Below, one piece after another: positions 1 through 64,000 of a stretch of 64,000 nt of DNA. How positions within the stretch are numbered: the stretch's first letter is position 1; each line of letters starts with the position of its first letter. The notes beneath the pieces are model-generated. The model made no database searches, was not told the DNA's origin, and was given only the letters and a program-made list of their open reading frames with translations. The DNA comes from a virus (Duplodnaviria > Heunggongvirae > Uroviricota > Caudoviricetes): the IMG/VR virus record IMGVR_UViG_3300035682_000015. One strand, given 5' to 3'. The position numbers were made by a program, and so were the translations under genes.

Positions 1-162
1 GATAGAAGTGGGGAAAAGGGTAAGTTTCTACAATTAAGAAATGATACTCAACCACCATATATTAATAGTAGATTACAGAGAGAAATCCCGGAAGAAGAAC
101 CTATTGTTGAAAGAGATGGGGTAATAAAAAGATTATTAAAAAAATTAAAATTAAAATTATGA
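1..162 (+). CDS. 3' end of upstream gene (partial), hypothetical
   Basis: Frame 1 is open from window edge to TGA 160-162, overlapping next start (ATGA). Confidence 0.4.
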   Translation, partial: DRSGEKGKFLQLRNDTQPPYINSRLQREIPEEEPIVERDGVIKRLLKKLKLKL

Positions 163-368
163 ATATGCAATTATTAAAGTTTAATAGTACGGACAAAACA
201 GCGGTACTTAAAGATGAATTTGGTGGGGATGAAATAATATATTTCAAAAATGTTCCGACCGTAAAAGTGGAAAATGGGTATTACGAGGTAATGCAAAAAA
301 CAGAAACAGGTGTAATACCTGTGTTAAGAGTACCAATAGCGAATACAAATATGTTAATTTTGAAATAA
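159..368 (+). CDS. hypothetical small protein
   Basis: ATG ORF 69 aa, start overlaps upstream stop. Confidence 0.4.
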   Translation: MNMQLLKFNSTDKTAVLKDEFGGDEIIYFKNVPTVKVENGYYEVMQKTETGVIPVLRVPIANTNMLILK

Positions 369-370
369 TA

Positions 371-1003
371 TTAAATATTTTTCCAAGTAATTTTATTGAT
401 TATTTTCCATATACAAGGTTTTTTAACATTATATTTAATTGCCAGTTCATCATAAGTAATTTCACCCTTATTGTAATCATTTCTAATTTCTTTTACGATT
501 GATTCAGTGAGTTTGGAATTACTATTATTTTCACCAGAACTGCTCAACTGAAATTTTTTAATAGTTTCTTTAGAATGGTTAAAACCTTTGTGATTTATTG
601 ACATTTTTTCTCGACTACTTTCACTATGTTTTTTACCAAACATTGGGTTATTCTTACCGGAAACATTATGATGGTTTTGTGATATTTTTAATCTATGTTC
701 GGGTGTTAATTTTTTATTTAAGAAAAAATTATTAGTAGACCCACCATCACCACCTTCACTTATATTATAACCTATATTTTTATTGGTTGAATTATATTGT
801 TTTATCCAATATTTTTCTCGTTCAGATAATTCGGATTTGGTTTTACAATATTCTAGAATTTCTCTTGTAAAATTATATTTACCATTTTTTTTTATAGATT
901 GTTTTAATATTTTACCGGAACCTAAATATGTTTTAGATTCTCTAACTAATTTACCTATGTAAATTTTACCATTAAGATTATTTGTTGTTTTATATATGAA
1001 CAT
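371..1003 (-). CDS. GIY-YIG homing endonuclease
   Basis: Internal Met start MFIYKTTNNLNGKIYIGK...; GIY..YIG motif, R/E/N catalytic core, NUMOD-like repeats (NPMFGKKHSE). The ORF-track N-terminal extension is low-complexity and probably not translated. Confidence 0.8.
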   Translation of the reverse strand: MFIYKTTNNLNGKIYIGKLVRESKTYLGSGKILKQSIKKNGKYNFTREILEYCKTKSELSEREKYWIKQYNSTNKNIGYNISEGGDGGSTNNFFLNKKLTPEHRLKISQNHHNVSGKNNPMFGKKHSESSREKMSINHKGFNHSKETIKKFQLSSSGENNSNSKLTESIVKEIRNDYNKGEITYDELAIKYNVKKPCIWKIINKITWKNI

Positions 1004-1084
1004 AATTTTACACGACTTAATTGAAGATATATTAGATAAATATAAAAAATAGTTGAAAAGTTTTGTTTTTAATAAAAAAAAAAT

Positions 1085-1092
1085 TATCTTTG
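1085..1092 (+). promoter_or_regulatory. Bacteroidetes-type -7 promoter element TATCTTTG
   Basis: TAnnTTTG consensus 25 nt upstream of ATG 1118. Confidence 0.5.
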
Positions 1093-1117
1093 TGTTATAA
1101 TTAAAAAAATTAAAATT

Positions 1118-1687
1118 ATGAATTATGTAGATTGGTGTATAGAACAACACCGCAAAACGAATCATCAATACGACCTCTACCTTCCGTATGAATTTCACCT
1201 ACGAATGGTGAATAACGTATGTGAAGATTTCCAACATTTATTGGATGATACCAAAGATTATTTTACGGGAGAACCATATCGTGGTCCAATGCAAAACCAA
1301 GTAACTTTAAAAGATGCTTGCCGTAAAGCTAGTTTTGGTCACGACCTTATAGAGGACACAAGAGTGTCTTACAACGATGTTAAAACTGAGTTGGGTGAAG
1401 AAGCCGCAGATATTATCTACGCAGTTACCAACGACAAAGGTAAGAATCGTAAAGAGAGAGCGGGAGATAAATACTACGAAGGTATTAGGAATACTCCGGG
1501 AGCTGTGTTTGTAAAACTATGTGATAGAATTGCTAACGTTCAGTATGGTAAGATGACTAAATCCCGTATGTTTGAGCAATATAAAAATGAGAATCCTGAG
1601 TTCATCCGTCAGTTGGGTTACGATATTAATGAGTATAATGTATATGGAGATATGTTCCATTATTTGAATAATTTATTTAGAAATTAA
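1118..1687 (+). CDS. RelA/SpoT-family HD-domain hydrolase (small alarmone hydrolase-like)
   Basis: Motifs HDLIEDT, LGEEAADIIYAVTN and KLCDRIANVQY parallel SpoT hydrolase motifs HDVIEDT / FGxxVAxLVEGVTK / KLADRLHNMRT. Confidence 0.6.
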   Translation: MNYVDWCIEQHRKTNHQYDLYLPYEFHLRMVNNVCEDFQHLLDDTKDYFTGEPYRGPMQNQVTLKDACRKASFGHDLIEDTRVSYNDVKTELGEEAADIIYAVTNDKGKNRKERAGDKYYEGIRNTPGAVFVKLCDRIANVQYGKMTKSRMFEQYKNENPEFIRQLGYDINEYNVYGDMFHYLNNLFRN

Positions 1688-1691
1688 AAAT

Positions 1692-1922
1692 ATGAAAAGT
1701 TTATTAAAATTTATGGGAGTTCTAATCGGACTCTTCACTTGGGTAGAATTGATTAAGTTATCATTCTACCTTATGAAACTATCTAATACCTTTGTGTTTT
1801 ATGGTGGCGTTTTATTGTTGGCGTTGGTAACGGTTGGACCAATAGTCTATTTTGGGGATAATATTGTTATGTTTTTACGTAATATGAAAGGTGTTTTCTT
1901 TGATAAAGAAAAAAAAGATTAA
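1692..1922 (+). CDS. small membrane protein
   Basis: 76 aa, two hydrophobic helices. Confidence 0.45.
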   Translation: MKSLLKFMGVLIGLFTWVELIKLSFYLMKLSNTFVFYGGVLLLALVTVGPIVYFGDNIVMFLRNMKGVFFDKEKKD

Positions 1923-1950
1923 AAAAGTTTGTGTATTAAAAAAAATGGTA

Positions 1951-1958
1951 TATCTTTG
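1951..1958 (+). promoter_or_regulatory. -7 promoter element TATCTTTG
   Basis: upstream of 1996. Confidence 0.45.
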
Positions 1959-1995
1959 TACCCAATTAAAAAAGTAATAATTAAAATAGAAAAAA

Positions 1996-2853
1996 ATGAA
2001 AAGAATTTTAGTAGTTGTTAGTGTAGTGTTATTGTTAATTTTTGGAGTGTCTTCTTGTAAAATTGCTGATTCAGCTGAAGTTGCTTTAGTGGTAGACCAA
2101 ATTGGAACCAACAAGGGTGTTCCCAATATAGAGATGGCCTCGGGATTTATCTTTTATTTCCCCCCAACACAGGATGTGTTTATGTATCCAACATCAGTTC
2201 AACACAAAGTATGGTCGGCAGAATCAAACGAGGATTCCCCAACGGATGAACATATTGATGTAACATCTGCGGATGGTGCGACATTCGGATTAGATGTATC
2301 GATTAACTTACAATTACAGAGAGCGAGAGCGTCCGAGTTATTTATTAAGTATAGAGTTGATATGGAGGACTTAATTAATACAAGAGTAAGAACTATTGTT
2401 AGAAAAGAATTATTAGACAACGCTGTTAATTTTGCGTCAGATAGTTTATTACAACATAGAAATGTATATGAGGCGAATGTGACTAAAACATTAACCGTGT
2501 CGTTAGAGAAAGAAGGGTTCACATTAAATAACATCGCAATCCTTAAAATGGCGTTACCGGCTTCGTATAAGGCAGCTATTGAGAGAAAGATTGCTGTTCT
2601 TCAGGAGACAGCAACCATTATATCTCAAACAAAACAAGCGGAACAAACGGCACTTAAGAAAGTGGCTTTGGCTAAGGGTAACTTTGAAGCGGCACAATAC
2701 GACGCTAAGACAAAGGAAATTTTATCTCAACCTAAATTGTTAGAATTGTATAGAGCGGAGACCGAAAGAATAAGAGCGACAAATGGTACATCAGAATACG
2801 GACAGAATAATGTCTTTGGTTCGGCTCAGGGAATATTGTTAAATAGAAAATAA
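1996..2853 (+). CDS. SPFH/band-7 (prohibitin/stomatin-like) membrane protein
   Basis: N-terminal TM/signal; C-terminal coiled region typical of band-7/HflK family (ALPASYKAAIERKIAVLQE...). Confidence 0.65.
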   Translation: MKRILVVVSVVLLLIFGVSSCKIADSAEVALVVDQIGTNKGVPNIEMASGFIFYFPPTQDVFMYPTSVQHKVWSAESNEDSPTDEHIDVTSADGATFGLDVSINLQLQRARASELFIKYRVDMEDLINTRVRTIVRKELLDNAVNFASDSLLQHRNVYEANVTKTLTVSLEKEGFTLNNIAILKMALPASYKAAIERKIAVLQETATIISQTKQAEQTALKKVALAKGNFEAAQYDAKTKEILSQPKLLELYRAETERIRATNGTSEYGQNNVFGSAQGILLNRK

Positions 2854-2862
2854 TATAAAATT

Positions 2863-3228
2863 ATGACAGTATTATTAGTGGTTTTAGGTTTTGTATTATT
2901 CGTAGGAATTTTATGGGACATAGTTGGTATGTGTATTGTTGGGTTTCCAACATCAGATGAAAAAATCTTAAACTTCCTTGAGGAAATTAAGAATAATAAT
3001 CCACAAGATGAGGGTTATGATAGTGAATTTAGTAAATCTATTTCACATATGTATAAAACAAAGATTCTTGATGAGACAATGATTTATACTTTTGGTAAAA
3101 GTTATATATCAAAGTCACCCCAAGGTGTTAGTTATAAATGGTATGTTGATGGTTTAGGTGTGGTGCCAAGATGGTACAAATCACATTCGGAGATTGAGAA
3201 ATTATATAATGAATTAAAAAATAACTAA
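2863..3228 (+). CDS. membrane protein, paralog pair member
   Basis: N-terminal TM; paralogous to 3231-3584 (FLEEIKNNNP / VPRWYKSHSEIEKLY). Confidence 0.55.
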   Translation: MTVLLVVLGFVLFVGILWDIVGMCIVGFPTSDEKILNFLEEIKNNNPQDEGYDSEFSKSISHMYKTKILDETMIYTFGKSYISKSPQGVSYKWYVDGLGVVPRWYKSHSEIEKLYNELKNN

Positions 3229-3230
3229 TT

Positions 3231-3584
3231 ATGGTAGGATTAATAGTATTTTTGGTTTTAGGTTTTGTGTTTTTTTTAGGTACTGAAATTGCCTTGATAA
3301 GTACAACAGGTTTACCCCCAAAAGACAAGGATGTTTTGGAATTCCTTGAGAAAGTTAGAAAGAGTAATCCGGAACTTACAGATGGGGCAAAACCAGAATC
3401 TATGATTTGGTCAAGTGGTAATCCATATATTTCAACATCTTTAAAGAGTTGTTTAATTGGGTGTTACATTAGTGATGTTGGTGGAATACCGAGATGGTAT
3501 AAATCGTATGGTGAGATTCAAAAACTATATATTGAGTTGGGTGCAAAAGGTGGTAAAACAAAAAGAGAAATGTTAGGGTTATGA
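3231..3584 (+). CDS. membrane protein, paralog pair member
   Basis: Tandem paralog of 2863-3228. Confidence 0.55.
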   Translation: MVGLIVFLVLGFVFFLGTEIALISTTGLPPKDKDVLEFLEKVRKSNPELTDGAKPESMIWSSGNPYISTSLKSCLIGCYISDVGGIPRWYKSYGEIQKLYIELGAKGGKTKREMLGL

Positions 3585-4126
3585 GATTAAATAAAAATTC
3601 AGTTAGTTCAAGATTATATAAATGGTTTTATGGTGTTAGTGAGTGGAAAGGGTTACCAAACAACCTTTGTCCTTACTTTTGGCGAGTAGTTCTAATGTAC
3701 GTTACAATCATTCCTTACACGTTATTCTCAATCCCGGTGGTTGTTTATGATATGTTTGATAAAGGATATGATAATGGGGATAGAAAGACCGGTGAGAGAT
3801 TAGGTATTAGTTTTGGGGTTTATTTTGCCTTATGGTTATTGGTTGCGGTTATAACAACAATTGTTGGACTATTCGTAAAAATTGAACCAAAAAGTTTTTG
3901 GGAATTCACTCAACTTTTAGGTTATTTGATTTGGTTTATAGCAATTATTGTTGGTGCGGTTGAAGGGTTTAAATATTTGAGAGAATATTCAACAACAGAT
4001 AAAGGTTATTGGGACTATACCCAAGACAAATGGGTTGTTAAGAAAGCTAAGGTTAATCTAACCACAGAGTTTATCAAAGCTAAGTATAATAAGTATTGTC
4101 CTAAAATTGATTGGTATAAGGAGTAA
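3581..4126 (+). CDS. multi-pass membrane protein
   Basis: ATGA overlap with upstream; several hydrophobic helices. Confidence 0.55.
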   Translation: MRLNKNSVSSRLYKWFYGVSEWKGLPNNLCPYFWRVVLMYVTIIPYTLFSIPVVVYDMFDKGYDNGDRKTGERLGISFGVYFALWLLVAVITTIVGLFVKIEPKSFWEFTQLLGYLIWFIAIIVGAVEGFKYLREYSTTDKGYWDYTQDKWVVKKAKVNLTTEFIKAKYNKYCPKIDWYKE

Positions 4127-4428
4127 TGGTTGGTGTTAAATCTTTTAGAAAAATATTGAAACGTCAATATCCTGAATATTATGATAGAATAAGTGTTAGT
4201 ATTAATCAGTATTCAAATTACTCACAATTTCTTGGTGTGGATGGTAGAATGAGAGAGGAACTTAATTATAATTTAAAAGTTACTGAAGTTAGGATTTCAT
4301 TTCCCGGAAATTCAGGTAATCTTTATCCCGACATTAGTTCTTTTATAAGGATTATTTGGGGTGGAAAAGTCGATGTGATGGCAACATTTGATTCTTGTGG
4401 AACTAATCATTTCGAATTTAAAATATAA
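4126..4428 (+). CDS. hypothetical protein
   Basis: TAATG coupling; followed by terminator. Confidence 0.5.
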   Translation: MVGVKSFRKILKRQYPEYYDRISVSINQYSNYSQFLGVDGRMREELNYNLKVTEVRISFPGNSGNLYPDISSFIRIIWGGKVDVMATFDSCGTNHFEFKI

Positions 4429-4460
4429 AAAAAACCCCCATTAAGTTGGGGGTTTTTTAT
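4428..4460 (+). terminator. intrinsic terminator
   Basis: CCCCCA-ttaagt-TGGGGG hairpin + T-run. Confidence 0.7.
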
Positions 4461-4481
4461 TTGTAAGATATTTATATAGGT

Positions 4482-6086
4482 ATGAAATTAATTGAAAGTA
4501 TAAAACAAATCATTTCGGAGGCATCCAAGAAACAAATCTTAATGGATAAGATTAGGTTTAACGAGGAGAATGCTGACTTATTGGATACAATTTGTGGTCC
4601 ATTATCTGTTTGGATGGGAAATAAGTTTATTGATTTTTATTCAAAACGTTTAGAATCAGTACTCCCAGAATATGAAAACGAAAAAGATTATAGAAAGGCT
4701 GTGATTAGAAACCTTAATAACAATTTTGCGATTAATTCACATAGACAAGATATTGTATCAATAATGGATTGGATTAGAGTTGGTTTGAATGGTAATTTAG
4801 GTGAAAATAAAGAATTAAATTTAAATGAATTACATCATAAATCAAAAGAATGGCGCGATAGTTTAGAGATTGGTCAAGGTACTATTAACTATAAAGAAGA
4901 AAATCCAACTATATTAGATTTTACTGATGAGGACGGGAATGGATTCTATTGGGCGGATTTGAATACAAAGAACTCATCAGAGGAATGTGATAGGATGGGG
5001 CATTGTGGAAGAAGTTCTTATGGATATCTTTATTCATTAAGACAAAATATCCCTATTAATAACAAATATAAATTAAACAAATCGGTTCTAACTGCGGCAA
5101 TCGGTGAGGATGGTATTTTGTATCAATTAAAGGGTGTTAAAAACTCTAAACCAAAAGATGAATATCATCAATATATTCTTCCATTATTTTATGTGTTAGG
5201 TGGAGATGGTGAACAGGATGATTACTTGATTCAAGGATTTGGTAGTGAATACGCGTCAGACCAAGATTTTAAACTATCTGACCTACCGGAAGAAACAATC
5301 AAAGATTTATATCAAAACAGACCGGAGTTATTCTCATCAAGAACTATGCAGAGATTGTTAGGTAAGATGGGAATTGTGGATGTTCAACCACTCCCAACAA
5401 CATTTGTGTTAGAGGTTAGTCCGGATGATTTTAGTGATTATATTGATGGTGGAACTTACAGAACATATACCAATAGAACTACAGGGGTTAAAACAACAGT
5501 GAGTCTCTTTGTTGAGATAATGTCGGGTGATGCTTGGGACTTATGGAGTCAAGATAATTACGAAGATTTTGGGGGTTATTTCCAATATACAATAGACAAC
5601 CCAACAGAAGAAAAATTATGGTCAATTGTTAGAGGTTTTGCTCAGAGAGATGGTATTGAATTAGATGAGAATTTAGGTTTGGAAGATGCTATTGATGAAG
5701 TAGATAGTAATGGTGAAATTAAACTAGCGATTGGTAGTGCTATAAGTGATGCTGATGCTAACGATTATGTTGACCACTTACAAGATGAAATAAAATCGGC
5801 TTTAGAGTTTTACGGTAATGTTTATGAATTTAATGATACCGGAGCCAAAATACAAGTTGATTTAAGTAATTTTGTTAATATTGATGACGAAGAAATTGAT
5901 GAGATGTTTGAAAACAATATGAATAGAGATGGTAGTTATAATTTAGAGGGTGTTTTAAATGAATTATTATCTGAAGATATGGTTGAAAAACCTGATTTTG
6001 ACCCCGATGACCGCTGGTACCCTTCACCTGATTCTAGTGTTGTAAATGAAAATGTGAGATACAGATTAGATGATATTAGTATATGA
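4482..6086 (+). CDS. large acidic hypothetical protein
   Basis: 534 aa; preceded by terminator + GATATTTATA motif. Confidence 0.6.
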   Translation: MKLIESIKQIISEASKKQILMDKIRFNEENADLLDTICGPLSVWMGNKFIDFYSKRLESVLPEYENEKDYRKAVIRNLNNNFAINSHRQDIVSIMDWIRVGLNGNLGENKELNLNELHHKSKEWRDSLEIGQGTINYKEENPTILDFTDEDGNGFYWADLNTKNSSEECDRMGHCGRSSYGYLYSLRQNIPINNKYKLNKSVLTAAIGEDGILYQLKGVKNSKPKDEYHQYILPLFYVLGGDGEQDDYLIQGFGSEYASDQDFKLSDLPEETIKDLYQNRPELFSSRTMQRLLGKMGIVDVQPLPTTFVLEVSPDDFSDYIDGGTYRTYTNRTTGVKTTVSLFVEIMSGDAWDLWSQDNYEDFGGYFQYTIDNPTEEKLWSIVRGFAQRDGIELDENLGLEDAIDEVDSNGEIKLAIGSAISDADANDYVDHLQDEIKSALEFYGNVYEFNDTGAKIQVDLSNFVNIDDEEIDEMFENNMNRDGSYNLEGVLNELLSEDMVEKPDFDPDDRWYPSPDSSVVNENVRYRLDDISI

Positions 6087-6793
6087 ATTTAAGTAAAGAT
6101 TTAACGATAGTAATACCCTGCAAAAACGAGGGGTTAATCATAAAGAAAACTTTGGGGTTAATAAACCTGCAAAACAATATCAAAGGTGTAAATATTATTG
6201 TTGCCGATTCTTCTAATGACGATGGTTTTACACAAAAATGTATATTAAACTCGTCCAATACTAATATCAATGTAAAGATTGTTAAAGGTGGGTTCCCTGC
6301 TGAGGCCAGAAACAACGGAACCAAAAAGATAAAAACACCTTATGTTTTATTTTTGGATGCTGACATATACCTTAATGATTATGATTTGTTAAAAGATATG
6401 GTTGAGGTTATGAAAGAAAATGATTATCATTTATCGACAACTAAAATGAGAACTGACGATGGTGATTACAATTATGTATATAAATCATTTGATGTTATCC
6501 AATACTTAACCAAATTCTCCACACCATTTGCGGTCGGTGGATTTATGTTATTTAATTTAGAAATATTCAATTCATTGGGTGGGTTTAATCCGGATGACAA
6601 GTTCGCTGAGGATTATCATTTAAGTTCAAAAATAAAACCAAATAAATTTTATGTGTCAGACAAAATTGTTTATACCACATCAAGACGATTTAAGAACAAA
6701 GGTTTATTCTATATGGTTAAGATGATGATTAAATCTTGGTTTAATAGAAATAACGATGAGTTCTTTACAAAGGAACATAATTACTGGACATAA
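6083..6793 (+). CDS. family-2 glycosyltransferase
   Basis: IVIPCKNEG ... DADIYL (DxD) GT-A signature. Confidence 0.7.
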   Translation: MNLSKDLTIVIPCKNEGLIIKKTLGLINLQNNIKGVNIIVADSSNDDGFTQKCILNSSNTNINVKIVKGGFPAEARNNGTKKIKTPYVLFLDADIYLNDYDLLKDMVEVMKENDYHLSTTKMRTDDGDYNYVYKSFDVIQYLTKFSTPFAVGGFMLFNLEIFNSLGGFNPDDKFAEDYHLSSKIKPNKFYVSDKIVYTTSRRFKNKGLFYMVKMMIKSWFNRNNDEFFTKEHNYWT

Positions 6794-7512
6794 TGAAATA
6801 CAAAACAATAATTCTATCAGACATTCACTTGGGTTCCAAATCAAGTAGAGCCAACGATGTTATAGAATTTCTTGAAAACAACACCACAGAGACCTTAATT
6901 TTGAATGGGGATATCGTTGATGGTTGGGCTCTTAAAAGAGGTGGTAAATGGACTGAAAGTCACACCAAAGTATTAAGGAAGATAATGAAGATGAGTGAGA
7001 AGGGAGTGAATGTTATTTGGATTAGAGGAAATCACGATGAGTTCCTAAAAGATTTCATCCCATTCCAATTATCCAATCTAACAATCACGGAGGATTATAC
7101 CTTTACATCACTTGATGGTCGTAAGATGTATGTGTTTCACGGAGATGTGTTAGATGTGTTTATTACCAAAGCAAAATGGTTGGCTCACATCGGTTCGATA
7201 GGTTATGATATAGCGTTATGGATGAATAGAGTGTACAACAAATATCGTGAGACGAGAGGGTTACCTTATTATTCCATCTCTAAAGATATAAAGAATGGTG
7301 TTAAGAAAGCGGTTAACTTTATTAATGATTTTGAAGAGAATGCTGTGTTATTGAGTAAGAAAAAAGGATGTGATGTTGCTGTATGTGGCCACATTCATCA
7401 ACCGGAACTTAAAGAGAATTATATGAATAGTGGTGATTGGTGTGAGAATTGTACAGCTCTTGTTGAGACAAAAAAAGGTGTGTGGGAAGTTATTGAGTTT
7501 CACAAAAAATAA
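6793..7512 (+). CDS. calcineurin-like metallophosphoesterase, LpxH-like topology
   Basis: DIHLG, GDIVDGW, GNHDE, HGD, GHIH, NSGDW motifs in the order seen in UDP-2,3-diacylglucosamine hydrolase. Confidence 0.6.
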   Translation: MKYKTIILSDIHLGSKSSRANDVIEFLENNTTETLILNGDIVDGWALKRGGKWTESHTKVLRKIMKMSEKGVNVIWIRGNHDEFLKDFIPFQLSNLTITEDYTFTSLDGRKMYVFHGDVLDVFITKAKWLAHIGSIGYDIALWMNRVYNKYRETRGLPYYSISKDIKNGVKKAVNFINDFEENAVLLSKKKGCDVAVCGHIHQPELKENYMNSGDWCENCTALVETKKGVWEVIEFHKK

Positions 7513-7513
7513 A

Positions 7514-7636
7514 ATGAAAAAGAAAGATTATATGGAGATGGAAAAAGAATATAAAAAAGGAACAAAAATGTTAATAATTATGTTTATAATGATTGTTATT
7601 GGAGCATTAGTAATAAATTATTGTAATGGAATATAA
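7514..7636 (+). CDS. small membrane peptide
   Basis: 40 aa hydrophobic ORF after stop of 6793-7512. Confidence 0.3.
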   Translation: MKKKDYMEMEKEYKKGTKMLIIMFIMIVIGALVINYCNGI

Positions 7637-7814
7637 AATTAATTCGGAAGAGAAAACTATCACAATATTTAATAGTGAGGGAAAGGTTGATGAGATTAAA
7701 TCATTGATGAAACTATTCCCCAATTATACACTAATCACGGGACAACCAAAGAAAGAATGTGTTTGTAACCCATCTAAAGGTGGTGATGGGATTTGTAAAT
7801 GTGAAAAAAAATGA
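7626..7814 (+). CDS. small Cys-rich protein
   Basis: 62 aa; CVCNPSKGGDGICKCEKK C-terminus. Confidence 0.4.
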   Translation: MEYKINSEEKTITIFNSEGKVDEIKSLMKLFPNYTLITGQPKKECVCNPSKGGDGICKCEKK

Positions 7815-7845
7815 CCCTAAGAGTTGAATTCTTAGGGTTTTTTAT
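7813..7845 (+). terminator. intrinsic terminator
   Basis: CCCTAAG-loop-CTTAGGG + T-run, followed by TATATTTG-N4-ATG. Confidence 0.6.
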
Positions 7846-7858
7846 TTATATTTGTGCT

Positions 7859-8005
7859 ATGGATAATTTAAAAAAGTTTATAATAAAAAGAAAGTATGAC
7901 CTTTTGGCTGTGGTTAGTATTATTTTAATGATTTCAATTAATGTTATATTTGCAGTCCCGGCAATTATTTTTCTTATAATCGGAGAAAGTAAAACAAAAC
8001 ATTAA
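7859..8005 (+). CDS. small membrane peptide
   Basis: ATG 4 nt after TATATTTG (7847-7854). Confidence 0.4.
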   Translation: MDNLKKFIIKRKYDLLAVVSIILMISINVIFAVPAIIFLIIGESKTKH

Positions 8006-8526
8006 TGGGTAAGTTATTACCTACCCCATATCCCGGACAATCGATGGAAGAATACCGGAAACAATTAATTAATTTCCAAAACAACTATTGGAACTTTTTA
8101 AAACCATCAAAAGGTGGAAGTAAGTTTATACCACTACCTCCTGAACATTTAAAACCAAAAGAAATGAGACCAAACATTATTCCTGCCGTTGTGGCATCAA
8201 ACAAAAGAAAAAACGAAACAAAAAGAATGTCAAGAAAATTAAGTGAGCACGTTGAAGATGAATTATTCAACAAAGAAAAAAGAACAATTGTGGAACCAAA
8301 AATTAAAAAAGTAGTACCTAAACCACCACAATCAGAACCAAGAGTAATTAAAGAAGGTGAGCAACCGGTCAAAAAGAAAAAACCATACTACAGAAAGAAA
8401 TACTCAACACCGAAACTTGTTGAGGTTATTGTTCCGGAACCTGTTGAACAACATTTGTTTATTAAAGGGTTGATAATTGGTACTGTACTAACGGCTATTA
8501 TTAGTCATCTAATTTATTCAATATAA
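8005..8526 (+). CDS. lysine-rich tail-anchored membrane protein
   Basis: K/P-rich with single C-terminal TM. Confidence 0.5.
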   Translation: MGKLLPTPYPGQSMEEYRKQLINFQNNYWNFLKPSKGGSKFIPLPPEHLKPKEMRPNIIPAVVASNKRKNETKRMSRKLSEHVEDELFNKEKRTIVEPKIKKVVPKPPQSEPRVIKEGEQPVKKKKPYYRKKYSTPKLVEVIVPEPVEQHLFIKGLIIGTVLTAIISHLIYSI

Positions 8527-8527
8527 A

Positions 8528-8917
8528 ATGAAAAAACTATTATTAGTATTAGCGTTATTTTTAACAACATTAGTGTTCTCTCAGGAGAAACCATTCTTAA
8601 TGAGAGCGGAAACATTCCAAGCAGGGGTGGTTGATAATAAGGGGAATGTTGTGTGGGATAAATCTACAATTAGAAATTGTAATATTTTAATTAAGTTAGA
8701 GGATAGTAAAGTGACCATTTATTCAAAAACATCACAAGTTTATAATGTGATTACAATTGTAACAAAAAGTGATGAAGGAAATCAATGGTGTTGTCTTGAT
8801 GATAAAGGGGTTCGTTGTAATATCTATTTTATGCCGTTAAAAAATAACCCGGATAAATTAACATTGGGTGTTGAATATAGTGATTATGTTTGGTACTATA
8901 TTTGTAAAGAGAATTAA
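8528..8917 (+). CDS. secreted protein (signal peptide)
   Basis: N-terminal signal-like MKKLLLVLALFLTTLVFS. Confidence 0.55.
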   Translation: MKKLLLVLALFLTTLVFSQEKPFLMRAETFQAGVVDNKGNVVWDKSTIRNCNILIKLEDSKVTIYSKTSQVYNVITIVTKSDEGNQWCCLDDKGVRCNIYFMPLKNNPDKLTLGVEYSDYVWYYICKEN

Positions 8918-9547
8918 TATGTGGGAATATATTTTAATTAGTATTTTTGTAATCTTAGGGTTAGGGTCTTGGTTATTTATAATGTCGGAGTTACTTAAAA
9001 ATATTGTTAGACGATTAAAAGAAAGAAAAAAATAGGAAAACTTATCAAAATTGATGATAAATCAAAATAGATAACTATTTATGCGATGAAGATGTTTTAA
9101 TCTTCCCTAATCTATAAGTAATCTCAACAAAAATGAATTTCATTGCACCTGCCGCAATTCTCGTGATTTTAGTATCACTTGTTCTTTATTTAGTAAAGAA
9201 AACCCCTAAACAAATAGTTCAAGAGGAAGTGGTTATTGAACCACCGGTCAAGAAGAAAAGAGTGTATAAAAAGAAAACAAAAAAGGAATAATGGAAACAT
9301 TAGACCCTTCTGTTCCACTACCAATATTATTTGGTGTGATTTGTGTGTTAATGTTAATAGTGATAAAAGATGAGTTTAAAAAAGATAAAAATAAAAGTTA
9401 AATTATTGTTTGTGTTCTTCGGATGGTGTATATTAGATATACGAGAGAACTATAATGATATGAAATCTCGTTATCTTTTGGAAACGGACCCTGAACTATT
9501 AGAAATTCAGGAACATATTAAAGAATTAATGAAAAAGAAATAAAATT

Positions 9548-9578
9548 AACCCCCATTTAAACGATGGGGTTTTTTATT
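9548..9578 (+). terminator. intrinsic terminator
   Basis: CCCCAT-loop-ATGGGG + T-run. Confidence 0.65.
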
Positions 9579-9598
9579 TTTGTGATATATTTATAGAA

Positions 9599-9967
9599 AT
9601 GGAAATTAAAATTAGTCAGGAACGTTTAAAATATTTTGAAGATTTCATTTTTAATAGTTTTTATATTGATAATGAAGATTTATCTAAATGTTTTCACCCT
9701 CAAATGGGTTATATTAAATTTTTAACTCCTGGAACAAGACGAGATTTAATTGCTCAATATGATAAACAGTATAATTATATTACAGTATTTGATGATAAAT
9801 TATATGAATTAGTTAATCGTTGGGTTGGTTCTCGTACCATTTATGATTTAATTAAAGAAGATTTAATTAGGAGAGTTTTTAAGGTATATACCGAAAAATA
9901 TAAAGGAATATATAAAAAAGAACCAAAGGAGGTTAAGTTTGTTGATAAAGATTTTAATAAAGTTTAA
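9599..9967 (+). CDS. hypothetical protein
   Basis: 122 aa ATG ORF after terminator/ATATTTATA motif. Confidence 0.5.
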   Translation: MEIKISQERLKYFEDFIFNSFYIDNEDLSKCFHPQMGYIKFLTPGTRRDLIAQYDKQYNYITVFDDKLYELVNRWVGSRTIYDLIKEDLIRRVFKVYTEKYKGIYKKEPKEVKFVDKDFNKV

Positions 9968-9985
9968 TAATAAATGAAAAAAAAA

Positions 9986-10012
9986 TGAAGAAGTGTTTGG
10001 CACTTCTTTTTT
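9986..10012 (+). terminator. intrinsic terminator
   Basis: GAAGTG-loop-CACTTC + T-run, followed by TATATTTG-N4-ATG. Confidence 0.55.
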
Positions 10013-10030
10013 TATGCCTATATTTGTGCT

Positions 10031-10552
10031 ATGGAAATGGACTTTACAAAATACTCGGTAGAAGAATTAAGAGAACTTCAAAACAAGATTGGTTATTATT
10101 TACAAACTCGTAATGATGATTTTGTTTATATCTGTGAGATTAGGTCGTATGGTAAAAATTGGGTGAATAAATACACCAATGAACTTGCTGTGAATGATTT
10201 GTGTGCTGATTACGATGGTTATGATGGTATCGTGGATGTATATACAACCAATCCGGATGCAGATATTAATAACTACGGTGAGGTTAATTACATCAAATCG
10301 GATGAACAATACCGTAAGTGGAAAGATAGTGAGAAATTAATATCTTCAATAAAAAGTGCTGAGGAGAGGTTGGCAAAATGGAAAGATAGAGATAACATTC
10401 CATTCCATTCAAGACCAACCTTTGCTCCGATGTGGACAGAACAAGATATTCTTGGGTGGAGAAATGAATTAGAAACCATTGGTGAGTATGAAAAACCTAC
10501 ATCAATTAAAAAAAGTGAAGAGTATGAAGAATCTGACTATGAAGGAGATTAA
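10031..10552 (+). CDS. hypothetical acidic protein
   Basis: 173 aa. Confidence 0.5.
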   Translation: MEMDFTKYSVEELRELQNKIGYYLQTRNDDFVYICEIRSYGKNWVNKYTNELAVNDLCADYDGYDGIVDVYTTNPDADINNYGEVNYIKSDEQYRKWKDSEKLISSIKSAEERLAKWKDRDNIPFHSRPTFAPMWTEQDILGWRNELETIGEYEKPTSIKKSEEYEESDYEGD

Positions 10553-10886
10553 CAAGAAATATGTTAATCGTATTATTGAGTCATTAGAGAATGACAAAGA
10601 ACTTTGGACAAGAGAAGTTATGTGCGGGATGGATGGATGTTTTGTCGATTATTATAGTCCAAAATATCCAACAAAAAATGGGGAAACTTTATCATTTTCT
10701 GATAGGGACTACGTTAGTGCTTATATTGATGGTAAATTTGCGTGGGAAATTCCATTTTGGATGTATCACAATCCATTTAGTGATTCGTCAAGACAATTAA
10801 GAAGAGCAATGGATACGATGAGAGTATATCTTAATGATAAAGATGACCAAGAACATAAAAATAAATTAACAGATTCAATTGAATAA
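10539..10886 (+). CDS. hypothetical protein
   Basis: ATG MKEINKK in frame with ORF 10479; 14-nt overlap. Confidence 0.45.
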   Translation: MKEINKKYVNRIIESLENDKELWTREVMCGMDGCFVDYYSPKYPTKNGETLSFSDRDYVSAYIDGKFAWEIPFWMYHNPFSDSSRQLRRAMDTMRVYLNDKDDQEHKNKLTDSIE

Positions 10887-10887
10887 T

Positions 10888-11634
10888 ATGAAAAAAATTA
10901 AACTTATAAAGTTGTACCCGGGGAGTCCTAATAATTTAGGTATTACATTAACACCTAAAGTGGATATAGATAATAATGATGCCAATAACTTCTATTGGGA
11001 AGGGAGTTGGTTTAATCCAAATCATTATCCTGAATTTTGGGAAGAAGTTGTTGAATTGAATTACGAAATAGTTGCTATGAAAACTCTTATGGGTACTGTT
11101 TTAGAATATGAAGATGGTGTTTGTGTTAAGAGGTCAGATACTAATTGTCCAAGTACAACAAATATATTACAGGTCACTCTCCGTGGAAATAAAAGTACTA
11201 TTTACTCAGTTAAACGTCTATCAGATGGTGAGGTATTCACAATAACCAATAAGGTTCAATTTATGGATACAAAAAGTGTTAACGGGTTTATCACTAAGTT
11301 TGAAATTGTTAATGATAGAATACTTGTTAGTTATGGTAATCAAACATCTAATTTAGATTCACTTGTTTTAGTAAAATTAGTAACATTCAAAACTGAAGAT
11401 GGTGTTGATGTGTTTGAGGGGGGTAAAGTGTGGTATGTTAGAAAAGATTTGACATATAACAATTCTTTTATTGTTAGTAATAATTGTTTTGTTGCTGGTG
11501 AGAATTTATATTTCTCAAAAAAAGAATTGATGAAAAATTATATTAGATTAAATACTCGTTGTTTAAGTTTAAATGATGTTTTGCGTAATACTTTAAATGA
11601 GTTAGATAGAATATCGTATAAAAGAGTGAAATAA
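10888..11634 (+). CDS. hypothetical protein
   Basis: ATG MKKIKLIK; ORF-track start 10879 is TTG. Confidence 0.55.
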   Translation: MKKIKLIKLYPGSPNNLGITLTPKVDIDNNDANNFYWEGSWFNPNHYPEFWEEVVELNYEIVAMKTLMGTVLEYEDGVCVKRSDTNCPSTTNILQVTLRGNKSTIYSVKRLSDGEVFTITNKVQFMDTKSVNGFITKFEIVNDRILVSYGNQTSNLDSLVLVKLVTFKTEDGVDVFEGGKVWYVRKDLTYNNSFIVSNNCFVAGENLYFSKKELMKNYIRLNTRCLSLNDVLRNTLNELDRISYKRVK

Positions 11635-11635
11635 T

Positions 11636-11836
11636 ATGTGGGTGGAAACTAAAATAGTGATGGATGGTGGTTACCAAGAGGCAATCATCTCACAAAATGA
11701 GACACAAAACGCGATTGTCTTAAAAATCGTTGAGGTGGAAGAGCCGGGTTCGGCAAGATTGTATATGTCTTACGATGAGGCGTTACGATTAGCAAATGAG
11801 TTAATAGATTTTGTAAGTAAAAATAGAAATAAATAA
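11636..11836 (+). CDS. hypothetical small protein
   Basis: 66 aa. Confidence 0.45.
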   Translation: MWVETKIVMDGGYQEAIISQNETQNAIVLKIVEVEEPGSARLYMSYDEALRLANELIDFVSKNRNK

Positions 11837-12156
11837 TGAAAGAAGAAATTAAAAGAATTGGGAGATTACCCAATAGTGTGAAGTTTTGGAATGGGTTGGT
11901 GTTAGTTGGTTTAATCGTTACCGGAGTATTAAGTTTAGATATTCTTTCGGTTGTGTTGGCAATAATATCGATTGCTGCTTTAGCGATGTTTATTGATGGT
12001 ATGGGTAGAGAAACTGATGATTATTTGGATAATCATATATGGATATATTTTGCACCATTAACTTGGGGTTTATATATCCTCGCTTTGATTGTTATTGGTT
12101 GTTATAAACTTTATGAGGGAACAATAGTTAAGTTTAATAATTGGTTAAATAAATAA
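11836..12156 (+). CDS. membrane protein
   Basis: TAATG coupling; three TM helices. Confidence 0.5.
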   Translation: MKEEIKRIGRLPNSVKFWNGLVLVGLIVTGVLSLDILSVVLAIISIAALAMFIDGMGRETDDYLDNHIWIYFAPLTWGLYILALIVIGCYKLYEGTIVKFNNWLNK

Positions 12157-12159
12157 GGT

Positions 12160-12495
12160 ATGGAAAAGAAATTAGGAAAAATTGAAGAAGTTCGTTTTGG
12201 TCTTGGTGGATATCAAGGTGCGATGTTAGGACTTCACGTTACATTAGGTAACGGAAGTTGGGGTGTTGGTGATTCAAAATGTAATTGGGACGCTGAACAA
12301 ATAATTTGGACCGAAAATACCCAATGGACTGAAGAAGATAGAGACGGATGGTATTCTGGGATTATGAGATATGTTTCAAAGTTACTATCAGAAGCCAAAG
12401 TGGATTCTGTTGATAAATTAAAAGGAAAACCTGTTGAGGTTACTTTTGATGGGAATCAGTTGAAGAGTTGGAGAATACTAACTGAAGTACTATAA
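12160..12495 (+). CDS. hypothetical protein
   Basis: 111 aa, followed by terminator. Confidence 0.5.
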   Translation: MEKKLGKIEEVRFGLGGYQGAMLGLHVTLGNGSWGVGDSKCNWDAEQIIWTENTQWTEEDRDGWYSGIMRYVSKLLSEAKVDSVDKLKGKPVEVTFDGNQLKSWRILTEVL

Positions 12496-12499
12496 AATA

Positions 12500-12528
12500 A
12501 ACCCCCATTCAACGTGGGGGTTTTTAAT
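12500..12528 (+). terminator. intrinsic terminator
   Basis: CCCCCA-loop-TGGGGG + T-run. Confidence 0.7.
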
Positions 12529-12547
12529 TTGTAAGATATTTATAATT

Positions 12548-12745
12548 ATGAAGTTAATAATTACAGAGTCACAATATAAAACCATCAACGAGATGATTAA
12601 TCTTGATATTAAAGTTGGGGACACCATTATGGGTGGAAAGTTTAAGAATAAAAAGGTTGTTGTGAAGACAATCGGTAAGAATGAAAAGGGTGATATTACT
12701 ATAAATGGTAAGCCGTTGTTACGTTTTAGAATTATAGAAAAATGA
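12548..12745 (+). CDS. MKIIITESQ-leader family protein
   Basis: N-terminus MKLIITESQYKTINEM. Confidence 0.5.
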   Translation: MKLIITESQYKTINEMINLDIKVGDTIMGGKFKNKKVVVKTIGKNEKGDITINGKPLLRFRIIEK

Positions 12746-13071
12746 GAATAATAATTAAAGAAAATAAAAGAGATAAAATAGCCAAGAAGATATTAACTGA
12801 TGAGTTCTCCGGTATGTATGAAGATGTTAATTATATAACAGATTCAAGGGGGGAACACAAAGCAATTGAATATCGTAATGGTAATGGTGTTATTATGATT
12901 TATGGTGATAGAAATGAATCTTTATATATTTGTGAAGATATTACAAATCCCCTTAGAGTATTAACATATACGCCACAACAACTTAAAAATGTTATTGGTG
13001 AATGGTTCTCAGAGTTTTTTGAGTTACCCGTTGAAAATGTTCATCACGTAAATAAAGAGAAATTAAACTAA
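12742..13071 (+). CDS. hypothetical protein
   Basis: ATGA overlap; MRIIIKENKRDKIAKKIL. Confidence 0.5.
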   Translation: MRIIIKENKRDKIAKKILTDEFSGMYEDVNYITDSRGEHKAIEYRNGNGVIMIYGDRNESLYICEDITNPLRVLTYTPQQLKNVIGEWFSEFFELPVENVHHVNKEKLN

Positions 13072-13072
13072 T

Positions 13073-13390
13073 ATGAAAATTTTAATAACAGAAAGTAAAT
13101 TAGAGAGAGTTGCCATTAATTGGTTGAACGATAACTATGGTAATTTGGAACCATATGAAACTAAAGAGTTTCCTGGGTTAATTCTTTACTTAGAAGGTAG
13201 AACAGTAATTATTGAATATAATAAAAAAAATAAAGATGTTTATGTGAATTATGAAAAGATTTGGAAGTTTTTTAAATCCTATTTTAGTTTGGAAAATGAA
13301 CAAATTCAACATTTAATAAAGATGTGGATAGAGGAGAATTACAAATTAAAAGTAAAATCTGCGTCTTATAATAATGTGTATTTACCATAA
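13073..13390 (+). CDS. family-C paralog (MKIxITESK...WLxxNYG...YNKKNG)
   Basis: Paralogous to 20176, 20554 and 49405 genes. Confidence 0.55.
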   Translation: MKILITESKLERVAINWLNDNYGNLEPYETKEFPGLILYLEGRTVIIEYNKKNKDVYVNYEKIWKFFKSYFSLENEQIQHLIKMWIEENYKLKVKSASYNNVYLP

Positions 13391-13391
13391 T

Positions 13392-13790
13392 ATGATAGAG
13401 TTAATAAAAAGAGTATTAAGAGAAGAAATAGAGACCAAGACAAAAGTTTTGGTCTATATCTATTTTTGTGACTACAAAGATGAGAACTTTAGGGAGTATG
13501 TTGATAGATTTAGAAATATGGATATTGATTTTTGGGTTAAACCGAGCAAAGGGCATCACAAAGGGTTCTCCATTCAATCTATATTAGATACTGATGATAT
13601 GTATGAGGCCAAACACATTTCAAGGGACATTTCCCGTGAATTTGATGATGATATATTAATTGTGTTATCAAAACAAAGAGTAACCAATATAGAACCTGTG
13701 GGTGAGAATAATGAAGATGTGTTTGTTAAACCCGGAAGAAAGTTTGATGAGTTGGTTTATAAAGGTAAGAAAGGGATTTATGTAATATGA
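13392..13790 (+). CDS. hypothetical protein
   Basis: Start at MIELIKRVLREE after upstream stop. Confidence 0.5.
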   Translation: MIELIKRVLREEIETKTKVLVYIYFCDYKDENFREYVDRFRNMDIDFWVKPSKGHHKGFSIQSILDTDDMYEAKHISRDISREFDDDILIVLSKQRVTNIEPVGENNEDVFVKPGRKFDELVYKGKKGIYVI

Positions 13791-14368
13791 AAGATTTAAT
13801 TAAAAAGATATTGAGAGAGGAAGTTCAGAAGAGATTTACAAAATCTAATCAAACTTTTGAAAAAATTATTATTAGACATATGGAGAATTTAATCTCTAAT
13901 ACAACAAGAGTTGTTGTGCCACCGGAAGATAATTATGGTAATTATGGGGAAGAATGGTGTAAAGATGGTAAAGCTGTTATTGATGTTAGATATAATTTTT
14001 TTGGTGAAGAAAAATTTGGTTCAGGTAGTTTATTTATTGCGGAAGATGAGGTTAATTTCTTATTCAAAATGTTACGGGTTAGAAAGTCTTATATTCTTAA
14101 TGTAATAACGGAATGGTATGATGATAAATATGCAACAAAGTTTGGACAAGAAACCAATCATCCGGAGTTTGAGATTGATAAAACAATTGAAACAGACAGT
14201 CCTCGTAAATGTTATCAGATGGTTAATACTGATAATTTGAGTAGAGATATGATGATTGATTATATTGATACTCAAACTTCATATAGTACTGAGGAAATAG
14301 AAGAAATGAATGATGAGGAATTAATAAAAACATACATAAGAGTTTATAATATCCAATTAAATAAGTAA
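13787..14368 (+). CDS. hypothetical protein
   Basis: ATGA overlap; MKDLIKKILREE leader. Confidence 0.5.
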   Translation: MKDLIKKILREEVQKRFTKSNQTFEKIIIRHMENLISNTTRVVVPPEDNYGNYGEEWCKDGKAVIDVRYNFFGEEKFGSGSLFIAEDEVNFLFKMLRVRKSYILNVITEWYDDKYATKFGQETNHPEFEIDKTIETDSPRKCYQMVNTDNLSRDMMIDYIDTQTSYSTEEIEEMNDEELIKTYIRVYNIQLNK

Positions 14369-14436
14369 TGAAATATATTACCAATCACCACAAGATAAAC
14401 CCCAATATACTAGGTTTATCCTACCACAAAAGGTAA

Positions 14437-14733
14437 TTACGACATATTCTTCAACACAGCTTCCAACATGGAGATAGATATCTTATCTTGTTTGGATTTC
14501 ACAGATTTTTTATTAAGATATTCCAACGACTCAATCATCTCTTGTTTCTTATCCATAGGTTTAAAAGGTGAGTTTGGAACGTTGATAGGTTGTTTAACAA
14601 CTTCCATAGGTTTATCCTTATAGATGATAGTGGTGGATTCACCAATCATTGCCATAATATCCTGAGCAGTTTTCTCCACTATAGATTTAACTAATTTCTT
14701 ATATTCCTTCTTGGTTAATTTTATTTTTTTCAT
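14437..14733 (-). CDS. hypothetical protein
   Basis: Real ATG at 14733 (MKKIKLTKKEYKK); track start 14763 is TTG. Confidence 0.5.
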   Translation of the reverse strand: MKKIKLTKKEYKKLVKSIVEKTAQDIMAMIGESTTIIYKDKPMEVVKQPINVPNSPFKPMDKKQEMIESLEYLNKKSVKSKQDKISISMLEAVLKNMS

Positions 14734-14734
14734 A

Positions 14735-14899
14735 TTATTTAAACATTGGTGTAAAGTATTCAATTAGATATTTTGCGTAATTAGTTAAAAACTCATTACC
14801 ATCAAAGATGAATGTTTCTTTAGAATTATTCACAGCGTTTTGATATTCGTTTTTTAATCTTGAGAATGTTGGTAAATCAACTGACATAGTATTTGACAT
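14735..14899 (-). CDS. hypothetical small protein
   Basis: 54 aa, 1 nt upstream of next gene; rc TATCTTTG at 14923-14930. Confidence 0.35.
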   Translation of the reverse strand: MSNTMSVDLPTFSRLKNEYQNAVNNSKETFIFDGNEFLTNYAKYLIEYFTPMFK

Positions 14900-14997
14900 A
14901 ACGGTTTATTTTAATTAGAGTACAAAGATACACTAATATTTTAACTTACCAAATTATTTGACAAAATAATTCATTATGTCTATTATTGTGAGGTAAA

Positions 14998-15573
14998 ATG
15001 ATTGATATGAAATTAAACGAACAATTAACAAAAATTAAATCAATGATGGGAATCAATGAAAACAAACAATCTTATCCATACTCTTGTGCTATGTTATACT
15101 TTAACCCGGATTCGGTTACAGAACTACATAGTAAAATAAACCCGGAGGACCTATACACAGAAGAAGATGGGTTTGGTTTAGAACCGGAATCACACTGTAC
15201 GTTACTATACGGATTACACGATAATGAGGTTGATATTGAAGATATTATTAACGTAATAAACAAATACTCTTACACAAATTGTAAGGCACATAACCTATCT
15301 TGTTTTAACAATCCAAAGTATGATGTGTTAAAATATGATATAATGGGGGATAATCTAAGTGAAACTAATGAGGAGTTAAAACAATTCCCATTCACAAGTG
15401 ATTACCCGGACTATCACGCCCATATGACCGTGGCATATCTTAAACCGGGTAAAGGTAATCATTATATTAATATGTTGGGTGATGAATACAAAGAAATGGT
15501 AATGACACCTCAACACGCTGTGTATTCAAGAACTGATGGTACCAAACACAAAATACCGGTTAGGTTTACATAA
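14998..15573 (+). CDS. 2H phosphoesterase superfamily protein (LigT/Acb1-like)
   Basis: Two H-x-T-x motifs 76 aa apart: HCTLLYGL (aa 66) and HMTVAYL (aa 142), matching HxTLxFxG / HxT[LV]A of LigT-type 2H enzymes. Confidence 0.55.
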   Translation: MIDMKLNEQLTKIKSMMGINENKQSYPYSCAMLYFNPDSVTELHSKINPEDLYTEEDGFGLEPESHCTLLYGLHDNEVDIEDIINVINKYSYTNCKAHNLSCFNNPKYDVLKYDIMGDNLSETNEELKQFPFTSDYPDYHAHMTVAYLKPGKGNHYINMLGDEYKEMVMTPQHAVYSRTDGTKHKIPVRFT

Positions 15574-15646
15574 CAATCTAACTCAGATTTACAATTCGGG
15601 TAATACCTGAGGAGTAGGAGTGACGGTCAGGAAAGACTGACAACTT

Positions 15647-15799
15647 GGTCAAGTGGCGAAAATGGTAGACGATAAGCACAGTGCGTGTGTGAGAGTTGTG
15701 ATGTAAGCTGGGGTGTACAACCCGGAGATTCCAATTATGGATTCAGTGGCGAACGCAAATAGCCATTAACTCGTACAGGTTCGAATCCTGTCTTGACCA
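15647..15799 (+). tRNA. tRNA gene with ~65-nt insertion (candidate intron); type-II (Leu-like) D-arm; anticodon unassigned
   Basis: Perfect 7-bp acceptor stem GGTCAAG/CTTGACC. T-arm ACAGG-TTCGAAT-CCTGT. D-loop GGCGAAAATGGTAGACG. Discriminator A. 153 nt total. Confidence 0.55.
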
Positions 15800-15839
15800 C
15801 AAATATATAAAAAAAGTTTGGATATATAAAAAATAGTAT

Positions 15840-15847
15840 TATCTTTG
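15840..15847 (+). promoter_or_regulatory. -7 promoter element TATCTTTG (copy 1 of duplicated 47-nt promoter unit)
   Basis: Identical unit at 16246-16292. Confidence 0.5.
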
Positions 15848-15874
15848 TGCTCAATATTAATTAAAAAAAAGACT

Positions 15875-16252
15875 ATGACAAAAACTCAGGAATATTTGAA
15901 AAACAAAAAAATACAAGAAATGGGTTTACCTAAATTGTATGTTGTTAAATCTTCCCCTGATGGGGTTGAAAAACCTATTGAGAGACAGGTTGTTGAAATC
16001 GAAGAAAATGTTGCGTTTAGAGGTAAAGAAAGATTACCGATTGACCGATACAAAGTTGAAAATGGTTATCCTTATGAAATAGATTTTCTTAGAGGTGAAA
16101 ACACTACAAAAGAAGATGGATACGGTTCAGGGATAGGTGATTTATGGGGTTGGTCGTATTTTTCAACCTTTTTAGAAGAAGAGGCTAAGATGTATTACAA
16201 CTTAGAGTTAAGTAGAGTTCAAAAAAAATATAATAAAAGTTTAACTATATAA
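15875..16252 (+). CDS. hypothetical protein
   Basis: ATG MTKTQEY; track start is TTG inside promoter. Confidence 0.5.
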   Translation: MTKTQEYLKNKKIQEMGLPKLYVVKSSPDGVEKPIERQVVEIEENVAFRGKERLPIDRYKVENGYPYEIDFLRGENTTKEDGYGSGIGDLWGWSYFSTFLEEEAKMYYNLELSRVQKKYNKSLTI

Positions 16253-16262
16253 AAAATAGTAT

Positions 16263-16270
16263 TATCTTTG
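16263..16270 (+). promoter_or_regulatory. -7 promoter element TATCTTTG (copy 2)
   Basis: Duplicate of 15823-15870. Confidence 0.5.
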
Positions 16271-16299
16271 TGCTCAATATTAATTAAAAAAAGAAAATT

Positions 16300-16815
16300 A
16301 TGATTTCAGAAGGTCAGTTTTTAGTGGGTTTGTTGATTGTGTTGACATTTGGTTTAACGTTTTTATTTAGAAAACTTGATAGTGATGGGGGTGTTCCTTG
16401 GTTATTATCGTCACTATTATCATTTTTTGCGTCGTGTCTATTGATTATTATAATCTTTTTCACAGTTAGATGGATAGATTCAAATGAAACTGAGTATTAC
16501 TCACGAAGAGCTAACATCACATCAATAAAGAATAATGATGAGGTTGGTGGCCATTTTATGTTGGGTTGTGGTAATATTGAACAAACGGAGTATTACTATT
16601 ACTATTACAAATCAGTAGATGGTTATGTGAGAGGTAAAAAACCGGTTAATAACACCTTCATTGTTGAGGATAGTTCAGTTAGACCACACGTTGAGGTTAA
16701 TATGACACATTTTGAATCAAAATCGGGGTTATTCACATATCACGATGAGGAAAATGAGAAATACAAAATAGTGGTACCAAAAGGTACTGTTGTTAATAAA
16801 TTTGAGGTATATTAA
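16300..16815 (+). CDS. membrane-anchored hypothetical protein
   Basis: N-terminal TM helices; C-terminus VVNKFEVY recurs as remnants downstream. Confidence 0.5.
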   Translation: MISEGQFLVGLLIVLTFGLTFLFRKLDSDGGVPWLLSSLLSFFASCLLIIIIFFTVRWIDSNETEYYSRRANITSIKNNDEVGGHFMLGCGNIEQTEYYYYYYKSVDGYVRGKKPVNNTFIVEDSSVRPHVEVNMTHFESKSGLFTYHDEENEKYKIVVPKGTVVNKFEVY

Positions 16816-16963
16816 TTATGATAGAAGATAAGATTGAAACATTTAAAAACAAATAACATGAAACAAACAAATATTGAACCACAATTAATTCCCTTAAAAG
16901 ATTTGATAAAAGAGTGGAAAAAAATAAAAGAATGGTTTAGTAAATTTAAAAAGAAATAAAGAT

Positions 16964-17410
16964 ATGAAACAAACAAAATTTGATATAGTTAAAGATGAAA
17001 AAGAAATAATAGATATTTTTAAATGGATTTCAAACAATAAATATGATGGTGAATATCCTAATTTTCAATTGCAAGGAACTTCTGAAAATATTAAATTACA
17101 TTTTCAAACATTTTTTGGTGAAAAAGAATTTGTAATAGATGATTGGTTAATTGATGGGGTTAAATACATTATGGAAGTTTATGGATATAAGTATAGTACA
17201 AACATAAAACCAATTAGTATTTCATTCAAAATTGATAATCCTAATTATGATGTGATTAATGACTTGATAAATGACTATGAAGGTGTTACTGTAGGTGGTA
17301 AATTACTTAAGAACTCAAATAAAAAAATAGTAAAATGTAAAACTTTTGATAAAATTGAAAAGGTTTTAAACTTAAAAGTTAGTAAATTATCTATTAAAAT
17401 ATCAAAATAA
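16964..17410 (+). CDS. hypothetical protein
   Basis: 148 aa. Confidence 0.5.
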   Translation: MKQTKFDIVKDEKEIIDIFKWISNNKYDGEYPNFQLQGTSENIKLHFQTFFGEKEFVIDDWLIDGVKYIMEVYGYKYSTNIKPISISFKIDNPNYDVINDLINDYEGVTVGGKLLKNSNKKIVKCKTFDKIEKVLNLKVSKLSIKISK

Positions 17411-17445
17411 ATACGCAAAAAAAAACAATTATAAAAAAATAAATT

Positions 17446-17712
17446 ATGAATATATTAGATATTGAAAAATTAAAACAACTTATATCAAGAACTGATATAA
17501 GTGGTAACGATAAGGTAAAATGGCTTACAGACTTTATAGATGGTAGAGAATTTCATCAACAAGAAAGAAGTTATAGTGAGGAAGAAGTATTTAGATTAAC
17601 ATTAGAAGCTTTAGACTTAGGAATGAGAATCAGGCAAGACCAATTAAATGGTTATTCTGAAAAATCTGGTAAAGAATTACATGAAGAATGGTTTGAACAA
17701 TTTAAAAAATAA
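17446..17712 (+). CDS. stand-alone C-module protein (QQERSYSEEE...WFEQFKK)
   Basis: Same module as C-termini of 28226, 29076, 30037 and 31280 genes. Confidence 0.5.
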   Translation: MNILDIEKLKQLISRTDISGNDKVKWLTDFIDGREFHQQERSYSEEEVFRLTLEALDLGMRIRQDQLNGYSEKSGKELHEEWFEQFKK

Positions 17713-17749
17713 AAATTATGGTGGTAAATACAATTGAGGTATATTAATT

Positions 17750-17965
17750 ATGATAGAAGATAAGATTGGGGGTCTAAATGATTCCGAAATTAACTTTCTA
17801 AAAGATTTTGGTACAGACCCTGTGTTAAGAAAGTTTATGACATCTGAAGAAATTAAGGTTTCAAATAAATTAGTTAAGAAAGGATTGATGGAAAAAGGAA
17901 TGTCTGACGATAAAAAGTCAAATGTTGTTTATTATGTTGATTCATTTATATATACAAGATTATGA
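17750..17965 (+). CDS. hypothetical small protein
   Basis: 71 aa. Confidence 0.4.
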   Translation: MIEDKIGGLNDSEINFLKDFGTDPVLRKFMTSEEIKVSNKLVKKGLMEKGMSDDKKSNVVYYVDSFIYTRL

Positions 17966-18054
17966 TAGTAAATACAATTGAATTCCCAACACCAATAGGG
18001 GTAAAATGTAATATGATGCCGTTCTATGGCAATACGAAGGTAGATAAAATTAAA

Positions 18055-18085
18055 CAAAGGAGATGTAACATTCTCCTTTTTTTTA
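18055..18085 (+). terminator. intrinsic terminator
   Basis: AGGAGA-loop-TCTCCT + T8, then TATATTTATATATATG start. Confidence 0.55.
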
Positions 18086-18096
18086 TATTTATATAT

Positions 18097-18594
18097 ATGA
18101 ATTTACAAGAGAATATAATTAGAATACAGGAAATGATGGGGATTATCTCTGAGGCTAAATCTTCATATACTGTATCTCAGATAAAGAAGGGGTTAAATAA
18201 GTCAGAAAACGACAAAGATATAACAATTAATACGAGTATTGATAATGTTATAGATAATATTGACCAATTTGAGTTTGAGATTGGTTCTGTAGAATCATTT
18301 TTAGATGATGAGAACAGTTTCACATCGGATTCGTTGGTGGATAAACTTATATCTTACGTCAAAGATAAGAATTTAAATATTGATATATCTAAATTGATTG
18401 AGTACAACAATTATAGAAAGGAGTACGATAAGAATGATGATAAAGTGTTTGAACTTTTATATAACACACACCCTGATGATGACTATTCAGAGGAGATAGA
18501 TAGGTTACGTGATAGAAATGATGAGTTATATAAGTATTTTGATTTACTAAAACAGGAAACCTTAAAGATTAAACAAGAGATTATTAATTTATAA
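18097..18594 (+). CDS. MNLQENI-leader family protein
   Basis: MNLQENIIRIQEMMGIISE. Confidence 0.5.
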   Translation: MNLQENIIRIQEMMGIISEAKSSYTVSQIKKGLNKSENDKDITINTSIDNVIDNIDQFEFEIGSVESFLDDENSFTSDSLVDKLISYVKDKNLNIDISKLIEYNNYRKEYDKNDDKVFELLYNTHPDDDYSEEIDRLRDRNDELYKYFDLLKQETLKIKQEIINL

Positions 18595-19364
18595 TGAATT
18601 TACAAGAAGATATACAGAGAATAAGACAGATGATGATTTCGGAAGAAATGGTTCAATCTGATGCGTGGAAATCAATCAAGAAAACATTAGACATTCTTAA
18701 AAAGAAAAAGAAAGTTTTAATCTTAAGTTGTTCCAATAGATATAATTGGGATGAGAAAAACCTTGACATACCAAAATCAAAGATGATTGCAATGTATCTT
18801 AACGATGAGTTAAAAAACTCAGTGTTAATTGATGTTTCCGAACTTAATATTGTTCCTTGTGAGGGGAATGTGTCGAGAAAAGACGGGAACAGTTGTGGTT
18901 TATTAAAAGCGATGCTCAAAGATAAGAAAAAGAATCCATCCGGTGACCATAGATGTTGGGCGAGTTATAACAATCCAAAGGATGAGTTATGGAAGATATC
19001 TAAGGAGTTATTTGAATCTGATGCTGTTGTATTCTTTAGTTCCGTAAGATGGGGACAGACCAATATGTTTTATCAGAATTTAATTGAGAGATTGACTTGG
19101 ATTGAGAACAGACACGCAACCTTGGGTGAATCAAATCTTGTTAAAGATATTGAGACAGGATTCATTTGTGTTGGACAGAATTGGAATGGTGAGAATGTGA
19201 CTGAAACACAGAAAGAAGTTCATAGGTTCTACGGATTCAAACCAAATAATGATTTATATTGGAATTGGCAATACACCAAGAATGTGAACGATGAAACCCA
19301 AAAATCATATAAGGATTCACACAAGAAATTTATCAAAGATACTAAATTATCTGATACCAAATAA
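18594..19364 (+). CDS. MNLQE-leader protein with flavodoxin-like/NADPH-FMN reductase-like fold
   Basis: KVLILSCSNR ... AVVFFSSVRWGQTNMFYQNLIER pattern resembles flavodoxin_2 family; weak. Confidence 0.4.
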   Translation: MNLQEDIQRIRQMMISEEMVQSDAWKSIKKTLDILKKKKKVLILSCSNRYNWDEKNLDIPKSKMIAMYLNDELKNSVLIDVSELNIVPCEGNVSRKDGNSCGLLKAMLKDKKKNPSGDHRCWASYNNPKDELWKISKELFESDAVVFFSSVRWGQTNMFYQNLIERLTWIENRHATLGESNLVKDIETGFICVGQNWNGENVTETQKEVHRFYGFKPNNDLYWNWQYTKNVNDETQKSYKDSHKKFIKDTKLSDTK

Positions 19365-19365
19365 T

Positions 19366-19800
19366 ATGAACTTACAAGAAAACATAGATAGAATACAAAT
19401 AATGATGGGAATTATCACAGAAAACAAGACAATTCAAAAAATGGTTGATGAGTTAGGTTTGGTAACGGCTATCAAATATTATGGGGGTTTTGATAATTTC
19501 ATTAAACATTATAGATTTCCACCTAAGGAGGAGATTCTTAATTTAATTAAGAAAGTATTCAAGGATTCAAAGACAAATGAATTTTATGATACAAATATTA
19601 ATATTTTAAATAGAAGAGATGATGAGGTGGATATTGTCAGTGTATTTCATCCTGATTCAATGTTTTTTGAGACCTACGAAACATTGGATGGTAGATTAAT
19701 AAAATTAAAAACAGAAAAAACAGTTAGATATGAGGATTTACCGGAGAATATTCTTAATAGAGTATTTTATGATATAATAAGATTGTCTGAAAAAAAATAA
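19366..19800 (+). CDS. MNLQENI-leader family protein
   Basis: MNLQENIDRIQIMMGIITE. Confidence 0.5.
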   Translation: MNLQENIDRIQIMMGIITENKTIQKMVDELGLVTAIKYYGGFDNFIKHYRFPPKEEILNLIKKVFKDSKTNEFYDTNINILNRRDDEVDIVSVFHPDSMFFETYETLDGRLIKLKTEKTVRYEDLPENILNRVFYDIIRLSEKK

Positions 19801-19806
19801 AACAAT

Positions 19807-20157
19807 ATGGACTTACGAGAGAACATAAGAACAGTATTAAGGGAGGAAACCAAAGTAGATTTAACTCGAGCAATACAAAGATTATTAAATGTGTTTGTTG
19901 ATAACCACAAAGACATTCTTTGTAGGGTTGAGGTTATCCATCCAAATAAGAGAATCAAACTACCGGAACATATGTATGACCACGAACACTACGCGGTTTA
20001 TTTCTATTTCATCGGGGGATATGGTAGTGTTAATTGGCCTGCCACCCGAGAGGTTTTGGATAAGTTTGATAAATTAATGAATGAAGCGTGGGGTTTGGTA
20101 TATAATTACACAAATCAAACAATAGATGTTTTTGCTAAACACGTAAAAGAATGTTAA
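19807..20157 (+). CDS. hypothetical protein
   Basis: MDLRENIRTVLREE leader variant. Confidence 0.5.
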   Translation: MDLRENIRTVLREETKVDLTRAIQRLLNVFVDNHKDILCRVEVIHPNKRIKLPEHMYDHEHYAVYFYFIGGYGSVNWPATREVLDKFDKLMNEAWGLVYNYTNQTIDVFAKHVKEC

Positions 20158-20175
20158 AACCTTATAAACGGGGGA

Positions 20176-20529
20176 TTAATTAATATGATATTTAGTGAGA
20201 TGATACTTACCACACTCATTACAATGCCAAGTAGTATATGTAACTTCTGTAACGTGTTGATTATAATTTTCTTCAATCCAAGGTATAAAGATTTTATTCA
20301 AGTCGTGACTATCAACACTAAATATAGAAACTAAAAATTGTTGTAGTTCATCATCCTCTATTGTGACAATACCGTAATCGTTACGAAATGTAAAAATGGT
20401 TGTCCCGTCTTTTTTTTTATAGTAAACTATTCCGTGACTATTCTCCATTCCAATTAAATCACCATAGTTATCGTCTAACCATTTAATAACAATATTGTTT
20501 CTTCTATTCTCTGTTAGTATTATTTTCAT
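20176..20529 (-). CDS. family-C paralog
   Basis: MKIILTENRRNNIVIKWLDDNYGDL. Confidence 0.55.
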   Translation of the reverse strand: MKIILTENRRNNIVIKWLDDNYGDLIGMENSHGIVYYKKKDGTTIFTFRNDYGIVTIEDDELQQFLVSIFSVDSHDLNKIFIPWIEENYNQHVTEVTYTTWHCNECGKYHLTKYHIN

Positions 20530-20553
20530 ATTATCTTAATTTTTAATGTTCCT

Positions 20554-20877
20554 TCACCCCCAATTTGATAACTCAGTAGTAGAAAGTATTCTTGTTACTC
20601 TTAAATTGTAACGTTCCTCCACCCATACCTTTGTTAAACTCTCAATTTGTTGGTTAGACATACTAAACATACGTTCAAAAAATGACCAAATTTCTTCATA
20701 AGTCACATAAACATACCCATTTTTTTTATTGTAATCAAAAATTATTTCTTCACCTTTTCGGTAAAAAATGTGGTTAGGAAATTTTTTTGGTTCATATGGT
20801 TTCAAATCACCATAGTTATTGTCTAACCATTTAATGGCGACTTTTTCTATTTTACTCTCAGTTATTATTACTTTCAT
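20554..20877 (-). CDS. family-C paralog
   Basis: MKVIITESKIEKVAIKWLDNNYG...YNKKNGYVYV; rc TATCTTTG at 20895-20902. Confidence 0.55.
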   Translation of the reverse strand: MKVIITESKIEKVAIKWLDNNYGDLKPYEPKKFPNHIFYRKGEEIIFDYNKKNGYVYVTYEEIWSFFERMFSMSNQQIESLTKVWVEERYNLRVTRILSTTELSNWG

Positions 20878-20960
20878 ATCAAATAAATATCTAACAAAGA
20901 TAAAACATTTTATTGATTATATGGGGGAAATTATATATTATTATAATAAAATTAAATACT

Positions 20961-21590
20961 ATGGAATTAATAGAATCGTTACAGTGGAGATATGCCACCA
21001 AGAAAATGAATGGGGATAAAATCCCACAAGATAAATTAGATAGAATCTTAGAGGCAACAAGATTGGCTCCGAGTTCATATGGGCTAACACCTTATCAGGT
21101 AATCGTGGTAGAGGACCAAGACTTAAAGGAACAATTGGTGGGAGCGTGTTATAACCAAACACAACTAAAAGATTCATCGGCTGTATTGGTATTCGCGGTG
21201 TGGGATACAATAGATGAAAATGAGGTGGAGTATTACATTAAGACTATGGCATTAGAAAGAAATATCCCGGTAGAAGTATTAAATGATTTCAAAGGAATGA
21301 TGTTAGGGACATTATCTAATATGACAGAGGAACAAAAAACTATATGGGCACAGAAACAAACGTATATAGGATTAGGATTCTCATTAGTGGCATCAGCAGT
21401 AGAAGGAATAGACTCTACTCCAATGGAGGGATTTGTACCATCACAGGTGGATGAGATATTAGGACTAAAAGAATTAGGGTTAAAGTCCACATTAGTTCTT
21501 ACGTTAGGATATAGAGATACAGAAGGAGATTCACTATCTACTATGAAGAAAATAAGAAGAGATGGTGAGAATTTCTTTATAAGAAAATAA
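20961..21590 (+). CDS. NAD(P)H nitroreductase family protein
   Basis: RYATKKM..DKIP..LDRILEATRLAPSS.GLTPYQVIVV nitroreductase N-terminal signature. Confidence 0.75.
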   Translation: MELIESLQWRYATKKMNGDKIPQDKLDRILEATRLAPSSYGLTPYQVIVVEDQDLKEQLVGACYNQTQLKDSSAVLVFAVWDTIDENEVEYYIKTMALERNIPVEVLNDFKGMMLGTLSNMTEEQKTIWAQKQTYIGLGFSLVASAVEGIDSTPMEGFVPSQVDEILGLKELGLKSTLVLTLGYRDTEGDSLSTMKKIRRDGENFFIRK

Positions 21591-21603
21591 TAGATACTAA
21601 TAA

Positions 21604-21630
21604 CCTCACCAATTAAAGGTGGGGTTTTTT
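21604..21630 (+). terminator. intrinsic terminator
   Basis: CCTCACC-loop-GGTGGGG + T-run. Confidence 0.65.
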
Positions 21631-21866
21631 ATTATAAGATAAAATACTAAACGATAAATCTATTCGTTCATAGTCCTACGTTCCACTCCGGAATTCACTC
21701 ATAGTTTCATCCTTTACTATTTTCTGTATATATTATAATTGTTTTACTCACCGTATATACATTTTACTTTTTACTATACATAGTAAAATAACAATATGTT
21801 CATAATTATTTTTGTTTCAGTGTTCATTTTTACTAATTTACCTATATTTATAATAAAAGATAAGTT

Positions 21867-22373
21867 ATGATTAATTGTACAAAATGTGGGGAAAATAAAG
21901 ATGAGTGTTATTTCAGACCAAGACCAACATTAAAAAGGGGGTTTCAATCTTGGTGTAAAGAGTGTGAATATAAACAAAATCGTCAAAGATATATACCAAA
22001 AGAACGAATTAAAAACGATATAAATCCTGATGAGGTAAAACTATTGGCAAAGAAACGAATGTTAAAACATAGATATTCATTAGAGTATGATGAATATAAT
22101 CAAATGTATAATAATCAAAATGGGGAATGTCTTATATGTGGGGTTAAAAAAAAATTAGGTAGTTCTAAAGGTTTATTAGTAGACCATTGTCATAACTCTA
22201 ATAAAGTTAGAGGATTACTATGTAGTAATTGTAATTCAGGGTTAGGTAAATTTATGGATAACACAAATATACTATTAAAAGCAATTAACTACCTTAATAA
22301 AACAATCCCCCCATTTAATGTGGGGACATTCTGTCCCCCCGTACAGAGTGGGACTTATGAGGGACACGATTAG
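21867..22373 (+). CDS. HNH endonuclease
   Basis: CxxC...LVDHCHNSNKVRGLLCSNCN HNH/EndoVII motif; N-terminal Cys4 zinc ribbon. Confidence 0.75.
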   Translation: MINCTKCGENKDECYFRPRPTLKRGFQSWCKECEYKQNRQRYIPKERIKNDINPDEVKLLAKKRMLKHRYSLEYDEYNQMYNNQNGECLICGVKKKLGSSKGLLVDHCHNSNKVRGLLCSNCNSGLGKFMDNTNILLKAINYLNKTIPPFNVGTFCPPVQSGTYEGHD

Positions 22374-22955
22374 TAATCCGGTATGGTGTTCATTTGTAGT
22401 TATATGTTCATTTGCAATGAACATTCTCATATTTTGAACTTAAACGGGATGTTATGGTAAGTTATGTTTTGTATCAGTGTAGTCAGTTTAAAACTCACAT
22501 GAGTGATACAAATAATAACTTTTAATGGTATTTTGTGTCTCTGTGGTGTCCCATATATAAACAATTTAGTTCGTTGATTAGTGGTCAATTATATACCCCT
22601 GACGGGTCGTTGAAGTAATCCTTCTAACACCTAACGGTTCCAACGCGTCACTAACCATTACTTACATAATTTACTGGGAAACGTATATAGTAAAATAATT
22701 GGTCCTGAGAGTACCTACAGAGGGGAAAAAGTGACTCTACACTATACTTAGACACAATAATGGTGGGAAAAAGTGGTAACAAAGGGTAATGTCCTACACC
22801 TAAAAGGGGGAAAAAGGATTATCCCCAATGAAGAAAGAGACTGACATTTTGTCAAAATCAAGAATTTTAACATAAAAAGTTATTAACAATTCCCCCTGAC
22901 AGTGTTGATAAGTCAATTGTTGATAACTATATTTAGAAAAAGTTATTAACAATAT

Positions 22956-23303
22956 ATGTACTTAGAATCATTTACCTCAAAGTATTCCGGTGAACCTTCA
23001 TACTTATCGGGTTTTACCCCCACTGTCACTATGTCACTTCCTTCGGTTGGTCTATCGACAGATAACACTTATATCGTGGATTACGGTATAGGAGAGTGTG
23101 TTTATTCCTATCAGAGGATGGGAAAAAGAATCAAGCAGGATGTCCTTCAACTAATCAAATGTGATATGTGGAAGGTTATAACTGTAATTAACGAAGAGTC
23201 CCCACTGAATGAGGGGGATTACAAGGACCTGAATATGGAAATCCGGAACCATTCTCTACAGTGTGTTACTGATTTTATAAATCGTAGGGGTCTTTCTGAC
23301 TAA
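22956..23303 (+). CDS. hypothetical protein of island
   Basis: 115 aa ORF starting right after repeat set. Confidence 0.3.
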   Translation: MYLESFTSKYSGEPSYLSGFTPTVTMSLPSVGLSTDNTYIVDYGIGECVYSYQRMGKRIKQDVLQLIKCDMWKVITVINEESPLNEGDYKDLNMEIRNHSLQCVTDFINRRGLSD

Positions 23304-23684
23304 TATGTTTTCTCCACCACTTAGAGAGGATACTATCCGGAGATAGAGTGGGGATAAGAAGTGCCTCAATGATAACAAAACATAACAGGATAAAGGTCAG
23401 ACATAGTAGAACAATAATAATAATCATAGTTTAATTATTTAAGGGTTACCGGTGGTTATCACCGTCAATCCCCAAAGATATGAATAAATTATGACATTAT
23501 CAAACAATCCCCCATTTATTTGAGAATAGTTATTAACCTATAGGATAAAGTACTGAGGGTGAGATGATTATTCGTAATGAAATCCCCATTCTACTGAGAA
23601 TACTAATGATTCCGGGGATAATCCCACCCCCAAGATGGGGGAAATTAAACGATTCTTAATGAAACCCCCAATCTACTGAGAATA

Positions 23685-24380
23685 ATGGGGGAATTAAAAA
23701 TAAAGTACTTACTCCGATTATCATATTCTCAAAGAATGGGGATTTATATTAAATATAAAGCAGGTTGGAGTCTACTCTTCCACCACTCGGTACGCCCCCA
23801 TCCGGACTATCTACCGGTAATGTGGTACAAAGATATAACAAATAATCTACACCACCAAATAAAATGGGGAAAGATTATTAATTATTATTTCAATATATTT
23901 ATATGTATGATAGAGACAAAACCTAAAGATATAACCCCAATCAAAAGAAAGGGGATAGATATGACCGTTAAAGGTCTACAAAAGAAATACCCATTCATAA
24001 TAGGATATAAGGATGATACAACAACTCAATATATATCATTACACTACATTGATTTAATAATAGACCTCAACAAACTATCTGAGTATGCGGATGTCCCGGT
24101 TAACCCATATTGGGAATCATATGTACTTGCGAACCCCCAATACGAAAAAGTATATGCCTTATGGTCCTATTTAGAATTCCCCAATAATGATTTGTTTGGG
24201 GATATTAAAGACCATCCCGGATATATAATACAACAGAAGGTAGTAGAGGACCTCGAATTTATATACTCACACCTACCATCTCAACTAACACTACACTATA
24301 CTCCCAAATCAACTTTCTTCCCCGATGACCCACCAACTTATACCGTGAGATTAAAACCTAACGCATATCTAATGAGGTAA
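23685..24380 (+). CDS. hypothetical protein of island (candidate initiator; start uncertain)
   Basis: 231 aa ORF; stop is immediately followed by 3x23-bp iterons. Confidence 0.35.
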   Translation: MGELKIKYLLRLSYSQRMGIYIKYKAGWSLLFHHSVRPHPDYLPVMWYKDITNNLHHQIKWGKIINYYFNIFICMIETKPKDITPIKRKGIDMTVKGLQKKYPFIIGYKDDTTTQYISLHYIDLIIDLNKLSEYADVPVNPYWESYVLANPQYEKVYALWSYLEFPNNDLFGDIKDHPGYIIQQKVVEDLEFIYSHLPSQLTLHYTPKSTFFPDDPPTYTVRLKPNAYLMR

Positions 24381-24449
24381 CACTCCCGTTGGTTGGTCTC
24401 TGACACTCCCGTTGGTTGGTCTCTGACACTCCCGTTGGTTGGTCTCTGA
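24381..24449 (+). repeat. 3 perfect tandem copies of 23-bp unit CACTCCCGTTGGTTGGTCTCTGA
   Basis: Read directly: copies at 24381, 24404, 24427. Confidence 0.9.
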
Positions 24450-24558
24450 CACCATGTCATGTTAATAACTTTGTTGATAACTTTTTACCTTAACTTATTA
24501 ACAATGTCATACTGTCATGTTGATAAGTTTTTTTGGATATGTCAAATATACCCCCACT

Positions 24559-24589
24559 CCCCCCATCTTTTACCGGGGGGTTTTTTTTT
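24559..24589 (+). terminator. intrinsic terminator
   Basis: CCCCCC-loop-GGGGGG + T9. Confidence 0.5.
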
Positions 24590-24846
24590 AACCCCTCCCC
24601 TAAACACCCCCCATACCCCCTCCCTATCCCCCGTGGGGGTATCCCCCCTCCCCTCCCTCCCCCTTATATAACCCAAATAGGGGGGATAATCCTCTCGATG
24701 ACGTGTATGGGGGAAAAAAACTTTATATGAAAATCGTTTTAAAATTTCTAAAAAAATTTTTGGAAAAAATCCCCCGGTATAAATGGGGTGGTCAAATAGT
24801 GAAAAAAAATTTTTGGAAAAAAATTGATTGTAAAAGGGGAATATCT

Positions 24847-24854
24847 TATCTTTG
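24847..24854 (+). promoter_or_regulatory. -7 promoter element TATCTTTG
   Basis: upstream of 24913. Confidence 0.45.
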
Positions 24855-24912
24855 TTGACTATGGAAAAGATATATTCAATTTGTGGGAATAAAAAACCGA
24901 AAGAAAAGTAAT

Positions 24913-25401
24913 ATGATGATAAGTAAATTAAAGATGTTAAAGATTGGGGAGACCTTGAAGGATTTTAAGTGTTTGGTTTCAAGATTTAATGAGGTAAAGG
25001 GTGATAGAATATTATTGAGGGAGTTCTGTTTAAGAAATAGAAATCCCATATGGGATTTAACGGGTATAAATTATTTCAAGACCGGATTAAAATCTGAGGG
25101 ATTGATTCGGGATGGGGGTAAGAAAAAGGATGACCATTATATTCAAAGGTCTTTATGTATGGAGATTATCTTTAAGGAATTGAATGCTAACCCGGATATG
25201 AATGTTGATGAATTTATTGAATTACTTCGTAAGTATTCATCTACAGTTCAATTGACGGAAGAGGAACATAAGAAAATAACATTATATACGAGGAATACTG
25301 ATATTATGAATTATACGGCTTATGGTGATGTTGGTATAATTGTTAAAGGTCTTAAGGAGATTATTAATTCTACCCCCGCTTATGTAGTTGGGGGTTTGTG
25401 A
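24913..25401 (+). CDS. hypothetical protein
   Basis: ATG MMISKLK; track start is GTG. Confidence 0.5.
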   Translation: MMISKLKMLKIGETLKDFKCLVSRFNEVKGDRILLREFCLRNRNPIWDLTGINYFKTGLKSEGLIRDGGKKKDDHYIQRSLCMEIIFKELNANPDMNVDEFIELLRKYSSTVQLTEEEHKKITLYTRNTDIMNYTAYGDVGIIVKGLKEIINSTPAYVVGGL

Positions 25402-25402
25402 A

Positions 25403-25449
25403 CCCGAACTCCCTCCGGTCGGGATTCAATCCCCCCGCCCCCTTTTTTT
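25403..25449 (+). repeat. conserved C-rich post-gene element, copy 1
   Basis: AACCCnnACTCCCTCCGGTCG..ATTCAA.CCCCCCGCCCCC-T7 shared with 26877 and 33227. Confidence 0.7.
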
Positions 25450-25473
25450 ATGAAAATTAATATATTTATTAGT

Positions 25474-26067
25474 ATGAAAAATTTGTTAAACGAAGAGATT
25501 GGTAAAATTAAAAAAATGATGGGTATATCTCATAAACCAATCAACTTACCTTATCACGAACATCTTATTGAAATTTATTCTGATATTCCCACCGAAATTA
25601 CTGAAAACTCTGAGGTTGATGATAGATATATTGTTATAAATAAAATTAAACATAACGATTTTATTCATAGTCCAAAATTATTTTTGAAGTCTATTAGAAA
25701 ATCATCTCGTGGTGAGATGTTAACCGAATATTCTTTGGAAGAATTGGAGGATATGTTAACATTTAAGTTGGATGGTTATGATATTGGTTATGCTTTGAAG
25801 AAAGGTGATGGTGATGAGTATAATGAAATTGTGTCTGTTTTCAATAATTCGGGAATTAAAGGTATTGGTGATGCGTTAATTAAGTCAGCAATTAAAAATG
25901 GTGGTCGTTATTTGGACCATTATGATGGATTTCTAAGTGGTTTTTACTCCAAACACGGGTTTGAGGAGTATAAACGAGATAAATTTGACCCCCAATATGA
26001 CCCAAACGGTGAATTTAGAGATAAATACGGAGAATCTGATATTATCTATAGAAAATACAACACTTAA
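25474..26067 (+). CDS. GNAT-family acetyltransferase-like protein
   Basis: Motif A-like NSGIKGIGDALIKSAIKNG and GFYSKHGFEEY; weak. Confidence 0.4.
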   Translation: MKNLLNEEIGKIKKMMGISHKPINLPYHEHLIEIYSDIPTEITENSEVDDRYIVINKIKHNDFIHSPKLFLKSIRKSSRGEMLTEYSLEELEDMLTFKLDGYDIGYALKKGDGDEYNEIVSVFNNSGIKGIGDALIKSAIKNGGRYLDHYDGFLSGFYSKHGFEEYKRDKFDPQYDPNGEFRDKYGESDIIYRKYNT

Positions 26068-26105
26068 TAATTGTTTTTGATGTTAATTTATCTTATTATT
26101 TTAAT

Positions 26106-26876
26106 ATGAACGTATTAACAAACACTTTATTGGGGAACGATGTAATCATTGACATAATTGAAGGTCAAATGATTCTACATATTCCACATTCAAAAACAGA
26201 AATACCATTTTATGATGGATTTAATATGAATTATATTGAAAATGAGACCAAATTATTGGTTGATTTTGCTACTGATAAAATTTTTGACATCCCTAATGTC
26301 GAATCTCTAACTTTTGAGTATAATAGAATATTTTGTGACGTTGAAAGATTGGACGATAATGATGAACCATTATTTAATCTTGGTAGAGGTTTTTTTTATA
26401 CCAAAACTGATGACGGAAAAGACCTTAGAGTGTTAGATGATATGGTGAAAAAAAAGATTAAAGAAGAATTTTATGATATTCACCATAATAAATTGAATCA
26501 AATGGTTGAATATAGGTTGAATGAGTATGGTTGTGCAGTAATTATTGATTGTCATTCGTTTAGTGATATCCCATTTATAACTGATTTAGATAAAAGTGAG
26601 GTTAGACCGGACATTTGTTTAGGTGTTGATGATTTTCACACACCAAAATGGTTAATTAATCAAATTAAATCATATTTTGAATATCATAATTTATCTGTTA
26701 AAATAAATTCCCCGTACTCAGGGACAATAATTCCATTAAAATATTATAATAAAAACAAAAATGTTATTGGAATTATGATTGAGGTGAATCGAAAACTTTA
26801 TATGGATGAATTTATTGTTGATGATAATAAGGTTGATGAATTAAATTCTATTATTAAAAAATCTTTATTCATATAA
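26106..26876 (+). CDS. N-formylglutamate amidohydrolase-like zinc amidohydrolase
   Basis: HIPHS...IP and IIDCHS motifs reminiscent of FGase family; weak. Confidence 0.35.
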   Translation: MNVLTNTLLGNDVIIDIIEGQMILHIPHSKTEIPFYDGFNMNYIENETKLLVDFATDKIFDIPNVESLTFEYNRIFCDVERLDDNDEPLFNLGRGFFYTKTDDGKDLRVLDDMVKKKIKEEFYDIHHNKLNQMVEYRLNEYGCAVIIDCHSFSDIPFITDLDKSEVRPDICLGVDDFHTPKWLINQIKSYFEYHNLSVKINSPYSGTIIPLKYYNKNKNVIGIMIEVNRKLYMDEFIVDDNKVDELNSIIKKSLFI

Positions 26877-26923
26877 CCCGGACTCGTTTCACTCGTATTC
26901 AAATCCCCCCGCCCCCTTTTTTT
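26877..26923 (+). repeat. conserved C-rich post-gene element, copy 2
   Basis: see 25403. Confidence 0.7.
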
Positions 26924-26956
26924 TGGATAATATTTGGTGGAATGAAATGTTTGTAT

Positions 26957-26964
26957 TATCTTTG
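26957..26964 (+). promoter_or_regulatory. -7 promoter element TATCTTTG (duplicated unit AATGAAATGTTTGT.TTATCTTTGT also at 27509)
   Basis: direct read. Confidence 0.5.
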
Positions 26965-26982
26965 TTCTTTAAATTTTATAAA

Positions 26983-27495
26983 ATGGTTGATTATCAAACT
27001 TACGAAGAATTACCTAAACGGATTCAATACTATGTGAACTCAATAAAAGAAACGGGTTATGACGATATTAGAAGTTTTCAATTCCCTTGTAAATATTTTG
27101 GGGGTAATTCTTTTGGATGTAGTATTTGGATTGATGCTGAAGAAATGGTAAAAGGTCTCATTCCTTACCGAGGTGTGATTCAAAATATGATAACGAATAG
27201 TTTAACAAAAAATATATTCAATATTGGGTATTTGCATATTTCTGTTCATTATAAAAACAAACAACAGTTGGGTAAGAAATTCCTCCCGGAATTAAAAAAA
27301 CGATTAAAGGAATCTCTTGCCGGTAAATATATTCATTCTGTTCGTTTTGATGAAAACTCTCGTAACAATGACCCCGAAGTTTTTGTTGTGTTAAGACGTG
27401 ATAACGATATTGAAACTTGGGGTATTGTGAAAAATATTCTTGAGGATTTCAAAATTGAAAAAGGTTATCCTAATTTGTATGTTAAAATTTCTTAA
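26983..27495 (+). CDS. hypothetical protein
   Basis: ATG MVDYQTYEEL 18 nt after motif. Confidence 0.5.
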   Translation: MVDYQTYEELPKRIQYYVNSIKETGYDDIRSFQFPCKYFGGNSFGCSIWIDAEEMVKGLIPYRGVIQNMITNSLTKNIFNIGYLHISVHYKNKQQLGKKFLPELKKRLKESLAGKYIHSVRFDENSRNNDPEVFVVLRRDNDIETWGIVKNILEDFKIEKGYPNLYVKIS

Positions 27496-27546
27496 TATTT
27501 GGCCGTATGAAATGTTTGTTATATCTTTGTCGGAAATAAATTGATT

Positions 27547-27690
27547 ATGAGAGATAGAATAAAAAAATGGTGGAATAGGACTTGGTCCAATTGGGAGGTT
27601 GATACTAAGAGTAAGTGGTATTTTTATATTATACTTAAGAGAACATCCAACGATGGTTTAATCCAATTTAAAAAAATAAAAACTGGGGTA
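27547..27690 (+). CDS. small basic protein
   Basis: 47 aa; ATGA overlap with next. Confidence 0.3.
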
Positions 27691-28217
27691 TGAAAAACAT
27701 TTATTTAATTCCGACAGATAAACGGACTCGATTACATTATGACCACACCGGTTTATTTTTATCTCACCATTATCAGGTAAGTAAGGAGATTAATTCAATT
27801 GTTGAAGGCAGATATATCTACATTACATCGGATGAATACATTGGGTTGAATTGGTATATTGATGGTGGCTGGGTAAGAAAGGGTGTTATTGATGATAAGG
27901 ATTATTGGTCTGTTAGAAAGGATTATAAAAAAATCGTTATAACCAATGACCCCAAGTTAATTAAGGATGGCGTTCAGGATATTGGGGACGGTGTGATGGA
28001 TTGGTTCATTGAGAACCCCACCTGTGAATACTTCAATATTGAACAGTACAATTCATATGGGATTGATAATTGGAAGTACTTGGTAACTCTTCCAACGGAT
28101 AAGATTGACTTTGAAAAGGAGTTATCTAAATGGGGTTACAATAAGGGTAATTCAATTGACGTTGAGATTTTGGTTAATGAGATACTTCCAAAATTATTTG
28201 AACAATTTAAAAAATAA
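27690..28217 (+). CDS. modular paralog 1 (N-module MKNIYLIPTDK + diverged central module)
   Basis: Tandem array member. Confidence 0.55.
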   Translation: MKNIYLIPTDKRTRLHYDHTGLFLSHHYQVSKEINSIVEGRYIYITSDEYIGLNWYIDGGWVRKGVIDDKDYWSVRKDYKKIVITNDPKLIKDGVQDIGDGVMDWFIENPTCEYFNIEQYNSYGIDNWKYLVTLPTDKIDFEKELSKWGYNKGNSIDVEILVNEILPKLFEQFKK

Positions 28218-28225
28218 ATAAGATT

Positions 28226-29071
28226 ATGAAAAACATACACGTATTAGGAACAGATAAACCAACTTTTTTACATAAAAGTACAAAAACAGGTATTTTAATG
28301 AAATCATCCGCTTGTATTAATGATATGAAACAAGCACAAGGAATGAACATTTACATCACTTCTGATGAAATAGTTACAAAATATTCAAATGGTTTGTATT
28401 TTATTGATATTTACACAAACACAAGACATATATTTTCACCGATTTATATTAATAAAGATACTATTGCTTTTGGAAAATTTCACACATATATGAATGATGG
28501 TGGTATGTGTAAAAAAATCATCCTAACAACAGACCAAGACTTAATCAAAAATGGTGTACAAGCTATTGATGATGAGTTTTTAGAATGGTTTGTTAAAAAT
28601 CCAAGTTGTGAAAAAATTAGAACTTATTTGACTAAAGTTTTACAAAGTGGTAATCCAACATTTTATAAAGATGATTACAGAATAATCATTCCAAAAGAAG
28701 AACATAAATGTACTTGTGAAAATGGACACCCATATAACAATCTTTGTTGTAAAATACATGGTAAATTCATAAAAGAAGAACCTAAACAAAAATATAAAGA
28801 CTGTAATGGCAATTTAACAGATTGTACTTGTATAGAAGATACTATTGAAATGAAACAAGAAACACTTGAAGAAGTAAGAGATTTATCATATTATAAAGCT
28901 AATGCTGAAGAAGATTATTTAGCAGTTCCAATAAGCGTATTGAGATATATTTCTCAATTAGAGCAACAAGAAAGAAGTTATAGTGAGGAAGATTTAGAAG
29001 TAGCTTATTTTGAAGGTAGAGAAGGATTATATTCATTCAATGATTGGTTTGAACAATTTAAAAAGAAATAA
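28226..29071 (+). CDS. modular paralog 2 (N + central + Cys-rich insert + C-module)
   Basis: MKNIHVLGTDK ... ILTTDQDLIKNGVQAIDDEFLEWFVKNPSCE ... QQERSYSEED..WFEQFKKK. Confidence 0.55.
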   Translation: MKNIHVLGTDKPTFLHKSTKTGILMKSSACINDMKQAQGMNIYITSDEIVTKYSNGLYFIDIYTNTRHIFSPIYINKDTIAFGKFHTYMNDGGMCKKIILTTDQDLIKNGVQAIDDEFLEWFVKNPSCEKIRTYLTKVLQSGNPTFYKDDYRIIIPKEEHKCTCENGHPYNNLCCKIHGKFIKEEPKQKYKDCNGNLTDCTCIEDTIEMKQETLEEVRDLSYYKANAEEDYLAVPISVLRYISQLEQQERSYSEEDLEVAYFEGREGLYSFNDWFEQFKKK

Positions 29072-29075
29072 AATT

Positions 29076-30035
29076 ATGAAAAACATACACATTTTACCAA
29101 CAGATAAACCAAGTAGGTTATGGATGACTAAATTAGGTAATCTAACAAGATGCCACGATATAAAACCTATTAAAGAAGCATTAGGAAATAATGTAAATAA
29201 CTACATCACTTCTGATGAAGAAATTAAAGAAGGAAATTGGTTTGTAAAACCTAAATATTCAAAAGCAATTAAAATTGGATATGAGATTAGTCAAGCTGAT
29301 TCATCTTTTTTTGGAGGGTATGGTTATGATTGGACTGATTGTAAAAAAATCATCTTAACAACAGACCAAGACTTAATCAAAGACGGTGTACAAGCTATTG
29401 ATGATGAGTTTTTAGAATGGTTTGTTAAAAATCCAAGTTGTGAGTTTGTTGAATTGAATAGAAACTATAATCGGGGTAATGGAAAATATTATTACAAAAT
29501 CATCATTCCAAAAGAAGAAGCTAAACAATTATTTACAGACTACCCAATTATTGAATTAGGTGATGACGAATTTAAAGAAGCACCAATAAGAGAATGTGAA
29601 TTACTTTCTTTTGATGATGATGATAATAAGTACTGCTATGTAAAAGTAGGAGGTATTGAAAAAGAAATTAAACGTTGTTATATATACCCACAAAAAGGTA
29701 GATGCGGTGACGTTAATTGTGTTTCAATTAAAGAAATAAAAGAGTTGTTAAAAGAAGAACCTAAACAAGATGCTATTGAATATTCATTAAATGCTTTTAA
29801 AGTTCCAAAAGAATATTTTGGAAAACAAGAAACACTTGGAGAAGCATTATCTGAACATATAAAAGATATAAAATATCCTACTCTAATACAATGTGCTAAA
29901 TTTGGTGCTAAATGGCAACAACAGAGAAGTTATAGTGAGGAAGAAGTTTTAGACTTATTACAAGATTTTGCTAATGACTTATCTGATAATGTAATTAATA
30001 TTAAATTTTGGTTTGAAAAATTTAAAAACAAATAA
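29076..30035 (+). CDS. modular paralog 3
   Basis: MKNIHILPTDKPSRL; central module 97% nt-identical to paralog 2. Confidence 0.55.
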   Translation: MKNIHILPTDKPSRLWMTKLGNLTRCHDIKPIKEALGNNVNNYITSDEEIKEGNWFVKPKYSKAIKIGYEISQADSSFFGGYGYDWTDCKKIILTTDQDLIKDGVQAIDDEFLEWFVKNPSCEFVELNRNYNRGNGKYYYKIIIPKEEAKQLFTDYPIIELGDDEFKEAPIRECELLSFDDDDNKYCYVKVGGIEKEIKRCYIYPQKGRCGDVNCVSIKEIKELLKEEPKQDAIEYSLNAFKVPKEYFGKQETLGEALSEHIKDIKYPTLIQCAKFGAKWQQQRSYSEEEVLDLLQDFANDLSDNVINIKFWFEKFKNK

Positions 30036-30036
30036 G

Positions 30037-30261
30037 ATGAAAGAAACACTTGAAGAAGCTGCTGAAAGAAGATTTCCAAGTAAAACGGAAATGTACGATG
30101 TTTTTATTGAAGGCTCTAAATGGCAACAAGAACAAGACAAGAATAAGTATAGTGAGGAAGATATGCACAATTTAATGGATGAATACCAAAATTGGTTATT
30201 TAATACTAATACCGTAGTATTAACTTTTAGAGAATGGTTTGAACAATTTAAAAACAAATAA
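30037..30261 (+). CDS. stand-alone C-module protein
   Basis: KWQQEQDKNKYSEEDM...WFEQFKNK. Confidence 0.45.
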   Translation: MKETLEEAAERRFPSKTEMYDVFIEGSKWQQEQDKNKYSEEDMHNLMDEYQNWLFNTNTVVLTFREWFEQFKNK

Positions 30262-30265
30262 AATT

Positions 30266-31276
30266 ATGAAAAACGTACACGTACTACCAACAGATAAAAC
30301 GAGTAGGTTAGTTTTAGATGTAAACAATAATTTAGCATTAGCCTTTAATAAATCTATTGAAGAAAATGCGCTGTATAAAAGAACCATCTACATCACTAAT
30401 GATGAAGAAATTAAAGAAAATACCAATGTAAAAGACAAATGGGTAATTTCTGAATATGGTTTTGTTGTAAAAGCAGATAGGATTGAAAACAATTACCTTA
30501 TACACTCAACTGGAGGTTCTAATTTTTTACATCATTATAAATTTATAATTATGACAACAGACCCTCAACTTATTCAAGATGGTGTACAACCTATTGATGA
30601 TGAGTTTTTAGAATTTATAGTTAAGAATCCAAGTTGTGAGTGGGTTGAGGTTGACAAAAATTGGAATTACCCATTAGATAAAAGTTGGGAATATAAATTA
30701 AGAATCATTCCAAAAGAAGAACCTAAACAACTATTTACAAAAGGAGATAAAGTATTGTTTACAGGAAAAATGTTAGATGAAAATGTTGTTGATAAAGTAG
30801 TAACAGTATTTTATACATTAGGTAGAGGAGAGATAGATGATATGTCAGATATAATGGATGAATACACTCACGTTTATAGAGTTTGGAATAAAGATTTAAA
30901 ACACACTTCAAAAGAAGAACCATTAAGTTTTGAAGAATTTAGAAAAATTGCTTCTAAAGAATTACTTGAAAAATTTGATACTGATTGTTTAGAATATTCA
31001 GAAGATGGAGATTTTGATAATTACTTTTACGCTAATTGTAAATATTGGGAAAGTAAACTAAAAGAAGAACCTAAACAAGAATTTGGTTATACTACTAAGA
31101 TGGGTGTTGAGGTTAAGGATGAGATGGTTAGACCACTTATGGTTCCAAAGAAATATTTTGGTGAGGTGGAACATCCGGATTATAGTTCAGTGTTTGATTT
31201 TTTATCCGATAAGGATTACTTAACAGACAAACGAGAAGTTATTGAGAAAGAATTTAAAGAATATTTAAAAAAATAA
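30266..31276 (+). CDS. modular paralog 4
   Basis: MKNVHVLPTDKTSRL; PKEEPKQ linkers x2. Confidence 0.55.
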   Translation: MKNVHVLPTDKTSRLVLDVNNNLALAFNKSIEENALYKRTIYITNDEEIKENTNVKDKWVISEYGFVVKADRIENNYLIHSTGGSNFLHHYKFIIMTTDPQLIQDGVQPIDDEFLEFIVKNPSCEWVEVDKNWNYPLDKSWEYKLRIIPKEEPKQLFTKGDKVLFTGKMLDENVVDKVVTVFYTLGRGEIDDMSDIMDEYTHVYRVWNKDLKHTSKEEPLSFEEFRKIASKELLEKFDTDCLEYSEDGDFDNYFYANCKYWESKLKEEPKQEFGYTTKMGVEVKDEMVRPLMVPKKYFGEVEHPDYSSVFDFLSDKDYLTDKREVIEKEFKEYLKK

Positions 31277-31279
31277 AAT

Positions 31280-31753
31280 ATGAGTAAATGTTATGACAAC
31301 CCCGAGTTTGACGACCAAGAACCTGAAACACAAAATACATGGAAACAATCTATACCAAAAGACAATTTTGACAATGCTTTGGAAAGTTTCAAGGAATCGT
31401 TAATTAAGAAGTGTGACCCCACCCTTAGTGAGAAGTTGGAAAAGGTTGTCTCTAAGGAACCAAGTAAGTTTTGGTCCGAGAGTGATGAGAGGGTTAGAAT
31501 TAAAGAAGAGAAAAAACTTAGAGAGGCGTTTGATGAAATATACGACTCAATTGATTTTAGAGAATTTGACTTTGCGTCGTTTAAGTTGGGAGTTAAATGG
31601 GGACAACAACAAGACGAGAATAAGTATAGTGAGGAAGATATGAGAGATGCTCATCAAATGGGTGCTATTTTTGCTTATGGAAAAAAGGAAGTAACAAGAG
31701 AGGATAGAGTAAAACATTTTGAGGGATGGTTTAATCAAATTAAAAATAAATAA
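31280..31753 (+). CDS. protein with C-module
   Basis: KWGQQQDENKYSEEDM...WFNQIKNK. Confidence 0.5.
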   Translation: MSKCYDNPEFDDQEPETQNTWKQSIPKDNFDNALESFKESLIKKCDPTLSEKLEKVVSKEPSKFWSESDERVRIKEEKKLREAFDEIYDSIDFREFDFASFKLGVKWGQQQDENKYSEEDMRDAHQMGAIFAYGKKEVTREDRVKHFEGWFNQIKNK

Positions 31754-32367
31754 TGGAGTATTGTGAATTACCTAAGGATTCGTTATTAACGAAACTACCC
31801 AATTTTAATTATGTTGGTGAGGATAAGAAGAGATTGAATGTTGTAATTGCCGGTGGTGCTGTCCGGGATAGTTTATTTGGTGACGATTATAGTGATATCG
31901 ACATATTTGGTCTTACCAAAGGTGAATTAGATTCATTTGTGGAGATAAATCTGTCAAAATCACAAGGATATAAGATGGTTTATTTCAACGAGAACCTAAG
32001 AACTTACAGAAAAGGGAAGATTAAGGTTCAAATTATCTACCGAGAGTACGAAAAACTAACAGATATTATTGATTTGTTTGATTTTACCGTATGTCAGTTT
32101 ATGTATGACGGTGAAAAGGTCATTTGTAACCCCTCCGGAATACTAGATGTTCATCATAAGAGGATTATTATCAACCATTTGGAACCTTTATTTGTTTTTG
32201 ATTCGTTAAGACGGGTTCAAAAGTACGTTCAGAAGGGATATACTATCTGTAATGGGGGAATTAAGGACATTTTGGACAAATGTCGGGAATTAACACAGGA
32301 ACAATACGACGAAAACGTAGAATTTTACCCAAATACTGAGGAATATAGGATAATTAGGTTCGATTAA
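31753..32367 (+). CDS. polymerase-beta-type nucleotidyltransferase, CCA/poly(A)-polymerase head-domain-like
   Basis: VVIAGGAVRDSLFGDDYSDIDIF matches the hGGxVRD...DhDh signature of tRNA nucleotidyltransferase/PcnB head domain. Confidence 0.55.
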   Translation: MEYCELPKDSLLTKLPNFNYVGEDKKRLNVVIAGGAVRDSLFGDDYSDIDIFGLTKGELDSFVEINLSKSQGYKMVYFNENLRTYRKGKIKVQIIYREYEKLTDIIDLFDFTVCQFMYDGEKVICNPSGILDVHHKRIIINHLEPLFVFDSLRRVQKYVQKGYTICNGGIKDILDKCRELTQEQYDENVEFYPNTEEYRIIRFD

Positions 32368-32385
32368 AATTAAAAAAAATAAGAT

Positions 32386-32556
32386 ATGAAAACAATTTTG
32401 TGGTTTATAGTTAGTCATTTGGTGTTATATGTGTTGGGAAGTTTTATTGCTTGGGATTTGAACCCTTTGAATTGGTGGTTATTCACCTCATCCTTTGGTA
32501 GGGTGTTGTTTGTTATTATTGAATTGTTTTGGATTGGTAATTCTTTGAGTGATTAA
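32386..32556 (+). CDS. small membrane peptide
   Basis: 56 aa, two hydrophobic segments. Confidence 0.3.
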   Translation: MKTILWFIVSHLVLYVLGSFIAWDLNPLNWWLFTSSFGRVLFVIIELFWIGNSLSD

Positions 32557-32595
32557 CCCTTTTTTATTTCAAAATAATTTATTATACTTGTTACT

Positions 32596-33000
32596 ATGGA
32601 AATAGAAGAATCAAAATTAACGACTGAGGAGATTAGACAATTATATGATAATGCCTTCAAAAGAGAGATTGTGTTACCTGAAACATATAAACTTGTGATA
32701 TCAAAAATGTGTTCTGAGATTGAAGAGGTTTTGGTTCAGGGTTATGATACTACCACGGTATATAATCCAAATAATTTTGAACCGATGAAGAGATTTTTGG
32801 TAAATGTTAATATTCGATTTAAACCGGAATGTGCCATTTCTGGAAATAAGAAAAAATATGAAGAACAATTAAACAATTATTTCACAATGACTTTTGGTAG
32901 TCAGATTGATTTTATTAAGTTCAGTGTTCTATCATTCATTATCCCTCCCGAGAAGAGTAATGAAGATAAATTTTTTGAATTGTTTGGTATAAATAAATAA
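32596..33000 (+). CDS. hypothetical protein
   Basis: 134 aa. Confidence 0.5.
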   Translation: MEIEESKLTTEEIRQLYDNAFKREIVLPETYKLVISKMCSEIEEVLVQGYDTTTVYNPNNFEPMKRFLVNVNIRFKPECAISGNKKKYEEQLNNYFTMTFGSQIDFIKFSVLSFIIPPEKSNEDKFFELFGINK

Positions 33001-33009
33001 ATAAATATT

Positions 33010-33225
33010 ATGAGTGAATTAGTTAATGTCGGTAAGACAATGAAGGGAACCTATCAACAAATTTGTGATGGAGGATTTTTGACCCAATTCCCGGGGTCAG
33101 AGTTTAGAAATGAATCCAAGATAACAGGATTCGGTGATGTGTATGTTAAAAGTGATTTGGTTCAAACTTTTAATGAATTGAAAGAACAAATGACTGAGGC
33201 TAACGGAAGTTTCCCCATTTTGTAA
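33010..33225 (+). CDS. hypothetical small protein
   Basis: 71 aa, followed by C-rich element. Confidence 0.45.
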   Translation: MSELVNVGKTMKGTYQQICDGGFLTQFPGSEFRNESKITGFGDVYVKSDLVQTFNELKEQMTEANGSFPIL

Positions 33226-33226
33226 C

Positions 33227-33277
33227 CCATACTCCCTCCGGTCGATTTCAAACCCCCTCTCCTTTTTTGGTGTTGGG
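33227..33277 (+). repeat. conserved C-rich post-gene element, copy 3
   Basis: see 25403. Confidence 0.65.
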
Positions 33278-33291
33278 GGATATTTATTTAT

Positions 33292-33609
33292 ATGGGTAAG
33301 AAGAAACAAATCGTGTTTAAGTATTTTGATATAATATATTCCAGTTATAAGAAACATGGGAGACGGTCAATAAATATGAAATCACCTCACGTTCTATTTG
33401 AATATATGGATGATAATGGTCGTACCGCTTTTGATTATGACACAGAAAGAGAATCAATACAATTTGATTATGGTGATTTTTACACCGCCCAAAAAATGTT
33501 TGGGGTTTCTATACCTGATTTGGTGGATATCTGTAAAGAATATGTTGCCAATAAATTTGATATACCTAAAGCAGCCAATTCAAGTTTTCTTCCTAAAAGA
33601 TTAAATTAA
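33292..33609 (+). CDS. family-D paralog (xVFKYFD...)
   Basis: Paralogous to 35799 and 37192 genes; preceded by TGGGGGATATTTATTTATATG. Confidence 0.5.
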   Translation: MGKKKQIVFKYFDIIYSSYKKHGRRSINMKSPHVLFEYMDDNGRTAFDYDTERESIQFDYGDFYTAQKMFGVSIPDLVDICKEYVANKFDIPKAANSSFLPKRLN

Positions 33610-33610
33610 T

Positions 33611-33976
33611 ATGAAACTAATAATAACAGAAAATAAATTTAAGAGTTTAATAAATCGGGTGGTAGGATATGATTTGTCCGACCATATTGAGATGATTACC
33701 AATTGGATTGAATTGGGTTCCGAAGGTCAAAAATTATTTACAGATGGTAGAGATGAGCTTAGATGGTTACTTAATAATTTTGGTCCGATGTATTTATTTA
33801 CAATTGATGATAAAAAGTATCTTGTACAAAATCAAAATAAGGAATATGGTTGGTTAATTTTAAGTTATGAGAAAAATAGGAGAATTAATGAAGATGATTT
33901 TCTAAAAATTCTTGGTATTCGTTCATTGGGAATTGATTTTTTAAATAAAATAATCAATGAATTTGTTGAAGAATGA
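33611..33976 (+). CDS. MKIIITE-leader family protein
   Basis: MKLIITENKFKSLINRVVG. Confidence 0.5.
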   Translation: MKLIITENKFKSLINRVVGYDLSDHIEMITNWIELGSEGQKLFTDGRDELRWLLNNFGPMYLFTIDDKKYLVQNQNKEYGWLILSYEKNRRINEDDFLKILGIRSLGIDFLNKIINEFVEE

Positions 33977-34293
33977 AAATACTAATAACTGAGAGACAGA
34001 GTAAATTATTAATGGAGAATTTACCGCCAGGAATCCGTAGAAGGTATAATTATAATACGATTAAAGACCATTTGGATTTTACCGTTATAGAGTCCATTAG
34101 CCCTTGTGATTATTTTGGTTCAAGTTATTTTATTACTGAGATGTGTAATATGATTACGAATGATTTAATTGAGGATTTTGAAGATGAAACCCAACAAATT
34201 TTGACCTCAAAAGTTAAAGATAATATGTATTATTTTATTGTTGATAATTTTGCGGACTATCTTCAAGATATTTACGATAAACAATGCCAATAA
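33973..34293 (+). CDS. MKIIITE-leader family protein
   Basis: MKILITERQSKLLMENL. Confidence 0.5.
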   Translation: MKILITERQSKLLMENLPPGIRRRYNYNTIKDHLDFTVIESISPCDYFGSSYFITEMCNMITNDLIEDFEDETQQILTSKVKDNMYYFIVDNFADYLQDIYDKQCQ

Positions 34294-34319
34294 CCATATA
34301 TTTATATTAAACAATTAAA

Positions 34320-34784
34320 ATGAAAAAAATTATAAAATTAACGGAATCTGATTTAAGAAATATTGTGATGAGAATCATTAACGAACAATTTGATTCTGAA
34401 TACTACGACATTATTTTGGATTTATATAACGAAGTTGGGCTTGAGGGTATGACTGATGAAGAAATTAAATATCTGAAAAGTGGTGGTGAGAGCAATGTCC
34501 CTGAAAGATTTTTGGGTGGTGATTTAAATATTGATTTTGATGACGAATCGGAAGGCGATTATGATGGTCTTGATAGATTCAAAGAAATTATGGATGGTTT
34601 CAATCATAAGATTGTCGATACCGCTCCGGATGGTAAGTTAAGAGTTGTCTTTAAAGAAAGACCTGAGATATTAGAGAAACTTAAAGGTGTGGTTTCCGAA
34701 TCATCAATTGAAGTTAGACAAGGTCATATAATTATTCTTGTTCCTGAGAATTGGACTGATGATATCTTTGGAGAAGAAATATAA
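34320..34784 (+). CDS. acidic protein with LTESDLRNI leader
   Basis: MKKIIKLTESDLRNIVMRIINEQ, same leader as 59994-60230. Confidence 0.5.
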   Translation: MKKIIKLTESDLRNIVMRIINEQFDSEYYDIILDLYNEVGLEGMTDEEIKYLKSGGESNVPERFLGGDLNIDFDDESEGDYDGLDRFKEIMDGFNHKIVDTAPDGKLRVVFKERPEILEKLKGVVSESSIEVRQGHIIILVPENWTDDIFGEEI

Positions 34785-34805
34785 ACATACAAATAAATAA
34801 AAATT

Positions 34806-35201
34806 ATGAATAGAAGTTTTAGTAAAATTAGACACATACAAGAATCCAACATGAGATTGGAACAAAGAATGTTATCGGAACAAGTGACACCAACAACCAC
34901 AAGTGCAGCAACACCTACGATGAACATTACGACAACACCGGCTAAATCTCCAATGTTTGGAACACCTGAACAAAGAGCTGCAGCCAAAGCTAAACGAGAT
35001 ACTCAAGCTCAAAAAAATGAGGCAGCATTTGTAAAGGCGGCTCAAGATGCTGGAATGACAAGAGAAGAATATTCTGATTGGTTAGATAAAGAAAATAAAA
35101 AACCAACTTTAGGTCAAGCTAATCTTAACGATACAGGGAGAAAAGTAAGAAATAATAATCCCCCACCTTGTAAAAGAGGTAAATGTACCGGAGAGAATTA
35201 A
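34806..35201 (+). CDS. hypothetical T/P/A-rich protein
   Basis: 131 aa; locally higher GC. Confidence 0.4.
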   Translation: MNRSFSKIRHIQESNMRLEQRMLSEQVTPTTTSAATPTMNITTTPAKSPMFGTPEQRAAAKAKRDTQAQKNEAAFVKAAQDAGMTREEYSDWLDKENKKPTLGQANLNDTGRKVRNNNPPPCKRGKCTGEN

Positions 35202-35216
35202 GATAGTTAAATTATA

Positions 35217-35243
35217 ACCCCACCTTGACAGTGGGGTTTTTTA
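35217..35243 (+). terminator. intrinsic terminator
   Basis: CCCCAC-loop-GTGGGG + T-run. Confidence 0.65.
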
Positions 35244-35272
35244 TTTGTATCTTTATCTAAAACTTATACATT

Positions 35273-35455
35273 ATGTCAAAACATTATCAGGTAGATTATT
35301 ATTTAATCTATGAAGGAGGGGGTAAAGCGTCTCAATCAACAACACTAATTATGGAATCAGACTCTGATTCGGAAGCAATTAGAAAAATTAAAGGTAAGAA
35401 TAATTTAACATCCAATGTTAAAGAAATTCAAATAATTAAAATAAAAAAATCTTAA
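35273..35455 (+). CDS. hypothetical small protein
   Basis: 60 aa. Confidence 0.35.
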   Translation: MSKHYQVDYYLIYEGGGKASQSTTLIMESDSDSEAIRKIKGKNNLTSNVKEIQIIKIKKS

Positions 35456-35459
35456 CATT

Positions 35460-35744
35460 ATGTCAGAACAAACACCAAAAACAATTGCTGTATTCGCTAC
35501 AGAATATTATGAAACATCAATCACCCGAGAACCGGTAGAATTAAACCTTGATGACTATCCTGAATTGGAAGGTATGACAACACAAGAAGCTATTGATTAT
35601 GTTGAATCAAATGCCTGGGAAATGGCCTCATCAAATCCTGATATGTATGAATCATTGGGAGAAGAGTTAAATGATATGGATATTCGTAGAGATAAAATCA
35701 CGAATGAAACCCAAGAAATCAATGCTGTCGATAAAATGTTTTAA
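35460..35744 (+). CDS. acidic small protein
   Basis: 94 aa. Confidence 0.45.
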   Translation: MSEQTPKTIAVFATEYYETSITREPVELNLDDYPELEGMTTQEAIDYVESNAWEMASSNPDMYESLGEELNDMDIRRDKITNETQEINAVDKMF

Positions 35745-35749
35745 TAAAA

Positions 35750-35786
35750 AAATCCCCAATTATTTTTTAGTTGGGGATTTTTTTAT
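35750..35786 (+). terminator. intrinsic terminator
   Basis: TCCCCAA-loop-TTGGGGA + T7. Confidence 0.65.
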
Positions 35787-35798
35787 TATCTTTGTCGA

Positions 35799-36059
35799 AT
35801 GAAAAAATGGGTGTTCAAATATTTTGATACGTTTTGTTATGGGGAACTAATTGAGGATGAAAAAGACCCTAATTGGACTAAACCAAATTCGTCTTATGAA
35901 GGATTTGGATATTCAATAGATGCAAAATATGTTTTTTACAATCAGTCATTGGAAAATATCGTTTTTTCTATGTTTTGTGTTGGAAGGACTGATTTTAAAA
36001 AATATTTGGGTGAGTGGTTTGAAAGTAGATATGATTTACCGGTATCGTTGGTTTTGTAA
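35799..36059 (+). CDS. family-D paralog
   Basis: MKKWVFKYFD; TATCTTTG 4 nt upstream (leaderless class). Confidence 0.5.
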   Translation: MKKWVFKYFDTFCYGELIEDEKDPNWTKPNSSYEGFGYSIDAKYVFYNQSLENIVFSMFCVGRTDFKKYLGEWFESRYDLPVSLVL

Positions 36060-36076
36060 TTAAAAAAGTTAGAAAT

Positions 36077-36505
36077 ATGAAAAAAGTATTAGTGTTATTA
36101 ATGTTAGGGTTTTTAATAGGTTGTCAAGGAATTCCACCGGACAAAGATTTACATAGTGAAAAAATTTATCTAAGACAATTGGTAAATCGTAATGTAACGG
36201 AAACCCACACATCAGGTATGTTCTTTTTGGTTGCTGGTTCAATGAGTTCTGACACTGAAACTTCTACGGTTGTAAAACTTATGGGTGAGGTTAAAGGGGA
36301 ATATCGGTTTATGCAATTTGATTTTACAAAAGTTAGAATCAGAATTGATAATAAGGTGACCACTCCGTATATTGTTTTGAATTACAATAATCGTGATGTT
36401 GTAGAAACTGATTACCTATTAAAATATCCGTATTATATTGAGAGTATTACCATCGTATGTCCGGAACAATATCTACCTGAGAAATTATTACCAATTCAAA
36501 TATAA
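36077..36505 (+). CDS. lipoprotein
   Basis: Signal + lipobox LIGC. Confidence 0.55.
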   Translation: MKKVLVLLMLGFLIGCQGIPPDKDLHSEKIYLRQLVNRNVTETHTSGMFFLVAGSMSSDTETSTVVKLMGEVKGEYRFMQFDFTKVRIRIDNKVTTPYIVLNYNNRDVVETDYLLKYPYYIESITIVCPEQYLPEKLLPIQI

Positions 36506-36511
36506 AACAAA

Positions 36512-36790
36512 ATGGATGAATTAACAGTCGCGGTAACGTATAGACGAGAAGATAAAAAAAATTATTTTGATATCGCTTTTCCAAAGGGTCAAGAGTTAAT
36601 CTCCGTTAAGGAAGCTACGATGATATTGGCGGCCGGGATGTCTTTATTGATTAAAGCCGGGCATAAAAAAGGTGATGTTAAAGATTATGAAATGTTAGAG
36701 ATGATAGTTGGTTATTTAAATAGTGAGTTTGTTTCTACTGATTCATTTGAGGATGCTACCATTCAACCAAATACATTGAGAGATGAATAA
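36512..36790 (+). CDS. hypothetical protein
   Basis: 92 aa. Confidence 0.45.
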   Translation: MDELTVAVTYRREDKKNYFDIAFPKGQELISVKEATMILAAGMSLLIKAGHKKGDVKDYEMLEMIVGYLNSEFVSTDSFEDATIQPNTLRDE

Positions 36791-37199
36791 TTATCAAGTT
36801 CATAAAGTAGATGCGACCAGATTTAAGGATTTTATAAAACTTAGGGTACATTTCCAACAAAAGGTTATGTTTCTTAAAACTTTGATACAACATAATTCTC
36901 GATATAAAGGTGGTGATACAATTAAAACTCATTCTTGTAATCAAAATTTATTTGACAACAGTAACCAACATTTATTGGATATGTATTATTTCTTTGACGA
37001 TACATTAGAAAAGAACATTGTTATTATTGAATGTTGTGAAATATTAACTAATTTAAAATTTATCCCAAAAACGACGGAACCAAATGAAGAGGGTCAATTT
37101 GGGACAATAGAATTTGTTCTAGTTAATGAATGTTCGGAAGAAGACATTCAAAATTATAAAAATGGACTCGGATGTATAATAGAAATTGTTTATGACTGA
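36783..37199 (+). CDS. hypothetical protein
   Basis: 138 aa. Confidence 0.5.
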   Translation: MNNYQVHKVDATRFKDFIKLRVHFQQKVMFLKTLIQHNSRYKGGDTIKTHSCNQNLFDNSNQHLLDMYYFFDDTLEKNIVIIECCEILTNLKFIPKTTEPNEEGQFGTIEFVLVNECSEEDIQNYKNGLGCIIEIVYD

Positions 37200-37434
37200 T
37201 AAAAAAGAAAAAATCGTTATTAAGTATATGGATTTCGCCTATGGTGATAGAGAAACATATGAAAGTGAAAAGTCTATTGGAATTAACGGTGTTTGTGTTT
37301 ATTACAAAAATCTCAAGCAAGTTGGTTTTATAGGTGAGATTCATTTAAATTTATCTAGCCGCTTTGGTGTGGGAAGATATCAACCGACCATGACTAAATG
37401 GTTCTCAGAAAAATATAATTTAGAAGTTATCTAA
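37192..37434 (+). CDS. family-D paralog
   Basis: ATG MTDKKEKIVIKYMDF; track start 37186 is TTG. Confidence 0.5.
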   Translation: MTDKKEKIVIKYMDFAYGDRETYESEKSIGINGVCVYYKNLKQVGFIGEIHLNLSSRFGVGRYQPTMTKWFSEKYNLEVI

Positions 37435-37473
37435 ACCTCCAGTTTCTTTTTAGATTGGGGGATATTTATTTAT

Positions 37474-37971
37474 ATGAAACTTATTATAACTGAAAAACAA
37501 GAAGAACTATTAAAGGATTATTTGACCGAAGGTGAGAATAAACCAACCAATCCGGCACTTTGGTCACAATGTTTATCTTGGGCAAGGTCTAAATACAAAG
37601 TATGTCCAAGTGCGTATTGTAATGGTGCTGCTGCCAAACGATATAAATCAAAAGGTGGTGGTTGGAAAAAGAAACCTAAAAACGAATCTGTTAATGAAGA
37701 CCTCAAAAGATGGTTTAAAGAGAAATGGGTTGATGTGAGTAAGAAAGTTGATGGGAAACACCCACCTTGTGGAAGAAAGGATGCTGACGGAAAGTCATAT
37801 CCAAAATGTCGTCCATCAAAAAAGGTTTCATCTGAAACACCAAAGGTGGCTTCCTCATATGATAAGGATGAGAAGAAATCTATGACCCAACAAAAGAGAA
37901 GAGCGGAAAAGAAAGACCCAAAAGTGGGAACCGGAAATAAACCAACAATGACACACTACGAAAAAAAATGA
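37474..37971 (+). CDS. MKIIITE-leader family, basic Lys-rich protein
   Basis: MKLIITEKQEELLKDYL. Confidence 0.5.
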   Translation: MKLIITEKQEELLKDYLTEGENKPTNPALWSQCLSWARSKYKVCPSAYCNGAAAKRYKSKGGGWKKKPKNESVNEDLKRWFKEKWVDVSKKVDGKHPPCGRKDADGKSYPKCRPSKKVSSETPKVASSYDKDEKKSMTQQKRRAEKKDPKVGTGNKPTMTHYEKK

Positions 37972-38339
37972 AAATAATAATATCAGAATCACAATATAAC
38001 AAACTATTCAATGAATTAGACGATAGTTTCTATGGTTCAGTTGAGGAGACCGACTTTGTTGTTGGTGACTTAATAAATGAAGCTGAATATCAGGGACGTA
38101 AAGTTCAACTTGGTAAAATTATGCAAGGTGATGTAAAAAAATCGAAAGTGTATGTTAAGAACGACAAAGGAAAAGTTGTTAAGGTAAATTTTGGTTTTGG
38201 TGGAAAATCTGCTCACGGAAAACGAATGGTAATTAAGAAAAATAATCCAGCGAGAAGAAAATCGTTTAGAGCAAGAATGAATTGTGATAATCCGGGGCCA
38301 AGATGGAAAGCGAGATATTGGGCTTGCAGGACGTGGTAG
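37968..38339 (+). CDS. MKIIITE-leader family protein
   Basis: MKIIISESQYNKLFNEL. Confidence 0.5.
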   Translation: MKIIISESQYNKLFNELDDSFYGSVEETDFVVGDLINEAEYQGRKVQLGKIMQGDVKKSKVYVKNDKGKVVKVNFGFGGKSAHGKRMVIKKNNPARRKSFRARMNCDNPGPRWKARYWACRTW

Positions 38340-38361
38340 TAAAAACAATTGTGAAAATATA

Positions 38362-38763
38362 ATGAATATAGAAGACGAAATATCAATAAGAATTATTGAT
38401 AAGTATATGAACACACTTGGTAATAAACTAATAAATAAAATGACTTGTTCTGATGTGAAATATAATTTCAGTGTTAGGATTGTTAATTTATATAAGGGTG
38501 AGGAGCGTTGGGATTTTTCAGATAGTTGGAGAAATAGTTACGATTATGTTGTTGTTATTGATTCCGAAATTCCGGTTTCCCGGGTTGTATGTAATGAATA
38601 TAAGGAAAAATATCTGAAGGATGAAGTTGCGATTAGTTATCCGTTATTGTGGGCGTTTGTTCCGGTGATGAAAGAAGAATTAAAAAAATATTTAAGTGTT
38701 GATTTAGATAGTGTTTCGTTTGGTAAAGCCGGTATACATTTTAATAATTACAAAAAATTATAA
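38362..38763 (+). CDS. hypothetical protein
   Basis: ATG MNIEDEISIR. Confidence 0.45.
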   Translation: MNIEDEISIRIIDKYMNTLGNKLINKMTCSDVKYNFSVRIVNLYKGEERWDFSDSWRNSYDYVVVIDSEIPVSRVVCNEYKEKYLKDEVAISYPLLWAFVPVMKEELKKYLSVDLDSVSFGKAGIHFNNYKKL

Positions 38764-38790
38764 TAATATACTTATATATAAATCATTATT

Positions 38791-38907
38791 ATGTCTAAAT
38801 CAAAAAAAATAGGGAAACCTAAAAAAAACAGAGTGAATGTTGTTAAGAAATTAAAAATAATGAATAAAAACAACGAAATTCTTTCAAGATTAAAATCAGA
38901 AATGTAA
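38791..38907 (+). CDS. small basic protein
   Basis: 38 aa. Confidence 0.3.
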   Translation: MSKSKKIGKPKKNRVNVVKKLKIMNKNNEILSRLKSEM

Positions 38908-38909
38908 AA

Positions 38910-38941
38910 ATTAACCCCATCCTAATCGGTGGGGTTTTTTG
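38910..38941. terminator. bidirectional intrinsic terminator
   Basis: CCCCATC-loop-GGTGGGG with A-run/T-run flanks; overlaps stop of minus gene. Confidence 0.65.
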
Positions 38942-39944
38942 TTCCATATTTAATTATGATTTCAGTTGTTTCTTTTTGTCTTGAACCACTAATATAAGTT
39001 CTGGATATTTTAACACCTTCATCTATAACCTCATCAATTTGAGGACCCCACTTAATATATATGAGATTGGTTTTTGGGTCGGTATATCCGGCTGCCACAG
39101 TTTCTTTAACACCATTCTCAATCACATCATCAATCATTTTGGGAACACTATTGGTTTCATTTTCTTCCAACCAATCAAGAACACCAACAAGGTCACCATC
39201 TTCACCGGGTGTTTTTGTTTCTTTAACACCATTTTTAATCACACCAGCAATTCTTCCTTTGTGGTGATATACATCATCGTGAGTTTCTATTACACCCTTG
39301 TCAATCACTTTATCAACTATATCTCCACCTACATATTGACGTGGGTGAGAAGTTTTTACACCATTTCCGAGAACCTCATCAATGTCTCCTGTATATTCAC
39401 GAGATTGTAAGGGTGAAATTATTTTAACACCATTTTGTAGGACATCTTCAGCTAAAGTAGAACCACCTACAAAGGCAAAAATGGTTTCCTTCACACCATT
39501 TTCAAGAGTATCATCAACTGATAAGATTCTTTTATCACCCCAATAATTGGTGTTCTTTACCCCATTTTCAATAGTATCCTCAACCGACCAATCCGTTTTC
39601 ATATGAGCCATTTTAGTTTTTTTCACACCATTTTCAAGAGTGTCCTCAAATTGTTGTTTTCTATCCCGGGCATCTCTAAAGAGTGTAACATAAGTTAACT
39701 CTTTATTTATAATATTATCTTCCACCCATTTGGTGATGAGGTGTTGGTTCTGAACGCAATCCAACGAAGCGTAAGCAAAAATACTTTTGAAGAAGTTGTA
39801 ATTATACCATAGAGTTTTATTCTCAGTTAGTTCAATCATCCATTGTTTGGACTCAGTAAAGATTAACCAAGTGGAACCATTATGGGTATAAGTGTCCACC
39901 CCTTTAGTAAATTCATTAATTAATTTATTTATAATTCTTTCCAT
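38922..39944 (-). CDS. repeat protein with ~9 copies of D[TV][LI]ENGVK[EK]T unit
   Basis: Internal ~28-aa repeats read in translation. Confidence 0.6.
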   Translation of the reverse strand: MERIINKLINEFTKGVDTYTHNGSTWLIFTESKQWMIELTENKTLWYNYNFFKSIFAYASLDCVQNQHLITKWVEDNIINKELTYVTLFRDARDRKQQFEDTLENGVKKTKMAHMKTDWSVEDTIENGVKNTNYWGDKRILSVDDTLENGVKETIFAFVGGSTLAEDVLQNGVKIISPLQSREYTGDIDEVLGNGVKTSHPRQYVGGDIVDKVIDKGVIETHDDVYHHKGRIAGVIKNGVKETKTPGEDGDLVGVLDWLEENETNSVPKMIDDVIENGVKETVAAGYTDPKTNLIYIKWGPQIDEVIDEGVKISRTYISGSRQKETTEIIIKYGTKNPTD

Positions 39945-40000
39945 AGAACAAAGATAATAAAACTATTTCTTATCATCAAATAATAAATTATATTTTTTAA

Positions 40001-40297
40001 ATGAAGAGATTGGTTATAGTAAGAAAAGTTTTTGAGATATTATATCCTGATTTAACGGTAATTGTTCGATATAATAAAAAACGATATGTTGAAATAATAT
40101 TGAAAAATGTTAAACAAATGTCTGTCGATGGCACAACTTATAAAGTTATATTATTAATTCCCGGTAAAGATAGTTTGGTTTTAGAAGATTTTGTATCTAA
40201 GTTATTTGCATATTGTTCCATAATAAATGAGGATAATTGTATTATAAAATATTTGGATAAAAAAGGTTCTCGACAAATAACAAAAAAATTAGAATAG
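40001..40297 (+). CDS. hypothetical protein
   Basis: 98 aa. Confidence 0.45.
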   Translation: MKRLVIVRKVFEILYPDLTVIVRYNKKRYVEIILKNVKQMSVDGTTYKVILLIPGKDSLVLEDFVSKLFAYCSIINEDNCIIKYLDKKGSRQITKKLE

Positions 40298-40336
40298 GTT
40301 ATTGATTGGTAAATAAGTTTTATTTATGATTATCAC

Positions 40337-40519
40337 ATGGAAGAAATTAAAATCACAAGAACTATTAAGTTCGCGGACAAAAAATGTATTATGAAACCTA
40401 TGGATGGTGAGACCGGTTTGACTGAAACTTGGAACACCCACCCAAATGTTGATAATCCAAGGGATGTGTTTATGAAACACGAAGGAACCACGTATTATTT
40501 AGTTTCGTCTAAAGAATAA
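40337..40519 (+). CDS. hypothetical small protein
   Basis: 60 aa. Confidence 0.4.
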   Translation: MEEIKITRTIKFADKKCIMKPMDGETGLTETWNTHPNVDNPRDVFMKHEGTTYYLVSSKE

Positions 40520-40523
40520 TTTT

Positions 40524-40552
40524 AACCCCCAGTTAATTTTGGGGGTTTTTTA
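40524..40552 (+). terminator. intrinsic terminator
   Basis: ACCCCC-loop-GGGGGT + T-run. Confidence 0.7.
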
Positions 40553-40565
40553 ATTTAATGTAATT

Positions 40566-41060
40566 ATGAAATTTATTATTTGTTTATTGTTTTGTTGTCT
40601 TGGGTATTCCCAATTACCAACAAATATTGTTATTGGGGATTCTCAAACTCCATATGTTGATTTAAATTCAAAAAAAGTTGTGAAAGTTGTTGGTCTATGG
40701 AAAAAAGGTATTCGCGTCCCAGAGCTTACCAAAATGATTAAGAGACATAATGTCTCACCAATAATTCAAAATGTTTTTTTGTGTATTGGAACCAACGACC
40801 TTTATTATAGAAATGGTGTTGAGAAATTATTTAATTCCATTTGTGTTACATTCCCAAATGCGAAGATTTACGTCATCCAAGGTTCTTGGGGTTGGGGAAA
40901 TCTTAGACACACCAGATATGGTAAAGTTAAAAAATATTACAAACGATACGAGGAATTGGGTGGAACCATAATTGAACCTCCAATTGGAAAAGGTGACCCC
41001 CACCATAACTCTCCGGTGTATAAGAAAATTGGGGAAGTCATTGATAATATGTTATTGTAA
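40566..41060 (+). CDS. secreted SGNH/GDSL hydrolase
   Basis: Signal peptide; blocks IGDSQT, GTND, DPHHN. Confidence 0.65.
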   Translation: MKFIICLLFCCLGYSQLPTNIVIGDSQTPYVDLNSKKVVKVVGLWKKGIRVPELTKMIKRHNVSPIIQNVFLCIGTNDLYYRNGVEKLFNSICVTFPNAKIYVIQGSWGWGNLRHTRYGKVKKYYKRYEELGGTIIEPPIGKGDPHHNSPVYKKIGEVIDNMLL

Positions 41061-41073
41061 TATATTTATTGAT

Positions 41074-41460
41074 ATGAAAATAATAATAACGGAGAGTAAA
41101 TTAAATCAGGCGGTCATTGATTACCTGAACAAAACATACGACACCAATAACATTGGTTGGGAATATGGTATTGATGATTGGGGTAATGAAGTGGATTACG
41201 CAATAAAGTTTTATCAAGGTGATTATGATGAAGACGATACCTTATTTAGATGGTATGGTGAAGATTATTGGGGTAGTGAAGAATCTGAAAGTTATTCGGA
41301 TAAACTTTGTCAAGAAAAAAAAGATAAATCACCAATATTATACTTTGAAGATGATGTTATTTTAAGAACTTTGAACGGGTATTTCGGTAATAATTGGAAA
41401 CAACCATTTATTGAATGGTTTTGGGATAAATTCCATGTTCCTGTCAAAACAATAGAGTAG
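41074..41460 (+). CDS. MKIIITE-leader family acidic protein
   Basis: MKIIITESKLNQAVIDYL; track start 40972 is TTG. Confidence 0.5.
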   Translation: MKIIITESKLNQAVIDYLNKTYDTNNIGWEYGIDDWGNEVDYAIKFYQGDYDEDDTLFRWYGEDYWGSEESESYSDKLCQEKKDKSPILYFEDDVILRTLNGYFGNNWKQPFIEWFWDKFHVPVKTIE

Positions 41461-41812
41461 TGGAAAATATTTAACAAAACACCCTTTTTAGTGGAAAAAA
41501 ACGTCTATTTTAAAGATTTTTTTAATTTTTAATGGAAAATACCTTACATTTGTAATATGATATACCTTATTCTTTATTTTAATATTGGTCTTATACTCTC
41601 ATTACTTTTTTTTATACTGATGAGTATTTCAGAACAAGACATAACTTTTAACGACATTCTTGTTGTTATATTTTTATGGCCTTTAGTAATTTATTATATA
41701 ATCACCGAACACTTTTAAAAATTTGAGATATTTATAAAAACTAGTATATTATTTTACTAGTTTTTATATTAAATAATTCATTATTAATAGTTTAAAAATA
41801 TCAAGACCCAAA

Positions 41813-41840
41813 TTCCCTCCTTACCGGAGGGTTTTTTATT
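41813..41840 (+). terminator. intrinsic terminator
   Basis: CCCTCC-loop-GGAGGG + T-run. Confidence 0.65.
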
Positions 41841-41859
41841 TATACAGATATTTATAATT

Positions 41860-42978
41860 ATGAAAATTAGAATTAAAGAATCTCAATATACTAAATTGAA
41901 TGAAGCCGTAGGTGTTCCAACTAACATTGTTTCAGTTGCACAACAATTATTTGACAAAATGATGATGGAGCTTAAACCAACATCTGATTTACAAACTCAA
42001 TTTAAAAAAACAATTATATTAAAAGGTGATTTCCAAATTAACGATTATAAATTTAAGAAGATAAAATTATCCTTCAACATTGAAGATATTAATGATTATA
42101 GTTTTGATGGGGTTAAAAAACCTAAAGTATTGGTAAATGGTATGACCCACCACGGGAAGGTTGAGATAAACGCTAAATTTAATTATGAAAGAACTCAAGA
42201 CATAAATAATGTGGTGTTATCAATCACTTTTGCCGTTGATTATGGTGTAACCACTCAGGACGTTATTGATGAGTTTAATAAAGAAAGAGTTGTTATGGTT
42301 TCAAGTTTGGCTCACGAACTAAAACACGCATATGATGAATCTGTTAACCCAATAGTTAAAACACCTGAAAGAGTTGAATATCATATTGGTTCTCAAAGAA
42401 GGTTCGGAAATATACCCCCATTAAATAAATTGTTAAATTATATGTATTTTGCTCACACCACAGAAAACTTGGTAAGAGCAACTGAGTTATATGCCGCCTT
42501 AGAAGAGAGTGGGATTACAAAGAAAGATTTTTATAAGTTCATAACAAACCACAGAGTCTATGTTGCGTATAAAGAGGGTTCCGAATTAACTTATGAAGGG
42601 TTGAGGGAAGAATTAAAATTAATTATCCCCCAAATAAAACAAACTTTTGATGATAATGATATGGATTATCCGGATAATGTAACCGACGATGAAATGGTTG
42701 ATTTAACATTACAACAATATTTTAAAACACTATTACAGTGGAGAGGAGGATTAATGAAAGATTTTTTAACTAACGACTTTATGGAAAATATGTTTGGATT
42801 CAGAGGTGCAAAACAAAGGTATTTTGATAAATATTTAAATAAAATAACTAGATTTGGTACTGATTATGAAAAATTCTTTAGATATGAAATTAATCAAACA
42901 AGAAACATTTGTCTTAAGATGATGAAAAAACTAAGTAAAATATATTCCTTAATAAAAGATGAAAACCCCCAACAATAA
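41860..42978 (+). CDS. MKIRIKESQ-leader large protein
   Basis: 372 aa. Confidence 0.55.
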   Translation: MKIRIKESQYTKLNEAVGVPTNIVSVAQQLFDKMMMELKPTSDLQTQFKKTIILKGDFQINDYKFKKIKLSFNIEDINDYSFDGVKKPKVLVNGMTHHGKVEINAKFNYERTQDINNVVLSITFAVDYGVTTQDVIDEFNKERVVMVSSLAHELKHAYDESVNPIVKTPERVEYHIGSQRRFGNIPPLNKLLNYMYFAHTTENLVRATELYAALEESGITKKDFYKFITNHRVYVAYKEGSELTYEGLREELKLIIPQIKQTFDDNDMDYPDNVTDDEMVDLTLQQYFKTLLQWRGGLMKDFLTNDFMENMFGFRGAKQRYFDKYLNKITRFGTDYEKFFRYEINQTRNICLKMMKKLSKIYSLIKDENPQQ

Positions 42979-42994
42979 TTGGGGGTTTTTTTTT
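42964..42994. terminator. bidirectional intrinsic terminator
   Basis: CCCCCAA-loop-TTGGGGG + T9. Confidence 0.7.
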
Positions 42995-43334
42995 AGATTG
43001 AGATTGAATCTATGGTTTTAAAATTACCATTTTTGTAATTATCTTGAGGTGTTGGTTCTCCTACTTGTAGTTCACCTTCAAAATAGTTTTGATAAGAACC
43101 CCAATATTCTTCCATTGACCCGTTTTTTAATTCATACAATGCGTCTTGTGTTTCCTCATCAAACGATGGTTCGCCTTCTCCGTCAACCCATTCATCCAAA
43201 TTTTCAGAGATGTATTGTAAAAAGTCTTCTTCTGTTTCTCCCTTGAAGTTAGGGAATTTTTCGCTATCCAACTCTACCGGAGTGTTTGCGTTGTGGGAGG
43301 TGTAATACTCCGTTTTTCTAAAATGTGATTTCAT
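42993..43334 (-). CDS. acidic hypothetical protein
   Basis: 113 aa. Confidence 0.5.
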   Translation of the reverse strand: MKSHFRKTEYYTSHNANTPVELDSEKFPNFKGETEEDFLQYISENLDEWVDGEGEPSFDEETQDALYELKNGSMEEYWGSYQNYFEGELQVGEPTPQDNYKNGNFKTIDSISI

Positions 43335-43353
43335 AATTGTTTTTTATAATGGT

Positions 43354-43878
43354 TTAATTTTCTTCTACACTTCTTTCATCCATCACCTCACGATAACCTT
43401 CATATAAAGAATCTCGAAGTTCGTATAGACCGTCATACATTTCATCCATATAATCATCGTCCTGAAACATTTTATCATATTCAAACTCTTCATAATTTTC
43501 AATATCATCGTAGTTCTCAGCATATACAAATGCTCCAAGTGGGTCGTAACCTTCGTCTTCATAAGTACCATATATTACAACATCTCCACCAATAACCTCA
43601 ACTATCTTTTGAAAATACTCTGTCGGGACTGACCAAGCAGTTTCAAGAATCAAATCTATCGTTTCTCGATATTCTAAATCTTCACACTCAATCTCTAAAA
43701 ATGTTGACCCAACATTTAACAACATCCAATCTTTATCAATCTCTTTAAAGTCGGTTCCGTATAATGTGTTGACGTGATTTAATAGGTCGTCAGATTTTTC
43801 AAATAACTCAACAAATTTTTTGTGTGTTTCTTCGTTAAGGCCGCCAACCTTAACATAACTTGTCATTGTGTTTGCCAT
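43354..43878 (-). CDS. acidic hypothetical protein
   Basis: 174 aa. Confidence 0.5.
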   Translation of the reverse strand: MANTMTSYVKVGGLNEETHKKFVELFEKSDDLLNHVNTLYGTDFKEIDKDWMLLNVGSTFLEIECEDLEYRETIDLILETAWSVPTEYFQKIVEVIGGDVVIYGTYEDEGYDPLGAFVYAENYDDIENYEEFEYDKMFQDDDYMDEMYDGLYELRDSLYEGYREVMDERSVEEN

Positions 43879-43882
43879 CGTA

Positions 43883-44209
43883 TTAAGATTTAAATTTTTC
43901 TCCTTTTATTTTAACCCATTCCAAATCACCATCCAAGATTAATACATCACTATGTGATGGGACATCTTTAGTGTTTTCTTCGGTGTGTTCATTATCATCA
44001 CCAACAGATTCAATAACCTTAACGAAATCAGTTCCTTTCTCATCGATTGTAATTTTCCATTCACCGTCGTAAAAAAATGACCCTTTGGTTCCTGAGGGAG
44101 TTTTGAATTTAATAGGTTCCCTGTCGGCTGAGTAAGCCTCAACCTCATCAATAATTTGTCCGTCAATTTCTATCAAATCATCGGATGCTCCGTAAATTCT
44201 TGTAATCAT
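43883..44209 (-). CDS. hypothetical protein
   Basis: 108 aa. Confidence 0.5.
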   Translation of the reverse strand: MITRIYGASDDLIEIDGQIIDEVEAYSADREPIKFKTPSGTKGSFFYDGEWKITIDEKGTDFVKVIESVGDDNEHTEENTKDVPSHSDVLILDGDLEWVKIKGEKFKS

Positions 44210-44319
44210 ATTATCGTTTTTTATTTAAGTATAAATAAAAAAATAAATAAAAACAATACCACCGGAAGTAAAACTATGATTTTACATAATTTGTTGATAT
44301 TTATAATAAAAGATAAGTT

Positions 44320-45219
44320 ATGAATACATTTATTTATGGGTTAGTCAGTAAAGAATCACCTAATGAAATTAGATATATTGGGAAATCGGATAATCCTTCT
44401 TATAGATTGAAAAGACATATATATTTAACAAAATACTCGGTTAAAAAAAATAAAAATTTAACACATAAAGATTATTGGATAATTAAAAACAATTATGATA
44501 TTGATTTTATTATCCTTGAAGAGTGTGATAATTTATTATGGAGTGAAAAAGAAAAAGAATATATCTTAAAACACACAAATTTGACAAACACTTCGTCGGG
44601 TGGGTTAGGTGGTTGTGGAATAACTTATAAAATGACTTATGATGAAACTAAATCTTGGATTCAAAAAAATTTAAAAATTAAATCAAAATCAGATTGGTAT
44701 CGTCAAATTAAAACACTTAAATTGCCTGATTATATTTGTAAATATCCCGACCAATCCTACGAAAAAAGAGGTTGGATTAGTTGGATTGATTTTTTGGGGT
44801 CAAATAATAAATTTGATAATGATGTTACCTATATTTCATATGATGAGGCAAAATTTAAATTACGTAATTTTAAATTTAAATGTTCCGAAGATTATCGGAA
44901 ACATCATAGAAATGGGTTAATCCCGTTTGATGTTCCGTTAAAACCTTTCAGATATTATGGTAAAAGGGGGTGGGTTAGTTGGTCAAATTATTTGAGTAAT
45001 AATAAGGTTACCAATATTGATAAAAAATTTGTTTCTTTTGATGAATTTATTAAAATAGTTAAAAAACTTGACATTAAAAGTGGTTATCAGTATAAAAAAA
45101 TAGATAAAACGATTAGAGATAAATATTGTCTTCCCTCAGTCCCATCAACACAATACAAAAATGAGGGTTGGAATGGTTGGGGGTTTAAAGTAAAAAAGTC
45201 CGGAAAACCGGACTTTTAA
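44320..45219 (+). CDS. GIY-YIG-type homing endonuclease-like protein
   Basis: IYGLVSKESPNEIRYIGKSDNPSYRLKRH GIY-YIG N-terminus; repeated KRGW[IV]SW DNA-binding-like modules. Confidence 0.6.
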   Translation: MNTFIYGLVSKESPNEIRYIGKSDNPSYRLKRHIYLTKYSVKKNKNLTHKDYWIIKNNYDIDFIILEECDNLLWSEKEKEYILKHTNLTNTSSGGLGGCGITYKMTYDETKSWIQKNLKIKSKSDWYRQIKTLKLPDYICKYPDQSYEKRGWISWIDFLGSNNKFDNDVTYISYDEAKFKLRNFKFKCSEDYRKHHRNGLIPFDVPLKPFRYYGKRGWVSWSNYLSNNKVTNIDKKFVSFDEFIKIVKKLDIKSGYQYKKIDKTIRDKYCLPSVPSTQYKNEGWNGWGFKVKKSGKPDF

Positions 45220-45220
45220 T

Positions 45221-45958
45221 TTATTTATTGTAAATTTCTTTTGAATAGTAATCTTCAAAACCTTCCATCATTTGACTGATTGAGGGACTATTTTCTAAAC
45301 CAATAATGTTATCAATTAATCCAATTTCTTTTGATTCTTCAGAGTTAAACCATTTATCTCGTCTTGAAATTTCATAAATCTCATCAAAAGTTTTATCACA
45401 ATTTTGAGATAATATTTTGAATAACATATAGTTATATTTTTCGGCTTCCATATGACTTATACGAGTATCTTGGATATTCCCCGATGTCCCATAACTTACA
45501 AAATGAGTCATAACTTTAGAAAAAATTAATGAATTTCTTTTACCTTTAGCTCCCGAAGACAATAATATTGAACCCATAGATGCACACATTCCAAGATTAG
45601 TTGTTGAAACATCTGCTTTAACATAATTCATAACATCTCTTATACCAAGTCCCATCATCACTGACCCACCAGGACTATTTAAGTAAAGACTAATATCTTT
45701 TTTATCTGTGGTGTCTAAAAAAATTAATTGTGCTTGGATAATATCACCCATTCTATCATCTACAGGTCCTGATGCCCAAACAATTCTATCAAGAATTAAT
45801 CTTGAAAAAATATCCATCTGAGTTGCTCTCATTTCTCGTTCTTCCAAAATATACGGGGTTAATGAATTTTCCATATGTTTTTGGTAGTAATCTAAATTAA
45901 GTCCTGAAATACCTCTGTCGCTCATTGCGAACTTTTTAAAATCGTTTCCGTAATTCAT
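45221..45958 (-). CDS. clpP: ClpP-family serine protease
   Basis: Ser-His-Asp triad context: GMCASMG, KVMTHFVSYGTSGNIQD, RRDKWFNSEESKEIGLID. Confidence 0.8.
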   Translation of the reverse strand: MNYGNDFKKFAMSDRGISGLNLDYYQKHMENSLTPYILEEREMRATQMDIFSRLILDRIVWASGPVDDRMGDIIQAQLIFLDTTDKKDISLYLNSPGGSVMMGLGIRDVMNYVKADVSTTNLGMCASMGSILLSSGAKGKRNSLIFSKVMTHFVSYGTSGNIQDTRISHMEAEKYNYMLFKILSQNCDKTFDEIYEISRRDKWFNSEESKEIGLIDNIIGLENSPSISQMMEGFEDYYSKEIYNK

Positions 45959-46182
45959 TATGCTTTTTGTTTGGTTGGAACTAACGTTAATGCTTTTGCC
46001 ACGGCAGCATCTTTTGATTTTAATCCTTTCTCAACAAGTTTCCCTGATTTGAAGATACAATAATCATAAGACATCGTGTATCCGTGTTTTTTTGTTGTGT
46101 CCGGTTTAGACATGATTTTAACATAAATGTCATAAAGACCTGCTTTAACAACATATTTCCCTTTCGTGTTTAATTTTCCCAT
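45958..46182 (-). CDS. hypothetical protein translationally coupled to clpP
   Basis: TAATG overlap; rc TATCTTTG 30 nt upstream (46213-46220). Confidence 0.5.
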   Translation of the reverse strand: MGKLNTKGKYVVKAGLYDIYVKIMSKPDTTKKHGYTMSYDYCIFKSGKLVEKGLKSKDAAVAKALTLVPTKQKA

Positions 46183-46281
46183 TTTTAAATGTTTTAGATT
46201 ATTATTATTCGACAAAGATATACAAAAAATCTTATTACAACAACTTTTTATTAAAAATATTTTTCTTATATTTGTATTGTT

Positions 46282-46512
46282 ATGGAACAGAAAAAGTTTG
46301 AAAGAATATTATATGGTTTATTTCCCAATCTTAAAATTATAGATTATAAATTATGGGAAAGATATGAAGTTGATGAAAATGGTGAATTTATAAAACCAAA
46401 TTCTCCTGCAATATTTGTTGAGGTGACTGGTGAAATTGAACCGGGTGTTAATATTGGTGAGCATATAACTCGTATGACGGGGTTAGAAGTTATTATAGAT
46501 AAATTTAATTAA
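46282..46512 (+). CDS. hypothetical small protein
   Basis: TATATTTG 7 nt upstream. Confidence 0.45.
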   Translation: MEQKKFERILYGLFPNLKIIDYKLWERYEVDENGEFIKPNSPAIFVEVTGEIEPGVNIGEHITRMTGLEVIIDKFN

Positions 46513-46539
46513 AAAATTGTGAGATTAAAATAAATATTA

Positions 46540-46547
46540 TATCTTTG
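46540..46547 (+). promoter_or_regulatory. -7 promoter element TATCTTTG
   Basis: 19 nt upstream of 46567. Confidence 0.45.
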
Positions 46548-46566
46548 CTGAATAAAATTAAAAAAT

Positions 46567-46770
46567 ATGGGTAACACAAAAATAACAATTGAGCTTAGTG
46601 ATAAGCAACAAGAAAAATACGATAAATGGATTTTAACCATTAAAAGTTTATATGGTAAATACGGAAATATGACTTGGTCGGTTTCCGACTGTGGTATTGG
46701 ACAAACAATTAAAGTCTATAATGACTTAACTAAATTAACCTTAGATTTAACTGACGTAGATGAGTGGTAA
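46567..46770 (+). CDS. hypothetical small protein
   Basis: 67 aa. Confidence 0.45.
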   Translation: MGNTKITIELSDKQQEKYDKWILTIKSLYGKYGNMTWSVSDCGIGQTIKVYNDLTKLTLDLTDVDEW

Positions 46771-46928
46771 AAAGAATAGTTTTAACGATATGATTATTGG
46801 ACATTCAATGAAACACGACAAGTCCCACAATTGTCATATGATATCACCCGAGAAAAGAGGTGGTCTGTGGGAAACAAAAGAAGAAACTAAATGTATTGGT
46901 AGAAAACAATTTGAAAACAACAATTAAA

Positions 46929-47132
46929 ATGGAACAAACAGAATTAGAATTTGTGTGCTTTATGAGAGGTACATCCGGGTCGTTTAGAACGAATTTATTT
47001 CAAACAATTTTTAGTGCTGATATTGAAAATTTAACTAAATTGTCGTTAGGATTTCCTAACGAGGTTGAAGTGGTTTATAGATATAGAAACGAAGAGGGTT
47101 ATTGGCAAAAATTATTAAAAAAATTAGAATAA
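46929..47132 (+). CDS. hypothetical small protein
   Basis: ATG MEQTELEF. Confidence 0.4.
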   Translation: MEQTELEFVCFMRGTSGSFRTNLFQTIFSADIENLTKLSLGFPNEVEVVYRYRNEEGYWQKLLKKLE

Positions 47133-47135
47133 GAT

Positions 47136-47312
47136 GAAAAAATCAGTAATATTCTTAATTTTTGGGTTCATGGGGTCATTATTAGGTATATATTTGGAAT
47201 GTATCACTATTGTTACGATAGGTGTGGTAATTCAATTATATTCCATAATTGTAAAACTTAGAGAAAATGATATGGGATTAAAAAGAAAAACAATAGAAGA
47301 TAAATTATGAAA
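47136..47312 (+). CDS. small membrane peptide
   Basis: 58 aa hydrophobic. Confidence 0.3.
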
Positions 47313-47741
47313 AAAATACTATTAATGTTCCTAATTGGAACGATGACGATGTTCTCACAAACAATAAAAGTGAGAGGTGTAACATTATCTTACGATAAGG
47401 TTAAAAAAATAATGACTTTAACTACAACGCCCAAAATTATGTATACCAACGATATTGATATGGATGTGAAGATTGAGATACATAAAGAGTTTGCTCTTAA
47501 AATGACGATTGGTGGTGTTAATTATTCTGTAACTGAAGCATTTTTTGAACATTCAGGTCACGTAAGAGAAATGGGTTGGTCATTTATAACATATAAATCA
47601 GGTGGGTGTAAGGAGATTAAGAAAAATTATGTTTTTCAATTTACGAGTGTTGAACCGGGTGAGTATATTTTGACAGTAAGTAACGTATGTAACGATAAAT
47701 ATGTAACTAACGAACAAACAATGTCAATTCAAATTAATTAA
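47307..47741 (+). CDS. secreted protein
   Basis: Signal peptide MKKILLMFLIGTMTMFSQ. Confidence 0.5.
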   Translation: MKKILLMFLIGTMTMFSQTIKVRGVTLSYDKVKKIMTLTTTPKIMYTNDIDMDVKIEIHKEFALKMTIGGVNYSVTEAFFEHSGHVREMGWSFITYKSGGCKEIKKNYVFQFTSVEPGEYILTVSNVCNDKYVTNEQTMSIQIN

Positions 47742-47742
47742 G

Positions 47743-48405
47743 ATGGATAACGCAATTTACGAATATATAAAAAATGGGATAACCATTAATGGTGACCCGG
47801 TTGGTGGATATCAAGTATTCACAATCCCAACCCAACATTTTAAAATTGATTCTTTACATCAATTAACTCCGGAAACTTTTGAAAGGGAAATTCAAAAACA
47901 AAAAGAACACGATGAATTAACTTCCGAGATATTCAAAGAAGTTCAAAAAGAAATTGACCAAGAGATTGTAAACCAATTACGTGGTGGTGAACCTAATCCT
48001 GATATCATTCCGATGAATACAAACGATAGATTGTATAAGAATTATTTGGTTTATGTTATTGAGGGTGTTAAAAACGGATTTGATAGGATAAAAGGTTATT
48101 TAGATGGATGTTTAGTTGAGTTTGATGGGTATTATGAACATTTCACAAACCCATCTTTTCAATACGGATTTAGACCCTTAACACAAGAAGAGTTCATTAA
48201 TAAGTTATTATTTGATGATGACTTCTACCAAAAGTGGGGTGAGAATTGTTGTAAGGAATTGACTTACGAGGAAAGATATAAAATATGGTTCAGTAAAAAC
48301 TATGAAACCGGATTTGAATATGACGACGAAAAAATGATTACTATTATTGACTTTGATAACTCATATTGGACACCAACACCAAAAAGAAAATTAAAATGGA
48401 ATTAA
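47743..48405 (+). CDS. hypothetical protein carrying ThyA-insert-like motif
   Basis: PLTQEEFINKLLFDDDFYQKWGEN. Confidence 0.5.
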   Translation: MDNAIYEYIKNGITINGDPVGGYQVFTIPTQHFKIDSLHQLTPETFEREIQKQKEHDELTSEIFKEVQKEIDQEIVNQLRGGEPNPDIIPMNTNDRLYKNYLVYVIEGVKNGFDRIKGYLDGCLVEFDGYYEHFTNPSFQYGFRPLTQEEFINKLLFDDDFYQKWGENCCKELTYEERYKIWFSKNYETGFEYDDEKMITIIDFDNSYWTPTPKRKLKWN

Positions 48406-48983
48406 GTGTGATGGAAAGGTATGTAGCATTCATCTGTAATGAACTACCAAAAACGAGAAGAGTATTATTAAATCCCCCACCTCCAATGGAGAACGGAGAG
48501 TATGGATATAAGAGAATGAGTAAAATCGGACCTCACGTTTATATGTCTGTGGAAATTGAGATTGTTGAAAAATACACTCGTTCTGCTAAGTTATGTGTCA
48601 AATTTGAGGATTATCAAATGAACGATATATTCTATATGTCCCGTCATAAGGGGCCGGATAAACTATTGGAGGAAATTGACAAGAAGATTGATAAGATTGT
48701 TAATAGAACTTTGATTGATGATGGAAGACAGGAGTGGGTGAGAGAACAATATAAAATCAAGAGTGATGATTTCAAAAGTAAATTTAAGTTATTACTACCG
48801 GAAATTGATTTGTTTAGTAATTTGTATAAGAGATACGAACTTAATTGGATGAAGGAGAATCCCCCATTTTCAGGTCCATATACTGATGTGTGTTTAACTA
48901 AACAAGAATTTATTGATAAGTTAAGAGACGACAAGGAGTTTAACAAAGTGTGGGGTGGTAACAGAGAAAATATTTTAGAATAA
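48396..48983 (+). CDS. hypothetical protein carrying ThyA-insert-like motif
   Basis: CLTKQEFIDKLRDDKEFNKVWGGN. Confidence 0.5.
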   Translation: MELSVMERYVAFICNELPKTRRVLLNPPPPMENGEYGYKRMSKIGPHVYMSVEIEIVEKYTRSAKLCVKFEDYQMNDIFYMSRHKGPDKLLEEIDKKIDKIVNRTLIDDGRQEWVREQYKIKSDDFKSKFKLLLPEIDLFSNLYKRYELNWMKENPPFSGPYTDVCLTKQEFIDKLRDDKEFNKVWGGNRENILE

Positions 48984-49174
48984 TGTATATTATAGTTTGG
49001 AGAAATAGTCACCGGGAACCTTTTTTAGATACGGATTCTCGTAGTTTTTTGGAGTCGTATTATAGTTACGAGGAGGCTAAGGCTGCTGCCGAAGAAATTG
49101 TTAAAAACGAAAATGAGGGGGAACAAAGTCCCTGGTATTTTGATTATAAAATTTATGAAGAATCAAATGGATAA
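48983..49174 (+). CDS. hypothetical small protein
   Basis: TAATG coupling. Confidence 0.4.
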   Translation: MYIIVWRNSHREPFLDTDSRSFLESYYSYEEAKAAAEEIVKNENEGEQSPWYFDYKIYEESNG

Positions 49175-49412
49175 AGAAAAATTTATTGAAAAAGTAATTG
49201 AAAATGTTAAACACCTAACGGGAAAAATTATTGAATTTATACCTATGGAATTTAACGTTGGTATGTTTATAATAATTGATGGTGTTTCTAAGGGTTTAAC
49301 TAATTCAGTTTTACGTGATTATAAAAACACTATCGATTATTATGAAATAGATATTATCACGGATTTTAGTAATATGATTATTAAAGAATTTAATTTGAAA
49401 TCAAATGACTAA
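49167..49412 (+). CDS. hypothetical small protein
   Basis: ATG MDKEKFIEK overlapping upstream stop. Confidence 0.4.
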   Translation: MDKEKFIEKVIENVKHLTGKIIEFIPMEFNVGMFIIIDGVSKGLTNSVLRDYKNTIDYYEIDIITDFSNMIIKEFNLKSND

Positions 49413-50010
49413 ATTAGAGAATCTTTGTATTAAGTGGTTGAATGAAAATTTTAACCCTATGGAACCATTCATTATGGAAGAATACCCTGATTATATTTTT
49501 CATATGAAAGATGGGAAATGTATTTTACAATACAATAAAAAAAATGGGTATGTTTATGTGAGTTATAGAGAAATTTGGAAATTTTTTGAATCCTATTTTA
49601 GTATGTCTAACCAACAAATTAAGGACATTACAAAGATATGGGTGGAGGAATACTACAAAGTGGGGGTAACAACAACTAAATTACATGAGAGAATTGGAAG
49701 AAGAATGGTGGAGGAACACTACAAAATGGGGGTGACAACAACTTTTGGTTTGGATAGATTGAATTACAGTAAGGTGGAGGAACACTACAAAATGGGGGTA
49801 ACAACAACTGGATTAATCCATCAACACCACCTAAGTCAGGTGGAGGAACACTACAAAATGAGGGTAACAACAACACTATCTGATTTTGGTAACGCAACTC
49901 TACCGGTGGAGAAACAATACAAAGAAATTCAAACAACCAACAACCAATTACAATTTTACTCTGAAAAGGATGTTGAAGAATTATATGAACAAAAAACAAA
50001 TGGAAAATAA
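49405..50010 (+). CDS. family-C paralog with C-terminal 22-aa tandem repeats (VEEHYKMGVTTT)
   Basis: N-terminal domain paralogous to 13073 and 20554 genes. Confidence 0.55.
   Translation: MTKLENLCIKWLNENFNPMEPFIMEEYPDYIFHMKDGKCILQYNKKNGYVYVSYREIWKFFESYFSMSNQQIKDITKIWVEEYYKVGVTTTKLHERIGRRMVEEHYKMGVTTTFGLDRLNYSKVEEHYKMGVTTTGLIHQHHLSQVEEHYKMRVTTTLSDFGNATLPVEKQYKEIQTTNNQLQFYSEKDVEELYEQKTNGK
49642..49941 (+). repeat. 66-bp tandem repeat, 4 good copies + 1 degenerate
   Basis: Unit starts at 49642, 49708, 49774, 49840, 49906. Confidence 0.85.
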
Positions 50011-50401
50011 ATACGAAGACAGAACGATTAAACTAAATGAATTATCTGAAGGTGATGAGTTTATTGGTAAATGGTCTCCCACAAAAATTAGATACTTAAA
50101 AAATTTAGGTGGGGATAGACATTTATTAAAGGATGTTGAAACCGGACGAGAATGGGAAGTTCCTCACGGAAGATTTCCTTCGTTTAAGAAAATAACAACA
50201 TTCATAAATGAACCAATTGAAACTATTTTGGAAAAACCTGACCTTAATAGTTGGAAATATTATTCAAAATTACTATCTTTATCGGAAAAGATATATTTGG
50301 AGATGTTTGGTGAGCCAAAATCTCACACAGAATGGGCGGATAGTATCAATAAAATAGGGAGAATAAACAGATTAATAATAAAACACGCAAATGGCAACTA
50401 A
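49985..50401 (+). CDS. hypothetical protein
   Basis: ATG MNKKQMENKYED; alternative ATG at 50000. Confidence 0.45.
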   Translation: MNKKQMENKYEDRTIKLNELSEGDEFIGKWSPTKIRYLKNLGGDRHLLKDVETGREWEVPHGRFPSFKKITTFINEPIETILEKPDLNSWKYYSKLLSLSEKIYLEMFGEPKSHTEWADSINKIGRINRLIIKHANGN

Positions 50402-50708
50402 AAAAGAAAAAAAAGTTAGAGAAAAGATTGATTTGGACCACGATACCCTTATGGATTTATGGGATAATGTTAATTATAAAGGTGATAGTCACGAATTAAA
50501 CGGTGAGAAATATACTCACGTAGATAAAATAAACACATCTGATAAGTCAGATGGTGATTCTTGGGATTATATTGTACAAAGAAAATCTGATGGAAAACAT
50601 TTCAAATTTAATGTTTGGGATGCAGGTTCACATAATGGTTATGTCTTTGAAGATAAGTTCTTAGAAGAAGTATTTCCTAAAACAGTTACAACAACCAAAT
50701 ATAAATAA
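50391..50708 (+). CDS. hypothetical protein
   Basis: 105 aa. Confidence 0.5.
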   Translation: MATKKEKKVREKIDLDHDTLMDLWDNVNYKGDSHELNGEKYTHVDKINTSDKSDGDSWDYIVQRKSDGKHFKFNVWDAGSHNGYVFEDKFLEEVFPKTVTTTKYK

Positions 50709-50709
50709 A

Positions 50710-51213
50710 ATGGCGAAATACGATAATAAAAACAGAAAACCCCATTTAGGGTTACTAAATTTTGAAGGGGATACATTCAGAGCATACAAACTTGGTGTCT
50801 CTGATTACGTAATTGTGGATGACCAACACGAGATAATTGAGATGACCAACACAAAAGGTATCATCTACATTATGAATGGTGGTAAATCTTTAACAACAAG
50901 TTATGGTAGAACATATACCATTCCAAATGAACATAAAGATGCGAGACCAACTGACGAAAAGTTAAGAATTTTCTTGGGATTGGATTCTTTAGAAGATGAG
51001 GAAGATGATTTGGAACTTTGGGAATCAGTTCAGTACAGAATGGATGAAGAAGGATTTGACTATTGTTTTGAAAGTTATAGTCATTGGGATGAAATCAAAG
51101 ATGAAGAGTTCCACCGATTAAGATTGGGATTCTTACAATCTATGGAAGACCTTAGAAATTATATTAATAAAAAAGTTGAAGAAGGTAGAGAAAAAGAATT
51201 GGATGGAGAATAA
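50710..51213 (+). CDS. hypothetical acidic protein
   Basis: 167 aa. Confidence 0.5.
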   Translation: MAKYDNKNRKPHLGLLNFEGDTFRAYKLGVSDYVIVDDQHEIIEMTNTKGIIYIMNGGKSLTTSYGRTYTIPNEHKDARPTDEKLRIFLGLDSLEDEEDDLELWESVQYRMDEEGFDYCFESYSHWDEIKDEEFHRLRLGFLQSMEDLRNYINKKVEEGREKELDGE

Positions 51214-51496
51214 CAATCATAAATACAATACAAGAATCCCCCCAGAAATGAAGGGAAAATATAAACAACTTGATGAGGTTTATAATGATTGGAATGATTT
51301 TTTTGACAAATATGCTGATGGTAAAAGACAAAATAATGGAATAATCTCATATTTTTTGGGGTCATCAAATGAAGTTACGTTATTTTGGTTTGAAGGTGAA
51401 GAATTTCCATTTGCTTACGTTTTTAGTAGTGGGATTTATGAAATTAATGGTGAATATAAACGAGGATATAGATTTTATTTAAAAGATGGAGAGTAA
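51203..51496 (+). CDS. hypothetical protein
   Basis: ATG MENNNHKYN. Confidence 0.45.
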   Translation: MENNNHKYNTRIPPEMKGKYKQLDEVYNDWNDFFDKYADGKRQNNGIISYFLGSSNEVTLFWFEGEEFPFAYVFSSGIYEINGEYKRGYRFYLKDGE

Positions 51497-51788
51497 AGAA
51501 TATAATTTTAGATGTACCTATAAGAAAGGTGAACATCGTTGTAACGGAAGTCACCTTTTTGAATTGAACGATTCTATTTTACCGTTACTATCATATTATA
51601 TGATTTTCAGAGGTAACTTAACTATTGATAAGGAAATGGTGTTATCTGAAATGAAAGAGTTTGAAACTTATCTTGATGAATTATACCTTGATAATGAAAG
51701 TAAAGGTGGTGAAATATTTATACATTTCACCACAATTGATATACAAGCCGAATTAATACATTCCTTTGTGGATAAAAAATATGAATAA
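51486..51788 (+). CDS. hypothetical protein
   Basis: 100 aa. Confidence 0.45.
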   Translation: MESKEYNFRCTYKKGEHRCNGSHLFELNDSILPLLSYYMIFRGNLTIDKEMVLSEMKEFETYLDELYLDNESKGGEIFIHFTTIDIQAELIHSFVDKKYE

Positions 51789-51927
51789 ACCGGAAATAAT
51801 TGACGATGAATTATGGGACCATTACAGTGGGTTACCAAATCCAATGTGGTATCAACGTAATAAAGAATTAGAGGATGAAGAAGAAGATACAAGTGATAGT
51901 GATGATACTGAAGTTACTACTGAATAA
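51781..51927 (+). CDS. small acidic protein
   Basis: 48 aa. Confidence 0.3.
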   Translation: MNKPEIIDDELWDHYSGLPNPMWYQRNKELEDEEEDTSDSDDTEVTTE

Positions 51928-51951
51928 AATAAAACGAAAAAGAAAAAGTAT

Positions 51952-52125
51952 ATGGGACTTATAAATAATCTTTATGCTGTGTATGAAAAATCACCGGCAC
52001 ACGGGAGCAAAGAACATAATGTAATTTTGGCTCCTTTCAAAACTAAAGAAGAGGCAGAACAAAACAGAATTAAATACGGTTATAACACCGATAATTATTA
52101 CGTAGATATTTTGAAATATGAATAA
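51952..52125 (+). CDS. hypothetical small protein
   Basis: 57 aa, stop overlaps thyA start. Confidence 0.3.
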   Translation: MGLINNLYAVYEKSPAHGSKEHNVILAPFKTKEEAEQNRIKYGYNTDNYYVDILKYE

Positions 52126-53266
52126 ACTAGATAAACAATACACAGACCTTCTCCAAGACATTCTTGACAACGGAGTAACAAAACAAGACAGAACAGGTAC
52201 AGGGACAATCTCAGTATTCGGAAGACAAATACGTCACGATATGAAAGATGGTTTTCCTCTTTTGACTACAAAGAAAATGCCATTCAAAACAATCGTAACA
52301 GAACTTCTTTGGTTCTTACGAGGAGATACCAACATTAAGTTTTTGGTTGATAATAATTGTCATATTTGGGATGGTGATTGCTACAAATCTTATAAACAAA
52401 GTATTTTAGAATCCTTTGATAGATTATCAAATGACCCCGTAATAGATGCGATGCCACCTAGAATATTAACACAAGAAGAATTCACCAACAAAATCAAAAC
52501 AGATGATGAGTTTGCTAAGAAGTGGGGTGAGTTAGGTCCTGTGTACGGTAAGCAATGGAGAAAGTGGGGTTATGATAGTGATAAATGGAGAGAAGACTAT
52601 AACAAATTACAATTTGGTTCTAAAGAAGAAATTGAACACCTTAGTAAAAAAGGTATAGACCAAATCACAAACCTAATCAACGACCTTAAAACAAATCCAG
52701 ACTCAAGACGATTGATGGTTAATGCTTGGAATGTTGGAGAATTAGACCAAATGGTTCTTCCACCTTGTCATTATGGATTTCAAGTTTATACAAGAGAGTT
52801 GAGTTTAGATGATAGAAAAGATATTTGGAATAAAAACAATTTCAGTCAAGATATGTCGTGGCATAATATGGAAGAACACGATATTATGGATTTACTAAAC
52901 GATAATGACATCCCAAAACGAGCAATCTCTTTAATGTTTAATATGAGGTCAAATGATGTTCCATTAGGGCTTCCATTTAATATATCATCTTATGGTTTAT
53001 TATTAGAAATTATTGGGAAAATGGTTAATATGATACCTGACGAATTAATTACTAATTTAGGTGATGCTCATATCTATAAAAACCAAGTAGATGGTGTTAA
53101 AGAACAATTAACAAGGAAACCATTTGAATTACCTAAATTAGTTATGTCTAACCAAATTAATTTTAATGAAAGTGTTGCTGAATTTTTGAATAGTTGTCTA
53201 ATAACTGATTTTATTGTTGAAAATTATCAATCACATCCAACCATAAAAATGCCATTATCTAACTAG
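52118..53266 (+). CDS. thyA: thymidylate synthase family (ThyA, long-insert type); possibly pyrimidine hydroxymethylase
   Basis: DRTGTGT, ELLWFLRGDTN, LGPVYGKQWR, LPPCHYGFQ (catalytic Cys), DVPLGLPFNISSYG; L. casei-like small-domain insert plus extra ~35-aa insert. Confidence 0.8.
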   Translation: MNKLDKQYTDLLQDILDNGVTKQDRTGTGTISVFGRQIRHDMKDGFPLLTTKKMPFKTIVTELLWFLRGDTNIKFLVDNNCHIWDGDCYKSYKQSILESFDRLSNDPVIDAMPPRILTQEEFTNKIKTDDEFAKKWGELGPVYGKQWRKWGYDSDKWREDYNKLQFGSKEEIEHLSKKGIDQITNLINDLKTNPDSRRLMVNAWNVGELDQMVLPPCHYGFQVYTRELSLDDRKDIWNKNNFSQDMSWHNMEEHDIMDLLNDNDIPKRAISLMFNMRSNDVPLGLPFNISSYGLLLEIIGKMVNMIPDELITNLGDAHIYKNQVDGVKEQLTRKPFELPKLVMSNQINFNESVAEFLNSCLITDFIVENYQSHPTIKMPLSN

Positions 53267-53322
53267 TTTTTTCATAATTTTATGATATTTATATTAAAGA
53301 GTAATCCTTAAACTAAATCAAT

Positions 53323-54153
53323 ATGAAAAAGTTTTTAATCTATGAAATAAAAAACAATATAAATGGTAAATCTTATATTGGACAATATAGTGGTGAGTCA
53401 TTTGAAAAGTATTTTGGAAGTGGAAAATTAATTAAGTTATCAATAAAAAAATATGGGTTAGAAAATTTTTCTAAAACAATTTTAGAAGAGTGCTTTAATA
53501 AAAATGAATTGAATGAAAAAGAAATTTTTTGGATAGATAAATTAAAAACTATTGAAAATGGTTATAATTTGACTGAAGGTGGAACAGGGGGTGATTTGTC
53601 TGAATTTATAAAGTATGGTGAGAATTGGGTTGAAAAACAAAGAATCTCCACAAAAAAATATTGGGACAATCTAACTGAAGATGAAAGAAAAAAAAGAAGT
53701 GAAATTGTTTCAGGTGAAAAAAATGGGATGTATGGTAAAGATGGATTTTGGAAGGGTAAAAAAATACCAATAGATATTATTAAAAAGTCATTGGAGAATA
53801 GAAGAAGTTACGATAAAGAACAAAACCCAAATTGGAAAGGTGGTGTTACATATGTTTATTGTGAATGTGGTAAAAGAATAGGTTATGGTCACATTCATTG
53901 TAACAAATGTAGACCTAGAACTAAAAACAATAATCCATTTTATGGGAAACAACATTCCGAAGAGACTAAAAAAAAATTAAGTGAAAAAAGGAAAGGGGTA
54001 AAACCAACAAATATGAAACCGGTAATGATTGATAATATTATTTATGAAAGTTTGGCGGAAGCGTCAAATATACTTAAAATTCCAATGGTTACAATTCGTT
54101 GGAGAGTGAAAAGTAATAATGAAAAATTTAATAATTACCAATATAAAGAATAA
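53323..54153 (+). CDS. GIY-YIG homing endonuclease
   Basis: IYEIKNNINGKSYIGQ ... NGYNLTEGGTGG; NUMOD-like repeats; Cys4 zinc finger CECGKRIGYGHIHCNKCR. Confidence 0.75.
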   Translation: MKKFLIYEIKNNINGKSYIGQYSGESFEKYFGSGKLIKLSIKKYGLENFSKTILEECFNKNELNEKEIFWIDKLKTIENGYNLTEGGTGGDLSEFIKYGENWVEKQRISTKKYWDNLTEDERKKRSEIVSGEKNGMYGKDGFWKGKKIPIDIIKKSLENRRSYDKEQNPNWKGGVTYVYCECGKRIGYGHIHCNKCRPRTKNNNPFYGKQHSEETKKKLSEKRKGVKPTNMKPVMIDNIIYESLAEASNILKIPMVTIRWRVKSNNEKFNNYQYKE

Positions 54154-54156
54154 AAA

Positions 54157-54393
54157 ATGTTAATACATATTCAGACACAGGAATTGGAAAAAGAATTCAT
54201 AAATCCGGTTAAAAATGGGTTTGTGTCTCATCCGGCGATTGATTACCAAACAAATGCCATCCACGCACAATACGAAGGAAAAGATGTGATAATCTTTAAC
54301 TTCAAAAAGTATGGGTGGTTAAACGATAATAGATTTAACACCTACAACCTATCATTAGGACCGGCAGGTATAACAATTGAAATAATATTATGA
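54157..54393 (+). CDS. hypothetical small protein
   Basis: 78 aa. Confidence 0.4.
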   Translation: MLIHIQTQELEKEFINPVKNGFVSHPAIDYQTNAIHAQYEGKDVIIFNFKKYGWLNDNRFNTYNLSLGPAGITIEIIL

Positions 54394-54593
54394 CTATAAC
54401 ACAAATAACGACATCGACTTTTGAATATAATGATGAAAAATATAGTGTATGTACCCGAAGATTTATAGATTTTAATGATTTTCAAAATTACTTGGAAAGA
54501 AATCGTAAATTAGGTAAAACAAAATTATTCATTCATTCCATATTTACATTACCTGAACAAACAGAAATTTGGATTAAATACCAACTAATATAA
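54390..54593 (+). CDS. hypothetical small protein
   Basis: ATGA overlap. Confidence 0.4.
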   Translation: MTITQITTSTFEYNDEKYSVCTRRFIDFNDFQNYLERNRKLGKTKLFIHSIFTLPEQTEIWIKYQLI

Positions 54594-54598
54594 ATATT

Positions 54599-54802
54599 AT
54601 GAAAAGTCCATTAACCGGAAAAGAAATGAAATTAATGTCGGAACCATCCACATTAAATTACAGAGGAAAACAATACAATGTGAATCACCACTTCTACCTA
54701 TGTGAATTAACAAACGAACAATTCACAACAACAGAGTTAGATGAACAAAATTTAGACGAATTATATAAACAAGTAGAAAATGAACGAAGCAACAGAATTT
54801 GA
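54599..54802 (+). CDS. hypothetical small protein
   Basis: 67 aa. Confidence 0.4.
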   Translation: MKSPLTGKEMKLMSEPSTLNYRGKQYNVNHHFYLCELTNEQFTTTELDEQNLDELYKQVENERSNRI

Positions 54803-54971
54803 GATGATGAGGTCACTCCATACATTATGGATGAAAGGTTTGATAACTTGGGACCAAGTTGAGGAATTATTAGTGGCAAGTATCCAATTAGAACTAACAT
54901 TCTTAAATAAGGATGAATTTACGGCAGAAACATTAGATGGAAAAACAAAATATAGACTCGGAGAACAATAA
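54780..54971 (+). CDS. hypothetical small protein
   Basis: 63 aa. Confidence 0.35.
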   Translation: MNEATEFEMMRSLHTLWMKGLITWDQVEELLVASIQLELTFLNKDEFTAETLDGKTKYRLGEQ

Positions 54972-55293
54972 TTACTTTAAGAAAAATAAAGTAAAAATTA
55001 ATAAAATTGTTAAGGAATATAAGAGTGCAACACCAAAAGAAATTTGGGTGGGTGTAAGAGATAATTTTACCTTTGGGTTCTTAGGTGCTACCTTAGTTGT
55101 TTTCATCTCTACACGTACCGATATTGCGGTATTCTTAGATTATTTAGTATATTATTTCTTTATGGGTAAGATTGTTAATAGAACAAAATATGTGACTGAT
55201 TTGGGTAAATTAATTGTGTTTCCATTACCATCTGCTTTAGGAGCGTTCACCGGATACAAATTAAGTTATATTTTATTACACTTTATTAAATAA
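54937..55293 (+). CDS. membrane protein (start uncertain)
   Basis: Hydrophobic helices; overlaps upstream ORF by 35 nt. Confidence 0.35.
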   Translation: MEKQNIDSENNNYFKKNKVKINKIVKEYKSATPKEIWVGVRDNFTFGFLGATLVVFISTRTDIAVFLDYLVYYFFMGKIVNRTKYVTDLGKLIVFPLPSALGAFTGYKLSYILLHFIK

Positions 55294-55295
55294 AA

Positions 55296-55322
55296 AAACC
55301 GACATATGTCGGTTTTGTTGTT
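55296..55322. terminator. bidirectional intrinsic terminator
   Basis: AACCGACAT-ATGTCGGTT palindrome, A7/T-run flanks. Confidence 0.7.
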
Positions 55323-55925
55323 TTAAGCGATTTCTGATTTATTGATTGGGTGTGGTTTTGGGGAATGACCGGAAACATATCCTTGAGTTACTTTACGTAA
55401 TAAATCTTTAGTACCCCATTTTGAATTTATAACTGCATCGGATAATTGAGATAAACCTACATCATTTTTTAGTCCATCGATAATATTATAATATCCGTAT
55501 TTATCTCTACCATTTTTAAGAGTTTTACAGGTTGCTTCAATACCTTCTTCCGGAGTTGAATAATTTTTAACACCTACGGAAGTATTACTAATATTTGTTG
55601 CTCCAGGCATTTTCATAGTAGTATTGAATGGGTTGTTTTTTGCTTTACCACCTTCAGCTTGTCTCCAAGCGTACATAAATAACATATTATTTTTAGTTGG
55701 TTCAGCACCTAAACATTTTAAAACTGATTTATAAAAATCGTCATCAGTTGTTGTTATGTTATTTGAAGTGTTATCGTCATCATCATTAAACTTGCCTGTT
55801 TTTAACATATTGGATATTTTATCGGTTAATCCTTTAAAAATATCATCGGCCCCCTGTTCATTAATATTATATAATAATTTAATGTGGTTTTTATCTTCTT
55901 CTGTTATTAAAATTTTCTTAGACAT
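55323..55925 (-). CDS. hypothetical protein with KILITEED leader
   Basis: MSKKILITEEDKNHIKLLYNINEQ. Confidence 0.5.
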   Translation of the reverse strand: MSKKILITEEDKNHIKLLYNINEQGADDIFKGLTDKISNMLKTGKFNDDDDNTSNNITTTDDDFYKSVLKCLGAEPTKNNMLFMYAWRQAEGGKAKNNPFNTTMKMPGATNISNTSVGVKNYSTPEEGIEATCKTLKNGRDKYGYYNIIDGLKNDVGLSQLSDAVINSKWGTKDLLRKVTQGYVSGHSPKPHPINKSEIA

Positions 55926-55976
55926 ATAAAATTTAGTTTATTATAAATACTAACAAATTTTAATATATTTATAAAT

Positions 55977-56366
55977 ATGAAAGTAATAGTTAAACATATT
56001 GATTCTGATGTTCCAAAAGAGAATTATAAATTCTTTAATGACTTCATCAAATACTTACAAAAACTGTATCCATTAAAAAATGATATAACGATTAAGTTTG
56101 TTGGTGAAAGAGTTGGTAATATGACAACAGGTCAAAGAAATGATAAAGATGAGTTATTAATTTTATCTAAGGGTAGAATGAATAGGGACATTTTAAGAAC
56201 ACTTGCCCACGAATGGGTTCACGAATATCAAAGAACAATTTTAAAACGTAATCAAGGTCCTGATATTGGTGGTAAGAATGAAGATGAAGCGAATTCTGAA
56301 TCCGGAGCAATTATTAAAAAATATGAAAAGAAATATCCAAAAGACGAAAAAAAGATGTATAAATAA
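55977..56366 (+). CDS. putative HExxH zinc metallopeptidase-like protein
   Basis: LAHEWVHEY motif; weak. Confidence 0.35.
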   Translation: MKVIVKHIDSDVPKENYKFFNDFIKYLQKLYPLKNDITIKFVGERVGNMTTGQRNDKDELLILSKGRMNRDILRTLAHEWVHEYQRTILKRNQGPDIGGKNEDEANSESGAIIKKYEKKYPKDEKKMYK

Positions 56367-56369
56367 AAA

Positions 56370-56392
56370 AAGGGACAATTAAGTCCCTTTTT
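56370..56392. terminator. bidirectional intrinsic terminator
   Basis: AGGGAC-aattaa-GTCCCT with A/T flanks. Confidence 0.65.
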
Positions 56393-56394
56393 AA

Positions 56395-56823
56395 TTATTC
56401 AGAAATTTCAATAACTTCTAAATCAAATATAAGATTTTTACCGGCTAACGGATGATTTGCGTCTAATGTGACAGTTTCATCATTCACGGCAACGACTTGA
56501 ACATTAACGGGCCCTTGAGGTCCCATACCTTGTAAAGATTCACCAACTTGAATTCCTTCAGGAACATTAGTTTTTGGAACTTCATTGATAAATTCAGGTT
56601 TTGGCTCACCGTAAGCGTCTTCCACAGAAATCTCAACAGTTTTTTTATCACCTTCAGACATATCAATTAATCCTGATTCAAATCCTTTAATAAGTTGTCC
56701 TAAACCTAGTTCAACTTCTAATGGTTCTCTACCTTCAGCGATTGATGTATCAAAAATTGTTCCGTCTTCTAATCTACCTGTGTAATGTACTTTTACTTTA
56801 CTTGTTGTTTCTACTTTTTTCAT
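56395..56823 (-). CDS. FKBP-type peptidyl-prolyl cis-trans isomerase (SlyD/FkpB-like)
   Basis: VKVHYTGRLEDGTIFDTS ... IKGFESGLIDMSEGDKKTVEI ... YGEPKPEF. Confidence 0.8.
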   Translation of the reverse strand: MKKVETTSKVKVHYTGRLEDGTIFDTSIAEGREPLEVELGLGQLIKGFESGLIDMSEGDKKTVEISVEDAYGEPKPEFINEVPKTNVPEGIQVGESLQGMGPQGPVNVQVVAVNDETVTLDANHPLAGKNLIFDLEVIEISE

Positions 56824-56943
56824 AAAATTAAATGTTTTAGATAATTATAAGATTAATAAAAATAAAAATCAAACCATATTGATTAAAAAACAAAATATTA
56901 CTATAATTATTAGTAATTAACCCCCTAAAACTTTTATATTATT

Positions 56944-57138
56944 ATGTCAAACGAAGAACACGTTGAGGAAATGTACTATTTCGCACATATTTCAGGAGTA
57001 TTCAGAGAATTCTCAAATGAAGTAACTAAAATTAGAAATAATGACCCAAAAATTAATTTTTCTACGGTCGTCCAGGAAGTGTTTGAAAGTTTTACGACAG
57101 AAGGTTTAATTCAATCTGATTTACATTTATTTATTTAA
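56944..57138 (+). CDS. hypothetical small protein
   Basis: 64 aa. Confidence 0.4.
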   Translation: MSNEEHVEEMYYFAHISGVFREFSNEVTKIRNNDPKINFSTVVQEVFESFTTEGLIQSDLHLFI

Positions 57139-57400
57139 CATCGATTGAGTGACTTATGTTAATATTTTCTCTAAGTCCCGTATATTTCCAACTCTCCATC
57201 ACTAAAAGAATTAATCCATCAGGGAAAAAATCTTCACATAATTCAGGGTCGGTTGTAAGTAATTTACAATCGATTGTGAAACATTTATTATTGGTTGAGT
57301 ATTTGATAAAATTAATAACAACTTGGCTACCTTCACCAAATAAGGTTTCCATCTCATCTTTTCGTAAATTGTTTATGTAAAATTGAACTGACCTTTTCAT
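57131..57400 (-). CDS. hypothetical protein
   Basis: ATG MKRSVQFY; track start is TTG. Confidence 0.45.
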   Translation of the reverse strand: MKRSVQFYINNLRKDEMETLFGEGSQVVINFIKYSTNNKCFTIDCKLLTTDPELCEDFFPDGLILLVMESWKYTGLRENINISHSIDVK

Positions 57401-57486
57401 ATTGTTAAATATAAGATTAAATAATGGTAATTTCAATTGAAAATTTGATTTAACCAAATTAATGATTTATTCTTAAAGAAAAAACT

Positions 57487-57747
57487 ATGTATTTAAATGT
57501 AATTTTAACAATTTTCGTGATTGTCCAAGTGGTGACAATAGTATTAATTTATAAATGGTGGAAAAAATATGGAAGAAAACTTTTCACATCATTTACTGAA
57601 ATAAAAAAAAGTTTTCCATCTCAAATGATGAATTCTGTTAGTAAAGATGGTATTAAAAACCCTAATTTATTCGCAAATATCCCGGACATGAGTGAAATGA
57701 TGAAACAATTAGAGTCTATGACTAAAAATATGGGTAAATTCAAATAA
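57487..57747 (+). CDS. membrane-anchored small protein
   Basis: N-terminal TM. Confidence 0.45.
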   Translation: MYLNVILTIFVIVQVVTIVLIYKWWKKYGRKLFTSFTEIKKSFPSQMMNSVSKDGIKNPNLFANIPDMSEMMKQLESMTKNMGKFK

Positions 57748-57959
57748 TGGACGTATATCAAATTCACCAGGAGTTCAATTGGGTTAATAAGGTCTTATTT
57801 TCATCCCAAACTGATAAACATATAGAATGTTGTATTAATTTATTCAATAATTTTATGAATAAATGGAGTTTTGAGATGACTCAAGATTTAAAAATAAATT
57901 TTAATCGAGATTTTAATGAAAATTATTTGTCTCATAAAGAAAAATTACTATCTTTGTAA
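57747..57959 (+). CDS. hypothetical small protein
   Basis: TAATG coupling. Confidence 0.4.
   Translation: MDVYQIHQEFNWVNKVLFSSQTDKHIECCINLFNNFMNKWSFEMTQDLKINFNRDFNENYLSHKEKLLSL
57949..57956 (+). promoter_or_regulatory. -7 promoter element TATCTTTG
   Basis: 16 nt upstream of ATG 57973. Confidence 0.45.
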
Positions 57960-57972
57960 AAAAATATTAGAA

Positions 57973-58620
57973 ATGGAACCAGAAAAAGACATATTCGACG
58001 AATGGGCGGAAAAATCTGAAAAAAAATCGTGGATTGTACGAAAAATACAGTTTATTCCGTTGTGGTGGAATCACGATGGTAGATATTACCACAAATACAT
58101 CAAACAAGGTGTGAAGAACCTAATTTATTGGTTCCCAATTATATGGAAAGACCGAAATTGGGATAGTCATTATATCTTTGAGATTATGAAACATAAATTA
58201 TCAGGACAAGCTGAATATATTGGTCGTAGAGACTTACATACTCGAGCTCAAGAAGATGTAAAAAGAATGAAATTGTGCGTAAAATTGATGGGGTTAGTTC
58301 AAGATGAATTTTATTCAGGCGAATACACTGACTATCATAATACAAAACATTGGTTTGAACCCGTACCGGGAAAAGAAGGGTATAGTTCTTGGGAATCACG
58401 ATTATTAGAAGAAAACTTCGATGACTACTTTAAAAAATATCCACGAATTTATAAAAGAGTCTTAAATGGTGAAGGTATTTTTTCATTAGAAGACCACGAT
58501 AACGTCAGTACCGATAAAAAACAAAGAATTGCTATGAATATCGGACATATTAACCACGATAGAGCTCGAAAATTGTTATTCAATATTATGAGTGATAATA
58601 TTGAAAAATGGTGGGATTGA
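57973..58620 (+). CDS. hypothetical protein
   Basis: ATG MEPEKDIFDEW. Confidence 0.5.
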   Translation: MEPEKDIFDEWAEKSEKKSWIVRKIQFIPLWWNHDGRYYHKYIKQGVKNLIYWFPIIWKDRNWDSHYIFEIMKHKLSGQAEYIGRRDLHTRAQEDVKRMKLCVKLMGLVQDEFYSGEYTDYHNTKHWFEPVPGKEGYSSWESRLLEENFDDYFKKYPRIYKRVLNGEGIFSLEDHDNVSTDKKQRIAMNIGHINHDRARKLLFNIMSDNIEKWWD

Positions 58621-58925
58621 GCGAAAACACAAAAGGACATTCAACAAGACACAAGGCTAAAGAATGGCCACTAACAAATAAAGAAAATATGAAAAATTAT
58701 GTGGTAGGGATTTTAAGTTTGTTTGAAAACGACTTACAATTATTTAAAGTTGAAGCTGAAGACAAATATGAAGCTTTGAAAAAAGGAATGGTAGATTATA
58801 CTTCGGAAGAGTATAAACAAGATGAAATTGAATTTCAAAATGGTGACGTATGTCCCCCAAATTTTAAATCATTAACTGATTACTATTCCGTAGGAGAATT
58901 AATGACAAATGTTATAGAAATCTAA
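58608..58925 (+). CDS. hypothetical protein
   Basis: 105 aa. Confidence 0.45.
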   Translation: MVGLSENTKGHSTRHKAKEWPLTNKENMKNYVVGILSLFENDLQLFKVEAEDKYEALKKGMVDYTSEEYKQDEIEFQNGDVCPPNFKSLTDYYSVGELMTNVIEI

Positions 58926-58935
58926 GATTTTTTAT

Positions 58936-58943
58936 TATCTTTG
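58936..58943 (+). promoter_or_regulatory. -7 promoter element TATCTTTG
   Basis: 17 nt upstream of 58961. Confidence 0.45.
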
Positions 58944-58960
58944 TAAAAAAAATAGAAATT

Positions 58961-59653
58961 ATGAAAGTGACTTTTTTATCTGATACGCACAATAAACACA
59001 AACAAGTGACGGCCGATTTACCGGGAGGTGATTTGTTAGTTCATAGTGGAGACATTTCTTCTATGGGTTACGAACACGAAATCAGAGAGTTCTGTAAGTG
59101 GTTTAACAACATAGAAGGTTACACTCACAAGGTATTTATTGCTGGAAATCACGATTGGGGTTTTCAAGACAACGTTGATAAGGTAAAAGAAATATTAGAT
59201 TTCTACTCCGGAATCACATATCTTCAGGATAGTGAATTGGTAATCAAAGTTGGTGATGAGAGAGAAGTAAAAATCTATGGTAGCCCTTGGCAACCTTGGT
59301 TTTACGATTGGGCATTTAATTTACCTAAAAATGGTTTTGGGTTAGCTAGTAAATGGGAAGGAATCCCTGATGATACCGACATCTTACTTACCCACGGACC
59401 AGCATTTGGAATATTAGATACTGTTGATGGTAGAAGACACGACAACTTAGGTTGTGAGTTATTAGTTGAAAGATTAGAGAGATTGAATGTTAAACTTCAT
59501 AATGTTGGTCACATCCATACCGGATATGGTTACGTTAGAAAAGGAGATACCCACCACTTTAATTCTGCGGTGTTAGATGAGAGATACATCTACACTCAAA
59601 AACCAATGACTATTGATTGGAATCCGGAAACAAACGAAGTTGAGTTTGTGTAA
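58961..59653 (+). CDS. calcineurin-like metallophosphoesterase
   Basis: LSDTH, GDLLVHSGDI, GNHDWG, THGP, GHIHTGYG motifs. Confidence 0.65.
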   Translation: MKVTFLSDTHNKHKQVTADLPGGDLLVHSGDISSMGYEHEIREFCKWFNNIEGYTHKVFIAGNHDWGFQDNVDKVKEILDFYSGITYLQDSELVIKVGDEREVKIYGSPWQPWFYDWAFNLPKNGFGLASKWEGIPDDTDILLTHGPAFGILDTVDGRRHDNLGCELLVERLERLNVKLHNVGHIHTGYGYVRKGDTHHFNSAVLDERYIYTQKPMTIDWNPETNEVEFV

Positions 59654-59662
59654 TAATAAAAC

Positions 59663-59690
59663 CCCTACTGAAGAGTGGGGGTTTTATTTT
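59663..59690. terminator. bidirectional intrinsic terminator
   Basis: CCCCTACT-gaag-AGTGGGGG. Confidence 0.65.
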
Positions 59691-59992
59691 GTTTTAATTG
59701 ATATTGTGTTACCAGTGACGTATTCTATTGTATATTCGTCCGGTGTTAAATAATACGTTTTATAATAGTATTCTTGAATTAATTCTTTTAATTTTTCATC
59801 CATTTCATACCCATCATCAAATTTATGTCTTTGGTATTTTTGTATTAAATCATAAAATTCATCACTAACACATCTTGTTCTTTGTTTCCATTGGCCAACA
59901 ATTCGTTTATAAACGTGAAATGTTACTTGAGTTGGACAGGTTTCGTATCTACCAATTTTTTCATATTGGTCTTCAGTAATAATTATTTTCAT
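59684..59992 (-). CDS. MKIIITE-leader family protein
   Basis: MKIIITEDQYEKIGRYE. Confidence 0.5.
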   Translation of the reverse strand: MKIIITEDQYEKIGRYETCPTQVTFHVYKRIVGQWKQRTRCVSDEFYDLIQKYQRHKFDDGYEMDEKLKELIQEYYYKTYYLTPDEYTIEYVTGNTISIKTK

Positions 59993-59993
59993 A

Positions 59994-60230
59994 TTACAAA
60001 TTTTGCCAAACCACTTGTGGTATTTTAGTCCATACTTCGTCAGAACCTTCTTTTTTTAAGTGCGGTAATGTTTTGATATATTTATGAATAAATTTTGGAC
60101 CTCTTTCAATTCTTTTAATCATAGATTCCCGTCTATATAATTGGTCAGGTTTATAATGGTCTTGTTCAGAAATAACTCTTCTAATAATGTTGGTTAAATC
60201 TGATTCGGTTAATCTTACTATTTTTTTCAT
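59994..60230 (-). CDS. LTESDL-leader small protein
   Basis: MKKIVRLTESDLTNIIRRVISEQ. Confidence 0.5.
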   Translation of the reverse strand: MKKIVRLTESDLTNIIRRVISEQDHYKPDQLYRRESMIKRIERGPKFIHKYIKTLPHLKKEGSDEVWTKIPQVVWQNL

Positions 60231-60255
60231 AATGATAAATATTAACTAAAATAAA

Positions 60256-60287
60256 AAACCCCACATTTACGGTGGGGGTTTTTATTA
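60256..60287. terminator. bidirectional intrinsic terminator
   Basis: CCCCAC-atttac-GGTGGGGG. Confidence 0.65.
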
Positions 60288-60473
60288 TCCATTCATAATC
60301 TGTTGTAATTGACCCATAATTCTTTGTTGTTGTTCTAAAAGTTTGTTTATTTTAGATTGTTGTTCTTGGTTTAGGTCAATATTCTCCCCTTTAATTGAGG
60401 CGATTTCATTAGCAATTCTATCGAAACCATACGTTAGATTGTTGTACTGTTGGGCTTTTTGTTCTTCGTTCAT
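60285..60473 (-). CDS. coiled-coil small protein
   Basis: 62 aa Q-rich. Confidence 0.4.
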   Translation of the reverse strand: MNEEQKAQQYNNLTYGFDRIANEIASIKGENIDLNQEQQSKINKLLEQQQRIMGQLQQIMNG

Positions 60474-60598
60474 ATTTTAATTATAAATAGATTAATAAAA
60501 AAGTAAAACATATTGACTTTTTATCTCAATATAGTATATTTATTACCAATGAACCGATATGAATTATACACGCCGAACAATTATATTACTGAAAAGTA

Positions 60599-60632
60599 AG
60601 TCCCTATTTTATTTTAGGGACTTTTTTTTGCC
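60599..60632 (+). terminator. orphan intrinsic terminator after 16-codon mini-ORF
   Basis: AGTCCCTA-loop-TAGGGACT + T8 in divergent intergenic region. Confidence 0.5.
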
Positions 60633-60666
60633 CATATGTTAAAAATTAAAATTAAATATAAAAACC

Positions 60667-61497
60667 ATGAAAAACACAAAAACTTACCACGAGTTGGTAC
60701 AAAAATTAAGAACGTTCTTCGTAAATAAGAACTTTATTGAGGTTCCGACCCAATCAAGATTATCTATTTTAGCTGCTTGTGAAAACCCACACTCAGTAAA
60801 AACCTTTGAATATGGGGGTGAAATTTGGCCATTACCACAAACCGGGCAAATGTGGTTAGAATTGGAATTATTGAAGAATCCTGAATGGGATGGAGTGTTC
60901 TGTATTTCAACATCATATAGAGAAGAGAAAAATCCAATCCCGGGTCGTCACGAATTAATCTTTCCCATGTTTGAATTTGAATCAAAGGGCGGTATGCTTC
61001 ATTTACTCGTATTAGAACGTGAATTATTACAATATTTAGGTTTCTCAGAACCAGTTCCCGTAGATTACGAACAAGTTTGTAAAGAATATGGAGATGTTTC
61101 TATTTTAGAAGATGAACACGAATCGAGAATGTGGAAAGAAAAAAGTGAGGTTATATCATTACAAAACTTTCCAATTAGAACAAACCCATTTTGGAATATG
61201 AAACACGATTCAGATAACATCTTCAATAAGGTTGACGTAATCCTTTTTGGTCAAGAAACTATTGGTTCTGCTGAAAGAAGTTGTGATGTTGAAAAGATGC
61301 GAGAGATGTTCTATACAATTGAAGGTGGTGGTTACTCTCAGAAATTATTTGAATTATTTGGAAAAGATAGAGTTGAGAAAGAATTAAAAGAATTCTTATC
61401 TTTGGACTTTTTCCCAAGATTCGGAGCCGGAATTGGTTTAACAAGATTGGCAAGAGCTTATGAATTAAATCAAAAAGTTTTGGAAGTTATAGAATAA
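60667..61497 (+). CDS. class-II aminoacyl-tRNA synthetase catalytic-core paralog (EpmA/GenX- or AsnA-like), no anticodon-binding domain
   Basis: Motif 1 FFVNKNFIEVPTQ; motif 2 YREEKNPIPGRHELIFPMFEFE; motif 3 RFGAGIGLTRLARAY. Confidence 0.6.
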   Translation: MKNTKTYHELVQKLRTFFVNKNFIEVPTQSRLSILAACENPHSVKTFEYGGEIWPLPQTGQMWLELELLKNPEWDGVFCISTSYREEKNPIPGRHELIFPMFEFESKGGMLHLLVLERELLQYLGFSEPVPVDYEQVCKEYGDVSILEDEHESRMWKEKSEVISLQNFPIRTNPFWNMKHDSDNIFNKVDVILFGQETIGSAERSCDVEKMREMFYTIEGGGYSQKLFELFGKDRVEKELKEFLSLDFFPRFGAGIGLTRLARAYELNQKVLEVIE

Positions 61498-61502
61498 TTT
61501 AT

Positions 61503-61510
61503 TACCTTTG
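61503..61510 (+). promoter_or_regulatory. -7 promoter element TACCTTTG, 4 nt from ATG (leaderless class)
   Basis: direct read. Confidence 0.4.
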
Positions 61511-61514
61511 TCCT

Positions 61515-61697
61515 ATGAGTAAAGTGGTAAAAGAATTAGGAAAAAAGTGGGAACAGATTTATGATGACCCCGATGAAACAGTTATTTGGAGATATGATAC
61601 TTCAAAAAGTAAATTTGGACCTTATGAGGTCGAAATAAAATACAAACGACCAGTGGTTAGAACCAAGAAAGTCACAAGAAAGGTTACTGTAAAGTAA
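61515..61697 (+). CDS. small basic protein
   Basis: 60 aa. Confidence 0.4.
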   Translation: MSKVVKELGKKWEQIYDDPDETVIWRYDTSKSKFGPYEVEIKYKRPVVRTKKVTRKVTVK

Positions 61698-61781
61698 CCT
61701 TTTTCGTTTTTAATACTAACAAATACACAAATAAATTTTACAATATTTATTATAATATAAACAATTGTAAAATTAAAAATT

Positions 61782-62600
61782 ATGTTATTAAAAATAGGGT
61801 CGACAGGTGATGACGTAAAAAAACTACAAACAAAACTAGGGGCAACACCTGATGGAACTTTTGGTCCTGGTACAGATAAATTGGTGAAAGAATGGCAAGC
61901 CAAAAATGGATTAACCGCTGACGGACTTGTTGGTGATGGAACTTGGATAAAAATGTTTGGTTCGGTAATTAAAGAAGATGTTATAATACCTTCTTCAGGG
62001 AATTTAAAATTGGAAAAATTAAAAGGACATATCCCGGATTCCGTTATTACTCAAATTCCTGAAGTTGCTTCTAAATTTGGTATTACTAGTAATTTAAGAC
62101 TGGCTCACTTCTTGTCACAGGCTAGTCACGAATCAGGGGGTTTTAAAGCGGTTCAAGAAAATGTGAATTATTCGTCGGATGGTCTTAAAAAAATATTCCC
62201 AAAATATTTCCCTGGTAACTTATCAGAATCTTACGCTAGAAATCCTGAAAAAATCGCATCTCGTGTTTATGGTGGTAGAATGGGTAATGGTGATGAAGCA
62301 TCAAAAGAAGGTTATAAATTTCGTGGAAGAGGATTTTTACAAACCACAGGTAAAGAAAACTACACAAAATTTACAAAATTTATTGGTGAAGATTGTGTTA
62401 GTAATCCAGACCTTGTGGCGACAAAATATCCATTGGCATCTGCGGCATTTTTCTTTACATCAAACAGTCTTTGGTCTATTTGTGATAAAGGAGCGACAAC
62501 TGATGTTGTGACTCAATTAACTAAGAGAATAAATGGTGGGACAATAGGGTTAGACCAACGAATTAAAGAGTTTAATGAATTTTATAACTTATTGAAGTAA
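61782..62600 (+). CDS. endolysin: PG-binding domain + GH19-like muramidase/chitinase domain
   Basis: N-term LQTKLGATPDGTFGPGTDKLVKEWQAKNGLTADGLVGDGTW; C-term AHFLSQASHESGG ... YGGRMGNGD ... FRGRGFLQTTGKENY. Confidence 0.8.
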   Translation: MLLKIGSTGDDVKKLQTKLGATPDGTFGPGTDKLVKEWQAKNGLTADGLVGDGTWIKMFGSVIKEDVIIPSSGNLKLEKLKGHIPDSVITQIPEVASKFGITSNLRLAHFLSQASHESGGFKAVQENVNYSSDGLKKIFPKYFPGNLSESYARNPEKIASRVYGGRMGNGDEASKEGYKFRGRGFLQTTGKENYTKFTKFIGEDCVSNPDLVATKYPLASAAFFFTSNSLWSICDKGATTDVVTQLTKRINGGTIGLDQRIKEFNEFYNLLK

Positions 62601-62610
62601 CTTACTTATT

Positions 62611-62886
62611 ATGGAAAAAAAAGAAAATACGGGAGGAATAACGGATACTTTTTTTAATAAATTAAAGGAACAATCATTTACCATTATATTATTGGTGGGG
62701 ATTATGTATTATCAAAATATGACCTTTAACAATCAACTTGTTGAGTATAAAAAAATGATTGATGATAAAGAAACATTAATTTTAAAACTCACTGACGACG
62801 AAAGACAGAGATTAATTGAAAGAACTGAATATTTATTAGAACAACGTGATAAGTATGTTGAGGAATTAATAAATAATAATAAATAA
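62611..62886 (+). CDS. membrane protein downstream of endolysin (holin/spanin candidate)
   Basis: Single TM then coiled-coil. Confidence 0.4.
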   Translation: MEKKENTGGITDTFFNKLKEQSFTIILLVGIMYYQNMTFNNQLVEYKKMIDDKETLILKLTDDERQRLIERTEYLLEQRDKYVEELINNNK

Positions 62887-62889
62887 AAA

Positions 62890-63327
62890 ATGAATAAGAA
62901 ATTAATTAATGAAGATATTGCAAATATGAAATATCTTTTTGGGTATAAGGCTGGTAGAGTTATTTCAGAACAAGATTTTGATTATACTACCGACGATTAT
63001 TTGGATACTGAAATAGATGAAAGTGGTTTACCTGAAAGATTAGTGAAACATATGGATAGTGATAAGATTGTTGGAACCCACAAACACGGAATAGGTTTTA
63101 CCCCAAATCGTCACGGAGAAGAATTAGGTTTTGACATCCATTTAACAGATATACCACACGAAACTAAATTTGGTGGTGTTGAAGTTGGTGATTTTGATGA
63201 AGAAATGGAAGAAGGTTATGGATACGACGATGTTGATGAAACTAACCCTGATGATTTTGAAGACGATACTTTTGGGGATTTTGATTTAAGTAAATTAGGT
63301 CTTGATGACGAAGATGAAGAATATTAA
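62890..63327 (+). CDS. acidic hypothetical protein
   Basis: 145 aa D/E-rich C-terminus. Confidence 0.45.
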   Translation: MNKKLINEDIANMKYLFGYKAGRVISEQDFDYTTDDYLDTEIDESGLPERLVKHMDSDKIVGTHKHGIGFTPNRHGEELGFDIHLTDIPHETKFGGVEVGDFDEEMEEGYGYDDVDETNPDDFEDDTFGDFDLSKLGLDDEDEEY

Positions 63328-63331
63328 TATA

Positions 63332-63358
63332 AAAACCCCCAATTAAGGGGGTTTTTAA
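63332..63358. terminator. bidirectional intrinsic terminator
   Basis: CCCCC-aattaa-GGGGG with A5/T5 flanks. Confidence 0.7.
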
Positions 63359-63360
63359 TT

Positions 63361-63957
63361 TTAAGATAAGTCCTTCGACATATTGATTGCTGCTTGTAAA
63401 GCTTCAGGATTATTCTCAATTACTTTATGACCTCGTTTAGTATAAGGCATTACATAAGATATTCCGGATTTTACCATCCATTTTTTATCTAAGTCATCAC
63501 TTTCATCAAATAATTTGTCGTATTTTTGTTTCCAGCCAACCCATTCCCACTCTTCGTAGTCCTCTTCTTTTGGTTTATAAGATGGGTCAAATAATCTATC
63601 ACCAATTTTAAATGTTTGTCCCCCTCTGTGGGTGTATCCGTGATATCCGGCAATAAATTGTTGGTCGGGATACATATCATTGTATTCAATAATTGTTGCA
63701 ACTCCGTGGGGGTATTCATCATTCACCACCATATTGTTTTGATAATACCACCAACCTATCTCAATATCTCCAATATATTCACCCGTCTTTGATAAAAATG
63801 AATTAGGTAATTCATGTTCATTTTCATCCCCAAATGTATGATTTTTAATGATTCCACCAGTATATTTTTGAATTTTATAAACGCATTCGGGATTAACAAC
63901 CCATCCGGCAGATGTTCTAACTGGTGTAATTCTTGAAACAAGTTTTGTAAAACCCAA
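63361..63957 (-). CDS. hypothetical protein (probable TTG start)
   Basis: 198 aa; no in-frame ATG near 5' end. Confidence 0.4.
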   Translation of the reverse strand: MGFTKLVSRITPVRTSAGWVVNPECVYKIQKYTGGIIKNHTFGDENEHELPNSFLSKTGEYIGDIEIGWWYYQNNMVVNDEYPHGVATIIEYNDMYPDQQFIAGYHGYTHRGGQTFKIGDRLFDPSYKPKEEDYEEWEWVGWKQKYDKLFDESDDLDKKWMVKSGISYVMPYTKRGHKVIENNPEALQAAINMSKDLS

Positions 63958-64000
63958 ATTTAAGTGAATTTTGTTTAATTTATCTTTTCCGGTGTATTCT

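Follow-up and report, generated by a model that had tools for sequence, protein, structure and literature searches.

A 27-nt promoter-like and start unit shared by unrelated endonuclease genes of a giant Bacteroidota phage

We have analysed a 64 kb stretch of DNA (the window), part of the much larger genome of a giant Bacteroidota phage, with a G+C content of 30.6%. Four endonuclease genes are found in it, one of the HNH type and three of the GIY-YIG type that we call GIY1, GIY44 and GIY53 (Table 1). Searches with Pfam and PHROG identified nuclease domains, namely Endonuclease_7 in the gene at 21867 and GIY-YIG/NUMOD3/I-TevI domains in those at 53323-54153 (GIY53; in Pfam GIY-YIG, I-TevI zinc finger, NUMOD3 and I-TevI DNA-binding) and 371-1003 (GIY1). 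GIY44 is divergent, with a Pfam GIY-YIG match (E 0.004) under the curated cut-off; its profile comparison with the other GIY-YIG genes of the window (hhalign) gave 90.9% probability (E 1e-6). Rfam gave no intron match in the window.

Table 1. Endonuclease cassettes and associated signals in the window.
Feature	Position	Strand	Details
GIY1 cassette	370-1116	-	GIY-YIG + NUMOD3 gene 371-1003 (-), ATATTTAT 1036-1043 (-)
Outward host-type promoter in GIY1 cassette	1062-1092	+	TTTG..TATCTTTG; faces gene 1118-1687
ATATTTAT, short class (4-6 nt before ATG of resident gene)	4468-4475	+	just 3' of terminator
Further short-class ATATTTAT sites	9587, 12536, 18085, 23895, 25462, 33280, 37462, 41062, 41848, 55965	+	
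Further short-class ATATTTAT sites	20883-20890, 60235-60242	-	
HNH cassette	21797-22296	+	two TGTTCAT boxes (21797, 21821), promoter/leader unit, HNH coding part
27-nt unit, copy 1	21844-21870	+	exact match; core ATATTTAT, A-rich leader AATAAAAGA, spacer TAAGTT, ATG+A of HNH gene
HNH ORF, Endonuclease_7 type	21867-22373	+	Pfam PF02945, E 4e-23, residues 65-145
27-nt unit, copy 2	44297-44323	+	exact match; precedes GIY44
GIY44, divergent GIY-YIG gene	44320-45219	+	C-terminal region of unknown fold with GW-SW repeats
Thymidylate synthase gene thyA	52118-53266	+	Pfam PF00303, E 6e-94
thyA-site insert	53267-54597	+	ATATTTAT 53285-53292, I-TevI-like GIY-YIG gene 53323-54153, two small ORFs

The 27-mer ATATTTATAATAAAAGATAAGTTATGA occurs exactly at only two sites, and its terminal ATG+A opens the HNH ORF in one case and GIY44 in the other. 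This identity, both starts included, had been the central claim of the first-pass annotation and it is confirmed. There is no third copy in the window at up to 3 mismatches and, with the same tolerance, the chance expectation is 0 (no match in 100 dinucleotide shuffles). The similarity reaches further upstream (21820-21873 against 44273-44326, 43 of 55 aligned columns), including the stretch TTTTAC(A)TAATTT (12/13 match), and ends at ATGA, the encoded HNH and GIY44 proteins being unrelated. The relative L034 has copy 2 in identical form, and L032 has it with a single change. The same annotation had noticed the 8-mer ATATTTAT upstream of the other two GIY-YIG genes, where we find it 30 nt (GIY53) and 32 nt (GIY1, minus strand) before the ATG.

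All four endonuclease genes are insertions with respect to related phages. They are placed between genes, the empty alleles consisting of intact neighbours joined by 0-33 nt, and they show the presence/absence polymorphism at a precise site that characterizes free-standing homing endonucleases of the seg/mob type. The comparison of presence and absence proposed in the first-pass annotation thus gives a clear answer: all four are polymorphic, and it is clearly not so that all relatives carry all four. The ATATTTAT unit lies within the inserted DNA in three of the inserts (GIY1, HNH and GIY53), and no promoter or unit-like sequence was seen at the empty alleles of these three. The idea that the genes move with their own expression signal is supported, with the correction that this signal is not specific to endonucleases.

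The insertion containing the HNH gene spans about 21734-22296 in the alignment with endonuclease-less relatives, and the last ca. 24 codons of the ORF extend into conserved flanking DNA (homologs are 145-159 aa long). None of the 30 IMG/VR relatives has this gene. Compared with L064, the cassette is identical over 70/70 nt upstream and 91.4% identical in the coding part, with flanks at 63-65%, while the homology of L065 begins at 21797. HNH homologs down to 50% identity, located in other genomic contexts, all have ATATTTATA(A/G)TAAA-N(5-9)-ATG; those of L065 and L269 are without TAAGTT and TTTTAC(A)TAATTT (AATTAYT; TTTTTATATATAAT). TGTTCA boxes are conserved upstream in the HNH cassettes and recur in the flanking DNA. 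GIY44 was found in three close relatives (L032, L034 and L033) and not in L035 or more distant ones, and the L033 homolog also lacks both TAAGTT and TTTTAC(A)TAATTT.

The GIY53 copy had been described as sitting directly downstream of thyA, and indeed the insert starts at the nucleotide following the end of that gene, at a site that is variably occupied. About 30 of 80 relatives have a GIY-YIG gene after thyA, 55-75 nt past the stop, and the rest do not; in the empty sites (L001, L217, L251) the next ATG is 0-3 nt from the thyA stop. These genes belong to several lineages with 30-81% identity. Among their 14 distinct upstream sequences, 11 have ATATTTAT followed by A(A/T)TAAA or GTTAAA (ATGG in L234), and in the remaining three the core differs by one or two bases. 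In L189, a duplicate of ca. 35 nt of the thyA 3' end is located after the GIY gene, the sole hint of cleavage at an empty allele followed by copying through repair. Next to this cassette stands thyA, which is probably its target. As for GIY1, it is present in none of 26 relatives, and its empty site is precise (TAA-T-ATG; aligned in L409, L410 and L414).

Of all 8-mers within 30 nt upstream of the window's ORFs, ATATTTAT is the most frequent. Its total of 34 sites exceeds the ca. 21 expected only ca. 1.6-fold (the highest simulated count was 35), so that its presence upstream of a gene is by itself weak evidence and the signal is carried by spacing and context. The arrangement ATATTTAT-N4-ATG is found 11 times; the expectation is 0.4, and none of 200 simulations gave more than 3. 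At least 6 of the 13 short-spacing sites have a G+C hairpin and T-run directly 5', and among genes with an upstream gap >10 nt 15 of 74 have the motif. A position matrix of 20 window sites, in which the 8-mer is invariant by selection, had otherwise only a T-rich bias (-15 to -13 and -7 to -4), with no conserved -35 element upstream, as in a short AT-rich element of the -10 type. By its position, ATATTTAT is the main promoter-like motif of the window. The TAAAAG leader is found here only in the endonuclease cassettes. Genes apparently driven by ATATTTAT in the window have no annotated function except a lysin-like gene at 61782, so their assignment to the late class rests on this gene and on other phages.

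Copies of the first 17 nt of the unit, ATATTTATAATAAAAGA, were found in at least 120 viral contigs. At 121 viral occurrences, whose upstream contexts are unrelated to one another, an ATG-ORF starts 1-18 nt downstream (mostly 2-9) in 86 cases (71%), against 12 of 120 (10%) in cellular genomes. These viral ORFs include portal, tail tube, baseplate, head protease, GIY-YIG and HNH genes. Where loci were sampled around endonuclease genes, such genes are over-represented among those with the unit. The unit is no private endonuclease signal and has the character of a general promoter and start consensus also found before many ordinary genes. Among 278 motifs in relatives the spacing to the ATG peaks at N4/5/6 (51/57/28), while in cellular genomes the distribution is flat with no peak. 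In the cultured Flavobacterium phage immuto, (A/C)TATTTATA precedes terminase (terL), portal, tail fibre and structural genes with a strong strand bias. The T4 consensus TATAAATA occurs in immuto 4 times on the plus and 8 on the minus strand in a region whose genes are nearly all on the plus strand, i.e., with no coding-strand bias. What speaks against the reading favoured below is that ATATTTAT is missing from the closest catalogued megaphage region; LR745206.1 has AATATATA in its place, and Lak-A2 has no obvious counterpart motif.

Several explanations can be considered for this shared unit. From the base composition and the modest enrichment of ATATTTAT alone one could suspect a coincidence in DNA that is AT-rich and of low complexity, but the shuffles, together with the exact conservation of the unit in L034 and L064 amid DNA that is only 63-87% identical, make the probability of this practically nil and we have rejected it. 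It is also improbable, although less extremely so, that the whole identity of 27-47 nt is a product of recombination that put the 5' end of one cassette onto the other, through gene conversion between direct repeats or illegitimate recombination during homing, the sequence itself being unselected. That TAAGTT and TTTTAC(A)TAATTT are common to the two window cassettes and not to the L065, L269 and L033 homologs would fit such an origin. However, the 17-nt core is kept in both families down to 31-54% protein identity and also stands before unrelated genes, and the upstream regions are better conserved than the coding ones (100% vs. 91% and 95% vs. 87%). Conservation of the core across lineages and unrelated genes indicates that most of the 27-nt identity reflects constraint. 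The spacer TAAGTT (its last 6 bases) falls outside the 17-nt consensus, and nothing is specific to the pair except the last ca. 6-10 nt of the unit and the resemblance further upstream; as a sequence feature, TAAGTT suggests recent copying between the HNH and GIY44 cassettes.

A different view would be that ATATTTAT and the leader are a translation-initiation signal only, loading ribosomes at AU-rich sequence without a Shine-Dalgarno, and that the endonucleases are transcribed from elsewhere. We consider this unlikely, even if the short class stands at a fixed 4-6 nt from the ATG, a spacing more typical of translation than of promoters, and Bacteroidota employ A/U-rich upstream motifs such as TAAAAA rather than Shine-Dalgarno sequences. 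Against it, ATATTTAT comes after terminators and precedes none of the 46 operon-internal genes of the window, its distance to the ATG varies (4-32 nt in the window, 12-24 nt in immuto), and the antisense GIY1 needs a promoter of its own, the sole shared upstream element being ATATTTAT. Besides, in cellular genomes, also those of Bacteroidota, ORFs do not follow the 17-mer, which is therefore not a host translation signal. Very improbable, in turn, is that the unit is an operator or target mimic to which an endonuclease or regulator binds, comparable to I-TevI autorepression, although this would account for its being common to endonuclease genes. T4 operators resembling the homing site do overlap the late promoters of I-TevI to I-TevIII (PMC2988022), and the TGTTCA boxes with their repeats in flanking DNA could be viewed in this way, but two unrelated nucleases, HNH and GIY-YIG, have the unit in common, the 17-mer is also found before portal, tail and other genes, and empty sites show nothing resembling it.

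We think it probable that these are homing endonuclease cassettes of the free-standing kind, which have a (likely late) phage promoter and an A-rich leader of their own and are alike mostly by constraint, marked by one recent copy of TAAGTT. The 27-nt repeat would be the expression unit of two independent cassettes, made of a phage-specific promoter-like element of the -10 type, ATATTTAT(A), an A-rich leader TAAAAG that matches the non-Shine-Dalgarno start-site motif of Flavobacteria (TAAAAA is the core of this motif in Flavobacterium; PMC6028130), a 6-nt spacer and the start codon. Its first 17 nt would be a consensus under strong selection, and the occurrence of the same consensus before late structural and endonuclease genes of T4-related Bacteroidota phages speaks for constraint rather than descent. 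For TAAGTT and the 12/13 upstream match, the most likely source would be gene conversion or recent copying between the two cassettes within this lineage of phages. The sequence underlying this step amounts to 6 plus ca. 12 nt. Each cassette would have entered its site, or have been replaced there, together with the unit, and transcription of the endonuclease would follow the programme of the phage itself, probably the late one, apart from the neighbouring genes. Two unrelated nuclease genes would share their first 27 bases because each mobile cassette has its own copy of the standard phage promoter-plus-start signal. We infer promoter activity, timing, the reading factor and the direction of copying from these patterns.

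This arrangement is the expected one, known from phage T4, and repeats that picture without overturning it. In T4 and relatives, the homing endonuclease genes I-TevI, I-TevII, I-TevIII, segB and Aeh1 mobE have a late promoter of their own, and cassettes may carry a promoter for the displaced downstream gene (PMC2988022). Here too, GIY-YIG and HNH genes lie in or beside nucleotide-metabolism genes (td/thyA) or tRNA clusters, vary among related phages and have a short phage-specific promoter-like sequence immediately 5'. The motif differs, being ATATTTAT(A) and not TATAAATA, the A-rich TAAAAG leader stands where a Shine-Dalgarno would be, and all four window cassettes have the motif, whereas seven free-standing genes of T4 are promoter-less. 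Like the T4 late promoter (gp55/gp33/gp45), the element is an 8-bp AT-rich sequence of the -10 type, without conserved -35, before virion genes of T4-related phages (portal, tail tube and baseplate in the phages with the 17-mer; terL, portal and tail fibre in immuto). ATATTTATA, however, contains the reverse complement of TATAAATA and not the T4 octamer, and many resident genes have the element only 4-6 nt from the ATG, leaving little or no leader. A start-codon-sequestering hairpin as in I-TevI, segB and mobE is clear only in the L193-type GIY-YIG lineage of relatives (13-bp stem, dG -18.9, z -2.35, weak covariation; 92% of cells paired vs. 24-59% when slid). In the window, minimum-energy folds have the start codon base-paired to a stretch 5' of ATATTTAT and are not significant (z-scores -0.44, -1.13 and +0.83); in the HNH copy the proposed 5' arm is a conserved TGTTCA box, which shows no co-variation with the leader.

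The primary promoter of Bacteroidota (-33 TTTG/-7 TAnnTTTG) is separately enriched in the window (17 matches to TTTG-N17-21-TAnnTTTG vs. 4.8 expected) and serves other genes, one match being located inside the GIY1 cassette. None of the 17 overlaps either 27-nt unit, which lacks TAnnTTTG and the TTTG pair, and the 17-mer is no gene-start signal in cellular genomes. In the host promoter, 4 nt separate the end of the -7 element from the start of transcription (PMC6847099), which fits the N4 spacing if ATATTTAT holds the same position. More tentatively, and with somewhat less than even confidence, ATATTTAT-N4-6-ATG and TTAATATATA-N4-6-ATG (the latter in the 634-kb LR745206.1) might define a large regulon of leaderless or near-leaderless mRNAs, read by a phage-encoded factor and with a motif that drifts between lineages. 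The cassettes would then be its leadered, portable version, which would explain why the TAAAAG leader is restricted to them in the window. If true, the range of such a regulon would take in Lak-related megaphages along with other T4-related Bacteroidota phages.

The literature that we searched describes no transcription signals for these very large Bacteroidota phages, and the unit offers a concrete putative promoter and start-site consensus for this uncultivated group, of use for gene calling and start-codon assignment in their genomes. The selfish nuclease genes would move about with all that their expression needs, and one would even bring a replacement promoter for the gene that it displaced; this accounts for the local mosaicism near thyA, tRNA and non-coding regions.

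The 27-mer ATATTTATAATAAAAGATAAGTTATGA, which the first-pass annotation had reported as a promoter/start unit common to an HNH gene and a GIY-YIG-like gene (HNH and GIY44), is present as two exact copies, each terminating in the start codon of an ORF. No further copy with up to three mismatches was found in the window and shuffled sequences gave zero matches, so the identity is real. The identity does not extend beyond ATGA, and HNH and GIY44 encode unrelated proteins. The loci stay similar further upstream, with 43 matches in 55 aligned columns that take in the 27-mers (21820-21873 against 44273-44326); TTTTAC(A)TAATTT belongs to this shared stretch. A sequence search of the PDB with GIY44 found no match, and a profile alignment of its homologs against the other GIY-YIG genes of the window reached 90.9% probability (E 1e-6). 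The 8-mer promoter-like core of the unit, ATATTTAT, also lies upstream of these remaining two genes, as had been noted, at 30 nt from the ATG of GIY53 (at 53285) and 32 nt from that of GIY1 (1036-1043, minus strand).

Coordinates of the features discussed (positions in the window unless another locus is named)
Feature	Position	Strand	Remarks
27-nt unit	21844-21870; 44297-44323	+	opens HNH and GIY44
HNH/Endonuclease_7 protein	21867-22373	+	Pfam 4e-23; PHROG endonuclease VII 2e-36
GIY44	44320-45219	+	Pfam GIY-YIG weak, E 0.004, under cut-off
GIY53	53323-54153	+	after thyA
GIY1	371-1003	-
Outward host-type promoter, TTTG..TATCTTTG	1062-1092	+	in GIY1 insert; faces displaced gene 1118-1687
TGTTCA(N) boxes	21797-21803; 21821-21827		also upstream of HNH in L065, L068, L269-L279
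Conserved non-coding blocks	21641-21733; 22296-22950		also L006 4506-4601, L002 7133-7164
Thymidylate synthase	52118-53266		382 aa; L001 7575-9074, 499 aa; immuto 27299-28570, 423 aa
Two small ORFs	54157-54590		no known function
thyA 3'-end duplicate (..APLSN*)	L189 ~5870-5920		~35 nt, downstream of GIY-YIG gene
MK(I/L)IITES.. small-protein family	12548, 13073, 33611, 41074, 41860		
MK(I/L)IITES.. small-protein family	20877, 20529	-	
~57-nt repeat (AACCCGAACTCC..CCCCCCGCCCCCTTTTTTT)	25401-25457; 26875-26931; 33224-33280		3' ends of three genes
Four tandem paralogous genes	27690-31276		175-345 aa, common N-termini; 104-nt internal repeats (families D1, D7, D11, D13)
In-frame 66-nt (22-aa) tandem repeats within ORFs	38922-39944	-	nine copies
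In-frame 66-nt (22-aa) tandem repeats within ORFs	49636-49875	+	four copies
Class II aminoacyl-tRNA synthetase core match	60667-61497		276-aa ORF; tRNA-synt_2, E 6e-14

The core is the most frequent 8-mer in the 30 nt before ORFs. Among its 34 exact copies in the window, 11 are separated from an ORF ATG by 4 nt (N4), one by 5 and one by 6 (together the short class), when 0.4 would be expected for N4 and the highest count in 200 Markov simulations was 3. Where the gap to the preceding gene is at most 10 nt (46 genes) the core is never present, and with larger gaps it precedes 15 of 74 genes; at least 6 of the 13 short-spacing sites come immediately after a G+C hairpin with a T-run. Across 51 related-phage loci, the distance from ATATTTAT to the next ATG was N4, N5 and N6 in 51, 57 and 28 of 278 cases, against a flat distribution in cellular genomes. 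The first 17 nt of the unit, ATATTTATAATAAAAGA, were found in at least 120 IMG/VR contigs. Among the matches listed, an ATG-initiated ORF begins 1-18 nt (mostly 2-9) downstream in 86 of 121 viral occurrences; in the control, cellular genomes, this was so for just 12 of 120 copies, without a spacing peak. The 76 distinct proteins encoded downstream of the 17-mer in the listed matches include portal, tail tube, baseplate, head protease and tail fibre, together with about eight GIY-YIG or HNH endonucleases. One of these portals has 49% identity to gp20 of the T4-related Flavobacterium phage immuto, a cultured phage in which (A/C)TATTTATA, nearly confined to the coding strand, stands before the terminase, portal, tail fibre (ATATTTATAATAAAAacgatATG) and structural genes. 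Our literature searches found no relevant paper describing the ATATTTAT motif as a promoter.

The shared unit thus appears to be the general promoter/start consensus of the phage, carried by mobile cassettes. What had been proposed, an expression signal belonging to the endonucleases themselves, stands insofar as the cassettes carry it, but the signal is not endonuclease-specific. Of the window's sites with a longer gap to the ATG (leadered), six or seven in number, four belong to the endonuclease genes, which have no part in the 13 short-spacing sites. Promoter-plus-start units are likewise shared among resident genes (e.g., 12517-12578 and 41829-41890, 79% over 62 nt), and the common N-terminus of a small-protein family means that several of them have the promoter and first codons in common. 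At two of the ~57-nt repeats a ATATTTAT-N4-ATG start follows (25462 and 33280). PHROG and Pfam annotation yielded no function for the ATATTTAT-driven resident genes of the window, so their temporal class is not readable from it. Since the start-site core motif of Flavobacterium is TAAAAA (PMC6028130), the 27-nt unit can be read as a promoter-like core from the phage, then an A-rich leader adapted to the host, a spacer and the ATG.

The suggestion that these genes move together with their signal is supported by comparison with relatives: the presence of the genes varies among them, and the window's inserts holding GIY1, HNH and GIY53 contain the signal. GIY1 was absent in all 26 relatives, and three of them display the empty site (...AAATAA-T-ATGAA... 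in L409, L410 and L414). The insert of ca. 747 nt in the window comprises the minus-strand gene, its ATATTTAT and an outward host-type promoter; where GIY1 is missing, the counterpart of the displaced gene is translationally coupled to the gene before it (TAA-T-ATG). Behind thyA the window has a 1.3-kb insert, while in L001, L217 and L251 the thyA stop and the next ATG are 0-3 nt apart with a promoter-free junction. Two small ORFs, missing in L001, share this insert with GIY53. A GIY-YIG gene follows thyA in about 30 of 80 thyA relatives, in several lineages with 30-81% identity. Upstream of it, ATATTTAT followed by A(A/T)TAAA or GTTAAA (ATGG in L234) was found in 11 of 14 distinct sequences, and the remaining three have a core variant with one or two bases changed. 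Compared with the Pfam profile of 266 positions, the thymidylate synthase itself contains a large insertion whose length varies. One relative (L189) carries a duplicate of the thyA 3' end downstream of the GIY-YIG gene, and synonymous changes have recoded the functional thyA end on the upstream side. This suggests a target within the thyA 3' end and a cassette that supplies a resistant copy. GIY44 is present in few relatives (L032 and L034, with a 31%-identical homolog in L033); at its position L035 has tRNA genes, and more distant relatives are without it.

The HNH gene was found in none of 30 IMG/VR relatives. Searching IMG/VR for relatives of HNH itself yielded distant ones only, the close ones coming from the protein database. 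Window positions 21734-22296 stand in place of 33 to ca. 100 nt of the HNH-less relatives. A JGI metagenome locus (L064) has the cassette with 70 of 70 upstream nucleotides identical, 91.4% identity in the coding sequence and merely 63-65% in the flanks, the signature of cassette exchange between diverged backbones. In L065 the left-hand context of the homolog differs, and more distant homologs are embedded in tRNA arrays. Homologs down to 50% identity have ATATTTATA(A/G)TAAA-N(5-9)-ATG. Every HNH homolog, in all genomic contexts, is preceded at 25-70 nt by two or three TGTTCA(N) boxes with a spacing of ca. 20-25 nt, a possible operator or recognition element belonging to the cassette. Highly conserved non-coding blocks lie on either side of the cassette. 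The left one is almost invariant among relatives (95% identity in L064) and repeated inside some of them; hairpins of the type C6..G4-5 occur in the blocks, as do TGTTCA boxes (22387, 22405, inverted 22417). The blocks gave no ORF, tRNA or Rfam match; because distant HNH homologs sit in tRNA arrays, an RNA gene region that has escaped recognition may be located here. No tRNA was predicted in the window by ARAGORN, and Rfam gave no family, either over the whole window at gathering thresholds or in 21500-23100 in E-value mode.

A general consensus leaves part of the resemblance between HNH and GIY44 to be accounted for. The spacer after the 17-mer varies among homologs (AATTATT, AATTACT and AACT for HNH, ATT in a distant GIY44 homolog, GAAGTT in L032), and the two genes of the window have in common the spacer TAAGTT and the upstream TTTTAC(A)TAATTT. 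Given the 17-mer, the chance of six spacer bases agreeing at equal spacing is estimated from base composition at ca. 1e-3 to 1e-4. From this we infer that sequence was recently copied from one cassette to the other, with the GIY44 type the probable donor and the HNH cassette the recipient.

The window has 30.6% G+C. Its ClpP, the protein on whose matches alone the lineage placement is based, is nearest to that of a 634-kb uncultured phage (60% aa), followed by Prevotella Lak megaphages (44%); megablast of 20000-26000 against the phage collection gave no match. For the Bacteroidota promoter pattern TTTG-N17-21-TAnnTTTG, 17 matches were counted against 4.8 expected, an enrichment not seen for sigma-70 type promoters (32 against 30.7). 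Together with the ClpP affinity, this identifies the window as a piece of a very large phage with a Bacteroidota host. Because the sigma-70 pattern is at the expected level, the TATAAT within the unit was discarded as a host promoter. The ATATTTAT motif is lineage-restricted and not universal among megaphages, since neither the Lak-A2 region, which lacks a clear motif, nor LR745206.1 has its spacing peak. The latter, the 634-kb phage, has the same architecture with another motif: in 40 kb (55122-95859) about nine ORFs have TTAATATATA at 4-6 nt ahead of their start.

On the likeliest reading, each cassette would be transcribed from its own phage-specific promoter and its mRNA translated via the A-rich leader, which would make expression independent of neighbouring genes. 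T4 I-TevI and segB and Aeh1 mobE are likewise expressed independently from their own promoter (PMC2988022), and a cassette with its own expression signal is a further example of this known arrangement. T4 adds a hairpin by which read-through transcripts are kept from being translated. Among the relatives, one thyA-associated GIY lineage forms such a hairpin well, as a stem of 13 bp whose loop holds the promoter (z -2.35; paired cells 92%, compared with 24-59% when slid); in three of the window's own genes such a hairpin was not significant (z -0.44, -1.13 and +0.83). A pairing of TGTTCATAA with the HNH start codon was rejected, as the fold is no better than shuffles and the box is kept in homologs whose leaders cannot pair. 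As for the short class, its spacing of 4-6 nt agrees with the geometry of the host -7 element (T-12..G-5; PMC6847099), so that transcription would start on or adjoining the A of the ATG and the mRNAs would be leaderless. This apparently leaderless promoter architecture in these megaphages is the newer lead.

Follow-up and report, generated by a model that had tools for sequence, protein, structure and literature searches.

Paired arrays of DnaA-box-like sites flank a conserved two-gene cassette in freshwater jumbo-phage contigs

The locus lies within a 64-kb stretch of viral DNA (the window, positions 1-64000) and holds two small genes on the plus strand. ORF1 (22956-23303) encodes a conserved protein of 115 aa with an unassigned fold, and ORF2 (23907-24380) encodes a conserved protein of 157 aa, counted from the ATG at 23907, and has its own TATATTTA box at 23894-23901. 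The N-terminal alpha/beta domain of ORF2 gave weak matches to KH-like folds, and domain searches and structure models recognised no helix-turn-helix or other DNA-binding fold in either ORF1 or ORF2. Homologues of ORF1 were not found in 185,579 bacterial species genomes, and neither blastn nor tblastn identified relatives among cultured phages. Between the two genes, the minus strand carries a small hydrophobic ORF of 50 aa (23275-23427) with its own promoter-like sequence TTGATA-N17-TATCTT at approximately 23475-23503; three related loci (L001, L130, and L131) have called genes of 49-66 aa at this position. The surrounding ∼3 kb is conserved and mainly non-coding, with many direct and inverted repeats. 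Repeats of 33 nt with a TGAGAAT core are located at 23496-23684, and long palindromes are present in an AT-rich region at 22459-22521. A search of the whole window against Rfam gave no match at gathering thresholds and only noise within 22300-25000, and RNAalifold predicted few local hairpins upstream of ORF1 in 38 loci (-14 kcal/mol over 592 columns).

Four boxes with the consensus AGTTAT(T/C)AACA form a left array directly in front of ORF1. Box L1 (AAAAAGTTATTAACAAT, 22874-22890, plus strand, with the core TTATTAACA at 22880-22888) is located upstream of the predicted ORF1 promoter, and AGTTAT.AACA is found at its position in 33/33 main-group relatives. The palindromic element CTGACAG (22896-22902), kept in 32/33 relatives, separates L1 from box L2 (TGTTGATAAG, 22903-22912), which reads TTATCAACA on the minus strand, also serves as the -35/-33 element (TTGATA), and is the least conserved box. 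Box L3 (TGTTGATAAC, 22918-22927, minus strand, 32/33 relatives) occupies the promoter spacer and abuts the -10/-7 box TATATTTA (22928-22935, plus strand, 33/33 relatives). The promoter fits TTGATA-N17-TATATT and likewise the Bacteroidota TAnnTTTG type; the former does not vary within the main group, and a subgroup of relatives has TTGACA-N17-TATAAT in its place. Elsewhere in the window, boxes of the TATATTTA type recur 4-7 nt ahead of many ATGs. Using the box-to-start distance from PMC6847099, we predict that transcription of ORF1 starts near 22940. Box L4 (AAAAAGTTATTAACAAT, 22937-22953, plus strand, 33/33 relatives) spans this predicted start and the 16-nt leader, ending 2 nt before the ORF1 ATG at 22956. 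The left array overlaps the predicted ORF1 promoter.

The right array follows the stop codon of ORF2 and precedes a conserved terminator, at a place where there is no clear promoter to regulate. A 23-nt tandem repeat of 3.2 copies (24380-24452) precedes it as a strain-variable insert outside the conserved array. Boxes R1 (TGTTAATAAC, 24460-24469) and R2 (TGTTGATAAC, 24472-24481), both on the minus strand, form a close pair with their 9-mers 3 bp apart, followed by R3 on the plus strand (CTTATTAACA, 24494-24503, core TTATTAACA at 24495-24503) and R4 on the minus strand (TGTTGATAAG, 24518-24527) with TGTCAT..CTGTCAT in front. The number of right boxes varies among relatives from 0 to 4, and between the last two of them relatives have CTGTCAG, the same element as the left CTGACAG. 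A conserved AT-rich near-palindrome follows (TTTGGATATGTCAAATATAC, 24532-24551), whose minus strand reads TATATTTG and may be an antisense promoter box. The ORF1-ORF2 unit is closed by an intrinsic terminator on the plus strand (24559-24589), composed of a C6 stem, a loop, a G6 stem, and T9. A terminator-like signal with a G-run and a T-run is present in 53/53 relatives with enough downstream sequence, and the stem covaries, with compensatory changes in 3 of its 6 pairs. We also considered a hidden ORF starting at an ATG in the right cluster (24459-24671) and ruled it out, as neither the ATG nor the frame is conserved. The motif coordinates that the initial annotation had given for both flanks were all confirmed, with one correction: the four TGTCAT copies listed on the right flank are three (24455, 24505, and 24513) and one TGTCAA (24540).

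The 10-mer TGTTRATAAS has nine matches in the 64 kb compared with 1.8 expected, a number reached in 0/100 shuffles, and eight of them are within two clusters of about 75 nt (22874-22953 and 24460-24527). All five AGTTATYAACA matches in the window are inside these clusters. Three or more TTATNAACA sites per 120 nt occur in the whole window only at the two clusters, which contain four each, and 200 local shuffles never attained this maximum. The shuffles rule out chance or base composition as the source of the clusters. A motif scattered at similar density through the genome would have spoken against a special role of the flanks; we found the arrays to be unique as clusters in the 64 kb. The absence of box clusters elsewhere in the window also rules out a general phage promoter motif, and the recurrent promoter-like box of this genome, [TG]ATATTT[AGT], is distinct from the array boxes. 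To our knowledge, none of the consensus sequences for PhoB, LexA, IHF, Fur, and parS fits the boxes in spacing or sequence.

In dozens of related jumbo-phage contigs from metagenomes, the arrays flank ORF1-ORF2 at one shared locus, 0.9-1.8 kb apart. The lineage is one of uncultivated freshwater jumbo phages, with contigs of 250-317 kb and about 30% GC. The left array has a mean pairwise identity of 0.908, compared with 0.721 for codon positions 1+2 and 0.573 for position 3 of ORF1, and the right core has 0.854, compared with 0.762 and 0.596 for the same positions of ORF2. These alignments indicate strong purifying selection on both arrays. Even where ORF1 identity falls to 31-36%, the relatives keep the boxes, and ORF1 adjoins the left array throughout, even in distant relatives without ORF2 and the right array. 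Across 209 kb from 56 distinct related loci, TTATYAACA is found 113 times in the left flank, 93 times in the right flank, 9 times between them, and 20 times elsewhere; 12 of the latter 20 are in two loci in which an HNH gene parts the left array from ORF1. Both the selection on the arrays and the overlap of the left one with the promoter support the earlier proposal that predicted protein-binding sites bracket the genes. A dimeric palindromic site, also proposed earlier, does not agree with the conserved box flanks, where a one-sided preference for A at -2 (98% of sites) and G at -1 (88%) makes the site asymmetric, or with the central base, which varies freely without a compensating change in the partner site. 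The variable position differs by orientation, being T in 82% of plus boxes and C in 76% of minus boxes (G on the plus strand).

AGTTAT(T/C)AACA is the DnaA 9-mer TTATCCACA with A for C at position 6, and the core TTATTAACA, present in half of the boxes, differs from TTATCCACA at two positions. The strict E. coli consensus TTATNCACA / TT(A/T)TNCACA is matched by 0/8 boxes, all of which have A at position 6; this consensus has three matches in the window compared with 5.8 expected, none of them in the clusters. Among the 268 boxes of 77 relatives, ∼97% have A at position 6, and seven are TTATTCACA. Hence, DnaA binding would require that the host protein tolerates or favours A6. In the low-GC Firmicute Thermoanaerobacter tengcongensis, the DnaA-box consensus is TTATCNACA, an oligonucleotide with TGTTGATAA-GCC-TGTGGATAA is listed for DnaA EMSA, the 12 boxes form two groups of which one overlaps the dnaA promoter, and neighbouring boxes are reported to be needed for efficient binding (PMC1888806). 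Four of our eight boxes are TTATCAACA and fit TTATCNACA. The arrays resemble such low-GC oriC and dnaA-promoter clusters in containing TTATCAACA, in placing boxes next to one another, and in forming two groups with one on a promoter; they differ in that they flank phage genes rather than dnaA, that no skew switch and, by inspection, no clear unwinding element was seen, and that TTATTAACA falls outside TTATCNACA. For T5-like phages, a published list of variant 'DnaA*' boxes, which stand beside canonical ones, includes both TTATCAACA and TTATTAACA (10.1101/866236), and a direct check showed that T5 itself contains TGTTGATAAC and TGTTGATAAG-TC-TGTGGATAAC.

We searched for the inverted pair AGTTATYAACA-N4..30-TGTTRATAAC and found it at 120 or more bacterial loci. 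Among the matches listed, 24/120 pair loci carry dnaA, with the pair within 470 nt of the gene in 21, and 96/120 lack dnaA over a distance of 8 kb; the motif thus also occurs away from the gene. The AGTTATYAACA sites adjoining dnaA among the matches listed belong to MAGs of Bacilli, Ignavibacteria, Clostridia, and Tenericutes. Pfam confirmed DnaA in L403, L354, and L358, and the arrays of L354, L358, L360, L451, and L456, each ∼300 nt or less from dnaA, consist exclusively of A6-type boxes. Together with the T. tengcongensis consensus and the T5-like variants, this strong dnaA-proximal enrichment takes the DnaA-box resemblance beyond the one-mismatch coincidence from which it was first noticed. 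A6-type boxes are the entire dnaA-proximal set in some bacteria, which matters for predicting origins in genomes of low-GC and FCB-group bacteria, since current tools assume TTATCCACA.

Overall, the two clusters may well be arrays of DnaA-box variants that recruit host DnaA to both flanks of the ORF1-ORF2 cassette, an interpretation of the sequence data in which we have about even confidence. We infer DnaA as the binder, and likewise looping and the regulatory outcome. At the left array, DnaA would occupy the -35 element (L2), the spacer (L3), and the start and leader (L4), with L1 just upstream. Because the left boxes cover the ORF1 promoter, bound DnaA would gate transcription of ORF1 (and ORF2). 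The right array would provide a second DnaA platform ∼1.5 kb away, and the two platforms could bridge to form a DnaA-held loop, as proposed for bipartite chromosomal origins and the first-step-transfer region of T5. Alternatively, the arrays could soak up host DnaA. Recruitment of DnaA gives no account of CTGWCAG, the TGTCA repeats, and the TGACATTTTGTCA palindrome, all conserved elements of the clusters, and it does not predict the T/C orientation bias of the boxes. If DnaA binds, a large group of uncultivated freshwater jumbo phages would couple a conserved early cassette, genome entry, or replication to the host initiator.

The boxes could instead be operators of a phage protein, with ORF1 as the best candidate, which would regulate its own gene and cooperate by looping. 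In phage lambda, looping occurs between the two operator sets OL and OR that flank cI-rexAB. The lambda sets likewise have three to four sites, are ∼1.5-2.4 kb apart with a small cassette between them, and include one set on a promoter; they differ from the present locus, which has no helix-turn-helix repressor gene in or beside the cassette. Autoregulation would suit the constant association of ORF1 with the left array, even where ORF2 and the right array are absent, as well as the boxes on the -35 element, spacer, and start site of its promoter, and the strict A at position 6 would be natural for a dedicated protein. However, the extended motif is present in many unrelated phages and beside dnaA across bacterial phyla, ORF1 has no homologues in the species genomes and cultured phages searched, and the models of ORF1 and ORF2 lack a recognised DNA-binding fold. 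A box family common to bacterial dnaA regions and unrelated phages points to a host factor, and we consider operators of a phage protein unlikely.

A different role for DnaA is suggested by the T5-like phages. In 25 of them, eight DnaA or variant boxes form two elements 1.85-4.26 kb apart, with pairs 3 bp apart, in a long non-coding region that is rich in repeats and palindromes and better conserved than nearby genes (10.1101/866236). By analogy, the arrays and the repeat-rich DNA could act as an injection stop or anchor, holding the entering genome on membrane-bound DnaA so that entry pauses, or the end of the genome stays anchored, pending the action of early proteins. Repeat regions 2 and 3 in the first-step-transfer (FST), or injection-stop (iss), region of T5-like phages (IRC-spacer-IRD and IRD'-spacer-IRC'; 10.1101/866236) are the closest known layout. 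Common to both are two elements of about four boxes (4+4 here, with R1 and R2 3 bp apart), the variants TTATCAACA and TTATTAACA with nearby TTATCCCCA, a variable spacer of one to a few kb with small ORFs that are poorly conserved or of unknown function, including a small membrane protein, a homing-endonuclease gene alongside, and in our case ∼3 kb of conserved, repeat-rich, mainly non-coding setting. There is also a resemblance between the iss repeats of T5 (AAATGAGAATCATT) and the 33-nt, TGAGAAT-core repeats described above. Our locus differs in belonging to an unrelated lineage of freshwater jumbo contigs, in having only A6 boxes and none that is canonical, and in a left array joined to a promoter and start codon; the relative orientation of its two elements compared with T5 is ambiguous.

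The locus is at or near the ends of 3/6 large contigs (positions 1-6800 in a 249-kb contig, 301-10765 in one of 317 kb, and 13-19 kb in one of 208 kb), as might be expected for an injection stop, but contig ends are equally explained by assemblies breaking at the C-rich tract and at the 23-nt repeat, which is variable, and the locus is internal in other large contigs (66-78 kb in one of 308 kb and 222-234 kb in one of 272 kb). Homologues of A1, A2, and dmp were not found in the window or related loci, and tblastn of 15 T5 FST proteins against the window gave a best E of 0.001, for a 50-aa stretch of T5.003. Moreover, the T5 model is itself an in-silico hypothesis. We regard an injection stop here as rather improbable, and equally so the broader proposition that this jumbo-phage lineage independently evolved a T5-like injection-stop or DnaA-anchoring region and that arrays of DnaA-box variants are a widespread, overlooked way in which phages exploit the host initiator. 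If DnaA binds here, a second, independent example without sequence relationship would strengthen paired DnaA-box arrays as a functional module and, by comparison, help to single out the essential boxes, spacings, and partner elements.

The same motif evidence that favours recruitment of DnaA could indicate a bipartite, DnaA-dependent origin of phage replication, similar to the box clusters flanking dnaA in some chromosomes; the T. tengcongensis boxes also form two groups with one over the dnaA promoter. The AT-rich region with its long palindromes and the asymmetry of G-rich and C-rich strands in the flanking DNA would fit an origin. On the other hand, there is no skew switch: the cumulative GC skew rises steadily over 1-64000 with only local dips at minus-strand genes and the C-rich tract. 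The ORFs scanned within 14998-28217, a set without three ORFs of 100 aa or more (15845-16252, 20176-20529, and 24883-25401), included no recognised helicase, primase, initiator, or polymerase. By inspection, there is no clear unwinding element, repeated 13-mer, or DnaA-trio beside the arrays, the whole region being AT-rich. The analogous T5 boxes have been argued by Davison not to be an origin (10.1101/866236). An origin at this locus seems doubtful to us.

It is very unlikely that the sites act in RNA, with hairpins between the inverted pairs L1/L2, L3/L4, and R3/R4 controlling translation or stability, for example by L3:L4 masking the ORF1 start in read-through RNA. Such a role could draw on the T/C orientation bias, which would allow the plus-strand RNA to pair via G-U wobbles, on the right array being transcribed, since it is upstream of the terminator, and on the motif standing directly before the ATGs of ORF1, of a second ORF2 copy (in L132), and of an extra ORF (in L165). 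But the boxes keep their sequence without covariation, with central T-to-G or G-to-C changes left uncompensated; L1-L3 precede the point where transcription is predicted to begin; only about six ancestral sites underlie the orientation bias; and other phages and regions upstream of dnaA have tandem direct repeats of the motif, which are unable to pair.

Least likely of all is a cassette of ∼1.6 kb, mobile, as the initial annotation had also suggested, or excisable, with terminal inverted repeats or recombination sites: a 23-nt inverted match of 87% (22867-22889 to 24471-24493), a ∼40-bp composite of box, CTGWCAG, and box on both flanks, and variable gene content by the boxes (ORF2 duplicated in L132, an extra ORF in L165, and HNH insertions) stand against a fixed locus with the same neighbours in relatives, including a nitroreductase upstream, conservation that extends ∼500 nt past the left cluster and ∼250 nt past the right one, an inverted match that consists of the boxes themselves, and the lack of any empty site or solo hybrid site in relatives, of a transposase or recombinase, including any such domain in ORF1 or ORF2, and, by inspection, of target-site duplications outside the flanks.

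Recruitment of host DnaA, our preferred explanation, concerns a motif that phages carry more widely. The inverted pair was found in more than 119 phage contigs compared with 24 for a composition-matched reversed control, making it at least 5-fold commoner, and this excess of A6 arrays is relevant to the ways in which phages hijack or titrate DnaA. Canonical TGTGGATAAC boxes alternate with the pair in other phage contigs. The more than 119 viral contigs with the pair include SPP1-like phages, in which it is located between head genes.

Every motif that the initial annotation had placed on the two flanks of the ORFs was found there, except that only three of its four TGTCAT copies have this sequence, the fourth being TGTCAA. 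All sites are one asymmetric unit, AGTTAT(T/C)AACA, on one strand or the other. Boxes L1 (22874-22890, plus strand), L2 (22903-22912, minus), L3 (22918-22927, minus) and L4 (22937-22953, plus) form the left cluster, before ORF1, and R1 (24460-24469, minus), R2 (24472-24481, minus), R3 (24494-24503, plus) and R4 (24518-24527, minus) the right cluster, after ORF2. TGTTRATAAS occurs nine times in the 64 kb against 1.8 expected, a count reached in none of 100 shuffles, and eight of the nine matches fall inside the clusters. Windows of 120 nt with at least three TTATNAACA sites were confined to the two clusters, and four sites per 120 nt were never attained in 200 local shuffles; within the 64-kb window, the motifs are not equally dense throughout.

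Homology shows that the intervening genes are genuine and their locus conserved, with 319 homologues for ORF1 (22956-23303) and 81 for ORF2 (23907-24380) at E <= 0.001. Both ORFs are present in 65 retrieved loci. Relatives share one order. A nitroreductase gene comes first and is separated by long non-coding DNA from the left cluster; ORF1, a small hydrophobic ORF in antisense and ORF2 come next, before the right cluster, a terminator and a C-rich tract. Mean identity among 33 distinct loci of the main group is 90.8% for the 84 nt preceding the ORF1 ATG, and for ORF1 itself 57.3% at third codon positions and 72.1% at first plus second positions; the core of the right cluster reaches 85.4%, compared with 59.6% (third) and 76.2% (first plus second) for ORF2. 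Judged by these identities, the clusters are under strong selection. When we counted TTATYAACA in 56 distinct loci (209 kb), 113 sites lay in the left flank, 93 in the right, 9 between them and 20 elsewhere, 12 of the last belonging to two loci that both have an HNH gene between left array and ORF1. Relatives usually have three or four boxes on the left and zero to four on the right, with 0.94-1.83 kb between the clusters, and the boxes before ORF1 are retained in relatives that lack ORF2 and have an ORF1 identity of just 31-36%. On this comparative evidence, the two clusters are a genuine pair of cis-elements under strong constraint.

Across 206 instances the consensus is A (98%) G (88%) TTAT Y AACA, A-rich on its 5' side. 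It is asymmetric, and where its central position changes among T, C and G, the partner box shows no compensating change. This argues for sequence-specific recognition by a protein, and against RNA pairing or the symmetric dimeric site that had been read from the near-palindrome. In 2.9 million viral contigs, a search for this unit as an inverted pair, AGTTATYAACA-N4..30-TGTTRATAAC, gave at least 119 loci, against 24 for a composition-matched reversed control; the matches listed are mostly from unrelated phages. Phage boxes often stand in arrays, interspersed with canonical DnaA boxes, for example TGTGGATAAC, TGTGTATAAC and TGTGCATAAC. The same pair was present in at least 120 loci of bacterial genomes (one genome per species, 8-kb loci). 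Among the 120 bacterial matches listed, 24 have dnaA inside the 8-kb locus and 21 lie within 470 nt of it, which, roughly estimated from the sizes of genes and genomes, exceeds the expectation for a random position a few hundred-fold; DnaA was verified by Pfam in three of these loci. Variant boxes have also been published: the consensus TTATCNACA and the EMSA oligonucleotide TGTTGATAA-GCC-TGTGGATAA for Thermoanaerobacter tengcongensis (PMC1888806), TTATCAACA among the boxes listed for the Cyanothece linear chromosome origin (PMC4674748), and TTATCAACA and TTATTAACA as variants in T5-like phages (Davison, 10.1101/866236). As a site class, the DnaA box proposed in the initial annotation is well supported by the dnaA-adjacent pairs and the published variants, and it stands as the best lead.

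None of the boxes in either cluster fits the strict E. coli DnaA-box consensus. Position 6 is A in ~97% of 268 boxes from 77 relatives, so the host DnaA, if it is the binder, must accept or prefer this A6 variant. Arrays made solely of A6-type boxes occur near dnaA in bacterial MAGs, namely L354 (Bacilli, 7728-7846), L358 (Ignavibacteria, 1845-2086), L360, L451 and L456, where all boxes are of TTATYAACA type and none fits TTATNCACA; origin-prediction tools built on the E. coli box could overlook them. SPP1-like siphophage contigs carry arrays of ~7-12 DnaA-type boxes between the genes for minor capsid protein 2 and scaffold (L293 1127-1312, L271 1177-1290, L242 2664-2788, L222 6460-6628 and L287 1331-1516), with TTATCAACA alongside canonical TTATCCACA, TTATACACA and TTATGCACA; their strong Shine-Dalgarno sites indicate that the hosts are probably Firmicutes.

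The ORF1 promoter lies inside the left cluster: TTGATA, within L2, is followed after 17 nt by TATATT(TA) at 22928-22935, and this -10/-7 box is unchanged in all 33 loci compared. Where L2-L4 have been lost, in a subgroup of relatives, a perfect TTGACA-N17-TATAAT stands at the equivalent place, which fixes the promoter reading. By analogy with the box-to-start distance in Bacteroidota (PMC6847099), transcription is predicted to start near 22940. With a start there, L4 would extend over the start and leader (16 nt), L3 would lie in the spacer, L2 over the -35 region and L1 just upstream. Factors that gate initiation typically occupy such positions. The right cluster follows the ORF2 stop and precedes an intrinsic terminator (24559-24589), so that its boxes belong to the unit's 3' untranslated region. 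All 53 relatives with sufficient sequence have a terminator-like G-run then T-run, and the stem shows covariation. No obvious promoter was seen at the right cluster; TATATTTG on the minus strand at 24543-24550 is a possible antisense start, of only moderate conservation. We give about even odds to a mechanism in which host DnaA would occupy both arrays, the DnaA-bound left array would gate the ORF1 promoter, and the two arrays might be bridged into a loop and/or sequester DnaA.

That the arrays are instead operators bound by a phage protein, ORF1 for example, is unlikely, as the motif is widespread in bacteria and unrelated phages and no DNA-binding fold was recognised in ORF1 or ORF2. A T5-like injection stop or anchoring is also improbable. 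The nearest known counterpart of the locus is that of 25 T5-like phages, in which the first-step-transfer (FST) part of the terminal repeat has two inverted-repeat elements 1.85-4.26 kb apart, each with four DnaA or variant boxes (eight in total, with pairs 3 bp apart), in a long non-coding region that is rich in repeats and palindromes and conserved above the neighbouring genes; Davison proposed that membrane-bound DnaA on the boxes stops injection (10.1101/866236). Checking the T5 sequence directly, we found TGTTGATAAC, TGTTGATAAG-TC-TGTGGATAAC and TGGGGATAA in the injection-stop region (iss), and canonical boxes in the other element. The present locus likewise has 4+4 boxes of the same variants at kb-scale spacing, a 3-bp pair (R1/R2) and a conserved, repeat-rich non-coding setting, and the variant DnaA box TTATCCCCA, invariant here at 22819-22827, also occurs in the T5 iss. 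Three direct 33-nt repeats at 23496-23684 (inverted copy at 23724-23741; two copies in opposite orientation in relatives) have a CCCCCAT..TGAGAAT core similar to the AAATGAGAATCATT repeats of the T5 iss. However, no protein is common to the T5 FST region and the present locus. The locus lies within 20 kb of a contig end in three of six large contigs, and at least seven contigs end 120-400 nt past ORF2, at a variable 23-nt repeat and the C-rich tract, where breaks would be expected anyway from disrupted assembly. By layout, the pair falls into a known class, phage-borne clusters of DnaA-type boxes arranged as in the T5 iss; what is new, on these comparisons, is the unrelated phage lineage and the exclusive use of A6-variant boxes.

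A bipartite DnaA-dependent origin is likewise improbable, with no skew switch at the locus, no replication genes recognised among the neighbouring ORFs scanned (14998 to 28217) and no unwinding element seen on inspection. Since the T5-like and origin readings presuppose DnaA binding too, DnaA is probably the binder when all readings are taken together. RNA hairpins, whose sole pointer is the T/C orientation bias of the boxes, are very unlikely given a central position that varies without compensation in the partner. The proposal that the clusters are the ends of a mobile cassette is hardly credible and was rejected: synteny is fixed, conservation runs on for ~500 nt beyond the left and ~250 nt beyond the right cluster, so they are not the boundaries of a mobile unit, and we found neither a transposase or recombinase nor target-site duplications just outside the flanks.

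The window is AT-rich (~30% GC), with short, tightly packed genes mostly on the plus strand and, as phage hallmarks, genes for thymidylate synthase (52118-53266), an I-TevI-like GIY-YIG endonuclease (53323-54153), an endonuclease VII/HNH protein (21867-22373) and a nitroreductase (20913-21590). Searches of cultured phages (blastn; tblastn with ORF1) gave no similarity around the cluster locus. The relatives, metagenomic contigs only, come mainly from freshwater and reach 249-317 kb, which indicates an uncultivated jumbo-phage lineage. Only 1 of 61 window genes has a Shine-Dalgarno-like sequence (8% background), and a [TG]ATATTT[AGT] box stands 4-7 nt upstream of many start codons (for example at 4467, 9586, 10019, 12535, 23894, 33279, 37461, 41847 and 55964), frequently just after the T-run of a terminator. 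This pattern implies promoters of Bacteroidota type and almost leaderless mRNAs. Bacteroidota likewise lack Shine-Dalgarno sequences and use a -7 box, TAnnTTTG (PMC6847099), from which we infer, short of proof, a host in the Bacteroidota or wider FCB group.

The endonuclease VII gene is an insertion in the conserved non-coding stretch, into which its 3' end runs, and is missing from the related loci L001 and L005. Homing-endonuclease genes have invaded the locus repeatedly (window 21867-22373; L132 3161-3781; L170; L179); L132, L170 and L179 have a different HNH gene placed precisely between the left array and the start of ORF1. For the window's endonuclease VII gene, promoter and leader (21843-21866) have a nearly identical counterpart before the ORF at 44320. 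In L132, a 317-kb contig, ORF2 is tandemly duplicated (5001-5948), with a single box (TAAGTTATTAACATG) joining the stop of the first copy to the start of the second.

After ORF2, a 23-nt unit, ACACTCCCGTTGGTTGGTCTCTG, is present in 3.2 tandem copies (24380-24452). A diverged copy lies within ORF1 (23034-23060; 63% identity over 27 nt), where some homologues have an in-frame 8-residue insert (LPSVGLST), and six relatives (L130, L147, L178, L180, L195 and L207) have a single copy in the right cluster, with TGTCAC on one side and CCTGTCAG on the other. Bounded by TGTCA/TGACA inverted ends, the unit looks like a tiny hairpin-type insert. The spacing from ORF2 to the next gene in near-identical strains (510, 531 and 554, in ~22-nt steps) is consistent with variation in its copy number. 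The ~470 nt of non-coding DNA that precede the left array (22396-22870) are highly conserved and contain three units of GGGGAAAAAG type, an invariant GGATTATCCCCA enclosing TTATCCCCA, and a hairpin with a compensatory indel (AACC-TAAC-GGTT versus AACAC-ACTAC-GTGTT); RNAalifold gave nothing beyond local hairpins in this stretch. A 31-bp imperfect palindrome at 22459-22521 is kept in all relatives. Two variant groups differ by an exchange of its inner arms around a loop of unchanged orientation, which suggests inversion across the palindrome. Past the terminator, the conserved C-rich tract (24590-24700), in or near which many metagenome contigs stop, has CCCCTCCCC-type runs and a GGGGGTATCCCCCC hairpin and ends in GGGGGGATAATCC, which repeats the left-hand GGATTATCCCC in inverted orientation.

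Follow-up and report, generated by a model that had tools for sequence, protein, structure and literature searches.

The closest described counterparts of the C-rich element analyzed here are the promoter-early stem-loops (PeSLs) of T4-type phages, short conserved motifs of composite build that recur in a single orientation in the hyperplastic regions of large phages. PeSLs lie beside small genes without a known function and pair a transcription stop with the promoter for the gene that follows, an AT-rich stretch separating the two (Arbiol et al., 2010, PMC2839356; Comeau et al., 2014, PMC4122927). The stop of a PeSL is a polyG/polyC stem-loop that has been shown to terminate, and recombination between PeSL copies results in insertions, deletions, and replacements. 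Rho-dependent rut sites, such as the rutA-boxB-rutB arrangement of lambda tR1, are not conserved in sequence, are usually 70–80 nt or longer, and RNA is released tens of nucleotides downstream of them. The class II signals of T7 RNA polymerase (ATCTGTT plus a U-run) are hairpin-independent and act on single-subunit phage polymerases.

The 64-kb stretch of viral DNA that was analyzed (64,000 nt, hereafter the window) contains three copies of an element that shares with PeSLs the composite build, the single orientation, the repetition in hyperplastic regions of large phages, the small flanking genes of unknown function, and a predicted stop followed, across an AT-rich stretch, by the putative promoter of the next gene. 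Unlike PeSLs, with which it has no sequence homology, its conserved core lacks a stable polyG/polyC stem and consists of a mini-hairpin and an unpaired C tract beside a T-run; an ordinary stem-loop stands beside only a quarter to a third of the C-rich copies, and the putative promoters are of the Bacteroidota type or an unassigned ATATTTAT type rather than sigma-70. The rut region of lambda tR1 is likewise C-rich, G-poor and largely unstructured RNA exposed right after a stop codon, with a small protein-binding-type hairpin within the C-rich stretch and a pause point downstream; a stable upstream hairpin could in both cases protect a trimmed 3′ end. However, in our element 45–65 nt show conservation at nearly every base, the linker is fixed, and the U-run lies directly against the C tract. 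A conserved sequence followed at once by a U-run, without a stem-loop, also recalls the T7 class II signals, whereas in the window the promoters are host-type, hairpin terminators of the ordinary kind occur, and a phage RNA polymerase gene was not seen.

We tentatively read the element as an oriented intergenic boundary cassette between terminator and promoter, in which the terminator slot would be filled by an RNA signal that lacks a terminator hairpin and probably depends on a factor (Rho/rut-like or protein-bound). We give this reading a probability of roughly 0.45.

Copies in the Window

The three copies, all on the plus strand (Table 1), are related to one another (100, 75, and 61% identity across 57 nt in a repeat search). 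The pattern of the 3′ block matched three times in the window against 0.03 matches expected from shuffles, that of the 5′ block twice against 0.01, and an HMM built from 32 relatives returned exactly these three sites (E = 7e-17, 4e-14, and 8e-10) and no further copy in the 64 kb. Chance is no explanation for them. The initial annotation had thus correctly recognized a recurrent, strand-specific element after stop codons and its three sites, with starts misplaced by 2–3 nt and, for copy 3, an end at 33277 that lies 9 nt beyond the T-run. A start 1–2 nt after the stop codon, as then described, does not hold, since the elements overlap the stops: the first A of copy 1 is the final base of TGA 25399–25401 (ORF 24883–25401), copy 2 overlaps the TAA (26874–26876) of the FGase-like ORF, and copy 3 overlaps TAA 33223–33225. 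Nor is ACTCCCTCCGGTCG common to all copies, as copy 2 has ACTCGTTTCACTCG; the C block thought to be shared is degraded in copy 3, which ends in T6.

Each element is built of two modules. The first is a bulged mini-hairpin, CGR[ACUC]NN[UYC]N′N′UCG, whose outer stem is broken in copy 3 (CAT in place of CGR). The second is a linker of fixed length (8–9 nt) ending in AAU, followed by C6-G-C5, which always lies directly against the T-run. In a genome with a GC content near 30%, the element has 24.7 C vs 9.4 G per 60 nt (41% C, C/G = 2.6) and about 20 YC dinucleotides, a composition that fits the roles proposed in the initial annotation. When the window is ranked by C minus G, copies 2 and 3 fall among its top peaks.

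Table 1. Positions of the element copies, their parts, and associated features in the window.
Feature	Position	Strand	Sequence or pairing	Basis or remark
Ordinary terminator-like hairpin just 5′ of copy 1	25372..25398	+	ACCCCC, 12-nt loop, GGGGGT, then TTTGTG	
Copy 1, complete element	25401..25449	+		Sequence, pattern, repeat and HMM searches
Copy 1 outer stem	25405–25407 with 25419–25421	+	CGA with TCG	
Copy 1 bulge	25408–25411	+	ACTC	
Copy 1 inner stem	25412–13 with 25417–18	+	CC with GG	
Copy 1 loop	25414–16	+	TCC	
Copy 1 linker	25422–25430	+	GGATTCAAT	
Copy 1 C tract	25431–25442	+	C6-G-C5	
Copy 1 T-run	25443–25449	+	T7	
Variable DNA between copies 1 and 3	25450..33223	+		Comparison with L303; copy 2 inside
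Motif after copy 1	25462–25469	+	ATATTTAT	Then ATG 25474, probable true start of GNAT-like gene
Copy 2, complete element	26875..26924	+	GT/AC hairpin subtype	Sequence, pattern, repeat and HMM searches
Copy 2 outer stem	26879–81 with 26893–95	+	CGG with TCG	
Copy 2 bulge	26882–85	+	ACTC	
Copy 2 inner stem	26886–87 with 26891–92	+	GT with AC	
Copy 2 loop	26888–90	+	TTC	
Copy 2 linker	26896–26904	+	TATTCAAAT	
Copy 2 C tract	26905–26916	+	C6-G-C5	
Copy 2 T-run	26917–26924	+	T8	
Bacteroidota-type promoter pattern directly after copy 2	26933..26964	+	TTTG-N20-TATCTTTG	Consensus match
Copy 3, degraded element	33224..33268	+		Sequence, pattern, repeat and HMM searches
Copy 3 bulge	33231–34	+	ACTC	
Copy 3 inner stem and loop	33235–33241	+	CC/GG pairs, loop TCC	
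Copy 3 TCG	33242–44	+	TCG	
Copy 3 linker		+	ATTTCAAA	
Copy 3 C tract, degraded	33253–33262	+	CCCCCTCTCC	
Copy 3 T-run	33263–33268	+	T6	
Copy 3 C5/G5 pairing with downstream motif and ATG	33253..33294	+		Fold
Motif after copy 3	33280–87	+	ATATTTAT	Then ATG 33292

Relatives and the Mini-Hairpin

The proposed search for more copies yielded 127 distinct ones in related low-GC environmental contigs of uncultured large phages (viral and metagenome contigs with a GC content of 0.28–0.35); the T-run varies among them from T4 to T11, with a mode of 7. None was found in deposited phage genomes, and Rfam gave no match at gathering thresholds; relaxing the search to E up to 10 around copies 1 and 2 returned nothing beyond noise. 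Both the C tract and the point where it joins the T-run are near-invariant across contigs whose flanking genes share only 55–75% identity, a conservation which may in part reflect shared ancestry through recombinational spread rather than selection. A 19-mer, AATCCCCCCGCCCCCTTTT, occurs also in a widespread prokaryotic repeat of high-GC bacteria and archaea. The motif AAATC5-6-NN-C5-T4 is identical there, and its second C-run pairs with a downstream G-run, as in the copy 3 subtype; that repeat differs in often having an inverted partner, TCCCCCTTTnnnAAAGGGGGnnnAGGGGGATTT, about 30 nt upstream, in lacking the ACTC mini-hairpin, and in not regularly showing a long T-run ahead of the phage promoter motif. 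The two may be either related or merely convergent. Integron attC sites were rejected, with no inverted-repeat arms and no GTTRRRY core in alignments of 32 and 107 copies, as were tRNA or tRNA-like sequences (none by ARAGORN; on inspection, no paired T-stem accompanies the TTCAAAT segment).

The inner pairs of the mini-hairpin covary (CC/GG, AC/GU, GU/AC, and GG/CC), and therefore the earlier statement that there is no conserved hairpin is wrong for the 5′ half, while it is right for the segment adjoining the T-run. In the alignment, 94.6% of cells are paired, compared with 86.6% in shuffles, none of 500 of which reached 94.6%; the inner helix is 99.5% paired, with three pair types per position and 29 double-sided changes, although the covarying classes may derive from only three or four events. 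Since 41 cells hold G-U and only 8 hold A-C, the sense strand is the folding strand. The hairpin is thus kept by compensatory changes that favor the sense strand. The covariance check suggested earlier gave a positive answer for this hairpin.

The Terminator Slot

A U-tract like that of an intrinsic terminator is present, as a sense-strand T-run follows the gene at all three sites, and it could be supposed that the element is such a terminator, its C-run serving either as 3′ arm in a long-range stem or as 5′ arm in a hairpin closed downstream. The partner would be a G-run, either the 3′ arm of an upstream hairpin (G4+ runs lie upstream of 47 of the 127 copies) or one following the T-run (within 22 nt downstream in 12 of 127, the copy 3 subtype). 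Folds of this kind exist: copy 1 can pair GGGGG 25390–94 with its C-run, and in copy 3 the C-run 33253–57 can pair with GGGGG 33275–79 at −13 kcal/mol. In the latter, however, the T-run lies inside the loop and not after a stem, and an upstream G-run is normally already taken up by its own hairpin. In copies 1 and 2 no GC-rich stem precedes the U-tract by 0–2 nt. Folding leaves both the C tract and the U-run of copies 1 and 2 unpaired, as it does in about half of the relatives; the energies of the three copies do not improve on those of shuffles (z = −1.0, +1.0, and +0.4), and a generic terminator scan found nothing at the three sites. Because the C tract of 68 of the 127 copies, copy 2 among them, has no G4+ run in reach on either side, the element is not a classical intrinsic terminator, as the initial annotation had held, and we regard this explanation as very unlikely for the family.

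A stem might also be closed in trans by a separate G-rich RNA, or the C-rich RNA itself might act in trans as a small RNA or decoy, considering that a perfectly conserved 12-nt single-stranded C tract beside a U-run looks as a stem's 3′ arm would. Located 750 nt upstream of copy 1, a conserved non-coding region contains an invariant GGGGGGAT complementary to AUCCCCCC. However, this complementarity spans only 8 nt, a separate small RNA has no evident promoter, and the sense-strand GGGGGCGGGGGG is absent from the window and from 856 kb of relatives, making such a role highly improbable.

Ordinary hairpins are found close to several copies. The one just 5′ of copy 1 falls within the last codons of the upstream ORF, the orthologues of which in three relatives (L301, L269, and L303) terminate in its loop. 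A G-run and T-run within 45 nt upstream accompany 19 of 78 copies, while regular expressions detected 11 hairpin terminators in the 64-kb window of roughly a hundred genes; by this rough comparison, the element accompanies ordinary hairpin terminators more than expected, which fits a back-up terminator and a start-of-unit signal equally. A direct substitution is seen between L208 and L225, which have both flanks, the T-run, and the downstream TATTTAT motif in common, L225 having a hairpin where L208 has the element. The element therefore occupies the terminator slot; its ability to replace a canonical terminator hairpin at an orthologous site had escaped the initial annotation.

Placement and Downstream Motifs

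Every copy is intergenic, with same-strand ORF coverage far above that of the opposite strand, and lies 0–50 nt past a stop codon and 20–60 nt ahead of the next ATG. The neighboring genes are arranged +/+ in 61 of 78 cases, and the flanking gene families are diverse and switch sides among genomes. One clear opposite-strand neighbor exists in 12 cases (upstream at six loci, downstream at six); where identifiable, these are homing-endonuclease genes (HNH_3, T5orf172/MUG113), and HNH and T5orf172 genes have been inserted on either side of copies.

Downstream, a ATATTTAT-type motif followed by ATG was found after 51 of 78 copies in relatives; the same arrangement follows several ordinary terminators in the window. 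The Bacteroidota-type promoter pattern, for which we used a published consensus (PMC7366714), follows 14 of 78 copies, copy 2 included. In the window, TTTG-N17-22-TAnnTTTG occurs at 18 sites against 5.0 ± 2.4 expected, and a promoter pattern near-identical to the one after copy 2 lies at 27498–27529 with no element in front. For the same gene pair, L105 carries the element and the ATATTTAT motif (83 nt), whereas in L303 the stop abuts the start (TAATATG). The element is thus gained or lost jointly with the downstream promoter-like motif, and this travelling as one unit had also been missed earlier.

This joint behavior could mean that the element is part of the downstream unit, either as an N4-early-like hairpin promoter for a phage RNA polymerase (small stem, 3-nt loop, and a start whose fixed distance would place it in the conserved CAAAT) or another promoter/operator, or as the 5′ leader of the next gene, in the form of a regulator-bound leader or attenuator. 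The spacing from the hairpin to CAAAT and the C-run is fixed, and on the template strand the loop sequence would be GRA, with a purine in the center as in N4 promoters. TATTTAT follows the C-run within a fairly narrow range of distances (16–21 nt, mode 18), much as it follows ordinary hairpins (mode 17), and therefore the T-run may belong to the promoter. In addition, the element often directly follows an ordinary terminator that is complete, beyond which little transcript from upstream is to be expected, and at six loci the upstream neighbor is on the other strand. These opposite-strand neighbors are, however, where identifiable, inserted homing-endonuclease genes, and the downstream neighbor is reversed equally often; in one such case (L042) there is no co-oriented gene to drive, because the hairpin serving the convergent downstream gene comes after the element. 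Moreover, the sigmaA-type promoter at 27498 stands without an element, the 3′ module alone, without the hairpin, is found right after stop codons, and the bias of G-U over A-C indicates folding of the sense strand and not the template. Compared with the N4-type promoter (5–7 bp stem, 3-nt template-strand loop), the 3-nt loop is present, but the stem, at only 3+2 bp and interrupted by a 4-nt bulge, is a weak candidate for extrusion from DNA. We consider it unlikely that the element belongs to the downstream unit.

Exchange of Gene Blocks

The copies are joints where gene blocks differ among genomes. In L303, the homologues of the gene upstream of copy 1 (72% aa identity) and of 33292–33609 (57% aa) are separated by one element, while in the window 7.8 kb lies between them, bounded by copies 1 and 3. 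Indels and replacements of the kind known from PeSLs end at copies in this comparison, in that of L105 with L303, and in L269, where the position orthologous to copy 1 is occupied by a copy sharing 98% identity with copy 2. Orthologous sites are also polymorphic for presence and absence (L126 and L303 vs L052 and L105). The GNAT-like and FGase genes (25474–26876) have no homologue in 856 kb of related loci, so that the repeats stand, like PeSLs, beside non-conserved genes. It had been noted that the copies bracket these two genes; beyond that, they are breakpoints of gene-block exchange. The amidohydrolase-like assignment is solid (Pfam FGase, E = 1.6e-33), and GNAT-like is a weak match under the Pfam cut-off (E = 0.007).

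Such mobility raises the question of whether the element is mainly a selfish or recombinational repeat without a regulatory role of its own, kept by spreading as a MITE-like insertion, a preferred homing-endonuclease target, or a recombinase site. Besides the polymorphism, the location at mosaic joints, and the flanking HNH and T5orf172 insertions, truncated and decayed copies (L303 1510, L301 3591, and L196 2082) and clusters of up to four copies per 3.4–5 kb in the hyperplastic regions of relatives point in this direction. On the other hand, the element has no terminal inverted repeats, target-site duplication, or associated transposase. A MITE or IS200/IS605-type end was rejected as such: the element contains a single small hairpin, comparison of filled with empty sites reveals no duplication, and no transposases are neighbors. 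The strict placement (after stops, before promoters, never in genes, always co-oriented), the compensated sense-strand hairpin, the near-invariant C tract and T-run junction between diverged flanking genes, and the substitution for a terminator hairpin are also hard to reconcile with a repeat that merely spreads, which we therefore consider decidedly unlikely.

Conclusion

Returning to the boundary cassette, its order from 5′ to 3′ would be, often, a C5-loop-G5 hairpin, then the mini-hairpin, the linker, the unpaired C6-G-C5 with its U-run, the promoter-like motif, and the next gene. At the end of a gene, the sense RNA would stop or insulate transcription without a hairpin and with the help of a factor, most likely as a compact Rho-loading (rut-like) C-rich tract that is exposed once translation ends. 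The U-run would be the pause and release point, and the mini-hairpin would probably be a protein-recognition feature, as is boxB between the rut halves of lambda tR1. Against Rho, it can be argued that a rut site needs no such sequence conservation, fixed linker, or covarying hairpin, and that the C-rich stretch, with 45–65 nt, is rather short for Rho loading, for which weakly structured, untranslated RNA of roughly 60–80 nt would be looked for. All the roles proposed at the outset, a rut-like Rho terminator, a protein-binding site, and a processing signal, are compatible with the data.

The family appears to be specific to a clade of uncultured, low-GC, large phages with Bacteroidota-looking promoters. 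Since these 50–90 nt recur in a single orientation, copies would recombine homologously, and the genes between them would thereby be inserted, deleted, and swapped, as with the PeSLs of T4-type phages.

A two-module repeat at gene boundaries

Our analysis shows that the C-rich intergenic repeat is an oriented, two-module element located on the sense strand at gene boundaries. The initial annotation reported three copies in the window. They are related and lie on the plus strand, and the observation was upheld by their grouping in one repeat family (D15; identity 100/75/61% over 57 nt), by pattern counts (three matches to the 3′ block vs. 0.03 expected from shuffles, and two to the 5′ block vs. 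0.01), and by an HMM built from 32 relatives, which recovered all three sites with E = 7e-17 to 8e-10. The annotated sites were right, but their start positions were off by 2–3 nt; instead of beginning 1–2 nt past the stop codon, the element overlaps it in all three copies. Nor do the three share one sequence throughout, copies 2 and 3 each having a deviation (see the table). Among the genes said to be flanked by the copies, the amidohydrolase-like one was confirmed (Pfam FGase, E = 1.6e-33), whereas the GNAT-like one was sub-threshold in Pfam. An N-terminus common to several small, unrelated-looking genes (family D6, approximately M-x-L-x-E-x-I-x-(R/K)-I-x-x-M-M-G-I) supports ATG 25474, not 25450, as the true start of the GNAT-like gene.

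The reading frame past the TGA at copy 1 is open through the element to ATG 25450 (...TRTPSGRDSIPPPPFF-M...). This is probably coincidental, because copy 2 is not open likewise; among the window copies, only copy 1 opens in frame into the next ORF. A stop-codon read-through or SECIS-like signal was rejected, since most copies follow TAA and the frame of copy 2 meets a stop after 17 codons.

Coordinates of the element copies and other features (window positions unless a related locus is named)
Feature	Position	Strand	Remarks
Copy 1	25401-25449	+	Overlaps TGA 25399-25401
Copy 2	26875-26924	+	Overlaps TAA 26874-26876; ACTCGTTTCACTCG where ACTCCCTCCGGTCG would stand
Copy 3	33224-33268	+	Overlaps TAA 33223-33225; C tract degraded, CCCCCTCTCC
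Bacteroidota-type promoter after copy 2	26933-26964	+	
ATATTTAT 3-6 nt ahead of ATG, twelve gene starts	4468, 9587, 12536, 18085, 23895, 25462, 33280, 37462, 41062, 41848, 55965, 60536	+	
Genes with common N-terminus	15005, 18095, 19364, 25474		Family D6
Apparently non-coding region	24370-24880		~750 nt upstream of copy 1; 24447-24855 conserved 73-84% nt in many relatives
Three tandem 23-nt direct repeats ACTCCCGTTGGTTGGTCTCTGAC	24382-24450		In the non-coding region
Strong hairpin terminator	24559-24589		In the non-coding region
Four tandem paralogues	27690-31276		Families D1, D7, D12, D16, D20
Two coding repeat arrays	39004-39650; 49636-49875		First in minus-strand ORF 38922-39944; families D2, D13, D10
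Thymidylate synthase and the homing endonuclease after it	52118-54153		Synthase 382 aa
Synthetase-like protein	60667-61497		276 aa
Shortened or decayed elements	L303 1480-1535; L301 3591; L196 2082		Related loci
Opposite-strand genes inserted beside copies	L261, L313, L197, L130, L284, L214, L105, L042		Related loci

Distribution in related contigs

The HMM found no further copies in the 64-kb window, but public collections, scanned with either half of the element and cleared of duplicates, yielded 127 distinct copies in related contigs. The carriers had a GC content of 0.28–0.35, and some of the element-bearing viral contigs were 200–320 kb long. The element was not found in deposited phage genomes and had no match in Rfam; a known RNA family or ribozyme was rejected, as searches including Rfam gave none. 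The family is unannotated and confined to uncultured phages.

All copies were intergenic, 0–50 nt past a stop codon and 20–60 nt ahead of the next ATG, and ORF coverage around them was predominantly on the same strand. Co-oriented genes lay on both sides of 61 of the 78 copies with sufficient flank; an opposite-strand neighbor was found upstream in six and downstream in six. These neighbors were an HNH_3 endonuclease, a T5orf172/MUG113 family (three genomes have it upstream of the element and one has it downstream) and one unknown family of 144–149 aa, which occurs on either side. Those that could be identified are homing-endonuclease genes that have been inserted, so the picture of co-orientation is unchanged; the vicinity of the element resembles a favored insertion target for such genes. 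The family also erodes, as indicated by shortened or decayed copies: one form, TAACCCAAACTCCCCTCCCCT9, joins the 5′ start straight to a C tract, and in others the C tract has been lost by truncation.

An exact 19-mer, AATCCCCCCGCCCCCTTTT, is also part of a different, widespread repeat in high-GC bacteria and archaea (loci L133–L194 and the high-GC loci among L195–L314), which has the form AAATC5-NN-C5TTTT-nn-AAAGGGGGA, often with the inverted partner TCCCCCTTTnnnAAAGGGGGnnnAGGGGGATTT ~30 nt upstream. It occupies at least 12 loci in one Anammoxibacter MAG and four in a Methanobacteriota MAG, occurs in Desulfobacterales and others, and has no match in Rfam.

Structure of the two modules

Contrary to the claim that no hairpin is conserved, the 5′ half holds a covarying mini-hairpin with an ACUC bulge. 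When 107 distinct 30-mers were aligned without gaps, covariance analysis with 500 shuffles and slid controls supported the structure CGR[ACUC]NN[UYC]N'N'UCG, with 94.6% of cells paired vs. 86.6% in shuffles (0/500 as high). The inner helix was 99.5% paired with 29 double-sided changes, and pairing dropped to 8–43% in all slid registers. As G-U cells outnumber A-C cells (41 vs. 8), the sense strand is the folding strand. The variants of this half were ACTC-CC-TYC-GG-TCG (98 copies), ACTC-AC-TTC-GT-TCG (15), ACTC-GT-TTC-AC-TCG (8, copy 2 included) and ACTC-GG-TTC-CC-TCG (1), with a single exception overall. A simple hairpin, CCGRA-CUCCC-UYCGG, was rejected (81.5% paired vs. 82.7% in shuffles), as was a G-quadruplex or i-motif formed by four C/G tracts, two of which are lost in variants such as ACTCAC and AACCGG.

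The 3′ module consists of a linker of 8–9 nt ending in AAT, a C tract of C6-G-C5 (the central base is occasionally T or A) and a directly adjoining T-run (length 4–11, mode 7); it was also found alone after stop codons, e.g., TAACCCCGCCCCCTTTTTT in the related loci L211 and L215. A tRNA-like 3′ half (TTCAAAT with the C-run) was rejected because ARAGORN found nothing and T-stem pairing was absent. The same applies to a small peptide or poly-proline leader starting from an ATG after upstream terminators: by inspection, the frame through the C tract varies among copies, the linker differs by 1–2 nt, and an ATG is missing from many copies.

An intrinsic terminator with a stem in cis is improbable. 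The C tract was unpaired in the predicted folds of copies 1 and 2, and 68 of the 127 copies lacked a G4+ run in the 60 nt upstream as well as in the 22 nt downstream, in agreement with the earlier view that this is not a classical intrinsic terminator. Fold energies at the element were no better than those of shuffles, vs. −18 kcal/mol (z = −2.9) for an ordinary terminator of the window. A downstream GGGGG is present in 12 copies, including copy 3, and there the C-run would therefore supply the 5′ arm of a hairpin whose loop contains the T-run. A role as a trans-acting RNA is more improbable still, given that the partner GGGGGCGGGGGG is absent from the window and the relatives.

Probable host and neighboring signals

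The window has a GC content of ~30%, nearly all genes on the plus strand, and phage-like gene content (thymidylate synthase, an I-TevI-like GIY-YIG endonuclease, many small ORFs of unknown function). It had no nucleotide match among 50,697 deposited phage records, and the two proteins that gave matches do not place the phage. Promoters of the Bacteroidota consensus TTTG-N17-22-TAnnTTTG (PMC7366714) were enriched in the window (18 observed vs. 5.0 ± 2.4 expected) and sigma-70-type matches were not, which suggests that the host is probably a member of Bacteroidota.

The match of thymidylate synthase to its Pfam profile (266 positions) spans nearly the entire protein, implying a long insertion; the homing endonuclease, with NUMOD3 and an I-TevI DNA-binding domain, follows directly. 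The class II aminoacyl-tRNA-synthetase-like protein is 50–53% identical to the "tRNA ligase" of Prochlorococcus phages P-SSM2, P-SSM5, and P-SSM7 and of huge uncultured phages. The coding repeat arrays have a spacing of mostly 66 nt (22 codons).

Ordinary hairpin terminators (AACCCCC-loop-GGGGG-T6; repeat families D3 and D9) are also used in the window; therefore, the C-rich element is something additional. A complete hairpin terminator stood directly upstream of 19/78 copies, and that preceding copy 1 lies in the final codons of its upstream ORF. Downstream of the T-run, the TG..ATATTTAT motif was present in 51 of 78 copies and a Bacteroidota-type promoter in 14; a promoter nearly identical to that after copy 2 occurs at 27498 without a preceding element. 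ATATTTAT was also found downstream of ordinary terminators of the window, often 16–18 nt past their GC block, and the distance was alike in both settings (mode 17 past ordinary hairpins, 18 past the element). In relatives, its gap to the ATG reaches ~20 nt. This motif may act as a promoter or a translation signal specific to the phage.

In the non-coding region upstream of copy 1, the direct repeats are followed by inverted TGTCATGTTGATAAC-type motifs, and the hairpin by the stretch with the highest C content in the window (38 C in 60 nt), which includes ATCCCCCCTCCCC, similar to the 3′ module, and the invariant GGGGGGATAATCC. Candidate roles for the region are an origin, an operator hub and a non-coding RNA. 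The layout ACTC-CC-NNN-GG-TYG is common to the direct repeats and the 5′ half, but relatives lack these repeats, and therefore no conclusion on a link can be drawn.

Comparisons between genomes

A systematic screen for sites lacking the element produced no more than two informative pairs. The related loci L208 and L225 have both flanking genes, the T-run and a downstream TATTTAT region in common, and a small terminator hairpin in L225 lies at the exact position of the element in L208. The element therefore occupies the slot of a terminator stem, with which it is interchangeable. In another comparison, one and the same pair of genes is separated by 83 nt in L105 (element plus ATATTTAT motif), whereas in L303 the stop abuts the start (TAATATG); hence, the element and the promoter-like motif behave as one cassette and travel together.

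L303 also has a single element between homologues of two window genes, the one that precedes copy 1 (72% aa) and the one at 33292-33609 (57% aa). In the window, 7.8 kb of DNA separates these genes; copies 1 and 3 delimit this stretch, and copy 2 lies within it. Across 856 kb of related loci, no homologue was found of the GNAT-like or the FGase gene, which occupy the interval from copy 1 to copy 2. In L269, the element occupying the position orthologous to copy 1 was 98% identical to copy 2. The flanking gene families were diverse, and a given family may be found before the element in one genome and after it in another. The comparisons place the element at the joints of the mosaic genomes. The four tandem paralogues, with common start regions and internal 104-nt segments, fall within the variable block from copy 2 to copy 3.

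Interpretation

We tentatively consider the element a terminator-type boundary cassette, with a probability of roughly 0.45, the core of which may act as a hairpin-less, factor-dependent transcription stop. The composition over 60 nt (41% C, C/G = 2.6) and the position right after stops both fit a compact Rho-loading site; the C-rich core would be exposed just after stop codons, and the U-run would serve as a pause. The mini-hairpin may serve in protein recognition and could correspond to boxB, the protein-recognition hairpin within lambda tR1. An upstream hairpin guarding the trimmed 3′ end has been reported for Rho-terminated transcripts, and such a hairpin, where present, could shield the end here.

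Several observations argue against a factor-dependent stop: the conservation far exceeds the needs of a rut site, the linker length is fixed, complete ordinary terminators adjoin copies more often than expected (in a rough comparison with the terminator density of the window), and the C-run and the downstream motif may keep a set spacing. They keep two other explanations alive. That the element is a promoter or leader is unlikely; its resemblance to ECF-sigma or T7/T3-like promoters (GAACTC..TCAAA; GACTCACT), retained solely as part of this explanation, fails on spacing, and the covariation argues for pairing. That it is a selfish or recombination-only repeat is somewhat less likely again.

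It is also conceivable, if doubtful, that the element represents a new type of terminator without a stem-loop in cis, in which a factor would read the bulged ACUC mini-hairpin at a constant spacing of 8–9 nt from the single-stranded C6-G-C5, and the factor or a trans strand would replace the stem at the U-run. This would be a switchable, sequence-specific stop for Bacteroidota phages that also moves with gene cassettes.

The behavior of a boundary cassette is known from the promoter-early stem-loops (PeSLs) of T4-type phages (PMC2839356, PMC4122927). The element likewise combines a terminator slot and a promoter-like motif at mosaic joints, but it has no sequence homology to PeSLs and is missing their defining polyG/polyC stem-loop. 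The idea of mobile regulatory cassettes would thereby be extended from T4-type coliphages to a very different phage group.

To our knowledge, very little is known about transcription signals in Bacteroidota phages. Should the element prove to stop transcription with no stem-loop, it would provide a compact, sequence-defined terminator for these phages and would account for the finding of no terminator by hairpin-based predictors over ~10 kb of this genome. Regardless of the mechanism, annotators gain a motif for delimiting cassettes, and the family is a clean marker of gene-block exchange among the large uncultured phages of a widespread clade.
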